From positions 1-38,934 of IMG/VR virus record IMGVR_UViG_3300048598_000503: a stretch of 38,934 nucleotides of DNA, one strand, 5' to 3'. The stretch's first letter is position 1. Every line of letters starts with the position of its first letter. The notes beneath the pieces were generated by a model. The model saw only the letters and a program-made list of their open reading frames with translations, ran no database searches and was not told the origin of the DNA. Shown here piece after piece: positions 1-38,934 of this stretch. The position numbers and the translations under genes were made by a program. The stretch is from a virus (Duplodnaviria > Caudoviricetes).

Positions 1-417
1 ATGGGCGGAAAGGTGGAACACCCCTTCAGGGTGGAGGTCTGGGAGGGCGACAAGGTCGCCGAGACGCTGGCAGTGGCCGGCAATGCCGTCGTCGGCATCG
101 CCGCCTACGAGGCCGCCGTGAACGAGCGGCCCGGCCGTTCCGTGACGCTTCGCCATGGTGCCCGCATCGTCCGCTCGTCGGCGGCGGCGCATGTCGGCCC
201 ACCGACCGTGGCCATGCTCAAGGCCCAGGGCGTCGCTGGCGTCAGGCTTTGGTGCGTCGGCTGCGGCCGTCACGCGGTGCTGAGCTGAGCGCAGCTGAAG
301 GCGGGCGACGGCGAATCCTTCCCGACGGCCGGCCGACAGCCGGCCTGCTCTGCCTGCGGCAGCCGGGAGGTGACGCGCATGCCGGACTGGTCAGGACACA
401 AGGAGAAGCCAAGATGA
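1..417 (+). pseudogene. Zn-ribbon (CxxC...CxxC) protein interrupted by an in-frame TGA at 286-288
   Basis: Frame 1 reads ...WCVGCGRHAVLS*AQLKAGDGESFPTAGRQPACSACGSREVTRMPDWSGHKEKPR*. The second CxxC lies after the stop, and the final TGA (415-417) overlaps the next ATG (ATGA). Confidence 0.7.
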
Positions 418-527
418 AGAGCCGCGCCATCATCATCCCGCTCATCGGGGTCGTGCCGTCGAAGGTGCCGGTGATCAGGCTGCCGAAGCAGAAGCCTATT
501 GCTGCCGCTTCGCGCGGGCGAGGCTGA
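414..527 (+). CDS. Small basic hypothetical protein (37 aa, MKSRAIIIPLIGVVPSKVPVIRLPKQK...)
   Basis: AAGGAG upstream and ATGA coupling to the read-through frame of 1-417; overlaps the end of 496-732 on the other strand. Confidence 0.35.
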   Translation: MKSRAIIIPLIGVVPSKVPVIRLPKQKPIAAASRGRG

Positions 528-732
528 TGGCGAGATCCGTGGTGCCGTTCGCCTGCCGCATGTGGAGGTGAGCCTCGGCGAGGCCGGCCAACGCCATGGC
601 GATGACGTCCTCGTCCCAGCCGGCCGCCTTCGCCTTCTCCGCGAGATCCTGAAAGTAGGGCTCGAGCGCGAACTCGGCATCGAGCACATGATCAGGGTCG
701 GACGGCGTTGTCTTCGGTCGCGGGATGGTCAT
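496..732 (-). CDS. Hypothetical protein (78 aa)
   Basis: Natural-looking helical sequence (LAEKAKAAGWDEDVIAMALAGLAEAH) with good codon bias. Confidence 0.75.
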   Translation of the reverse strand: MTIPRPKTTPSDPDHVLDAEFALEPYFQDLAEKAKAAGWDEDVIAMALAGLAEAHLHMRQANGTTDLAISLARAKRQQ

Positions 733-791
733 GGAGCATCAACGCACGAGACACGAAGCTGGATCAGCCTGGATCGGCAACTCGGTGCCGA

Positions 792-1334
792 TTAGTCCTT
801 CTCGCGACCCTTTATGAAAGCAACAGCCGCAGCGAACAAGCCGGTTCCGAGAAATGCTCCAGCCACCCACGGCTGCCCCCAGACGACGCAAAACAACGCT
901 CCGAAGATCAAGCCACCAATGGTGGCCAAACCGAACTGCATTCCCCTGCGACGGTCATCCCGCTCGTCCGCTTGATCCTGCTGAAGAAGCTGCGTGTGCG
1001 CCCGGGCCGCTTCCATTCGCGAGGCCATCTCAGCTTCGGCCATGGCGATGATCCGATCCGCCGCGCCCGGACAAACCTTCTCATACTCAGCAAGATGGCG
1101 GGGATGTGCGATTGGGCCGCTGAATTTCTCGCTTACAAGGATCGAGGAAATTCTCTCGGCGATCACCGCTTTTTGCGCCGGGTTATCACCCGGCAAGAGC
1201 GGGCTGATCTGCCGAGTGATCTCTTCCCGAAGTGCAATCTGCGCTTCGATCTCGGCGTTGTTACTCGTCGTAGGCCCCTGACTCACGTCGCCCGATGACG
1301 GCGACGTGGACGGCGGACTTGGCGGCTTTGACAT
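792..1334 (-). CDS. DUF2335-family membrane protein
   Basis: FSGPIAHPRHLAEYEKVCPGAADRIIAMAE signature, then a coiled stretch and two C-terminal TM helices; start placed at MSKPP (uncertain). Confidence 0.85.
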   Translation of the reverse strand: MSKPPSPPSTSPSSGDVSQGPTTSNNAEIEAQIALREEITRQISPLLPGDNPAQKAVIAERISSILVSEKFSGPIAHPRHLAEYEKVCPGAADRIIAMAEAEMASRMEAARAHTQLLQQDQADERDDRRRGMQFGLATIGGLIFGALFCVVWGQPWVAGAFLGTGLFAAAVAFIKGREKD

Positions 1335-1533
1335 TGGTCGCTTCTTGATCGCTGGCGTGCGCCATAAGGCGCCCAACTGTGTGCCATGCGCCTGCGACGG
1401 TTGCAACCTGCGGTGCGTCGACCCGCGATTGCCTGCACGCAAAAACGTTTATGGGGGCCGCCAGCCCCATCAGCAAGCCTTGATAGAATGAGGGGCTAAA
1501 TCGTGCGTGGCGCGGACGCCTTGCGATAACCAC
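1261..1533 (-). CDS. Small partner protein upstream of DUF2335 (about 90 aa)
   Basis: AAGGAGG 5 nt before GTG at 1533; SFYQGLLMGLAAP...AGAWHTVGRLMAHA resembles the W-x-x-VG small proteins I recall next to DUF2335 genes. Confidence 0.6.
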   Translation of the reverse strand: MVIARRPRHARFSPSFYQGLLMGLAAPINVFACRQSRVDAPQVATVAGAWHTVGRLMAHASDQEATNVKAAKSAVHVAVIGRRESGAYDE

Positions 1534-1656
1534 CTTCACCTCCTTCAGACACCCCCCAAGTTCAGAGGGCTCGTCGCCCTCATACATGGTGTAGCCTCTC
1601 GGCGAGATTAAGGGAGCAGTACGTGTAAAACCGGACATCGCAGTGAATGTTCCGTG

Positions 1657-1682
1657 AAAACCGCCAACAAGCCATGCGGCGG
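1657..1682 (-). terminator. Putative rho-independent terminator ending the late/lysis transcript
   Basis: Minus strand CCGCCGCATGGCTTGTTGGCGG followed by TTTT, downstream of the last lysis-cluster gene. Confidence 0.5.
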
Positions 1683-1753
1683 GCCGACCTTATACACGGC
1701 TCCGTCAGACCGCAACGGGCGGCAAGACGCAGTTCGACCGCCGGCGCGGATCC

Positions 1754-1948
1754 TCAATCCTGGTCCTTCGTCGGCGGCGGCAGCGCCAGCTGCCCCAGCG
1801 CCTCGACGAAGAAGGCGGCGAACCGGGCCGCGGCCATGGGCGGAAAGACCAGGGAGACCTCCGCCGTCTCGGCGATGATGGAGACGCTGACGACACCGTC
1901 GCGGGCCCGGGCCGTGGCGAGCTGGACGGTCAGCGGCGGCCGGCTCAT
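1754..1948 (-). CDS. Hypothetical protein (64 aa)
   Basis: ATGA-coupled to upstream gene; phage-like codon usage. Confidence 0.65.
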   Translation of the reverse strand: MSRPPLTVQLATARARDGVVSVSIIAETAEVSLVFPPMAAARFAAFFVEALGQLALPPPTKDQD

Positions 1949-2259
1949 CGCGCCGGCGCGCCGGTCTTGGCGGTGACGGCGATCTGGAAGCCGAGCCAGA
2001 GGATGCCCAGCACGCCGGCCATCACCGCCAGGATCACTGCTCCGCCCACCTTGGCGGCGGCGCCGTCGAAGGCCTTGCGCCAGCGGCGGATGAAGCGGAA
2101 GTCCTCGCGGGCCTCATCGATCATCTCGGGCTCGTCGCTGCGCAGGCCGAGGTCGTGGAAGGCCTTCTGGACGGCCTTCTCCGAGGCCTTCTCGCAGGCC
2201 GATTCGACAAGCTCCTCGAGCTCCTCCCGCGACATGGTGATGACCAGCTCGCCACTCAT
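1945..2259 (-). CDS. Lysis-cluster membrane protein with a single C-terminal TM helix
   Basis: GGAGGGGGAG RBS, ATGA overlap with o-spanin stop; coiled N-terminus then GGAVILAVMAGVLGILWLGF. Confidence 0.8.
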   Translation of the reverse strand: MSGELVITMSREELEELVESACEKASEKAVQKAFHDLGLRSDEPEMIDEAREDFRFIRRWRKAFDGAAAKVGGAVILAVMAGVLGILWLGFQIAVTAKTGAPAR

Positions 2260-2534
2260 CGAATCTCCCCCTCCGTCGTGAACGCAGCCGCCCTCACCGC
2301 CGTCGCCCGGCGTTCCTCGCATGTCCTCAGCGCCGAGCGGTCGCGGCCCCAGAGGCTCGTCACCTCGCGCTCTGTCAGCCGCCGGCCGGGCAGCGCCACA
2401 GGATCATCGCAGCGGCGCTGCGCCTCCGCCGGCACGGCGGGCCGCAGCAGCTGCGTCCGCACAACTGGCGGGGGAGAGGAGGCACACGCGCTCACGAGAC
2501 AGGCCACCGGCCCCAGTATCAGGAAGCGCCGCAT
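2256..2534 (-). CDS. Rz1: o-spanin (Rz1-like lipoprotein)
   Basis: Signal peptide with lipobox LVSAC, Pro-rich linker, two further Cys; overlaps the 3' end of the i-spanin gene. Confidence 0.85.
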   Translation of the reverse strand: MRRFLILGPVACLVSACASSPPPVVRTQLLRPAVPAEAQRRCDDPVALPGRRLTEREVTSLWGRDRSALRTCEERRATAVRAAAFTTEGEIR

Positions 2535-2826
2535 TGGCTCTCTCCAGTTCGGCTTGCAGGGTGGATTCGCGGGCCTCCGCGGCGCGGGCGACGCGGTCGG
2601 CTTCCATGGCGGCCTCGGCGGCCTTCAGGCGGGCTTCGGCCACCGCCTGATTGGAGCGGGCGATCTCGCCCGTCCAATGGGCGTCACGGGCGATCGCAGC
2701 CTCGCGCCGGGCGTCATGCAGCGCCCCGCGGAAGGCGACGACGGCGGTGCCGATGCCGGCGGCCACGAGGGCCGCCAGCGCCAGGGCGGCAAGGCCGACG
2801 GCGATCGGTTTGGAGAGGCCGAACAT
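2404..2826 (-). CDS. Rz: i-spanin (Rz-like)
   Basis: N-terminal TM helix followed by an Ala/Glu/Arg coiled coil; follows endolysin and holin-like gene. Confidence 0.8.
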   Translation of the reverse strand: MFGLSKPIAVGLAALALAALVAAGIGTAVVAFRGALHDARREAAIARDAHWTGEIARSNQAVAEARLKAAEAAMEADRVARAAEARESTLQAELERANAALPDTGAGGLSRERVCLLSPASCADAAAAARRAGGGAAPLR

Positions 2827-3101
2827 CAGCCGCCCTCCGTCTCGGGATCGACCGGGGCCATGGCCTGGCTGCGATAGTCCATGGCGCCGGCTAAGCGGTG
2901 GATGCCGAGCGTGCCGAGCAGGACGGCGGCGATCGTCGGCAGAAACAGCGGCGCCAGCGTCGCAGAGCGGGCGGCGAGCTGCTCGTCGCCGAACAGGCCG
3001 CAGCCGAGCAGCAGGAAGAAGGCGGCGCCGGAGCCGGCGAAGCCGATCTTCAGGGCGCGGCGGGTGAAGCCGTAGGTGGGGCGTTGCAGGGTGCGGGCCA
3101 T
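2826..3101 (-). CDS. Putative holin (two TM helices)
   Basis: 91 aa, two hydrophobic segments, lies between endolysin and spanins. Confidence 0.6.
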   Translation of the reverse strand: MARTLQRPTYGFTRRALKIGFAGSGAAFFLLLGCGLFGDEQLAARSATLAPLFLPTIAAVLLGTLGIHRLAGAMDYRSQAMAPVDPETEGG

Positions 3102-3105
3102 GGCG

Positions 3106-3639
3106 TCACCGGATCGGCTGGGTGGCCTGCCAGTGCATGCCGTCATGGCGGCGCTGGTCGGCCATGGAGCCGTTGCCGTTCCAGTCGCCGCCCCAGGTCC
3201 AGCCCTCGGCGGCGAAGGCGGCGAGCACCTCCGGACAGGTGGCGAAGTGCGGCGTCGGATCGCCGAGGCCGTTGCGCGGCGCGTCGAAATCCACGGCGCA
3301 GCCGAAGGCGTGCATCGACAGGGTCGAGAGCCCGCGCATGACGCGGTAGTTGAACGAGCCGGAGAAGACCGACATGCCCCAGGCGTCGATCACCGCCTGG
3401 TCACGACCGGAGCGCTCCCAGATGTCGGCGAGCACGCGGGCGAGGCTTTCTGCGCAGTGCCGGTGGATGGTGATCCTGGTGATGCGGATCTCGCCCATGG
3501 CCATGGCGAAGGGCGGCGGCACCGTCACCAGGTTGGCCCGCCGCCAGGCGTCGGAGACGACCCCGCCGCCGGGCCCGCGCGGGTCACCATAGACGGAGCG
3601 ATAGGCAAGCACGTCGGACTGCTTCGGCCATGCGTTCAT
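3106..3639 (-). CDS. Endolysin, M15 family zinc peptidase
   Basis: R...SMHAFGCAVD and WGGDW...DGMHWQ zinc-binding motifs; GGGAGG RBS. Confidence 0.92.
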   Translation of the reverse strand: MNAWPKQSDVLAYRSVYGDPRGPGGGVVSDAWRRANLVTVPPPFAMAMGEIRITRITIHRHCAESLARVLADIWERSGRDQAVIDAWGMSVFSGSFNYRVMRGLSTLSMHAFGCAVDFDAPRNGLGDPTPHFATCPEVLAAFAAEGWTWGGDWNGNGSMADQRRHDGMHWQATQPIR

Positions 3640-3787
3640 GGCGGCCTCCCTGGGGCTGGTCGGAATCGGTGTTGGCGTGGATGACGGCCGCCGCCGCCAG
3701 CGCGGCGAAGGCGAGACCGGCGAAGACGACGAGCGCCATCAGCGGCGGCTCGGTGACGAGCGCCGTGGCAATGTCGGGATGGGACAT
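3584..3787 (-). CDS. Small single-TM protein upstream of endolysin (holin/antiholin candidate)
   Basis: GGAG RBS; hydrophobic LMALVVFAGLAFAALAAAAVI; overlaps endolysin start by 56 nt. Confidence 0.5.
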   Translation of the reverse strand: MSHPDIATALVTEPPLMALVVFAGLAFAALAAAAVIHANTDSDQPQGGRHERMAEAVRRACLSLRLW

Positions 3788-3955
3788 GGGAACGGCGCTC
3801 CCGCGCTACGGCAGGTTGCAGTTTCAGCGAGGGATATCCGGTGGCGACCCAATCAAAATCGTGTTCGAGGTCGTCGGACAGGCGCTGGGATCTACCCCTA
3901 GCTCGCGCCCTAGGATCGGTTTATCAGTACTGGCTCTCCAGCGGGTGAGCGCGGG

Positions 3956-5020
3956 ATGCTTGGACTCGGATCATTTCGCTTTTTGCTGGCGCTTGCGGTG
4001 ATTTTCTCGCACCTCGGCCACGCCACCACGTATGGCATAATCCCTGGCAGAATTGCCGTTTTCGCGTTCTACGTTGTTTCAGGATACTTGATAACTCGGG
4101 TCCTGCACGACGTTTATAGATTTAAGATAGCGCCGTTTGCTTTAAACCGCGCCCTGCGCCTTTACCCTATGCACTATATCGTTGCTGCAGCCAGCTTACC
4201 CGTTGTACTGCTCATGCCGGCCAATGCATTCCATCCGTCGTGGGAGCAACCAAGCGGCATCCTATATTTGTTCGACACAATACTCATTTTTCCGCTTGCT
4301 CTCCATGGTAATACGCCTTTCGGTCCGCTAGTGCGGCTGGTGCCGTCGACATGGAGCGTAGCAGTAGAAATCGTTTGCTACTTCATGCTGTGGCTCTTCA
4401 TTGCAAGACGGCTGTCTTTTGCAATTTTGACCTTTATCGCTGCGGCGCTGTACCATTTTTATTTGCTTTCCAATGGAAATCATTGGACGGCCGCGTACGC
4501 CCCTGTTCCCGCCGCGCTTTTACCTTTTGCCGCCGGAGCGATTTGCTACTGGGCGCGGCGCTATGTTGGCGATCATGACAACAGTTTCGCCTTCGGCGCG
4601 GCAGTGGTGACCTGGTTGGGAAACGTACTCGTGCATGCTGCCCTCCCAATGGAAACGACCGTAACGACCTATGCAAACATCGCGGTTACCTGTGCCGTTG
4701 TGCTGACGTACCCAGTCAAGGTCACAGCGTCGTCGCGCGTCGACAGGTGGCTCGGCGACTTGGCATACCCAACGTTTCTGTCGCACTGGATGATTGGGTA
4801 TCTGGTCGCATACGCGTCTGGACTACACCGAGGCCTCGCCTTGTTTGCTTTTTCGCTTCCAGTCATCCTCGCGATTTCAGCCGGAATCGCTTGGTTGGCA
4901 GGACGATCCATCGATCCCATTCGGGATCGGGTTCGATCTCAGGCGCGAGATTCCACGGCATCTAGCCTTTCCGACAGCAACCGAACCTCGGCGAGAGCCG
5001 CTGCCGTCACGAAGGCATAA
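3956..5020 (+). CDS. Acyltransferase-3 (OafA/Oac-like) surface-polysaccharide O-acyltransferase; moron
   Basis: GSFRFLLALAVIFSH, VFAFYVVSGYLI, NRALRLYP, TWSVAVEIVCY and LGDLAYPTFLSH motifs; about 10 TM helices; lower GC; opposite strand to flanking late genes. Confidence 0.93.
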   Translation: MLGLGSFRFLLALAVIFSHLGHATTYGIIPGRIAVFAFYVVSGYLITRVLHDVYRFKIAPFALNRALRLYPMHYIVAAASLPVVLLMPANAFHPSWEQPSGILYLFDTILIFPLALHGNTPFGPLVRLVPSTWSVAVEIVCYFMLWLFIARRLSFAILTFIAAALYHFYLLSNGNHWTAAYAPVPAALLPFAAGAICYWARRYVGDHDNSFAFGAAVVTWLGNVLVHAALPMETTVTTYANIAVTCAVVLTYPVKVTASSRVDRWLGDLAYPTFLSHWMIGYLVAYASGLHRGLALFAFSLPVILAISAGIAWLAGRSIDPIRDRVRSQARDSTASSLSDSNRTSARAAAVTKA

Positions 5021-6561
5021 AGCTGGTCGTACCGAATGCCTTGGCGGGTTTCGCCGTTCGGTTCAAGCTCATCGTACTCATCGTCGACTTCGTGCATGAG
5101 TGGATTACCGAGCTCGTCGAAAAGCTGGGCGCCATCCTCGTCGACAACCGCCACCATGACCCGACGGGTCTTGGTAACGCGATGCACGACTTCATCCTCA
5201 CACCAGATGGCATAGGCGGCGGGATCGAGGCCCTCGGCTACAAAAGCAGCCGCGACGGCTTGGGCTGTCACGCCGACGTGCCTGCGAGCAGCATCGCCCT
5301 TTCGCTCAACGGCATCGTTCCATTGGTAGATGCCGATAAGGCCGGAGAGGCGGCGAGCAACCCGCATTTCCGCGTCAGCAAGCCCACCGAGCCAGCGCTT
5401 TTCCCGCGCGTCAGACGTGTTGATCGTACCAGTTCCGGCAAAAACCTCTGACCACCGCAGCGAGGCGGCGCCAAGCTTCTGAGCGTTGTCTGCGCCGGGG
5501 GTCGTGTCTCCATTGGCCTGAACGGCAAGACGGACGGTCGCGGCAGCGGTGGTAGTGGGCGTCAGCAAAAGCTCGAAATAGGTCCCCTGTGCTGTGTCGC
5601 TCCAGTTTTCCGCGGCCCTATAGCGGAAGAACGCTCGGGCGGCGGCAGAATAGGCCGTCGAGCCGTAGCCAAACCCCTGCACGACAGCGATGACATCGTT
5701 GTTCAGAAGCGCAGTTGGGGATGCCAGGGTCCCGTTGGCGCGGCGACCGGTGAAGACAGCCGAGCCGCCTTGCGAGTCCATCACGTGAGCTGTCGAGCCT
5801 GCGGATGCCCCATGCAGAACGGTGTTTGGCCCCGTCGGCGCGGCGGGAAGCGCCTGCCCGGACGCGTTGACCGCCAGAGCAGCCGTCATCGTGTCGCCGG
5901 CCCTGGTGACCTTCTCGCTGTCCACCTCGGCGATCGCTGCCTGCACGGTCGTCGCGGCAACGCCTCCGGTCGGAGTGAAGGCGATGTCGGAAGCATCTGT
6001 CGCCCCGGTGACCGTCCAGGCGGCCCCGGTGTAGATCCTGAGCACGGCCGAGCCATCGACCGTCACCTTCATGCCCGCGATCGGCGAGATGAAGATCCAG
6101 CGGGTGTTCGCCGCGTCATACTGCGCGATATAGCCTTCCTTGCCGGCGAAGACGCCGGTGGCGGTGGCGATGACGAGGTGGCGGTCCCCGTCCGCCGGCG
6201 AGCCCGGTGGGGCCGTCGCCTGGCTGACGACCGGGATCGAGCGGTTGTCCTCGGCCGCCGCCAGAATCTTCGCATAGACGTCGCGCGTCACCTCGGCATT
6301 GGCGGCGAGCGAGGTGCGCAGCCGCGAGACCGGCGCGATGTCGAACTGCACCGTGCCGGAGGTCGGCGCATTGCGCAGCAGGGTCAGCGTGCCGGCGGCG
6401 ACGGCGTCGATCGCCAGCTCCATCCCGTTCGGATCGGGCGCCCGGTCCCCGCGCAGCACGCCCTCGAGGATCGGGTTGGTGCCGGTCACGGTGACGGTCT
6501 TCGACCCCGCCGTGAAGGTCAGGGTCGCAGCCGCATTGGTGATGTAGGCGACGTCGGACAT
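4939..6561 (-). CDS. Tail fibre / receptor-binding protein with DUF2793-like region and C-terminal peptidase S74 chaperone
   Basis: TAPPGSPADGDRHLV...ATGVFAGKEGYIA...WIF (DUF2793-like); GTINTSDAREK autocleavage motif, HVGVTAQ, GIRYDQL, terminal coiled coil. Confidence 0.9.
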   Translation of the reverse strand: MSDVAYITNAAATLTFTAGSKTVTVTGTNPILEGVLRGDRAPDPNGMELAIDAVAAGTLTLLRNAPTSGTVQFDIAPVSRLRTSLAANAEVTRDVYAKILAAAEDNRSIPVVSQATAPPGSPADGDRHLVIATATGVFAGKEGYIAQYDAANTRWIFISPIAGMKVTVDGSAVLRIYTGAAWTVTGATDASDIAFTPTGGVAATTVQAAIAEVDSEKVTRAGDTMTAALAVNASGQALPAAPTGPNTVLHGASAGSTAHVMDSQGGSAVFTGRRANGTLASPTALLNNDVIAVVQGFGYGSTAYSAAARAFFRYRAAENWSDTAQGTYFELLLTPTTTAAATVRLAVQANGDTTPGADNAQKLGAASLRWSEVFAGTGTINTSDAREKRWLGGLADAEMRVARRLSGLIGIYQWNDAVERKGDAARRHVGVTAQAVAAAFVAEGLDPAAYAIWCEDEVVHRVTKTRRVMVAVVDEDGAQLFDELGNPLMHEVDDEYDELEPNGETRQGIRYDQLYAFVTAAALAEVRLLSERLDAVESRA

Positions 6562-6613
6562 GGGCGGTCATTCCCTTGGGGAGGGGTGAGGCAGGTGGAA
6601 CGGGCGGAGGTGA

Positions 6614-9600
6614 CTAGCGCTTCAGGATCAGACAGGTAACGTTGGCGGCGATCTTCAACGGCATGCCGTAGCCGGCGCCGTCGCCCCCCGGCTGCATGCC
6701 GTTGGCCGTGCCAGGTCCCCATCGACGCTGCAAATGGACATCGTAGGTGCCAGACTTGATCTGGATGATGTCGGCGATGCTCGCCTGCTGCATCCCGAAG
6801 CCGTAGTTCGTGATGCCGGATATAGGATTGAAGACCGCGTAGTTCGGGATCAAACCTTCGCGCGTGTAGAAGACATTGCCCGCGCCGTCGTCGAACTTCA
6901 GCCGAAATGCGGCGACCATCGGCTGGTAGGAACCGCCGTTCCACGCAAAACTCGTGTTGCGGGCAGACGCGTCAGCCAGGACCGCCAGCGGACAATAGTC
7001 AGAGGCCGTTGCCCCGTCACCGATGGAGTCTGGGTTCTCCGGAATGGAGATCGTGCCGAGAGTCGTGAAGTCGAGATAGGTGTTTCCAGTGCCGCTGGCC
7101 GTGTTCCCAGTGCCGACATTTTCGTGCGATCCGGGCTCCGCGCGGGAGAACTCCTTGTAAAGGGTGATCTGCCCCGAGCCGATGGCGTCGCCGATGAAGC
7201 GGCCGGCACTGTCGACCATGAGGACAGGGTCGCCACCACCAGATGGCTCGCGATAGATGCGGTCGCCTACCAGTACCGTGAAGCCGGCCGGGGAGCCGCC
7301 ACCACCGGCCACGGCATAGGCCTTGAGGCCAGCGCTTGCAAAGCCGCCATCGTCGGCCGCCTCGACAAGCATCTGGACGCCCGAGGTCGCGCCGGTCGGT
7401 GGCGAGACGACTTGTGCGAACCGCAAGAGCCCACCTGCGGACAGGTCGTCGATACTCGCCTCGGTCGCGAGCTCGAGCGCTGCGATGGCGGAGTTGGCAT
7501 CGGCTACCGCCCCAGCAACCGTCGACACCGACGCCTCAATGCTGCCCGGCGCGTCTTCCACACCGAAGCGCGCCTCAATGACCGTCTCGGCTGCTGCGGC
7601 GGCTCCGGCCGCATCGACCTTCGTCGTCTCCAGCGTGCCGATCGACGCGGTGTTGTCGTCAATCGCGCTCTCTGCACTGTCCATCCGCACTGTTAGGGCG
7701 GCGTCGGCGCCGGCGAGTGCGATCTGCACGTCCGACAGCTCGGCCCGGGCAGAGCCACGCACCGACTTCAGCTTCTCCACCTGCACCGCGGCGCCGTCGA
7801 GCACCGCCTGCTCGAGCGCCTGCTGCGAGGCCGTCACCTGCTCGACGAGGTCCCGCGCCGCCTTCAGCTGCGCCGCCATGGCGGTAAGGCCGGCCGCGGT
7901 CGCTGCATCGAATGCTGTCCAGTCCACCCCTCCTGGCTCCACCGTGTCGGTGATGATTGCCTTCTTCACCACATGGTTCGGGTCGGAGGTCACCGGCGCC
8001 GGCGTCTGTACGGTGGTGTAGCGCGGCGGCGTGGTGGCGAGATCCGCCTCGAACTCATAGTCCGTCTCTGCCTGGATGCCGGAGTCGATCTTGCCCTCGC
8101 CGGCGGCGAGCGTGTCCGTCGTATCGAAGCGACGCTGCGACCAGTCGGTGGCGCCCACAGGCCTGTAACGGACGATGACGGCGTCCACCGTCAGGTCGGC
8201 GATCGGCGTCCAGCTGCAGAGGAAGACCGGCAGCTTCTGGCCGCCCTCGCCGACATCGTAGCTCGCCGAGACGGCGAAGCCGGCGACTGTCGCCAGTCGC
8301 TCCGCCGCCGAGGGCAGGTCGGCCGCCACCAGCGGGCCGAGCTGGTCTGCCTCCGGGTCCCAGTCCCAGATGTCGGCCGAGGTCTCGACGAGGCCCCAGG
8401 ACAGCGTCAGGTCGCGCTGCTTCTTCCACTGCTGGACGTGGAACTCGCGCGCCGCGCCGCCGTGATAGGTCGAGGCCCAGGTGACGGTGTCCATGGTCTC
8501 GGCGTCGCGCAGCCGCGGCGGCACGGCGACGGTGGCGGTGGCCTGCAGGCGCATGCGCCGGCGGGCGATCTCCATCAGGTGCTGCGCCTGCGTCTGGCTT
8601 GGCACCTGCGAGAGGGTGAGCGTCATGGTCAACCGCTCGCCGCCGTCGATCGCCTCGTCCTCCGAGGAGGTGCGCAGGGGAAGATCCTGCAGTTCGAAGG
8701 CGTTCCAGGGATCGGCGAACTTGCCGGCCACGGCATTGTAGCGGTCGGAGCGCGGCTTCTTCGCCTTGTAGCGGCGCGGGCCCTTCACCAGGTCGGCGTC
8801 GGTGATGGCCACCACCGGCGTCTGCGGCCCGCCGGCGGTGAGGCGATAGGTGCCGCCGCGCTCGGTCTCCCAGCCGGCCATGGCGTCGTAGAAGATCTGC
8901 AGGTTGTCGCGGTGGGTGCGCTCGTTGGTGATCACCGCCGCGATGCGCCACATCGGCTCTTCCTCGTCGTCGAGGAGCGGGCGCGGCGTGTCGCAGAGGT
9001 TCGCCGCGGCGATGCGGCTGTCCATGCGGATGCGAGCTATCGGCGTGCCGATGCCCATCATCTTCACGCCGCCGATGAAGACGCCGAGGCGGTAGTCGGT
9101 CGCGGCGAGAGCGACGTTGTCGCTCCACTCCCATGTCGCCTTGTCGGCGCGGGAATGGCTGCCGGTGCCGCCATAGGCCGTGTCCTTGCGCGGATCCCAG
9201 AGGCGCCGGCCGCGGACGATGAACTCGATCTGCGGATTGGCCGAGAGGTTCTTGTTGGAATCCGGCTCGATGTCGACGATGGCGTAGCAGACGCCGCCAC
9301 CCTTGTGGTCGACGGTCCAGAACTTGCTGCCCTGGGCGTCGGAGCCGGACTGGGCGACGAGCGTCGCATCGGCGTTCTGGACCGGGCGACCGTCATAGAA
9401 CTTCACCTTGACGTTGTTGCCGTACTCCTTGGTGGTCACCCAGGACGAGCCGTCGGCGCCGGCGGACTGGAGGCCGGGCGTCCAGGGCGGGTCGCCGACA
9501 TGGGTGCCGTCGCCGCCGGTATCAGGAGTGCCGAGGATGCCGCCCTGGAACTGCTTGCCGGCATTCGACCACTGCCCGTCGATGCCGTTGAAGCGGCAGC

Positions 9601-9928
9601 GCTCGCCGTCGATGACGATGGCCTCGAGGGCATCGTGCCAGTCGATGCCGAGGACGCGGACATGCATCACCCGGCGGCCGGTCTGCACCGGCGGCATGAC
9701 CGCTCCGGCGAGGCGCTGCCGGCCATAGACGCAGAACATCGGCACGTTGGCGCCGACCTTCGCCTCGAACTCCTGCCCCGGCGGGCGCTGGCGCGGGGTG
9801 AGGAGCCGCTGCAGCGCATACATGCCCGCGGCCAGGCCGATGCCGACGATCGCCTGCGCCGCGATCAGCGGGATGCCGGCAGCGACGAGCACAGACGAGA
9901 GAGCAGCGATGACAGGTGCAAGGATCAT
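6614..9928 (-). CDS. Tail tip / central fibre protein (lambda J-like host-specificity protein)
   Basis: 1104 aa; VYGRQRLAG, VRGRRLWDPR and WEWSDNVALAATDY motifs, FN3-like segment, coiled coil, variable C-terminus. Confidence 0.9.
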   Translation of the reverse strand: MILAPVIAALSSVLVAAGIPLIAAQAIVGIGLAAGMYALQRLLTPRQRPPGQEFEAKVGANVPMFCVYGRQRLAGAVMPPVQTGRRVMHVRVLGIDWHDALEAIVIDGERCRFNGIDGQWSNAGKQFQGGILGTPDTGGDGTHVGDPPWTPGLQSAGADGSSWVTTKEYGNNVKVKFYDGRPVQNADATLVAQSGSDAQGSKFWTVDHKGGGVCYAIVDIEPDSNKNLSANPQIEFIVRGRRLWDPRKDTAYGGTGSHSRADKATWEWSDNVALAATDYRLGVFIGGVKMMGIGTPIARIRMDSRIAAANLCDTPRPLLDDEEEPMWRIAAVITNERTHRDNLQIFYDAMAGWETERGGTYRLTAGGPQTPVVAITDADLVKGPRRYKAKKPRSDRYNAVAGKFADPWNAFELQDLPLRTSSEDEAIDGGERLTMTLTLSQVPSQTQAQHLMEIARRRMRLQATATVAVPPRLRDAETMDTVTWASTYHGGAAREFHVQQWKKQRDLTLSWGLVETSADIWDWDPEADQLGPLVAADLPSAAERLATVAGFAVSASYDVGEGGQKLPVFLCSWTPIADLTVDAVIVRYRPVGATDWSQRRFDTTDTLAAGEGKIDSGIQAETDYEFEADLATTPPRYTTVQTPAPVTSDPNHVVKKAIITDTVEPGGVDWTAFDAATAAGLTAMAAQLKAARDLVEQVTASQQALEQAVLDGAAVQVEKLKSVRGSARAELSDVQIALAGADAALTVRMDSAESAIDDNTASIGTLETTKVDAAGAAAAAETVIEARFGVEDAPGSIEASVSTVAGAVADANSAIAALELATEASIDDLSAGGLLRFAQVVSPPTGATSGVQMLVEAADDGGFASAGLKAYAVAGGGGSPAGFTVLVGDRIYREPSGGGDPVLMVDSAGRFIGDAIGSGQITLYKEFSRAEPGSHENVGTGNTASGTGNTYLDFTTLGTISIPENPDSIGDGATASDYCPLAVLADASARNTSFAWNGGSYQPMVAAFRLKFDDGAGNVFYTREGLIPNYAVFNPISGITNYGFGMQQASIADIIQIKSGTYDVHLQRRWGPGTANGMQPGGDGAGYGMPLKIAANVTCLILKR

Positions 9929-9931
9929 GGA

Positions 9932-10438
9932 TCAGACGCGGAAGGCCCGGGTCAGCAGATGACGCGGCGCGGTGACTGAGAGGCCATCGGCGCGGACGAT
10001 GGCGAGGGTCTCGCCGATGACGATGCAGCCGGCAGGGCCATCCGGCCCCGCGACCGTGCCGACATCGCCCTGGCGGGCGAAGGCCGGCGGGATCTCCTGG
10101 AGCACGGCGGCGAGCGCCGCGCCGACATCGGCGAAGCCGTGTCGCGCCATGACGCGGCGGGCGGAGGCCTCGTCGGTCCAGCCGGAAGGCCAGGCGCTGG
10201 CGTCGGTGCCGGTGAGCGCCACCACCATGTCGCGACAGAGGGTGACGCAGTCGAGCCGTCCCCAGCCCGGCTGAAGCGACCGGAGCCGCGCCATCTCCTC
10301 CCGGAAGGCCGGAAGCCAGACACGCTTGCGCGGGGGCGCCTTGGGGAGGGGCGCAGGCCGATTTCGCTTTTTCGTCTTGTGGCCCGTCCCGCCCGCGCAA
10401 GCCGAGGGCGTGACGGGCTCGCTGCCCGACCGTGACAC
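9932..10438 (-). CDS. Tail-associated NlpC/P60-like (DUF6950-type) protein
   Basis: WGRLDC motif and ARQGDVG...AGCIV...AFRV C-terminus; position before J; start (GTG 10438) uncertain. Confidence 0.75.
   Translation of the reverse strand: MSRSGSEPVTPSACAGGTGHKTKKRNRPAPLPKAPPRKRVWLPAFREEMARLRSLQPGWGRLDCVTLCRDMVVALTGTDASAWPSGWTDEASARRVMARHGFADVGAALAAVLQEIPPAFARQGDVGTVAGPDGPAGCIVIGETLAIVRADGLSVTAPRHLLTRAFRV
10382..10420 (+). repeat. Dispersed hairpin element copy A (antisense to late mRNA)
   Basis: GCCCGTC-C-CGCCCGCGCAAGCCGAGGGCG-T-GACGGGC; 10384-10420 is the exact 37-bp reverse complement of 14111-14147. Confidence 0.9.
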
Positions 10439-10439
10439 C

Positions 10440-11024
10440 TTATCGTCCTACCTTGATCTTGATCGACTTGGTGACCGCGACGCTGTCGAAGAAGGCGTCA
10501 CCGGGGTTGGCGGAGCGGAACAGGGCCGGCGAGAAGGTGGCGGTTTCCTTGCGGCCGTGGTCGAAGGAATCGCTTTCCAGCGTCATCACGGCGGAGACTT
10601 CGCCCTTGGCGGTGTCGCGCTCGTGCTCGACCGGACCGCACTTGCCGGACCATTCCGGCGTCACGTCCACCACCCGCCCCTCGGCATCGAGCAGGGCGAA
10701 GTAGAGAGTCACGGGACGGCCGATATAGGCGATCGTTTCGATGCGAGCGAAGGTGTCGGCCGCGTCGGGAATGGCGCGGTCGGCCAGGGTGCGGATGCCG
10801 ACCGAGAGCTGCTGGGCGAGGCCCTGCGAGTAGCTGACGACGTCGAGCTCGAGCACGCCGCCGGGACGATAGGTCAATCCCTCGAAGGTGGTGTCGACGG
10901 AGCCCGACCAGAAGCCGACGGGGCCGCCATCGGCCACGTCGAAGTCGAAGCGCAGCATCCAGCGCTCGCCGACCCGTTCGGCGCGCAGGGCATTGAGGAC
11001 GTCGGTGGAGAGGCCGCGGGCCAT
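10440..11024 (-). CDS. Minor tail / tail-tip assembly protein
   Basis: FWSGSVD..FEGLTY.PGG, YIGRPVTLYFALLD, NPGDAFFD motifs; position after distal tail gene. Confidence 0.8.
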   Translation of the reverse strand: MARGLSTDVLNALRAERVGERWMLRFDFDVADGGPVGFWSGSVDTTFEGLTYRPGGVLELDVVSYSQGLAQQLSVGIRTLADRAIPDAADTFARIETIAYIGRPVTLYFALLDAEGRVVDVTPEWSGKCGPVEHERDTAKGEVSAVMTLESDSFDHGRKETATFSPALFRSANPGDAFFDSVAVTKSIKIKVGR

Positions 11025-11062
11025 GGGGTCTCCGGAGGAGGTGTCGAAGGCGAGGCATCCGG

Positions 11063-11097
11063 CTCATGGCGCCCTCGGCTTGCGCGGGCGACATGAG
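11063..11097 (-). repeat. Dispersed hairpin element copy B
   Basis: Plus strand CTCATG-G-CGCCCTCGGCTTGCGCGGGCG-A-CATGAG; intergenic. Confidence 0.9.
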
Positions 11098-11129
11098 TCA
11101 CGAGGAAAGGCGTCGCCGTGCGGCTGCGA

Positions 11130-11166
11130 CGCGATCCTGCCCTCGGCTCGCGCGGACAGGATCGCG
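11130..11166 (-). repeat. Dispersed hairpin element copy C
   Basis: Plus strand CGCGATCCTG-CCCTCGGCTCGCGCGGA-CAGGATCGCG; 10-bp perfect outer stem; intergenic. Confidence 0.85.
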
Positions 11167-11183
11167 GCACGAAGAAAACAGGG

Positions 11184-11852
11184 TCAGATCTCCGCGAGGA
11201 CCCTGTTGATGGAGACCGCCTTGAAGGCGATCTCGCCGTGAATGGAGAGGACGTGCTCGAAGGATCCGGGCCGCAGATGGAAGAGCTGCAGCGGGCGGTC
11301 GAGCGAGACGGAGACGCCGGAGGCGGTGGCGAGCAGGACGCGCGGGATGACGGACACGGTGGCCGCCCCGCCGGCATCCGCCGTCACGTCGGCAACGATC
11401 TCGTGGACCGTGCGCACGCCGGAGGTGGCGACGATGCCGAGGCGATCGCCCGCCGAGAGCTGATAGCCCGGGCCAAGGCCGGCGAGCGGCACCAGCCGCG
11501 GCGGATCCTGCGGCAGGGCAGCGGAGAGCGTCGGCGTGGGCGGCGTGACGGTCGCCTGGTCATAGGCACGCGGGCGCCGGGTGCGCGGATCGAAGCCGAG
11601 GAAACGGCCGGCGTGAAGGGTGCGCACCCGCTGCACCCAGCCCTTCAGCACCATGTAGTCGTCATAGTCGAGGCCGGAGACGCGGACGGAGAGTGTCCAG
11701 CGCGGATCCACCAGCTCGGCCTCGACGCCAGCGCCGTCGTCGCTGGCCGAGAACTCGCCGACATTCGGCACCTCCATGAGGGCCTCGTCATAGAGGGCAA
11801 CGGGGAGGACCGGCAGGCCGCCGACATCGGCCTGGAGCGTGACGTGGGCCAT
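11184..11852 (-). CDS. Distal tail protein (Dit-like)
   Basis: Immediately after the tape measure gene (TGATG coupling); FLGFDPRTRRPRAY and GYQLSAGDRLG motifs. Confidence 0.8.
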   Translation of the reverse strand: MAHVTLQADVGGLPVLPVALYDEALMEVPNVGEFSASDDGAGVEAELVDPRWTLSVRVSGLDYDDYMVLKGWVQRVRTLHAGRFLGFDPRTRRPRAYDQATVTPPTPTLSAALPQDPPRLVPLAGLGPGYQLSAGDRLGIVATSGVRTVHEIVADVTADAGGAATVSVIPRVLLATASGVSVSLDRPLQLFHLRPGSFEHVLSIHGEIAFKAVSINRVLAEI

Positions 11853-14074
11853 CACATCCCCTTCGAATAGGGCATGACCTCGATGCCGTGGCGATCGGCA
11901 TCCTGGACGGTCGGGACGATGCGGCCGGCCACCTCCGCGTCGCGGCGCTCGACCTCGGCGATGATCGTGGCGCGGTCGGCCGCGGTGACGTTGTTGAAGT
12001 GATAGGTGTTGGCCATGGTGACGCCGCCGGAGCGCGCCTGCAGGGCCTGCATCGCGGCATCGCCCATGGCGAGCGACTGGGCCACGGCGCTGCGCTGGTT
12101 GCGGGTGAGCATCTCCTCGCCGATCTGGCCGATGATCGGCAGCTCGTCCGGTCGCAGCCCGCCGCCGCCGTGGAAGCGGGGGGCGCCGGCGAAGAGGGAG
12201 GCAGGGGCATAGCCCGACACCCGGCCGTCGCCGACAACGCCGCCGTCATGGAAGAGGCCGAACATCGACAGGAAGCCGCCACCGGCCGCCGCCCCGCCGC
12301 CCCCCATGCCGAAGACGCCGCCGAGCAGCCCGAGGAGGCCACCGAGGGACCCCGTGGCAGATCCGGCCGGAGCCGACAGGCCGAGGAGCTTTGCCATGAA
12401 GCCCTGGCCAGTGAGCGCTGCCCGGGCAAGCTCGATGGCGAGTCCCTTGATGACGTCCGACACCTTGCCGCCGCGCAGCGCGACATCGACCAGTTTGTCG
12501 CCGGTCCATTGCAGGGCATCGCCCCAGGCGCGCTGGGCCGCCGTGGCATCTTCGATTGCGTTCCTGAGCCGCTGCTGCGCCTCGGCGAGGGCAGCGACCT
12601 TGTCCCGCTCGGCCTCAGTGAGCCGGCCACCATGTTCGCGGGCCTGCGCCTCAGCCTTGGCGACCTCGGTGAGGCGCGCCCTCTCGACCGCGGTCTTGCC
12701 GATTGTCTCCAGCTCGATCCGCGAGATCTCGATGCCCTTCTCCTGGGCCCGGATGAACTTCTCGATCGCCTCGGTGCGCTTGTCGGTTTCTTCGGCCGAG
12801 GATCCACTGGCGCGCGGCGCCGAACCCGCTCCGGCAGAGGCGGGACGCGCGTTTGGCACCGGAGCGCTGAAGGACACGCCCGGAGAACCGGTCCCCACGA
12901 AACTAAAATTGATGGGCGCTTCCGGGACGTCAGAGGCTTCGGCCCGAGCCTGGCGAGATTGTTCGCGGCGACGCTGCGTGTCAGTCAGGGCGTCAAGCTG
13001 GGCCTGAAGTCCCGACCGCTGAAGCGGCGTCAGCCCGGAATCACGGAGCCGGGTTTCGAGCTGCGTGCGAACATTTGCTTCCGTCGCGACCTGTGCAGCG
13101 CTTATGTCGAACTTCGCTGCATCAGCGGCCTGACGCAGGACGCGGACGAGACCGCCGACGACGCCGATGAGCTTGGTGAACTGTTCCGCTGTCCACGCCG
13201 CGCCGTTGCCGATTTCCGTGGCAAGGCGGGCGCACTCGTCCAGGATCGGCCGGACATTCTTCGACAGCTCCTCGGTGTTGCGCTCCCAGCGCTGCTTCAA
13301 CTCGTCGGCACGGCGGATCAATTCGGGATTGACCAGTGACCCGTCGCGGAGACCGGTGGCGGCCGTCTTCTCGACCTCGGCGAGGAAACCGGAGAAGGAG
13401 GCACGGCCCTGCTCGACCCGCTCGGCGAGATTGTCGAGGCCGAGCTGGCGGGCGAGATCGATGGCCGCGAGGCGCTGCCCCGCTCCTTCCATGTCGCGCA
13501 GCGCGACGAGGACGGCGCGGATCCGCTCCTCGGCGTTCTGGGCATTGGCGAAGAGGGTGGGCGACTCCGAGAGGCCGAAGTCGTTGGTGCCGCGGAAGCG
13601 CCCCTGCAGGAGGTCGCCGGCGCGGTTGGAGACGCCGCTGGCGCGGTCGGCATCGAACTTGTCGCGCGTCGCCTTTTCCAGCGCGGCGAGATCGCTCTCC
13701 AGCTGCTTCGTCTCCAGCCGCAGCTGCCGGGCGCCGTCGACGAAGGCCTGGAAGAAGGTGGTGCCGAGGTTGGAGGCCGCCGCCTTCTCGGCGAGCTTCT
13801 GGAACTTTTCCAGCTCCACCGCACCAGCTGCCGCCGCGGCCGTGAAGGCGGCGAAGGCCGCCACCGCCGCATATTGCATGGCGGTGAGCGAGGCCGCGGC
13901 CTTGAGCGCGGTGACGGCCATGCCACCGAGCGACAGGTTGCTCGACTGGTGGGCCGCGATCGCCGCGGCCGAGACGGAGGCCATGGAGGTGGCGACCGTG
14001 GTGCCGAGCGCCACCACCGCCTTGCGGGCGGCCTCGGTGTCGGACTTGAAGCGCAGGACGATGGGCTGGGCCAT
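11852..14074 (-). CDS. Tail tape measure protein
   Basis: 740 aa Ala-rich helical protein; C-terminal FHDGGVVG...APRFHGGG.LRPDELPII..GEEML motif. Confidence 0.93.
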   Translation of the reverse strand: MAQPIVLRFKSDTEAARKAVVALGTTVATSMASVSAAAIAAHQSSNLSLGGMAVTALKAAASLTAMQYAAVAAFAAFTAAAAAGAVELEKFQKLAEKAAASNLGTTFFQAFVDGARQLRLETKQLESDLAALEKATRDKFDADRASGVSNRAGDLLQGRFRGTNDFGLSESPTLFANAQNAEERIRAVLVALRDMEGAGQRLAAIDLARQLGLDNLAERVEQGRASFSGFLAEVEKTAATGLRDGSLVNPELIRRADELKQRWERNTEELSKNVRPILDECARLATEIGNGAAWTAEQFTKLIGVVGGLVRVLRQAADAAKFDISAAQVATEANVRTQLETRLRDSGLTPLQRSGLQAQLDALTDTQRRREQSRQARAEASDVPEAPINFSFVGTGSPGVSFSAPVPNARPASAGAGSAPRASGSSAEETDKRTEAIEKFIRAQEKGIEISRIELETIGKTAVERARLTEVAKAEAQAREHGGRLTEAERDKVAALAEAQQRLRNAIEDATAAQRAWGDALQWTGDKLVDVALRGGKVSDVIKGLAIELARAALTGQGFMAKLLGLSAPAGSATGSLGGLLGLLGGVFGMGGGGAAAGGGFLSMFGLFHDGGVVGDGRVSGYAPASLFAGAPRFHGGGGLRPDELPIIGQIGEEMLTRNQRSAVAQSLAMGDAAMQALQARSGGVTMANTYHFNNVTAADRATIIAEVERRDAEVAGRIVPTVQDADRHGIEVMPYSKGM

Positions 14075-14110
14075 GGGACCTGTCAGAACGGAGTGTCAGC
14101 GGAGGGCCGG

Positions 14111-14147
14111 GAGCCCGTCACGCCCTCGGCTTGCGCGGGCGGGACGG
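14111..14147 (-). repeat. Dispersed hairpin element copy D
   Basis: Plus strand CCGTC-A-CGCCCTCGGCTTGCGCGGGCG-G-GACGG; intergenic, upstream of tape measure gene. Confidence 0.9.
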
Positions 14148-14180
14148 CAGGGAGGAACGGGCGTCAGGGTGGAGATGAGA

Positions 14181-14217
14181 GGCGTTCACGCCCTCGGCTG
14201 GCGCGGGCGGGAACGCC
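14181..14217 (-). repeat. Dispersed hairpin element copy E
   Basis: Plus strand GGCGTTC-A-CGCCCTCGGCTGGCGCGGGCG-G-GAACGCC; 5 nt after the gpT stop. Confidence 0.9.
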
Positions 14218-14222
14218 GACCA

Positions 14223-14477
14223 TCAGGACTCCCTCGCCTTCAGGAGGCGGGCGATGGCGCTAGGGGGAGGCGGGGGTGCGGGCGGAGCGCCGCCCTTGCC
14301 GGGTGCGGAATGGGCGCGGGCATAGGCGTCCTGCATCATGAGGAACTGCGGCAGGGTGAGGCTTCGCACCTCGGAGGGCGCGAGGCCCATGAACATGCCG
14401 GAGGTCAGAGCCCAGGTGATGTTGCCGGGCCCGACGGCTTGCGAGCGCGAGGGCGCCTTGCCGCCGGGCCTTCGGAT
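14223..14477 (-). CDS. gpT-like tail chaperone C-terminal part, reached by -1 frameshift (absent from ORF track)
   Basis: The -1 frame after AAAAAAA reads IRRPGGKAPSRSQAVGPGNITWALTSGMFMGLAPSEVRSLTLPQFLMMQDAYARAHS...SAIARLLKARES*, with a gpT-like G..P.E...LT..F pattern. Confidence 0.8.
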   Translation of the reverse strand: MRRPGGKAPSRSQAVGPGNITWALTSGMFMGLAPSEVRSLTLPQFLMMQDAYARAHSAPGKGGAPPAPPPPPSAIARLLKARES

Positions 14478-14833
14478 TTTTTTAGGGCGTCATCCACCCC
14501 GAAGGCGTAGGCGCTCATGATCGCCACGGCGAGGCCGAGGTGCTCGAGGATGGGCCGGCCGTCGACCGCCTCCATCACCCATTCGGTGGCCTCGGCATCG
14601 GTGGCGCCGCCGCCGATGAGGCCCAGCCGAACCGTCTCCCGGATGTCGGCATGGCGGAAGACGGGATCCGGCATGCCGGTGATGGGATTGAAGCCCCGGC
14701 CCTGTAGCCGGCCGAGGATCTCGCCCATGCCGGCGCCGCAGGCCCGTTCGAGCCGCTCGATGATGCCGAGCGGCGCGACGTCGAAAGCGCGCTCCCGGCC
14801 GGCGAAGGGCCTGACGATGCGGGTTGACGTCAT
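14405..14833 (-). CDS. Tail assembly chaperone gpG (GTA-gp10-like)
   Basis: FAGRERAF, DIRETVRLGLIGGG motifs; follows tail tube gene with TGATG coupling. Confidence 0.88.
   Translation of the reverse strand: MTSTRIVRPFAGRERAFDVAPLGIIERLERACGAGMGEILGRLQGRGFNPITGMPDPVFRHADIRETVRLGLIGGGATDAEATEWVMEAVDGRPILEHLGLAVAIMSAYAFGVDDALKKSEGPAARRPRARKPSGPATSPGL
14428..14483 (-). other. Programmed -1 ribosomal frameshift signal
   Basis: CTA AAA AAA (A-AAA-AAA, 14483-14477), 6-nt spacer, then 11-bp stem GGCCCGGCGGC/GCCGTCGGGCC. Confidence 0.8.
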
Positions 14834-15288
14834 CAGGCGGCGGCCGTGAAGGCCTTGGCGCCGTCGACACGCAACGTGGCGGTGAAGGTCACGGTGCCTT
14901 CGTTCGGGGCCGATTCCGTGTGGTTCTCGACATAGGCGTAGAAGACGTCGGCGCCGCCGCCATTGGCACCGGACAGGTCCCACTTGTGCTGCATCTCGAT
15001 GCGGGTGCCGTTCTTCACGGCATCCTTCAGCGCGCGATACATGGCGTTGGCGCGGGCGACGTGGCCGGTGAGGCTGTAGGAGCCGGAATAGGCGCCGGGC
15101 GTCGACTTGCGCACCGGCTTGGCGGCCGGGTCGTCGCAGTCGCGGACCATGCGCTCGGTGAAGTTGCGCTGGTCCTGCGCCTCGAAGTTCTCGACATAGC
15201 ACATGAATTTGAAGCGGCCGGCGCCTTCGGTGCCGTCGGACAGGAAGAGCTGGTCGAGCTCGGTTTCGAGAAGGGTATTGGTGCCCAT
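14833..15288 (-). CDS. Major tail tube protein
   Basis: 151 aa; VRDCDDP motif, beta-rich; between tail terminator and chaperone; GGAGG RBS. Confidence 0.85.
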   Translation of the reverse strand: MGTNTLLETELDQLFLSDGTEGAGRFKFMCYVENFEAQDQRNFTERMVRDCDDPAAKPVRKSTPGAYSGSYSLTGHVARANAMYRALKDAVKNGTRIEMQHKWDLSGANGGGADVFYAYVENHTESAPNEGTVTFTATLRVDGAKAFTAAA

Positions 15289-15332
15289 GAGGATCCTCCG
15301 TCAGGCGCTGGCAAGGGTGATGTGGCGGCAGG

Positions 15333-15746
15333 TCAGGCGAGCGGGCGGGAGACCGTCAGCTCGAACTGGATGAAAGCGTGGTTGAAAGCCTGGAGGCGGT
15401 CGGCGGCATCGCCGGCGCGCTGCTCCCTGAGACGGGTCTCGGCGGCATAGGGATCGGCCAGCGCGAGGGTCTGGCCGTCGAGGGCATCGCGCAGCTTCTG
15501 GAGCCAGCGCCAGGCATCCTCGCGGCCGGAGGCCTTGGACATGAGGTGCAGGCGGAACGACACCTGCCAGACCTTGCCGCAGCGGTTGCCGTGCTGGCGC
15601 TGCGAGCCGACGACGCCGAGGGCGGCGAGCGGCAGGCGCAGTTCGCCATCCGCCGGCACGTAGTCATAGAAGGCGAGCGGGGCGAGCGCCGACTTGGCCA
15701 GAGCGGCGACGGCGGTGCCCACCGCCTCTTCCGGCGACAGGCTCAT
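15333..15746 (-). CDS. Tail terminator / completion protein (DUF3168-like)
   Basis: YDYVP...LP, LHLMSK..GRE.A, ALDG..L.L motifs. Confidence 0.82.
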   Translation of the reverse strand: MSLSPEEAVGTAVAALAKSALAPLAFYDYVPADGELRLPLAALGVVGSQRQHGNRCGKVWQVSFRLHLMSKASGREDAWRWLQKLRDALDGQTLALADPYAAETRLREQRAGDAADRLQAFNHAFIQFELTVSRPLA

Positions 15747-15946
15747 GATGCGGCCCTCCCGCGGCGGGCCGGAGCGGGCGGCGGCGGATCCTCGGCGATC
15801 GGCTCGAGCACGCCGGCGGCGAGAAGCCGTTCGACATGATCGGGCGGATCCACCGTGTCGTCGACGATCTGCCCGGCCTCATAGAGAAAGGAGGCCTTCA
15901 GCTCGTAGCCGCTCATGACGCGGTTTTCGGTGACGCGGTAGCGCAT
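15743..15946 (-). CDS. Small hypothetical virion-associated protein
   Basis: ATGA-coupled; ERLLAAGVLEP pattern. Confidence 0.7.
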   Translation of the reverse strand: MRYRVTENRVMSGYELKASFLYEAGQIVDDTVDPPDHVERLLAAGVLEPIAEDPPPPAPARRGRAAS

Positions 15947-15949
15947 GGA

Positions 15950-16459
15950 TCACCCTGCATTGAACTCGGCGGCGGCCGTATCGAGGATCTGGTCCATGTC
16001 GCGCCCCCAGGCGGCGAACCTCTCCGCCGCGGAATCCCAGAAGTAGGGCTGCGCCTCGGTGTCGTCGGTGCCGCGCTCGACGAACCAGGCGTAGTCGTCG
16101 CTGTCGCCGGAGGTGAGCCGGCGGACGGCCGAGGCGGTGATGACGATCTCGTCGCCCTCGCGCCGCCAGTCGGTGCCGCGCTCGAGGGTGAAGGTGTCGT
16201 CGGGACCGCGCTCGCGCTGCAGGGCGACGATCTCCTTCGCCAGCGCGCTGCTGCTCTCGCCCGAGATCGCCTTCAGCAGGAGAAGGACCTTGTTCAGCTC
16301 GGCAATAGTGTCGAGCGCATTGAGGATGACGACGCCACCGCGAACGGCCTCGCTATTGCGACCGATCCGCTCCAGCACGGTGGCGGCGATCGCCATCTCG
16401 GAGGGCGGCCCGGAAGCGGCGAAGATCAGCGCCCGGGCCGCGAGGCCGTAGATCGCCAT
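15950..16459 (-). CDS. HK97 gp10-like tail completion protein
   Basis: YAWFVERGT...AQPYF motif. Confidence 0.8.
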   Translation of the reverse strand: MAIYGLAARALIFAASGPPSEMAIAATVLERIGRNSEAVRGGVVILNALDTIAELNKVLLLLKAISGESSSALAKEIVALQRERGPDDTFTLERGTDWRREGDEIVITASAVRRLTSGDSDDYAWFVERGTDDTEAQPYFWDSAAERFAAWGRDMDQILDTAAAEFNAG

Positions 16460-16965
16460 TACGCGCTGTCGCCGACCAGGATGATGGTGTAGCCGACGGC
16501 CGAGCCCGAGCCGCCATTGGCGATGCGCAGGATGTCGGCCGTGGTGGCGGTGACGGGCCAGCCGGCGGCGCTGCGGTTGGTGACCAGCAGCACCTCGCCG
16601 GGCTTCAGCTTCACCTTGTCGGTGGCGTCCGCAAAGGGGCCGAGGAAGGCCGCGGTGTCGTGGCCGCCGACGACGACCTCGTTGACGTTGGCGGCGTCGG
16701 CCTCGATGTAAATCGCCTTGATGCCGGCGAAGGTGACCGCGGCGCCGAGCGGATCGACGAGCGAGCCGGCGTGGTCGATGTCGTCATTGGACGAGGCGGG
16801 GATCGGCCGGGTGTCGGAGAAGACCTTGTCGGCCTGGCCGGCGCCGGTGCCGGAGGTGAAGCCCAGCGCCTTGCGCTTGGAGAAGGCCGCGGTGACGGCG
16901 GCGATGTCGTTGGAACCGGTGTAGCTGCCGAGAATCTGCACGGCGATGTCGAGCTGCGCGCCCAT
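16459..16965 (-). CDS. Putative structural (decoration-like, beta-rich) protein
   Basis: AGGAGG RBS, strong codon bias, inserted in the head-tail cluster. Confidence 0.75.
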   Translation of the reverse strand: MGAQLDIAVQILGSYTGSNDIAAVTAAFSKRKALGFTSGTGAGQADKVFSDTRPIPASSNDDIDHAGSLVDPLGAAVTFAGIKAIYIEADAANVNEVVVGGHDTAAFLGPFADATDKVKLKPGEVLLVTNRSAAGWPVTATTADILRIANGGSGSAVGYTIILVGDSA

Positions 16966-17008
16966 GGCGGCCTCCTGGTGGTTGAGAAGCGGGAACGGAT
17001 GGCGGGTG

Positions 17009-17374
17009 TCAGGCGTCGTCGGCGGGCGAGGGCCGCGCCTCGCGGACGCAGTAGAGGGTGCGGCGGCCGGTCTGGCGGTTGGCCGGCTCGATCGACGTGA
17101 TGCGGTACCAGTCGCCGGAGCGGGCCGGATAGACGAGACGATCCTCGATCGTCAGCTGGTCGACGATGCCGCCGGTGCGCAGGGTTACGACGAGGTCGCA
17201 GCGGTCCACCGGCACCTGGCCTTCCAGCGCCGTGGTGCCGCGATCCGGCCGGACCGAGGCCCAGCGCTCGTCGATGCAGATCCTCACCCCCACCTTGCGG
17301 CCCATCGCCCCCTCGGCCTCATAGGCCCGGTGGAACGAGACGCGGGAGGAGAGGAGGCCGATGATGTCGGGCAT
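17009..17374 (-). CDS. Head closure / head-tail joining protein
   Basis: GLLSSRVSF, RWASVRP, YRITSIEP motifs; follows adaptor gene. Confidence 0.82.
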   Translation of the reverse strand: MPDIIGLLSSRVSFHRAYEAEGAMGRKVGVRICIDERWASVRPDRGTTALEGQVPVDRCDLVVTLRTGGIVDQLTIEDRLVYPARSGDWYRITSIEPANRQTGRRTLYCVREARPSPADDA

Positions 17375-17970
17375 CAGAGGAACCTCAGCCGCCGATGGCG
17401 CGAGAGATTGCGGTCGGCGGAGGCCTCCAGCGGGATGCGCGCGGCGCCACCCGCCCCGACCGTCGCGCGGTTTTCGTACCAGTCCGCGATCATCTGGAGG
17501 ATGCCCTGACGGACGCCGGCGGGGACCGCGGCGGCGTTGGCGAAGCCATGGTCGGCGTCGACGCGGACGGGTGCGGGCACCCTGCCAAGGGCCGGCCAGG
17601 TTGCTGCCTCGGCAGGAATGATCAGCGATCCCCGCATGTCCTCGATGAGGTGATAGGCATCGGAGGCCAGTGTCTGTTCGGCCCCGGCGGTGTCGGTGTA
17701 CTTGACCACGACTGCCGTCGCCCCCGGCAGGGCGAGCCGCAGCTCGCCACCACACCAGCCGGCGAAGCTGTGGCGCCAAGTCTGGTTCACCAGGCAGAGG
17801 CCGAGCCAGCCGTTCCATCCGTCGAGGAACTCGGTGACGCCGGCGATCATGTCGGTGATCACCGTGTCCTCGGCATCGTGGTCGATGCGCAGATGCGCCT
17901 TGGCCTGGGCGAGCGTGACAGGCATGGCCTCGGGCGGAGCGGTGCAGACCGGGACGAAGTCGCTGGCCAT
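17374..17970 (-). CDS. Head-tail connector (HK97 gp6-like)
   Basis: PVTLAQAKAHLRIDHDAED...VPAGVRQGILQMIADWYENR. Confidence 0.92.
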   Translation of the reverse strand: MASDFVPVCTAPPEAMPVTLAQAKAHLRIDHDAEDTVITDMIAGVTEFLDGWNGWLGLCLVNQTWRHSFAGWCGGELRLALPGATAVVVKYTDTAGAEQTLASDAYHLIEDMRGSLIIPAEAATWPALGRVPAPVRVDADHGFANAAAVPAGVRQGILQMIADWYENRATVGAGGAARIPLEASADRNLSRHRRLRFL

Positions 17971-17971
17971 G

Positions 17972-18169
17972 TCAGCCCTTCTTCCGCCTGGTCGAGGTGG
18001 TCTCGGCTGCGCGAACCGGCGTCGTCGTCTCGACCGGCGGATCGCGCAGGGGCGAAGCGATGCCGGCCTCGATCATGCGGCCCGCCTCGGCGTCCGACAC
18101 GTCCACGACGTCGCCGGGGTTGCGGACGAAGTCCACGCCGGCCTGGCACTGGATCATTCTGACTTTCAT
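17972..18169 (-). CDS. Small protein following the capsid gene (65 aa)
   Basis: GGAGG RBS; PGDVVDVSDAEAGRMIEAGIA pattern. Confidence 0.8.
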   Translation of the reverse strand: MKVRMIQCQAGVDFVRNPGDVVDVSDAEAGRMIEAGIASPLRDPPVETTTPVRAAETTSTRRKKG

Positions 18170-18193
18170 GGGATCCTCCGAACGGCTCGGAGA

Positions 18194-18217
18194 GCGGGCA
18201 GCCCGAAAGCCGCCCGC
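18194..18217 (-). other. UUCG-loop hairpin after the capsid gene (mRNA-stabilising or weak terminator)
   Basis: Minus strand GCGGGCGGCT-TTCG-GGCTGCCCGC; no clear U-tract. Confidence 0.6.
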
Positions 18218-18236
18218 CTTGCCGAACCGACCTCGA

Positions 18237-19505
18237 TCAGGAGGCGGCGGTGATGAGGTGCTTGACGGCGGCGGTGTCGCCGAGCTCGCCGTCGAAGCGG
18301 ATGAGGCCGGCGATGCCGAGATCCGGCCAGAAGCGCTCGCGAAGGACGCCGATGACGGGAGCCCCGACCTTGCGGACGAAGTACTTGGAGAAGTCACCGA
18401 AGAGCATGACCTTCTTCGCCGCAGCGAGGGCGTCCATGTCGTCGTTGATCGAGTAGCGGTAGCCGAGCAGCGTGCCCGGCGCGCCGGTGGTGACGTCGCC
18501 CATCTGCCAGAGGTAGTTGCCCTGGCCGTCCTTCAGCTTGCGGATGGCCGCCAGCGTCGTGTCGGCGAACATGAAGCGTGCCTTGGGCGAGCGGCGATAG
18601 GCCGAATTCACCGAGTGCAGGAGATCGATGATCTCGTCTCCGGTGATCGCCGCGGTGGCCGCCGCCGTCTTGCCGAGGCTCGAGGCGGTGACGACGCCGT
18701 TCGGATCACCGGTGCCGTCCCCGATCGTCAGTTCCTTGTTGGCGACGCGCGCAAGGCGCTCGCCCAGAAGGTCGCCGAGGAGCTGCTCGACGTTGAAAAT
18801 CGAATCCTGCGCCAGCTCCATGGAGAAGCGGACGAACTCGGTATCGAAGACGTAGGCGTCGAGCGACTTCTGCCCGAAGGTGACGTCCTTGCCGCCATCG
18901 TCGGTGAGGGCCGCGGCCTCGGTCTTCTTCTCGGCCGTGACGGCGGTATCGTCGACGGTCGGGATCTTGATCGGGTTGCCCGACGACGTGTTGAGGACGG
19001 TGCAGATGTCCTCGTCGTACATCGGCCCCCAGGCCTTCATGGTGCGGACGATGATGTCGGCGAGTTCCGTGGGAACGGTGAAACCACCAGCCGTGGTGGT
19101 GCCCGCGGTCTGGGCGCGGAACTCGGGCTGGGCGATCGCACCGACGCGGAGGATGTTGCGGTGCTCGGCCGGCAGGTCGGAGACGTTGCCGCCGCTGGCC
19201 AGCATCGCGTAGAAGGCCGTGCGGTAGTCGGGCTTGTCGCCTTCGTCGACGCCGGCGGCCTCGACAGAACCGCCGCTGGGACGGCGCGGGTCGGGCGCGT
19301 TGGCGCGCTTCTCGGCCGCCTCCAGCTTTTCCTGCCGCTCGATGCGCTCGCCGATGCGGTCGTGCTCGGCCATCATGGCGTCGAACTCGCGTTCGATCTC
19401 GGCGGCGCGCTCAGCCGGCGTATCGTCCTTGATCTCGTCGAACTTGGCGCGGGCATTGGTCGCAATGCGCGCCTGCTTCTCACGAAGCTCCTTCACGGTG
19501 CTCAT
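18237..19505 (-). CDS. Major capsid protein, HK97 fold with N-terminal delta domain
   Basis: Coiled N-terminus, GGFTVP, SMELAQDS, GDGTGDPNG, KLKDGQGNYLW, FGDFS motifs. Confidence 0.97.
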   Translation of the reverse strand: MSTVKELREKQARIATNARAKFDEIKDDTPAERAAEIEREFDAMMAEHDRIGERIERQEKLEAAEKRANAPDPRRPSGGSVEAAGVDEGDKPDYRTAFYAMLASGGNVSDLPAEHRNILRVGAIAQPEFRAQTAGTTTAGGFTVPTELADIIVRTMKAWGPMYDEDICTVLNTSSGNPIKIPTVDDTAVTAEKKTEAAALTDDGGKDVTFGQKSLDAYVFDTEFVRFSMELAQDSIFNVEQLLGDLLGERLARVANKELTIGDGTGDPNGVVTASSLGKTAAATAAITGDEIIDLLHSVNSAYRRSPKARFMFADTTLAAIRKLKDGQGNYLWQMGDVTTGAPGTLLGYRYSINDDMDALAAAKKVMLFGDFSKYFVRKVGAPVIGVLRERFWPDLGIAGLIRFDGELGDTAAVKHLITAAS

Positions 19506-19560
19506 GGCACAGCTCCTGTCGGTTGTTTCGGATGGGAGAGGCGCGCGCCCCTTGCCCCTC

Positions 19561-20145
19561 TCAGGCCCCGCGCATGACGCGCTGGCTGAGGTTCTTCTTC
19601 ATGCGGATGCGCCTGGCAGCCGCAGAATGGTTCTGCCGGCGGCGCTCGTCGCGCGCCGCCTCAAGAGAGCGAAGGCCGATCTCCGTGCCTTCGTATGCCG
19701 GGACATTGACGATCGAGACGTCATAGAGGCGCGCTTCGAGGACGCGCCGGTGGGGCGGCTCGACGGACTCGTCCCACTCCTGCCGGATGGCGGAAAAGGC
19801 GATCGACATCTTGTCGAGGTCGCCGCGCTTCATCTTGCCGACGATGGAACGGACGTCCGGATCCTCGGGATCGAGGTCGGCCTCCATGTAGAGGCCGCGG
19901 GCGTCTTCGCGCAGGGTCAGCGTGCCCGCCCTCGTCCGCCCCAGCGGCAGGCTGTCGTGGTTGATCAGGAAGACGACGTCGTCGCGCGTCACGGCCGCGG
20001 CGAAGGCTCCCGGCGCGAAGGACTCGGTGAAGTAGCCGGCGATGTCGGCGCGCTCGTCGAAGATGGCGGCATAGCCGGAGACCCGGATGCCATTTCCCTC
20101 CGCGCGGATCTCCGCCGGCAGGCTGAAGCGGACCTCACGCTGCAT
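19561..20145 (-). CDS. Prohead protease (HK97 family)
   Basis: SGYAAIF, LINHD, MSIAF, LYDVSIVNVPAYEGT. Confidence 0.96.
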   Translation of the reverse strand: MQREVRFSLPAEIRAEGNGIRVSGYAAIFDERADIAGYFTESFAPGAFAAAVTRDDVVFLINHDSLPLGRTRAGTLTLREDARGLYMEADLDPEDPDVRSIVGKMKRGDLDKMSIAFSAIRQEWDESVEPPHRRVLEARLYDVSIVNVPAYEGTEIGLRSLEAARDERRRQNHSAAARRIRMKKNLSQRVMRGA

Positions 20146-21388
20146 CGCTGTCGTCTCCCTTGTCGGTATCAGTCAGGGCCAGCCCCGGCCGTGCGGCGGG
20201 CGCGGTGCCGAGCGGCACCATGGCGCCCTGCATGTAGAGGCGGTCGCCGTGCTCAGCGGCCTGCCGGTTCTCCAGCGCCCGGGCCTCGTTCGGCATGAGG
20301 ATGCTCGCCTGGACGGCCTTGGAGAGGCCCTCCATCCGGCTCTTGAAGTCGCCACGCAGGAGGCCGTCGACGGCCAGCTCGACAAAGAGCCGGTTCGACA
20401 TCCGGCCGAAGAGCTTCAGGTTCAGTTCCTGCTCGAACTGCGTTGCAAGGCTCCGCAGCCGGTGCTTCACGAAGTGCAGATCCTGCTGCTCGGTGTTCGA
20501 GAAGGTGCCGTGGGTGAGATCCTGCAGGAAGGTCGGCGGAATCGTCAGGATCCGCGCGATCTGCTCGATGACGAAGCGGTGCGCCTCGATCAGTTGCGCC
20601 TTGTCCGCGTCGACGCCGATCGACTTGATGTCGACGCCGTCCGGCAGCGGCAGCGCCAGGCGCTGCTCGCGGGATGCCCGCTTGACCGCATCCTGCAGGT
20701 CGGCACTGGCACGGGCCACAGCGCCCGGCGAGAGGAACTTGCCGACCAGAGCAAAGGGCGGAACGCCGCCGTTCTGGAAGAACTTCGACGAGTACTGGGT
20801 GAGCGCGATGGCGAGGCCGAGCACGTCGCGGTGCATGGCGACCGGCCCGCGGTGCCGGACCATGTCCGGCTTGAGCATGAAGGTGATGTCGATCACCTCA
20901 CTGGCCTGGTAGGTCTTCGGTGTGCCGCCGTCACGGAAGAGATAGACGCGGCGCCCCTCCTCCCGCTTGACCGTGAGGCCGGCGGGGTCGAGCGGCCAGA
21001 GATTCATGATCCGCCCGGCCGAGCTGCGCTCGATGAAGGTGACGGCGCGACCGCCGGTGAAGACGTTGTCGTAGATCCACTTGCGCCAGGCGAACGATGA
21101 GGTCTCGTCGTTGACGGCGTCGTGCAGGAGGGTGGCCAGCGGCGACTTCTGCCGCTCGTTGCCGCCTTCGCCGCGGCGGTAGAGGTGCAGCGGCAGGCTC
21201 GCCATGGTCCCCGAGAGGAAATTGACGCCACCGCCATAGGCCGGAACGCCGAGGGCATTTTCGATAGACACGGAGATGCCGGCGCTGGAGGCGAGCGCGC
21301 CGAGCCCGAAATACTCGAGGAAATTGGCGGCCGAGACTGGCACGGCTGTGCTCTCGATGCTGGCGCGTGTTTCGGTTGCCTTGGCCAT
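20135..21388 (-). CDS. Portal protein (HK97 family)
   Basis: MASLPLHLY, FFQNGGVP, IARILTIPP, TFSNTEQQ, MPNEARALEN. Confidence 0.97.
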   Translation of the reverse strand: MAKATETRASIESTAVPVSAANFLEYFGLGALASSAGISVSIENALGVPAYGGGVNFLSGTMASLPLHLYRRGEGGNERQKSPLATLLHDAVNDETSSFAWRKWIYDNVFTGGRAVTFIERSSAGRIMNLWPLDPAGLTVKREEGRRVYLFRDGGTPKTYQASEVIDITFMLKPDMVRHRGPVAMHRDVLGLAIALTQYSSKFFQNGGVPPFALVGKFLSPGAVARASADLQDAVKRASREQRLALPLPDGVDIKSIGVDADKAQLIEAHRFVIEQIARILTIPPTFLQDLTHGTFSNTEQQDLHFVKHRLRSLATQFEQELNLKLFGRMSNRLFVELAVDGLLRGDFKSRMEGLSKAVQASILMPNEARALENRQAAEHGDRLYMQGAMVPLGTAPAARPGLALTDTDKGDDSDAA

Positions 21389-23097
21389 CAGACAGCCATC
21401 CTGAACTCGGGGTCTTCCCAGGGCGCGACCGCGACGGCCTCGGGGTTCGTCGCCATGAGGCTGACGGCGTTGAAGAGCGACATCAGCGGATCGATCTTGG
21501 CGTTGCCGGATGCCGCCTTGGTGATCGACACGGCGTTGCCCTTGGGCTCGACCTTGGCGTTGCGGATGGACCAGGCCATGAGCCGCGAGCCGGTATGGAC
21601 GAGCGTGCGGCCGGCAAGCCGGCGCTCGGTCGTCTTGATCGCGCCCGACATTTTCCAGCCCTGCCCGATGCCGACGATGCGGTCCTCATGGATGCCGCGG
21701 GCCCGGATCTCCGCGACCGTGGCGCCGATGCCGTAGACGTCCACGCCGATGGCGTGCTTGTGGGCCAGGAGGCCGGCAGACTCGGCTTCCATGATGATGT
21801 CGGCGGCCTGGGCGACATCGTCTCCCGGGCGGGACACGATCGTCAGGTCACCGTCGGCCTCGAAGTCGCGCAGCTGGGCGACGATGTCCTTGCGGCGTTC
21901 GAGCACGATCTCGTGGGCCCAGGCATGGGACCAGGCGAGCCACTCGCCGGAGACCGTGTCGCGGCCGAGCAGGGTGAGGCCGTAGAGATCGTCGAGACCG
22001 CCGCCATCGATGCCGGCGACGATGACGTCGGACCTGTCGATGAGGCTGCGAAGCGTCAGAGCCTTGTCGCCGTTCCGCTCCCAGTATCGCCCGCCGACCC
22101 AGGCATCGGCGCGCAGTGCGAGGCCGATCTCGATGTTGAGGTGCTGGGACGCCCAGCCGCGCAGCGCCTCCGGCCCCTCAGCCTTGGCAGCGCGATAGTC
22201 CGGCATGAGCCGGTCGACGGTGATCGACCGGCCGGCATTCGGCGTGACCATGCGCCAGTGCTCGGGGTTCTCCCAGGGAAAGAGCCCGTCCGGCTGGACC
22301 TCGCAGACGCCGAGTGCCTCCGGGAACTCGTAGAGCACCGGAAGGATGGCTTCCTCCAGCCGGCCGTCCCGGACCGCCCGGGCCTTGTTGAGCTCGGCGG
22401 CAAAGACGCCGGCCGGCGGGCGCTCGGACTGCGTCGTGATCGTCATCATGAAGCCTTCCGGCTGCGAGATGAGACCGCCGCGCAGCTGGCGGATGACGCG
22501 ATCGGCCTCGGGGGCCGAGGCGACGACATGCAGCTCGTCGATCAGGATCCCCGACGGCTTCGTGCCGGTGACGATCTTCGGGTCGAAGCTCTTCACCTCC
22601 AGCGTGGCGCCGGTGCGCTTGTGGGTGATGCGCTTCAGGTGCGTCTGGATGTGAAACACCTTGTTCGACAGGTAGCTGTCGAGGGCGATGGCACCCGCCG
22701 CCTGGTCGAAGGCGAGATCGGCAATCTTCTGGGTCGGAGCGATCAGCAGGAAGGAGGCGTTCGGCCGCTGATTGACCAGGAGCGCGACCACCATCAGCAG
22801 GGCACCGTTGGTGGTCTTCGAGTTCTTCTTCGGGACCAAGAGGAAGACCTCGCGGATCAGCCTCTGGCCAGAGGCGGGATCGAGAGAACCAAACAGCGCC
22901 CGCACGATGGCGCGAAACCACTCGCCGGCCGCCCGCTGCATGGTCGGGCTTCCCTTCACATCGGGAAGCCGCAGCATGTTGAACGCGTTGACGGCCTGCT
23001 CGGCCGATTCTGCGAACAGCGGGAGATCAGGAACGAGGGGTCGGCCGGCGCGCAGCCGCTCCTCCCAGTCCGGACAGGCGAGGGTCCAGGCGGTCAT
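21388..23097 (-). CDS. terL: Terminase large subunit
   Basis: Walker A-like VPKKNSKT, Walker B ILIDELH, GIDGGGLDDL and KIDPLM nuclease motifs. Confidence 0.97.
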   Translation of the reverse strand: MTAWTLACPDWEERLRAGRPLVPDLPLFAESAEQAVNAFNMLRLPDVKGSPTMQRAAGEWFRAIVRALFGSLDPASGQRLIREVFLLVPKKNSKTTNGALLMVVALLVNQRPNASFLLIAPTQKIADLAFDQAAGAIALDSYLSNKVFHIQTHLKRITHKRTGATLEVKSFDPKIVTGTKPSGILIDELHVVASAPEADRVIRQLRGGLISQPEGFMMTITTQSERPPAGVFAAELNKARAVRDGRLEEAILPVLYEFPEALGVCEVQPDGLFPWENPEHWRMVTPNAGRSITVDRLMPDYRAAKAEGPEALRGWASQHLNIEIGLALRADAWVGGRYWERNGDKALTLRSLIDRSDVIVAGIDGGGLDDLYGLTLLGRDTVSGEWLAWSHAWAHEIVLERRKDIVAQLRDFEADGDLTIVSRPGDDVAQAADIIMEAESAGLLAHKHAIGVDVYGIGATVAEIRARGIHEDRIVGIGQGWKMSGAIKTTERRLAGRTLVHTGSRLMAWSIRNAKVEPKGNAVSITKAASGNAKIDPLMSLFNAVSLMATNPEAVAVAPWEDPEFRMAV

Positions 23098-23579
23098 CAG
23101 TTGGGCTGGCCGCCAGCCTTGTGGAGAACGCCCTCCCAGGCCGAGGCGTGGGCCGCGACAGGATCGTCGCTGGCAGGCGCATCCTCACCCGTGCCGAGAG
23201 GAAGTTGATCCTGCGGCGCGATCGGCTTCTGGCCGAGCAACGCCTGGGTGATGGCGAAGCGATAGCGCGGATTGAGGCCGAGGGAGTCCTCGAGGGCCTT
23301 CATCGCGGTCTCGCAGCGCTCGCGCAGGCGAACCTCGGGCCGCAGCCGAACCATGTCCTCGACGTGCTTGGAGGAAGTCGTGTAGGTCGCGCCTTCCTTG
23401 CGGATGACGCGAGTGTGGGAGATCCACTCCGCCATGTACTGGCAGTACCGGCCGAGGGCGTTGTGGTCGGTCGACTCGAGGAAGCGGATCGATACCAGAT
23501 CCTGATGCAGGCGCTCCCAGATCCGGCGAGCCGCCGCGTCCTCGAGCCAGGCCGGCGCGGTGCGCGCTTTCTTTGCCAT
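23097..23579 (-). CDS. terS: Terminase small subunit (P27 family)
   Basis: PAWL...ARRIW, ALGRYC, LGLNPRYR motifs; immediately upstream of terL. Confidence 0.92.
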   Translation of the reverse strand: MAKKARTAPAWLEDAAARRIWERLHQDLVSIRFLESTDHNALGRYCQYMAEWISHTRVIRKEGATYTTSSKHVEDMVRLRPEVRLRERCETAMKALEDSLGLNPRYRFAITQALLGQKPIAPQDQLPLGTGEDAPASDDPVAAHASAWEGVLHKAGGQPN

Positions 23580-23589
23580 GGCTATTACC

Positions 23590-23712
23590 TGTTAAGTCGC
23601 TGGAATAAAAAAGTTTTCGCGCGAACGAGACCCAAAAAATCCCTGAATGAGGGAAGAAGCGGTCAATCGCGATCGCGATCTAGAGATCCGACCCACCCCC
23701 CGGGTGGCGGGC
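23590..23712. other. Probable cos / packaging region
   Basis: Between HNH and terS; GC-rich CCACCCCCCGGG then A/T tracts, plus the perfect 14-bp palindrome ATCGCGATCGCGAT (23666-23679); layout typical of HNH-associated cos phages; exact cut site not determinable. Confidence 0.55.
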
Positions 23713-24018
23713 CATTCGAGAGGCCCGCGATCGGGCGCCCTTCAGGGTGTTGTGCTGGACGCAAAGACACTGGCCATTGGCGATGTCGAACCGCGCGCCC
23801 CCGTCCTTCACCTCAATGATGTGGTCAGCGACCACGCGGTGCATCGGAGCAGCCTTGTCGCAGCCGGGCCACTGGCATCGCCCACCATCCCGCTCGATGA
23901 CTGCTGCCGACCATTGGCGATGCAGAGCGTTCTGATAGACCGCATCTGCCTGCTTTGCGGGCTGGGCCGCCACCCGCGTGTCCAGCATCGCCACGGATGG
24001 CTTCAACGTCCTAACCAT
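23680..24018 (-). CDS. HNH endonuclease (HK97 gp74-like terminase cofactor)
   Basis: RDGGRCQWPGC...ADHIIEVKDGG...NGQCLCVQHNTLK; directly upstream of terS. Confidence 0.92.
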   Translation of the reverse strand: MVRTLKPSVAMLDTRVAAQPAKQADAVYQNALHRQWSAAVIERDGGRCQWPGCDKAAPMHRVVADHIIEVKDGGARFDIANGQCLCVQHNTLKGARSRASRMARHPGGGSDL

Positions 24019-24148
24019 GCATGCGATGCCGATGACTTGGGGGACAGAAGGGGGGCGCCCCGCCCCGCCCTGCCTCGCTCCCCCGAACGATCCCGGGCTC
24101 GGCGTCACCGTGCCGATCGGGCGAGGCAGGGCGCTGCCCTATGCCTCT

Positions 24149-24180
24149 GAAATGACGAAGCCCGGCGCGATGGCCGGGCT
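24149..24180 (-). terminator. Terminator between antiterminator gene and late operon (tR'-like)
   Basis: AGCCCGGC-CATCGC-GCCGGGCT stem followed by TCGTCATTTC (imperfect U-tract). Confidence 0.6.
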
Positions 24181-24260
24181 GTTCAGGTCGTCTATGGCAT
24201 CCGCACGGCGGGGTGAATCACACCCTCCGTGCCGCCGCCACCCTCGCCGATGTCATCCGG

Positions 24261-24821
24261 TCAAGCCGACCGTCGCCTGGCGATTCGAGCTACCTCTGTG
24301 TGGATCTCATTCTCCCCACCGAGGATGCGCAACAACAGGCTGCAACGGCCGCGCCTGTCAAGCGACTTGATTCTCGCGAGATGACCGTCGAACGGCCCAC
24401 CCTTCAAGGTCACCTCGTCACCCGCTTGAAACAACACGACATTCGGCTGCGCAGCGCGGTCCGGCATCGCCGTCATCAGCCGCTCCACGAAGCCCTTCGG
24501 CAGCCGCAGCGGCGACCAGCTCGGCGCGCCGGTCGTCAGAATCCGCGACACGCCGAAAGCCGAAGCGATTCGCGGCCAGGGGTCGCGCACCGCGTCGAAG
24601 GGCACGAAGAGGTAGTGCGGAAAGGTCGGCTTCTGCACCACCGTCTCGGTGCCCTTGCGGCCGCAGCGCAGGGTCACCGGCATGGTCGGCGCATAGCACT
24701 GGAAGCCGAGCCGGGCGATCGAGCGGCTGGCCAGCGCCTCGCTCTGCGGCTTCGTCGCCACCACGTACCAGTCGAGCATCGGCACGCCGTCCGTCATCCC
24801 GTCCATCCCGCCCTCGCTCAT
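24261..24821 (-). CDS. NusG/RfaH-family transcription antiterminator (late gene regulator)
   Basis: NGN domain (WYVVATKPQSE, FPHYLFV, GVSRIL) plus KOW (GDEVTLKGGPFDG); occupies the lambda Q position. Confidence 0.92.
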   Translation of the reverse strand: MSEGGMDGMTDGVPMLDWYVVATKPQSEALASRSIARLGFQCYAPTMPVTLRCGRKGTETVVQKPTFPHYLFVPFDAVRDPWPRIASAFGVSRILTTGAPSWSPLRLPKGFVERLMTAMPDRAAQPNVVLFQAGDEVTLKGGPFDGHLARIKSLDRRGRCSLLLRILGGENEIHTEVARIARRRSA

Positions 24822-25903
24822 AGCCCGCTGACCCGCGCAAACTCGTCATGGCTCTCGGCCGGCGCATCGCGCCCTCCGGCAGCCGCAGCCGCCATCCGCG
24901 GCGGCCAGAGCGAGGGCATGTGACGGCCGACGCCGGCCTCGTGTTTCGACGGAAAGCCCACCATCCGCCGGCCCTCCCGCGCCTCGTGCCGGGCCCAGGC
25001 CTCCCATTCGGCAGAGCCCTCCCGCACCCAGAACACCGCCATGGCGCTGCCGTCCCGGCGGCCGGCCCGCACATGGTCCAGCGCCTGCCAGGCCTTGTCG
25101 CGGAGATAGGCCTTGGCCGTGCCGAAGCGCTTGCCCTCCCGCCGCATCTGCGCCCGCCAGTCGGCGAGCCGCGCCACGGCCTGCCGCCGGTCCTCCGCCG
25201 AAAGCTTCGCCCATGTCCGCCGCACGACCTCCGGCAGGTCGCCGGCCGTCTTCGGCTCCCAGCTGGCGAGGAAGGCATCCGCTCCGGCGGGGTCCGGGCT
25301 CCAGCCGTCCGGCTGCCAGCCCGAAGGCCTCTTGTCCGAAGGCACCACCGCTAGGGGCTGTCCCACTGATGGCGCTGCCTCGCGCATCGCGCACGAGGGG
25401 GCCAAGGGGGATAGAGGTTCACTTCCAGGTTCATCTATATGGGTAGGGGTGATTTCACCCCCACCCTGGGGGTCCGCAGACCCCCACCCCCTACCTTCGG
25501 GGGGTAGGGGTGAATCCACCCCCACCCCCTCAACATCTTGTGTCTCTTCCGGCTCGTCGGGCGCATCCGGCAGCGGCGGCGTCCAGCCCAGTTCCGCCGC
25601 CTTCTCGCGGGCCGCGTCGTCGTGCAGCACGATGAGCAGGGAGGTGTCGTGGCTTCCGTCCGCCTTCAGCCGGCGCACCCGGGCGATGAGGCCGAGCTGC
25701 TCCAGCTGGCGCAGCGCCCCCTTCACCCAGTCCAGCGAATTGCCATGGTCTTCCGCAAGCTTTCGCGGGCGGATGAAAGTATAGCCTGTGTCCTCGTTCT
25801 GCCGGTCGGCGACGCAGACCAGCAGCCAGCGCAGCGGCGCGGGAAGCTCCCGGCCCATGCGCCGCCCGGTCTCCATCGCCCAGCCGACCGCCTTGAAGCT
25901 CAT
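24818..25903 (-). CDS. Replication initiator with N-terminal winged HTH
   Basis: MSFKAVGWA...LLVCVADRQN...LRQLEQLGLIARVRR; internal DNA repeats; AKAYLRDKAW C-terminal motif. Confidence 0.82.
   Translation of the reverse strand: MSFKAVGWAMETGRRMGRELPAPLRWLLVCVADRQNEDTGYTFIRPRKLAEDHGNSLDWVKGALRQLEQLGLIARVRRLKADGSHDTSLLIVLHDDAAREKAAELGWTPPLPDAPDEPEETQDVEGVGVDSPLPPEGRGWGSADPQGGGEITPTHIDEPGSEPLSPLAPSCAMREAAPSVGQPLAVVPSDKRPSGWQPDGWSPDPAGADAFLASWEPKTAGDLPEVVRRTWAKLSAEDRRQAVARLADWRAQMRREGKRFGTAKAYLRDKAWQALDHVRAGRRDGSAMAVFWVREGSAEWEAWARHEAREGRRMVGFPSKHEAGVGRHMPSLWPPRMAAAAAGGRDAPAESHDEFARVSGL
25430..25530. repeat. Iteron cluster, probable replication origin inside the initiator gene
   Basis: Three palindromic units GGGGT-N6-ACCCCCACCC; 25441-25466 and 25502-25527 match at 24/26; short AT-rich flank TTCATCTATAT. 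Confidence 0.75.
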
Positions 25904-26436
25904 GCCCGGGCACCTTCCCGCTGGTCATTCTGCGAGCGGCCGTTCGTCGCCTCGAAATGCGCCATCATGATCGCCCGGCGCTCCGCAGGCGTCAGGGCCA
26001 GCATGGCCTCGACATCTGCGAGCCCTGCGGCCTTCAGGGCCGCCATGGCCCGCCGCTTGCCGTGCAGAACCGTCGTGTGGTCGCGGTTGCCCATCAGCCG
26101 GCCGATCAGCGGCAGCGAAAGGCCGTAATGCACCGCGCCGAGCCAGTAGAGCTCGTCGCGCGCCACCACCATGGCCCGGGCGCGGAAAGGCCCGCAGAGC
26201 TGCGCCACGCTGATGCCGACCTCCCGCGCCGTCTGGCGCAGCTGCAGGGTGAAGCGGGGGGCCGCCAACTCGGCAGGCTTGGCCCCGGCGTGCACCTCGG
26301 CCGCCACGGCCCGCTCCTCGAGCGTGTCGAGTTCTCCCCGCAGCGCGTCCAGCTGGCGGCGTATCGCCAGCGCCCGGGCGCGCATCTCAGCCGCCGCGTC
26401 ACGCCGAAAGGGACCCCCGCCAGGTCGCGTCATCAT
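25900..26436 (-). CDS. DnaA C-terminal-type HTH protein
   Basis: ARDELYWL...LSLPLIGRLMGNRDHTTVLHG signature; ATGA coupling. Confidence 0.9.
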   Translation of the reverse strand: MMTRPGGGPFRRDAAAEMRARALAIRRQLDALRGELDTLEERAVAAEVHAGAKPAELAAPRFTLQLRQTAREVGISVAQLCGPFRARAMVVARDELYWLGAVHYGLSLPLIGRLMGNRDHTTVLHGKRRAMAALKAAGLADVEAMLALTPAERRAIMMAHFEATNGRSQNDQREGARA

Positions 26437-26972
26437 CGCCTCCACGCATAGACACGGGTTGCAGAAGCGCCGAGGCGGCCGGGCATCATCCCCTCCGCCA
26501 TCAGCACGCGCTCCACGGCCCCGACATCGGCCGTGCCGTCGGGCCTCATCCAGTCGGGCGGGCCGCCGCCCTCCCGCCGTCCGGCGATATGCAGGGCGCG
26601 CAGCCCCGCCTTGGCCGCCGCCGTGTCGAGGAAGCCCGCCACCCGCACCCAGCCGGGCGAGCCGATCGCCGGCCCCATCCATTTCCGCAGCACCGGCACG
26701 AGCCCCGGCGCACCGGCTTCTGGCGTCGGCACGATCGCCCAGGACGCGTAGATCTGCCCGCCGGTGACCCTTTGGCGGTCGACGGTCAGGAGGCCGGCGG
26801 TGAAGTGCTCCGGCGGGCGGAATGGGTGAATGGTGAAGCGCCGGCCATAGGCGTGCTCGGCCGCGAGTTGCGCCATCTCCGCCGAGGCCGGCACGAAGCC
26901 GTCGGGGTCGGCGAGGCAGGCGGCCAGCCAGCGCGCGGCGTCGAAGTGGCCATGTTCGGCGAAGGCGGTCAT
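26433..26972 (-). CDS. Hypothetical protein (179 aa)
   Basis: GGAGG RBS, ATGA coupling on both sides (starts MTAFAEHGHF). Confidence 0.75.
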   Translation of the reverse strand: MTAFAEHGHFDAARWLAACLADPDGFVPASAEMAQLAAEHAYGRRFTIHPFRPPEHFTAGLLTVDRQRVTGGQIYASWAIVPTPEAGAPGLVPVLRKWMGPAIGSPGWVRVAGFLDTAAAKAGLRALHIAGRREGGGPPDWMRPDGTADVGAVERVLMAEGMMPGRLGASATRVYAWRR

Positions 26973-28201
26973 GGTGCCTCCGCCTCGAAGCCCCACGCGT
27001 CCCAGCCGGGCCGCGACTGCCTCGCGTTCAGCTCGATTTTCGGCAGGGTCGGGAAGTAGTCCTCGATCAGCCGGTGGAAGTTCTCCGGCTTCTCCGAATG
27101 ACGCCCCAGCGGCGCGGTGACGACGCTCTGCCACTGGGTGCCGGGCGCCGGGCATGGCGGGCTGCCGCGCGTGCCGAGGAGCAGCAGCTCGTGCCGGTTC
27201 CGGTTCCAGCGGCCGAGCCCGGCCCGGTCCTTGGCCCAGCAGAACTGCGAGCGATAGGTGAAGCCCCAGCGCGCCATCACCTGCAGCGCCTCGGGCAGCA
27301 TGGGCACGGTCGCCCACAGGAACAGCACGCTGTCCTCGGCCGCGATGCCCGCCACGTCCCGCCGGCAGATCGTCTCGAGGTCGGAGGTCGGGTAGTGGTT
27401 CTCCGGCGACCGGTCCATGCCGGTCTCGTCGCTCCAGTTTTCGAAGCGCCATTCCGGGTCGGCATAGATCACGCCATAGCGCCGCTCCGGCAGCGCTCGC
27501 TGCTTCGCGCCGAGGCGCGCTTCCTTCTCCGCCCTCAGGGCCTTTTTCCGGGCGGTGCTCTCGTCGCGGAAGTGCTTGGCCGCTGCGAGGATCTCCGCCT
27601 TGCCCCGCGCCACGATCTGCGCCTGTTCCGACAGCGGCAGCGACGCCAGGGCGGCGGCGGCCGAGACGGAGACGTCGCCGGCCTCGACAGCCGCAGCCAA
27701 CCCGTCCACGCCGTCCCGGCGCACCATCCGAGCCCGCTCGATGGAGGCCGAGCCGACATTGAGCAGCTGCGCGGCCCGATCGGCGGAAACTCCATCAATT
27801 GATGGAGTTTTGCCCGGCCGCCCCTCGCCCAGCGTCGCCAGCTTCGCCCCGACCATGGCCCTCTGGCTCTCGCTCAGATGCCGGCGGTGCAGGTTGCGCG
27901 ACAGCACCCAGGCCAGCGGGTCCATGTCGACCGTGCCGACCGCGAATCCGAACCGGTCGAACAGGCTCTGCGGATGGGGAATCGGGCTCCCCTCGTCGGA
28001 TGGGGCGAAGAACCCGGCCACCAGCCCGGCGCGGTAGCGGTTGCGCCCGTCGAGGATCGCCCCGTCCAGCAGCATGATTGGCTCGCGCACCCCGTGCCGG
28101 CGAATGTCCTCCACCAGCGCGTCGAAGGCCTCGCCCTCGATCGCCGGGAACAGCTCCGCCAGCGGGTGGATCGGCAGCATCGCGGGTGCGGCGTCGCTCA
28201 T
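26969..28201 (-). CDS. ParB-like N-terminal domain fused to MT-A70 family adenine methyltransferase
   Basis: IHPLAELFP, ILDGRNRYRA, NLHRRHLSESQRA; then YGVIYADPEW, NHYPT, LFLWAT, HELLLLGTRG, HSEKP, KIELNAR, GWDAWG. Confidence 0.92.
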   Translation of the reverse strand: MSDAAPAMLPIHPLAELFPAIEGEAFDALVEDIRRHGVREPIMLLDGAILDGRNRYRAGLVAGFFAPSDEGSPIPHPQSLFDRFGFAVGTVDMDPLAWVLSRNLHRRHLSESQRAMVGAKLATLGEGRPGKTPSIDGVSADRAAQLLNVGSASIERARMVRRDGVDGLAAAVEAGDVSVSAAAALASLPLSEQAQIVARGKAEILAAAKHFRDESTARKKALRAEKEARLGAKQRALPERRYGVIYADPEWRFENWSDETGMDRSPENHYPTSDLETICRRDVAGIAAEDSVLFLWATVPMLPEALQVMARWGFTYRSQFCWAKDRAGLGRWNRNRHELLLLGTRGSPPCPAPGTQWQSVVTAPLGRHSEKPENFHRLIEDYFPTLPKIELNARQSRPGWDAWGFEAEAP

Positions 28202-29037
28202 GCGGCCACCCGCGACAGGATGATATCGAGCCGGCCCTTCAGCCGCGCCTGTAGCGCCGAGGCAATGGTGAGGCCGCCCGCCCGCGCATCCGCATGGGCC
28301 TTGTCGAACTCGCGGATGACCTTGACCTGGTCAAAGGCGGCGATGATCTCCGCCTCCGTCCGGCGGAGACGGCGATAGTCGGCGACGAGCAGCGTCACCG
28401 CCTCCATGATCGGGCCGAGCAGCATGCCGCGCGCGTCGTTCGAGGTCTCGCGGATGCAGCGCAGGCCCAGCACCGTGTCCGGCTCGCCGACGCGCTCGAT
28501 GAGCGCGGAGATCTTGCCGATCGCCATGGTCTCACCGGGCATCTGGTTGAGCACCGACTTCGGGTAGCGCAGCACGGTCACGCCGGCGGCCCTGGCCACC
28601 CGCTCCACCGCCAGCGCCTTCTCGTCGCCGGCGGCCACCGCCGCCTTGTGCACGGCCATGCCGTGCATGCGCGTCGTCACGCCGTTGATGGCGGTGAAGG
28701 CTTCGGCCTGCCCCCCCCTCGCGGCGAGGATGATCTGGCACGGCACGCTCTCGAAGCCGCAGAGCGCCGCGGCCGTGGTGCGGTGCTGGCCGTCGACGAT
28801 GGCAAAGCGCCCGCCGGCCACCGGCGCCACCACCACGGGCGAGAAGGACGACCAGCGGAAGCTCTCGGCGATCTTGCGGATGTTGCGCCGCCCGACCTCC
28901 GTCACCGGCCGCTGATAGGCCTCGTCCACCACCAGGCGGTCGATGCGGATCCAGTCGAGCTGCGGCGCCGGCCCGGCCGCATCGGGGCTAGAGGGCGAGG
29001 TGACGACGATCTTGGTCACCGGCAGGATCGGTGTCAT
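28198..29037 (-). CDS. ParB/Srx-like nuclease-domain protein
   Basis: LVVDEAYQR, FAIVDGQHRTTAA, QAEAFTAIN; GGAGG RBS before MTPILP. Confidence 0.85.
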   Translation of the reverse strand: MTPILPVTKIVVTSPSSPDAAGPAPQLDWIRIDRLVVDEAYQRPVTEVGRRNIRKIAESFRWSSFSPVVVAPVAGGRFAIVDGQHRTTAAALCGFESVPCQIILAARGGQAEAFTAINGVTTRMHGMAVHKAAVAAGDEKALAVERVARAAGVTVLRYPKSVLNQMPGETMAIGKISALIERVGEPDTVLGLRCIRETSNDARGMLLGPIMEAVTLLVADYRRLRRTEAEIIAAFDQVKVIREFDKAHADARAGGLTIASALQARLKGRLDIILSRVAA

Positions 29038-29078
29038 CAGGGCCTCCATGGCCGAGGGGTTGAGACGCCCCGCCGCCC

Positions 29079-29204
29079 TCACGCGGCGAGGAACGCGAAG
29101 ACCAGCGCGGCCAGCGCGCCGACGACAAAGACGGAGATGACGAAGCCGGGGCCGAGAGCCCCGTCGGGCGGGTCGCGCGGCTCGCGGTACTGGGGGCCGG
29201 TCAT
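29079..29204 (-). CDS. Small membrane protein (41 aa; absent from ORF track)
   Basis: MTGPQYREPRDPPDGALGPGFVISVFVVGALAALVFAFLAA*; ATGA-coupled to upstream gene. Confidence 0.7.
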   Translation of the reverse strand: MTGPQYREPRDPPDGALGPGFVISVFVVGALAALVFAFLAA

Positions 29205-29509
29205 CGTCCGCGCTCAGTCTTCGCGCCGGCGCGAATGATCGTCTTCGCGTGGCCCGACACCTCCGGCAGCATGTCGGCCATGACCTTAAGCAGCTCGTCC
29301 TCGAACTTGGGACCAACCAGCAAAAAGGACAGGCCGACGGTAGCGGTCAGCATCCCACGAACCATCACCTCGACCTGATCAGAAGGGCTTAGTTCGCAAT
29401 AGAGTGTCGACCGAGTGGCCGTCAGTGCGGCCTCGCCCATGGCGAGGCGGATCGCCTCGCAGCAGGCGTCGAATGGGTTCGTCGGGTCGAAGGCCTTGCG
29501 CTCATACAT
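29201..29509 (-). CDS. Hypothetical protein (102 aa)
   Basis: GGAG RBS, overlapping start/stop; slightly atypical codon usage. Confidence 0.75.
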   Translation of the reverse strand: MYERKAFDPTNPFDACCEAIRLAMGEAALTATRSTLYCELSPSDQVEVMVRGMLTATVGLSFLLVGPKFEDELLKVMADMLPEVSGHAKTIIRAGAKTERGR

Positions 29510-30080
29510 CGGTTTTCTCCGCCACCCAGCCGGGCGCGGGATCCAGCACTGCCGCGAGGAAAGCCGGCCCGAACACCGCGACGAGGCGCAGCATGTGTCC
29601 GCCGGACAGTTCCGAAGGCCCGTTCCAGGCCATGGCGTTGCGGATCGTGCCTTCCGGAATCCCGGTCAGCGCCGCCACGCGCAGGTGCGGCTTCTGCCCC
29701 TCGAATTCCTTGCGCAGGAAGTTGCGCACGGCGCCCGGCTTCACCCGGCCCGCAAACCGCGCGGCATCGAATCGGGAGCCGGGCGACGCGTTCTCCGTCG
29801 CCGGCAACGCGGATCCGGCAGCGACGGCCGGAGCAGTCTGGCCCACATCGCCCCCCACCGGAGCCATCACCATGAACCGCCGCCGCCCCGCCTCCATCGC
29901 AGCGAAGGCGCCCGCGAAACTCGCCACGCCCTGGAGGCTCATGGCCGCCGCGTTGCTCGCCGCCACGCCGAGACCCTGCCGAAAGCCATCACCAAGCCGG
30001 AAGACGTTCGGGGCCGAACTCCGCCGGCGCTTCGGCTGCACGGCCTTCGAGCGCTTCTGGATGTCGCGTTTCCCGCTCAT
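29502..30080 (-). CDS. Putative CII-position transcriptional regulator (C-terminal HTH)
   Basis: Directly after cro; RVAALTGIPEGTIRNAM HTH-like segment, FGPAFLAAVL motif. Confidence 0.65.
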   Translation of the reverse strand: MSGKRDIQKRSKAVQPKRRRSSAPNVFRLGDGFRQGLGVAASNAAAMSLQGVASFAGAFAAMEAGRRRFMVMAPVGGDVGQTAPAVAAGSALPATENASPGSRFDAARFAGRVKPGAVRNFLRKEFEGQKPHLRVAALTGIPEGTIRNAMAWNGPSELSGGHMLRLVAVFGPAFLAAVLDPAPGWVAEKTDV

Positions 30081-30334
30081 GCGGCCTCTCCCGAAAAGGC
30101 GGCCGGCGCGTCATCGGTCGCGCCGGCCGAAGGGCCCGCCGCAGGCTGCATGTCGGTCTCGGGGGCGGCGGGAAGGGGTTCGGCATCCAGCAGGTCCAGA
30201 AGCCGTGAGATCGGGCCGGATTCGGGCTGACCCGCCTCGAGTCGCGTCACCGTCGGCTGCGAAACGCCGAGGTAGTCCGCCATCCGGTGTTGCGGCCAGT
30301 TCCGGGCCTGCCGCAGGCGCTGGGTCCGTGTCAT
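30077..30334 (-). CDS. cro: Cro-like XRE repressor
   Basis: LRQARNWPQHRMADYLGVSQPTVTRLEAG HTH; divergent from cI. Confidence 0.88.
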   Translation of the reverse strand: MTRTQRLRQARNWPQHRMADYLGVSQPTVTRLEAGQPESGPISRLLDLLDAEPLPAAPETDMQPAAGPSAGATDDAPAAFSGEAA

Positions 30335-30344
30335 GGGGGGGATT

Positions 30345-30409
30345 GATACATGATGTATTATTCCGAGGTCAATACACCATGCATCATCCACAGCGATACG
30401 CTGCGTATT
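30345..30409. promoter_or_regulatory. OR: three 15-bp operators and divergent PR/PRM promoters
   Basis: GATACATGATGTATT (30345-59), AATACACCATGCATC (30371-85), GATACGCTGCGTATT (30395-409); consensus RATAC-N5-GTATY; TTGACC on minus strand at 30372-30367. Confidence 0.88.
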
Positions 30410-31027
30410 ATGTCGACGATGCACGAACGCCTCGAGAAGGCACGCAAGCTGAAATACCGGGCGAGGACGGATGCCGCCCGGGCGATCGGTGTGCCGGTGT
30501 CCACCTATGTTTCGAATGAAAACGGCACACGCGCCTTCGGGCGTGAGCGCGCCGTCCAGTATGCCCGCCACCTGGGCGTCTCCGTCGATTGGCTGCTGTC
30601 CGGGCGGGGCGAAATGCAGCCGGCGAACACCGGCGTGTCGCTCGATGTCCCCCTCGTCTCCTGGGTGAGCGCCGGCCCCCTCGTCCTCGCCGACGCGGTC
30701 GAGGAATATGCCGACGCCACACGGGTCGTCGGCCCGGATCTCGACGCGGGCGGCGACTGGATCGCCCTTGAGGTCGATGGCGATTCCATGAACAAGATCT
30801 CGCCGCCAGGCTCCATCATCTTCGTCAACCGCAAGGATCGGCGTCTCGTCCCGAACGCCTGCTATGTCATCGCCGACGAGACGGGGGCGGCCACCTACAA
30901 GAGATGGAGACCGGACACGGGCTGGGGGCCGGTGTCCACGAATGACGATCATGCACCCCTGAAGCTGCGAGCTGGCGCCGAGCCCACCATCATCGGCCGG
31001 GTGAAACTCTCCCTGATCCGCATGTAG
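30410..31027 (+). CDS. cI: CI-like repressor (XRE HTH + S24 autopeptidase)
   Basis: HTH ...LGVSVDWLLSGRG; VSAG cleavage site; ALEVDGDSM catalytic Ser and ATYKR catalytic Lys. Confidence 0.95.
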   Translation: MSTMHERLEKARKLKYRARTDAARAIGVPVSTYVSNENGTRAFGRERAVQYARHLGVSVDWLLSGRGEMQPANTGVSLDVPLVSWVSAGPLVLADAVEEYADATRVVGPDLDAGGDWIALEVDGDSMNKISPPGSIIFVNRKDRRLVPNACYVIADETGAATYKRWRPDTGWGPVSTNDDHAPLKLRAGAEPTIIGRVKLSLIRM

Positions 31028-31090
31028 CCCGGCTTGACCGCCTCCGGCGGTTGCGGAATCCTCATCCCACAACAGAAGGGGGAGGCGGGC

Positions 31091-31528
31091 ATGCGACAAG
31101 CATGGTTGGCGACGATGGCGCTCGCACTCACCGGCTGTGCCGGCATGCAGCACGCCATGGATCACTACTCAGGCATCGAGCCGGTCGAGGTGCAGATGCC
31201 AGACGACCGCTACCGCGTCTTCGACAAGCCTACCGACGGCCGCATGATGGTCACCTCCAGCATCGGCAGCGCAGCCGGGCAAGGCATGGGATCGGGCCTG
31301 ATGTTGGGAATGGTCGACACCACGCCGCCCCTGCCGCACTTCCAGGCGGCGGCAGAGGCCCACCTCGTCGCAACCGGCCGGGCCCAGTGCCGCGTCACCC
31401 AGGGCTACATCGTCATCAAGCCCCAGTTCGAGTTCCGCTACACCTGCGAACCGGCCACGCTCGCTCTCCCGCCCAGAGCAGCCGCACCAGGGTCCATCCC
31501 GCCCACATCGGCCCAGCCGGGCCGCTGA
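31091..31528 (+). CDS. Lipoprotein downstream of cI (exclusion/immunity-region candidate)
   Basis: GGGGGAGG RBS; MRQAWLATMALALTGC lipobox; two further Cys. Confidence 0.85.
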   Translation: MRQAWLATMALALTGCAGMQHAMDHYSGIEPVEVQMPDDRYRVFDKPTDGRMMVTSSIGSAAGQGMGSGLMLGMVDTTPPLPHFQAAAEAHLVATGRAQCRVTQGYIVIKPQFEFRYTCEPATLALPPRAAAPGSIPPTSAQPGR

Positions 31529-31530
31529 CC

Positions 31531-32205
31531 ATGGACGACCCGCGCCACAATCCTCCCGCTCACCTCCCGCCGAAGCGCAACCTGCGTCTTATCGTCGGCG
31601 GTGCGGCCGGCACCGCGCGCGATCTCGCCGGCAGCGTCACCGGCGCGGCGATCACCGGCGCCGGGCAGGTCGCGACCACAGCCGGCCATGCGACGGGAGC
31701 GGCAGCGCGCCTTGCCGGCAAGGCGGCTGGCGTCACCCTTTCCGCGGCCGCAGCAGCTGCAACCACGGCGGCCGGACTCGCCAGGGACGGCGCATCGGCG
31801 GCAGCCGACGCCGCTGTGGCGGGAGCCGGCAAGGCGGCGGATCTCGCGCGCACCGCCACCGGCGCCGTGAAAGCCGGGGGCGAGGCCTCGGCCGAGGCCG
31901 CCGCAAAGGCCGCCAAGGCCACGGTGCAGGCCGGCACCCAGGTCGTCACCGCCCCGGTCCGCGCCGTCGCGGCTGTGGGGAGCGCCACCGCCGGCGTCGC
32001 CCGCGGTGCCGGCGAGGGCGTCCGGTCTGTCTGGCGCACCTCCGTGCTCATCGTCTGGGGCGTCATCGGCACCGTCGCGCTCATCGCCATCGCCGTCGTC
32101 TTCGCCCCGCGCCAGCAGCCCCAGACCATCACCATCCAGGTCACCGTGCCGCCCGGCGCATCGCCGGCCATCCTCGCTCCGGCAAGCTCCCGTCCCTCCC
32201 GCTGA
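31531..32205 (+). CDS. Ala/Gly/Thr-rich repeat protein with C-terminal TM anchor
   Basis: Starts 2 nt after the lipoprotein stop; TM VLIVWGVIGTVALIAIAVVF; its stop abuts OL. Confidence 0.75.
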   Translation: MDDPRHNPPAHLPPKRNLRLIVGGAAGTARDLAGSVTGAAITGAGQVATTAGHATGAAARLAGKAAGVTLSAAAAAATTAAGLARDGASAAADAAVAGAGKAADLARTATGAVKAGGEASAEAAAKAAKATVQAGTQVVTAPVRAVAAVGSATAGVARGAGEGVRSVWRTSVLIVWGVIGTVALIAIAVVFAPRQQPQTITIQVTVPPGASPAILAPASSRPSR

Positions 32206-32281
32206 TTCGCCATGTATCAACACCGCCTCGCCCACCTTGATACATGGCGTATTGACAATACATGATGTATTAAATTAGCCT
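32204..32281 (+). promoter_or_regulatory. OL: three operators and sigma70-type PL promoter
   Basis: GATTCGCCATGTATC (32204-18), GATACATGGCGTATT (32239-53), AATACATGATGTATT (32257-71); TTGACA (32252-57), 18 nt, TAGCCT. Confidence 0.88.
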
Positions 32282-32311
32282 CCCGGTCATCGCTGACCCC
32301 AGGAGGCCGTC

Positions 32312-32722
32312 ATGTGCCTGCAAGCCTACCTATCCCCCTCCGACCACAGGCTGCCCGAGGGCTGGCCGAACCCCCGCGCCTTCATGGCCGACCCGGCCGC
32401 CGTCGCCGCCCGCATGGACGAGGACGGCCGCCGCATCGCCGCCGAGAAAGGCGACTGCACCGAAGGCGACCTCACCCGCCTCGGCTGGCGGCTGGAGCAG
32501 GTGAAGGCCCACCAGCTGCGCACTCTGGCCGCATGGGACCGGCTTGATGCCGAGGTCGGGGCCTTGCTACAGCAGCTCGCCGAAATCCGCGAAGACCACG
32601 CGCCGGTCGAAGCCAGTGACATCGACCTCGTCGACAGCGCTCCCGCCTGCCTTGCCCCCGACGTCCGCGAGCCCGACCTCACCGACATGGACATCGCCTT
32701 CGGCGTCGAGAGGGCGGCGTGA
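32312..32722 (+). CDS. Hypothetical early protein, first gene of PL operon
   Basis: AGGAGG RBS; CTEGDLTRLGW motif. Confidence 0.82.
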   Translation: MCLQAYLSPSDHRLPEGWPNPRAFMADPAAVAARMDEDGRRIAAEKGDCTEGDLTRLGWRLEQVKAHQLRTLAAWDRLDAEVGALLQQLAEIREDHAPVEASDIDLVDSAPACLAPDVREPDLTDMDIAFGVERAA

Positions 32723-32979
32723 TGGCGGTTATCGACGAGATCGCGGCCGAGCGCGACCGACAGCTCGCCAAGGGCTGGACGCCTAACCACGATGACCAGC
32801 ACACCGCCGGCGAGATCATCGACGCACCGGATTGGGGCGCCGTCGCACGTCTGGATGTGGCGACGTCCATCGCGACGCCACACGAGCGGCGGAGGCTCCT
32901 GGTTCAAGCCGCTGCGCTGATCGTCGCCGAGATCGAGCGGCTGGATCGGGCAGCTGACGCTGCGGGGTCCGCGTCATGA
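32722..32979 (+). CDS. Conserved phage hypothetical protein
   Basis: IAAERDRQLAKGWTPNHDDQH...RRRLLVQAAALIVAEIERLDR, a motif I recognise from many phages. Confidence 0.85.
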   Translation: MAVIDEIAAERDRQLAKGWTPNHDDQHTAGEIIDAPDWGAVARLDVATSIATPHERRRLLVQAAALIVAEIERLDRAADAAGSAS

Positions 32980-33275
32980 CCGCCGCCCCCGTCGCCTGCC
33001 TGCAGGGCGAGCTGGAATCGGCCCTGCTCGCCGAGGTGCAGCCCTGGATCAACGCCTATGCCGCGGCCCGCCCCGGCGCCACCGCCACGGATCTGCTGAA
33101 CGACCTCGCCCTTGTGCTCGTCGCCGTCCAGACCGCCGTGGCGAAGGCCCAGGCCAACGCTGGCAAGGCGGCGAGCGTCGCCGATGTCGTGGTGCTCATG
33201 GAGGTGGCCTGGCCGCCCCTCCTGCGCGCCACCCGCCTCACCATGGAACAGCTGAACCGGAGCGCCGCCGGATGA
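32976..33275 (+). CDS. Hypothetical protein (99 aa)
   Basis: ATGA coupling on both sides. Confidence 0.75.
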   Translation: MTAAPVACLQGELESALLAEVQPWINAYAAARPGATATDLLNDLALVLVAVQTAVAKAQANAGKAASVADVVVLMEVAWPPLLRATRLTMEQLNRSAAG

Positions 33276-33612
33276 CGACCCGCGAACCCCTGCCCAGCGC
33301 CGGCCGGCCTCCACCATCAGCCTCTTCATCGGCAACGACACCTATGCCGTCACCGCCGGCTTCTATCCCGACGGCCGTGTCGGCGAGGTCTTCGTCACCG
33401 CGCCGAAGGTCGGCACCGACATCGAGGCGATCCTCCGAGACGGCGCCATCCTTCTCTCCTTCGCCCTGCAGCACGGCGCGAGCCTGGACGAGCTCGTCCA
33501 CGCCATGACCCGCAACGGCGCCGGCGACGTCGCCAGCATCCTCGGCCGGCTTGCCGAGGCGGTGAAGGAGAACCTCGCCGAAGAGTTCCTGCGCCTCGCA
33601 AGAGCCTTGTGA
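33272..33612 (+). pseudogene. Stand-alone NrdJ C-terminal-like (TSCPD-related) protein, frameshifted near codon 8
   Basis: MTTREPLP in one frame, then QRRPASTISLF...VTAGFYPDGRVGEVF...GTDIEAILRDGAILLSFALQHG...RAL* in the -1 frame; adding one C at 33293-33295 restores the ORF. Confidence 0.8.
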
Positions 33613-33661
33613 CCCCCTGGCCACCTGATCCCTCAACCCCTCGCTGCCCCGGAGCCTCGCC

Positions 33662-35824
33662 ATGGCCGCTGCATCGCCGACCACTCTCCCCTTCGCCCAG
33701 TTGCGCCCCGGCCATGAGGCCTCACCGCCGGTGAACATCCGCGCCACCGATCCGGCCTCCGCCGATGTCGCGGCGCTCGCCGCCAACATTGCCGACCGCA
33801 TCGCGGCCGGCCAGAGCCCGCTCATCGAGCCGCTGGTGGTGGTCGAGGGGCCGAAGCCCCGCGGCGGTGCCCGGCTTTACTTCGTCTGCAACGGCGGCCG
33901 GCGCCTCGCCGCCCTCACCCGCCTCGTCGACCAGGGCATCATCACCGAGGCGCAGCAGCTGCCCGTGGTGGTGGAGGGGAAGGCCGCCGGCCTCGAGGCC
34001 TCCACCACGGCGGCCGTCCTCGCCGCGCCTCACCACCCCGTCGACCAGTTCGAGGCCTTCGCCCGCATCGCCGCCACCCGTCCCGGCGGCGCCGAGGGCA
34101 ATGTGGAGTTCATCGCCCGGCGCTTCGGCCTCGGCCTTCGCCGGGTGCGCCAGGTGCTGGCCCTCGGCAATCTCAGCCCCGCCGTGCGCAAGGCCTGGAA
34201 GGAGGGCCGCATCAGCCGCGAGACGGCCGAGGCCTTCGCCATCGAGCCGGACGCCGAGGTCCAGTCCACCCTTCTCGACAACCTCTCGCACCGTGGCTTC
34301 TCCATTTCGCCCTATGAGGTGCGCCGCTCCCTTCTGGCCGACCGCATTTCCGCGAGCAGCGACAAGGTCGGCTTCGTCGGCCTCGACACCTATCTCGCCG
34401 CCGGCGGCACGCTCACCGGCGACCTCTTCACCGACGAGCGCTACATCGAGCACCCGGCCCTGTTGCAGCGCCTCGCGCTGGAGCGGCGCGAGGCCGTCGA
34501 GCGGGATTTCCGGGATGCCGGCTGGGGCTTCATCTTCTGGCGCAACACGCCGGAGGCGCAGAACTTCTGGAGCTCGCAGCAGGAGCCGCGCGAGGCGGTC
34601 TGGACGCCCGAGGCCGAGGCGCGGGCCGACGTCATCCGCAACGAGATCGCCGCCATCGATGCGGCGCGGCAGGCCCGCGAGGCCGATGCCGAGGACGACG
34701 ACGCTGAAGACGACGACGCCGAGATCTATGAGGACGAGCCCGAGGATGACGTCGCCGACTGGCGCGAGGGCGACGACGAGCCGGCCGCGCCCGCCGCCGA
34801 TTCCCTCGCCGACCAGCGCGCCGCGCTGCATGCGGAACTGGTAAGCCTCCGGCAGGCAGCCGAGTGCGCCGGCTGGACGCGGGAGGAGCGCGCCGGCCTC
34901 GCCGTCATCCTCGACTGGCGCCAGGGCAGCCTGACGGTCGACGCCGGCTATGTGCCGCCGGCGCTGGCGACGCACGAGGCCGACACCGCGGAGGGTGTGC
35001 CCGAGGACGACAGGGAGGGCGACGACACGCCGCAGCCGCCAGCCGAACCGGAAGCCCCCGGCCTGCCCCGCGCCGCGCTGCAGTCGCTCTCCCTCGTCGC
35101 CAACCGGGCCGCCGCCGCGACGATCGCGGCCGACGCGGATCTCGCGCTCTCCCTGCTCGCCGCCAGCTGGGTGGCGCGCGCCAACGCCCTTCACACACCC
35201 GGCAACAGCGTGCCGCTCATCGTCGCCTCCCGCGGCCTTCACGACGGGCCGGCCAGCGACATGCTGACGGAGCTGGTGGCGGGCGACGGCGGCCGGCCGG
35301 ACCGCTGGGACAAGACCCGTCGCATCGCCGACTTCGCCGGCCTCGCATCGGCGATCGCCGACATGTCGCGGCCGCGGCGGCTGGAACTGGTCGCGGCCCT
35401 CGCCGCGGCGGCCGTCGACCTCACCCACGACACGATCGAAAACCGCAGCGGCAGCGCCAAGAACGTCGACGCCGGTGGCGTGGCCAGCTTCCTCGCCACC
35501 CTGCCGGCCCAGGCCTTCGAGACCAATGCGCGGCTCATTCTCTCCGCCCCCGGCGAGGCCGAGGCGATCTTCGGCGACTGGCCGAAGGAGGCGTTGGTCG
35601 ATGCCATCCGCGCCATGGACGGCGACGAGGCCGCGAAACAGGCGGCCAGGGCGAAGAAGGCCGCCCTCGTCACCATGGTCGCCGACCGCGCCCGCGGCAC
35701 CGGATGGCTGCCGAAGGGCCTGAGGCTTGCGTCGCCCGCGCAAGCCGAGGGCGCCGCTTCGTCGCAGCCGGACGGTGACGCCATGGATGACGGCGATGCC
35801 GACGACGAACAGGAAGCCGCGTGA
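33662..35824 (+). CDS. Large ParB/RepB/Spo0J-family protein with acidic linker
   Basis: LIEPLVV, CNGGRRLAAL, HPVDQFEAF, HTH (IARRFG...VRQVLALGNLSP), YLAAGGTLTGDLF, GTGWLP. Confidence 0.9.
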   Translation: MAAASPTTLPFAQLRPGHEASPPVNIRATDPASADVAALAANIADRIAAGQSPLIEPLVVVEGPKPRGGARLYFVCNGGRRLAALTRLVDQGIITEAQQLPVVVEGKAAGLEASTTAAVLAAPHHPVDQFEAFARIAATRPGGAEGNVEFIARRFGLGLRRVRQVLALGNLSPAVRKAWKEGRISRETAEAFAIEPDAEVQSTLLDNLSHRGFSISPYEVRRSLLADRISASSDKVGFVGLDTYLAAGGTLTGDLFTDERYIEHPALLQRLALERREAVERDFRDAGWGFIFWRNTPEAQNFWSSQQEPREAVWTPEAEARADVIRNEIAAIDAARQAREADAEDDDAEDDDAEIYEDEPEDDVADWREGDDEPAAPAADSLADQRAALHAELVSLRQAAECAGWTREERAGLAVILDWRQGSLTVDAGYVPPALATHEADTAEGVPEDDREGDDTPQPPAEPEAPGLPRAALQSLSLVANRAAAATIAADADLALSLLAASWVARANALHTPGNSVPLIVASRGLHDGPASDMLTELVAGDGGRPDRWDKTRRIADFAGLASAIADMSRPRRLELVAALAAAAVDLTHDTIENRSGSAKNVDAGGVASFLATLPAQAFETNARLILSAPGEAEAIFGDWPKEALVDAIRAMDGDEAAKQAARAKKAALVTMVADRARGTGWLPKGLRLASPAQAEGAASSQPDGDAMDDGDADDEQEAA
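35729..35757 (+). repeat. Dispersed hairpin element copy F (inside ParB 3' end, sense orientation)
   Basis: GCG-T-CGCCCGCGCAAGCCGAGGGCG-C-CGC; translated as ASPAQAEGAA just after the GWLPKGLR end motif. Confidence 0.85.
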
Positions 35825-35952
35825 TGCCCGGCCGGCCGCCGCCGGGGCACGGCCTCACCCCTCGGGGCCGGCTTTGGTTCGCGGCCGGCCTCTCCGCCTT
35901 CCTCATCTACTGGGGCGCGGTCTTCGTCGCGCTCTTCCTCGGCTGGATCTGA
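35824..35952 (+). CDS. Small membrane protein (42 aa; absent from ORF track)
   Basis: MPGRPPPGHGLTPRGRLWFAAGLSAFLIYWGAVFVALFLGWI*; TGATG coupling with ParB stop. Confidence 0.7.
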   Translation: MPGRPPPGHGLTPRGRLWFAAGLSAFLIYWGAVFVALFLGWI

Positions 35953-35966
35953 ACAGGAGAAACCGC

Positions 35967-36218
35967 ATGTCGGTAGCGGCGCAACGGCACAACGACCTCG
36001 CCGGCGACCTCGTGAAGCAGCTCGTCCGCGGCACGATCGGCGCCGGGGGCGATGCCACCGAGACGCTCGTCGTTCTGGAATCGGTCCTCGTCGGCACCTG
36101 CCTCGCCCTCGTCAGGCTGGGCGGCGACGAGCCGGTGCTCGACGTCGTCACCGAGGGCGCCCGCGCCCGCCTCGCCGAGCTGCGCCTGAAGAACATCGAA
36201 CCGAAAGGGAGGGGGTGA
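35967..36218 (+). CDS. Hypothetical protein (83 aa)
   Basis: AGGAGA RBS before MSVAAQRHN. Confidence 0.8.
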   Translation: MSVAAQRHNDLAGDLVKQLVRGTIGAGGDATETLVVLESVLVGTCLALVRLGGDEPVLDVVTEGARARLAELRLKNIEPKGRG

Positions 36219-36520
36219 TGACCAGCAAACTCAAGCTGACCGACAAGCACCGGGCCGCGCTGGCAGCTCTCGCCTCGGCACACAGCGAGGCCGCCGACTT
36301 CGCGTTTCTCAACTTCGCCGGCATCGCCCGCCGCGCCCAGGAAGCCGGCCACACCCTGCCGCGGGAAGACGTCCGCCGCACGGTGCGCCACCTCGCACGG
36401 AAGGGTCTCGCCACCTTCGGCCGCGGCCTCTGCACCGAAGACGGCGAGTTCGCCGGATCCGGCTATGCGATCACCGACGCCGGGATGGTTGCCATCGACG
36501 AGGAGGCCGCCCATGGCTGA
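36218..36520 (+). CDS. Hypothetical winged-helix-like protein
   Basis: VRRTVRHLARKGLA...GSGYAITDAG pattern. Confidence 0.75.
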   Translation: MTSKLKLTDKHRAALAALASAHSEAADFAFLNFAGIARRAQEAGHTLPREDVRRTVRHLARKGLATFGRGLCTEDGEFAGSGYAITDAGMVAIDEEAAHG

Positions 36521-37631
36521 CCAGCGCGATACCGGCATTTCATGGACCGACGAGACCTGGAACCCGGTCGTCGGCTGCTCCATCGTCTCCCCGGCCTGCA
36601 CCAACTGCTACGCCATGGGCATGGCGGCCCGCATCGAGCGGATGAGCGGCGGCAACACCCACTATCTCGGCACGACGAAAGTCGTGAACGGCAAGCCGGT
36701 CTGGACCGGCAATCTGGTCAGGGCGCCGGACCACATCGTCACCGCGCCGCTGCGCTGGAAACGGCCCCGCCGCATCTTCGTCAACTCCATGTCCGACCTC
36801 TTCCACGGCGACATGCCGGAGGAGTGGATCGACGAGGTCTTCGCGGTCATGGCGCTCTCGCCGCAGCACACCTTCCAGATCCTGACGAAACGGCCGGAGC
36901 GGATGTGCTCCTACCTCACCAGAGATTGGGCCTCGGCCACGCGCTTTCACGTCGAGAGCCTGACGCTGCCGACCATCTCGAAGAACGCCGGCGACGCGCA
37001 GGAGCGCCTCCGCCGCTACACCTCCCCCGGCTTTCCGCACCCTCTGGAAAACGTGTGGCTCGGCGTCACGGCCGAGGACCAGGCCCGCGCCGACGAGCGC
37101 ATCCCGCCCCTACTGTCGACGCCGGCGGCGGTGCGCTTCGTCTCGGCCGAGCCGCTGCTGGGGCCGCTGGACTTGCAACGCTTCATGGAACGATGCCACG
37201 CCAACCGCGACGGAGACTGCCGGGCAAAGAGTTGCCCTCAGCTGCGCGACGGAGAGCCGCTGCGGTCAGGACGGCACTGCCCGATCGACACATGGGGGAT
37301 TGACGACGAGGATCTTCGGCCCCTGCTCGACTGGGTGATCGTCGGCGGCGAGAGCGGTCCCGGCGCCCGTCCGACGCATCCGGACTGGGTCCGCTCGATC
37401 CGCGACCAGTGCGGCGCGGCCGGCGTCGCCTTCCACTTCAAGCAACGCGGCGACTGGTCGTGGCTGGAGGCGGGCGACGGTGAGTGGCCCACCGACCTTC
37501 CGAAGTTCTGCCGCATCGGCGTCGACGGCCGCCGCTCGCCCGACGGCTGGCCGATGCAGCGGGTCGGCAAGCACTTCGCCGGCCGCACTCTGGACGGCAA
37601 GATCCACGACGCCTTTCCGGAGGCGCCATGA
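36513..37631 (+). CDS. DUF5131 (phage Gp37/Gp68) three-Cys family protein
   Basis: ISWTDETWNPVVGCSIVSPACTNCYA, IFVNSMSDLFH, FQILTKRPER, NVWLGVT, FVSAEPLLG, WVIVGGESG, FHFKQ. Confidence 0.95.
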   Translation: MADQRDTGISWTDETWNPVVGCSIVSPACTNCYAMGMAARIERMSGGNTHYLGTTKVVNGKPVWTGNLVRAPDHIVTAPLRWKRPRRIFVNSMSDLFHGDMPEEWIDEVFAVMALSPQHTFQILTKRPERMCSYLTRDWASATRFHVESLTLPTISKNAGDAQERLRRYTSPGFPHPLENVWLGVTAEDQARADERIPPLLSTPAAVRFVSAEPLLGPLDLQRFMERCHANRDGDCRAKSCPQLRDGEPLRSGRHCPIDTWGIDDEDLRPLLDWVIVGGESGPGARPTHPDWVRSIRDQCGAAGVAFHFKQRGDWSWLEAGDGEWPTDLPKFCRIGVDGRRSPDGWPMQRVGKHFAGRTLDGKIHDAFPEAP

Positions 37632-37837
37632 GCCGCACACCCGCCCGCGTTACCCAGGCCGATGTCGCCCGCGCCATCCGCGCGGCGAAGCAGACCGGCG
37701 CGGACGCGGTCGAGGTGCTGCCCGACGGCACGATCCGCATCCAGATCGCCCCTGCCGCGGCGCCGGCCGAGCCGGAGACCGGCGACCCGACACCCGCTCC
37801 GGAGCCCGTTGCGGAAGAAAAGGTCATCGTGTTCTGA
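37628..37837 (+). CDS. Excisionase-like small protein
   Basis: RTPARVTQADVARAIRAA...EVLPDGTIRI; directly upstream of and coupled to integrase. Confidence 0.65.
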   Translation: MSRTPARVTQADVARAIRAAKQTGADAVEVLPDGTIRIQIAPAAAPAEPETGDPTPAPEPVAEEKVIVF

Positions 37838-38934
37838 TGACGGCCATGCCGAAGCCGCGCTTCCCCCACCTGCGCCACGAGACGAACCGCCACGGCACCC
37901 GCGTCTGGTACGTGCGCATCGGCGACGGGCAGCGCACCCGCCTGCGGGCCGCCTATGGCACCGAGGCCTTCTGGCAGGAATATCGCGAGGCGATTGACGG
38001 CACGGCGCGGCCGGCCGGCAAGGCCCGCGCAGGATCGTTCCGATGGCTGGTCGAGCGCTACAAGGTCTCCGGCGCCTACGCCGGCCTGAAGCGATCGACG
38101 CGCGGCGCCCGTGACAACCTGTTGAAGGGCATCGTCGACAAGGTCGGCGACGAGCCGATCTCGGCGTTCAACCGGGCCTCGATCGAGGCGAGCCGCGACG
38201 CCCGCCGGGACCGGCCGGAGGCGGCCAACGGCCTGGTGAAGACCCTGCGGGTGCTCTTCGCCTGGGGAATGCAGGACGAGACCGCCCGCGCCTATGTCAA
38301 GGCGAACCCGGCCGCCAGCGTCTCCATGATCGCCAGCCGCAGCGAGGGCTTCCACACCTGGACCGACGAGGAGGTGGCGAAGTACGAGGCGAAGTGGCCC
38401 CGCGGCACGCGTGAGCGCCTCGCCCTGGACGTGCTGCTCTACACCGGCCTCCGCCGCGGCGACGCCGTCCAGCTCGGCCGCCAGCACGTCCGCAACGGCA
38501 TCTTCTCGATCAAGACGGAGAAGACGGGCGAGTGGGTGACGGCGCCAATTCTCGAGCCGCTCGCCCTGTCGATCGAGGCGGCGAAGACCGGCGACCTGCA
38601 CTACCTGGTCACGTCGCGCGGCGAGCCCTGGTCGAAGGAGAGCTTCACCAACTGGTTCCGCAAGTGCTGCAAGGATGCCGGCGTGCCCGGATCGGCCCAT
38701 GGCCTGCGCAAGGCCGGCGCATCCAGGGCGGCCGAGAACGGCGCCACCGAGGCCCAGCTCAACGCCCTGTTCGGGTGGAAAGAGGGCAGCCGCGAGAGCG
38801 CCACCTACGTCCGCAAGGCCCGCCGCAACATCCTCGCCATGCACGCCGCCCAGCTGCTCCTGCCGGACCAGAAAAAGAACAAAACCCGCCGCACCTCACC
38901 GAAAGGTGCGGCGCCGAAGGCGAATAAGCCTTGA
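37837..38934 (+). CDS. int: Tyrosine recombinase / phage integrase
   Basis: YTGLRRGD (R), IKTEKT (K), HGLRK, LFGW, ATY catalytic motifs; N-terminal arm-binding region RHGTRVWYVR. Confidence 0.96.
   Translation: MTAMPKPRFPHLRHETNRHGTRVWYVRIGDGQRTRLRAAYGTEAFWQEYREAIDGTARPAGKARAGSFRWLVERYKVSGAYAGLKRSTRGARDNLLKGIVDKVGDEPISAFNRASIEASRDARRDRPEAANGLVKTLRVLFAWGMQDETARAYVKANPAASVSMIASRSEGFHTWTDEEVAKYEAKWPRGTRERLALDVLLYTGLRRGDAVQLGRQHVRNGIFSIKTEKTGEWVTAPILEPLALSIEAAKTGDLHYLVTSRGEPWSKESFTNWFRKCCKDAGVPGSAHGLRKAGASRAAENGATEAQLNALFGWKEGSRESATYVRKARRNILAMHAAQLLLPDQKKNKTRRTSPKGAAPKANKP

Follow-up and report, generated by a model that had tools for sequence, protein, structure and literature searches.

The window analyzed here, the whole 38,934-nt stretch of the Caudoviricetes virus record IMGVR_UViG_3300048598_000503, carries a short hairpin in six dispersed copies, raising the question of whether these are RNA signals along the late transcript, such as loading sites for the NusG paralogue of the phage, or copies of a mobile palindrome.

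The six copies and their anatomy

We identified 6 matches to the 21-nt core pattern at up to 3 mismatches in the window, starting at 10390 (+), 11070 (-), 11138 (-), 14121 (-), 14189 (-), and 35733 (+), against a chance expectation of 0.71 +/- 0.83, and 0 of 100 shuffled windows reached 6, which bears out the six dispersed copies of the original prediction. Its further details were also recovered from the sequence, including the loop variants (GCAA in 4 copies, GCGA, and GCCA), the G-U pair in the stem of copy C (T-G in the sequence), the C/U mismatch below the core in 5 copies (C/T in DNA), the mRNA-sense orientation of 5 of the 6 copies, and the 2 tandem pairs. The element is larger than had been proposed: the unit consists of a near-invariant hairpin tip and a previously overlooked 3' YGACRC motif 27-29 nt downstream, and totals ~70-78 bp. 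The copies and their surroundings are as follows:

9932-10438, minus strand: DUF6950 ORF carrying copy A in its N-terminal extension
10373..10445, plus strand: copy A, core 10390-10410, tail motif 10433-10438, antisense to the late operon
11024..11183, minus strand: 160-nt insertion with copies B and C, relative to the empty allele
11035..11107, minus strand: copy B, core 11070-11090, tail 11041-11046
11103..11175, minus strand: copy C, core variant 11138-11158, tail 11110-11115, directly after the Dit stop codon
14086..14158, minus strand: copy E, core 14121-14141, tail 14093-14098, upstream of the tape-measure start
14154..14226, minus strand: copy D, core 14189-14209, GCCA loop, tail 14161-14166, directly after the stop codon of the preceding gene
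33662-35824: ParB-like ORF with copy F in frame in its C-terminal tail
35716..35788, plus strand: copy F, core 35733-35753, tail 35776-35781

Copy A, contrary to an intergenic placement, lies antisense within an in-frame extension of its ORF. Copies B and C, like copies D and E, follow each other with a 68-nt period, and a TGA-to-TGA unit of 58 nt was rejected because the tandem arrays of the repeat have a period of 68-70 nt. Copy B is followed by an SD-like GGAG and then by the start of the tail-protein gene.

RNA folding of the six 41-nt copies gave z-scores of -4.4, -3.2, -4.3, -1.7, -4.0, and -1.0, with an alternative fold preferred for copy F. The GNRA tetraloop with a 3-nt bulge that had been proposed was not predicted; folding instead places a CAAGC pentaloop on a CG/CG stem of 2 bp, below which lies a G.A mismatch, and in a natural variant from prophage G018 (1 copy only) this mismatch is repaired and the GNRA fold is impossible. 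The self-complementary flanks of variable sequence were upheld, as the outer stems covary. Among 403 arm cells, 309 were Watson-Crick, 5 G-T, and 6 A-C, and the cells with changes comprised 54 two-sided and 4 one-sided cases. Judged from these pairings, nearly all-Watson-Crick arms without G-U excess would fit upkeep at the DNA level.

The YGACRC tail was exact in 21 of 31 copies (background 0.8%) and had at most 1 mismatch in 29 of 31 (background 9.7%), including 7 of the 8 antisense copies; exact tails were found in 18 of 23 sense copies versus 3 of 8 antisense copies. A G occupied position +19 in 25 of 31 copies, with YG at about +28/29. The repeat forms a stem-loop from an imperfect palindrome of 20-50 nt, as REP/BIME elements do. 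No conserved GTAG/CGTC tag was present at the stem foot, CGTC/TGTC lying ~14 nt off on the opposite strand. Target-site duplications were absent, with own-flank similarity of 4.59/6 versus 4.54/6 across flanks, as were terminal inverted repeats, the inverted repeat being internal. The ends are ragged, and sharp element ends could not be defined.

Filled and empty sites and the distribution of the repeat

Comparison of relatives revealed filled and empty alleles at several sites, in rows that include several near-identical records and with the direction of gain or loss unrooted. At the BC junction, 5 of 11 rows had no copy, 4 had a single copy, and 2 had two; at the DE junction, 4 of 10 rows had no copy, 3 had a single copy, and 3 had two. 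Among 10 rows for site A, 1 was empty, 5 held a copy in sense, and 4 held one in antisense; the site lacked a copy in G065 and was occupied in the orientation opposite to the window in G003, G066, and G067. In the empty BC allele, the Dit stop overlaps the tail-protein start (TGATG), and the exact 160-nt skip was identified in 5 of 8 public sequencing runs. Reciprocal presence and absence at 2 additional junctions was also seen in another lineage, whose tail module differs. Filled and empty alleles in close relatives occur together with in-frame insertion into genes, as in MITEs and Rickettsia palindromic elements (RPE). No junction was filled in every phage compared, and G065 had zero copies across 39.5 kb from integrase to lysis.

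The 14 combinations of site and orientation comprised 10 sense and 4 antisense, a bias that was not significant overall (p = 0.18), and all 7 purely intergenic sites were sense (p = 0.016). Copy A was closest to copies at another site, DE (82%), and 2 single-phage antisense copies were closest to copy F (76-78%). Copy F was intact in G001 and G003, mutated at the tip in G002, and decayed in a Phreatobacter prophage; at its site, the tail and the full core (21 of 21 bases) were kept between phages with 55%-identical ParB-like proteins. The BC site was common to the window and a prophage ~68% identical in DNA. The age of these 2 sites suggests selection or gene conversion after insertion.

We found true copies only in prophages of 3 Phreatobacter-family genomes and in related viral contigs. 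The exact core occurred in 14 stretches among 185,579 species genomes, with 4 clear family members, all in prophages. Chromosomal matches in the carrier genomes were at control level, and high-copy chromosomal dispersal of the REP kind was not seen in these incomplete assemblies; the RNA-model genome searches scored the best 150 candidates per genome, so that weak copies may escape. Many random host-chromosome copies, which the original prediction had named as evidence against itself, were not observed, and neither was membership of a known Rfam family, the other such outcome, with 0 matches to E 1 on the window. For the D/E pair, the best Rfam match (E 1.6) was below the gathering threshold, no CRISPR-DR match was found, and INPHARED phages and PLSDB plasmids held no real match. 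Among 39 viral and 28 metagenome pattern matches, true copies were restricted to this phage group, L184, and L185, the remainder lacking the stem; relatives of the L185 Dit gene were not found in viral contigs. Further, 73 more distant morphogenesis loci yielded no match better than E 0.007 and no other repeated long hairpin family by a strict script, which also missed the divergent G018 copies. No RNA dataset carrying the element was among the sequencing runs listed, and run X18, labelled possible RNA, is probably DNA. No paper describing the element was found among the open-access papers searched.

A candidate miniature mobile palindrome

Of the options raised originally, the third, a REP-like mobile palindrome, fits best with a phage-associated, structure-conserving repeat at polymorphic junctions. 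On the sequence comparisons above, we estimate a probability of about 0.5 that the hairpins are copies of a phage-confined, REP/RPE-like, non-autonomous miniature mobile palindrome tolerated at gene ends. A putative enzyme acting on folded single-stranded phage DNA, with HUH/Y1-like logic, would recognize the tip and cut or join near the downstream motif, copying the unit without target duplication, and recombination between phages through the shared core could then swap, double, or remove units. The packed genome would act as a filter, with insertions persisting only at gene ends. Sense insertions would be tolerated between genes because the hairpin lies at least ~40 nt from the next start and its 3' end often provides a CCGGA ribosome-binding site, and antisense insertions would be kept solely where they encode in-frame protein tails. 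Consequences for mRNA stability or translational coupling, if any, would be secondary.

We searched for a mobilizing enzyme in several ways. The Y1 transposase (PF01797) was not found in the 3 carrier genomes G004, G005, and G018, and no HUH, reverse-transcriptase, or transposase Pfam match was identified in 53 window ORFs or in 102 of 167 filtered ORFs from 4 relatives. No tnpA(REP)/RAYT flanked by repeats was present near the copies or in the carrier genomes, gene co-occurrence identified no phage gene cleanly separating carriers from G065, and an atlas look-up of the conserved ORF at 29502-30080 returned hypothetical clusters only. The unseeded chromosome counts against a host mobilizing enzyme, which should seed the chromosome too. 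These negative results weigh against the mobile reading, as do the lack of target duplication and of sharp ends, the age of some sites, and the uniform sense orientation of the 7 intergenic sites.

Rickettsia palindromic elements and prokaryotic MITEs, as far as covered in sections of PMC10969869, resemble the repeat in their in-frame insertion into genes of alphaproteobacterial systems, non-autonomy, and presence or absence between relatives. In contrast, the repeat is shorter (~70-78 bp versus about 150 bp), has an internal rather than a terminal inverted repeat, produces no target duplication, is phage-confined, and occupies gene termini only, in either orientation and several frames. Non-autonomous derivatives of IS200/IS605 offer a further comparison. 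The IS200/IS605 ends, in the extracts of PMC8266576, likewise combine a subterminal hairpin with a short conserved motif at a fixed spacing; they are strand-asymmetric and leave no target duplication. Unlike them, the repeat has a single hairpin, with no guide tetranucleotide found at its foot and no autonomous partner found; among features of such ends, we saw 1 fixed-distance motif together with ragged ends, and found no TnpA.

Tentatively, and with a probability well short of an even chance, the repeat may represent a novel kind of mobile junction cassette specific to phages, in which a tip-recognized unit of ~75 bp would be cut at a ruler-fixed motif by an enzyme outside recognized transposase families and carry its own ribosome-binding site. 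Such a unit could slot between virion genes whose translation is coupled, break the coupling and thereby adjust virion stoichiometry, and spread from phage to phage without colonizing the host chromosome. Bacterial chromosomes are known to harbor short mobile palindromes (REP, RPE, MITE). The present family is confined to temperate phages, in which genomes that are ~90% identical differ naturally in whether exact stop/start overlaps are filled or empty; both the mover of the repeats and their effect on translational coupling in a virion operon are thereby directly testable.

Alternative explanations and the late leader

The strongest rival, which we consider doubtful, is a portable RNA junction module under selection in the phage. 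Its hairpin would form in the nascent transcript, where the tip would be read by a conserved factor of the host, either the RNA polymerase surface, a Nus factor, or a ribonuclease; the YG motif, 27-29 nt farther along, would mark a site of pausing or cleavage shortly before the following ribosome-binding site. The module would act by put-like antitermination or by processing that tunes structural-protein ratios, and would spread between junctions by rare illegitimate recombination. An RNA-level role may exist: sense orientation is found at each of the 7 purely intergenic sites and in 10 of the 14 combinations, and exact tails favor sense copies. An invariant tip despite very different phage regulators is what a host-encoded reader demands, the element is limited to phages of one host family, copy F is conserved within coding sequence, and the +19 G with YG at ~+28/29 resembles consensus pause geometry. 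The element is, however, dispensable, as G065 has none and no junction is always filled; 4 sites are antisense, several with intact tails; the sense bias falls short of significance overall; and the arms lack a G-U excess, whereas several G-U changes occur in the RNA stems of the late leader in these phages. If this reading were true, phages would be adding and dropping, gene by gene, a regulatory module read by a host factor.

Quite improbable is a recombination linker, in which hairpins are kept as marks of module boundaries that promote gene exchange or capture between phages. A copy arrives in G066 and G068 at the 3' end of an extra gene (phrog_874) that 4 relatives lack, another lies in G002 where a divergent allele rejoins the common one, hybrid and truncated tandems exist, and in 2 copies a lesion begins at the same tip position. 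Against it, both flanks of the BC, DE, and second-lineage junctions are equally conserved with or without the element.

Similarly low odds attach to the first proposal made for the hairpins, that they repeatedly load the phage NusG paralogue in the manner of nut or ops sites. The relevant features are as follows:

24050..24260, minus strand: single-copy conserved late leader behind the NusG paralogue gene
24159-24180: terminator-like hairpin with a T-rich tail, followed by a long GC stem, in the late leader
24261..24821, minus strand: NusG paralogue, best NCBIfam model RfaH, below its cut-off

As with lambda nut boxB, HK022 put, RfaH ops, and the LoaP leader hairpin, the repeat is a conserved-tip hairpin in long phage operons, the gene for the paralogue lies directly upstream of the late genes, and every carrier with its early region available encodes one. 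The boxB and put sites are fixed, one- or two-copy, promoter-proximal, and sense. The same holds for RfaH ops in the passages of PMC7819879 on RfaH, where the protein loads at a pause element and one leader loading suffices. Unlike these, the repeat is missing from the leader, polymorphic, antisense in 4 of 14 site/orientation combinations, and does not co-vary with the paralogue: that of G065, which lacks copies, is 89% identical to the paralogue of the window and 97% to that of carrier G002, and carriers with paralogues only 35-48% identical have the same tip, which argues against loading sites. The late leader is not part of the repeat, and its terminator-like hairpin is conserved in all 8 phages examined; by position and conservation, this terminator is a likelier target of the paralogue than the repeat. 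A phage repressor operator was also rejected by inference, as conservation is higher in the spacer than in the half-sites and the repressors are divergent.

Very improbable, and largely refuted, is a REP family of the host chromosome that entered prophages, or an RNA anti-CRISPR that mimics a CRISPR repeat: a palindromic GC stem with a GCAA-type loop, the tag of alphaproteobacterial CGTC repeats on the other strand of the tail, and GTTC..GAAC arms of copy D like type I-E repeats of related bacteria stand against the rarity of exact cores, chromosomal matches at control level, a tag ~14 nt from the stem rather than adjacent, no Cas6e found in the 3 carrier genomes, and type I-E repeats of 5 relatives without the tip sequence and mismatch.

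The repeat differs from REPs in its 0-6 copies in prophages only, with none on the chromosome and no tnpA(REP), and in conservation at the tip rather than the foot, with a motif that lies ~14 nt past the stem and keeps a constant spacing from the loop. REP/BIME/REPIN elements (GTAG, CGTC; TnpA(REP)/RAYT), in portions of PMC8266576 and PMC3733652, are likewise short imperfect palindromes with a conserved stem irregularity, arranged in tandem and inverted, near stop codons and in ORF termini. The CGTC-tagged alphaproteobacterial palindromes, which parts of PMC3733652 place in ORF termini, share with the phage repeat CGTC/TGTC on one strand and the lack of a linked transposase.

Structure and phage confinement of the repeat

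Six dispersed hairpins were confirmed where the original prediction had placed them, with 6 matches to the 21-nt tip pattern (core) against 0.71 expected.

10373..10445, plus strand: copy A, DUF6950 start
11035..11107, minus strand: copy B, Dit/tail-protein junction
11103..11175, minus strand: copy C, Dit/tail-protein junction
14086..14158, minus strand: copy E, chaperone/tape-measure junction
14154..14226, minus strand: copy D, chaperone/tape-measure junction
35716..35788, plus strand: copy F, C-terminal tail of the ParB-like ORF

RNA fold z-scores were below -3 in 4 of the 6 copies (copy E, -1.7; copy F, -1.0). The hairpin itself stood, but not the bulged GNRA tetraloop proposed for its tip, which is predicted to be a pentaloop on a 2-bp stem over a G.A mismatch; one divergent copy (n = 1) mends this mismatch, and the GNRA option is then gone. 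Across 29 distinct copies, 82% of cells were paired, and two-sided changes (54 cells, vs 4 one-sided) were more numerous than in any of 500 shuffles or any slid control, the copies being mutually related and their pairing changes not independent events. Outer arms paired at 5.35 of 8 positions with their own partner vs 3.0 with the arms of other sites (0 of 10,000 shuffles). When 31 copies were anchored on the tip, a tail motif, YGACRC, began 27-29 nt past it, exact in 21 and with at most 1 mismatch in 29 (background 0.8% and 9.7%), these scores coming from the very copies from which the motif was derived. The stem is followed by a weaker TCGCAGCC-like stretch and preceded by a pyrimidine-rich, TCGTG-like one. 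Inspection by eye shows a TCCGGA-like hexamer past the tail at three different junctions, providing SD-like sequence there, and akin letters also follow some antisense copies. Single intergenic insertions measure 76-79 nt, and the tandem period is 68-70 nt. Two unrelated copies, at site F of genome G002 (L032:1937-2009) and in public run X5 at window 11111-11190, are damaged from the identical tip position onward with flanks intact, possibly marking a point in the loop that is prone to cutting or mutation.

Across 185,579 species genomes, the exact core turned up in 14 stretches; 4 were family members located in two prophages, and the other 10 had short stems and lacked the tail. Covariance models gave strong matches in 3 of 22 genomes of the Phreatobacter-containing family, always on prophage contigs, the third prophage (G018) carrying four divergent copies and differing in its head and tail modules. 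Two of 401 genomes from the order matched in a pattern search, one of them through a stemless chance match. Viral and metagenome scans returned copies from this phage group only, and none was found in 73 more distant phage loci, INPHARED, or PLSDB. Rfam gave no match, and numerous copies strewn over a host chromosome, which would have refuted the original prediction, were not seen: in the two carrier genomes with the exact core, matches outside the prophage were no higher than in controls.

Presence/absence polymorphism at gene junctions

The Dit/tail-protein junction was empty in 5 of 11 aligned phage records, with stop and start overlapping, and held one copy in 4 and two in 2; the chaperone/tape-measure junction (10 records) was empty in 4, with one copy in 3 and two in 3; and the DUF6950 start (10 records) was empty in 1, with a sense copy in 5 and an antisense copy in 4, all of these counts including several near-duplicate records. 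The exact 160-nt skip at the Dit/tail-protein junction was present in 5 of 8 public runs, and the runs also contained additional alleles of single, hybrid, and empty form. G018 and a metagenome contig about 90% alike (L185) showed reciprocal filled and empty states at two other junctions. Copy A was nearest to the tape-measure-junction copies (82%) rather than to other alleles of its own site, and this sequence kinship suggests that units have moved, or undergone conversion, from one locus to another. At site A of G001 (L031:6880-7000), a sense-orientation tail lacking its hairpin stands orphaned after an antisense copy, an arrangement that suggests nested insertion or replacement. In G066 (L117:6014-6721), an extra gene (phrog_874) precedes the DnaA-C-domain gene and bears an antisense copy at its 3' end, gene and copy both being missing in four relatives.

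A proposed mobile palindrome and its alternatives

We estimate a probability of roughly 50% that the repeat is a non-autonomous miniature mobile palindrome. Its unit anatomy, phage confinement, indel polymorphism, two orientations, and cross-site kinship were observed; an enzyme would copy it via folded single-stranded DNA, recombination would turn over its alleles, and insertions would survive at gene ends only. Of the options in the original prediction, the REP-like mobile palindrome fits best. No enzyme that would move the repeat was found: a Y1 transposase was absent from carrier genomes, no transposase-type Pfam domain was present in 53 window ORFs or 102/167 filtered ORFs from relatives, and neither a co-segregating gene nor a target duplication at the insertions was found. 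Set against published accounts of REP/BIME (PMC8266576, PMC3733652) and RPE (PMC10969869), the repeat is alike in working, but differs from the former in having no foot tag, chromosomal copies, or cognate transposase and from the latter in having no terminal repeats or duplication. It is real, phage-confined, and palindromic and is best placed with short mobile palindromes, apparently previously undescribed; searches of the open-access literature found no description of it. That it represents a new class of phage-specific mobile junction cassette is a tentative suggestion.

The scarcity of G-T cells and of one-sided changes in the arms fits a structure that has to form on either DNA strand, or arms homogenized by template switching; in the latter case covariation alone is no proof of selection. 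The tip asymmetry would be erased by template-switch correction, and its upkeep calls for a reader protein or for repeated reseeding. Copy F keeps its full core and tail between phages whose ParB-like proteins are 55% identical, which counts against pure selfishness, although the copy at this site carries mutations in G002 and has decayed in the Phreatobacter prophage.

The main rival, somewhat unlikely and compatible with a mobile palindrome, is an RNA module read by a host factor. Of the 14 site/orientation combinations, 10 are sense (p = 0.18) and the 4 antisense ones each overlap a coding terminus; the 7/7 purely intergenic sites in sense orientation (p = 0.016) favor such a module. Structured RNAs usually build up G-U pairs, however, and the late-leader stems of these phages contain several, whereas among 403 arm cells (13 positions in 31 copies) only 5 were G-T, with 309 Watson-Crick and 6 A-C. 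Loading sites for the phage NusG paralogue, as originally proposed, are improbable: G065 (39.5 kb, integrase to lysis; CheckV completeness 55%, as in its relatives) encodes a paralogue 89% identical to that of the window and 97% to that of G002 yet has no copy, and carriers whose paralogues share only 35-48% identity have a common tip. We consider a recombination linker equally improbable. A host REP or CRISPR mimic is the least credible, carrier chromosomes showing no excess and strong family matches lying on prophage contigs only. Five genomes of relatives of the likely host (L219-L223) carry type I-E CRISPR arrays next to Cas6e.

The late leader and phage gene order

24261-24821, minus strand: NusG paralogue (RfaH the best model, below cut-off)
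24050-24260, minus strand: late leader, single-copy, behind the NusG paralogue

In 8 of 8 phages examined, the paralogue gene is directly followed by a terminator-like hairpin with a T-rich tail. In the window, the leader holds a GANTC-containing promoter-like segment and then the hairpin; after the hairpin, most of the eight phages have a long GC-rich multibranch stem containing GGTGACGCC, as in the tail of the repeat. Lambda pairs Q with tR', a layout that the paralogue gene and leader terminator resemble, and the leader may be a control region of the Q/tR' kind or a structured RNA. By analogy, its terminator would be a likelier action site of the paralogue than the repeat copies; RfaH is known to load a single time, in a leader (PMC7819879). 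Among close relatives, paralogues of an 86-97% type and a 46-49% type are swapped on otherwise near-identical backbones.

The window spans the complete IMG/VR provirus record, with the following gene order.

Minus strand, HK97-like siphovirus late operon: lysis, fibre, J, DUF6950, tail protein, Dit, tape measure, chaperone, tube, head genes, terminase, HNH
Beyond HNH: NusG paralogue, replication genes, repressor region, ParB-like gene, integrase

Its host is likely a member of the Phreatobacter-containing family, because a prophage sharing about 90% DNA identity with the window resides in G005, a genome that the genome search assigned to the family of a Phreatobacter sp. An O-acetyltransferase (Acyl_transf_3; 3956-5020, plus strand), on the opposite strand between the fibre and lysis genes, is likely a surface-modifying moron, with no counterpart in the relatives compared. 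An MT-A70 methyltransferase with a ParB-like N-terminus and a ParB/DUF6551 gene were annotated at 26969-29316 (minus strand), and the 720-aa ParB-like protein (33662-35824, plus strand) occurs as two types among close relatives (95% vs 27% identity).
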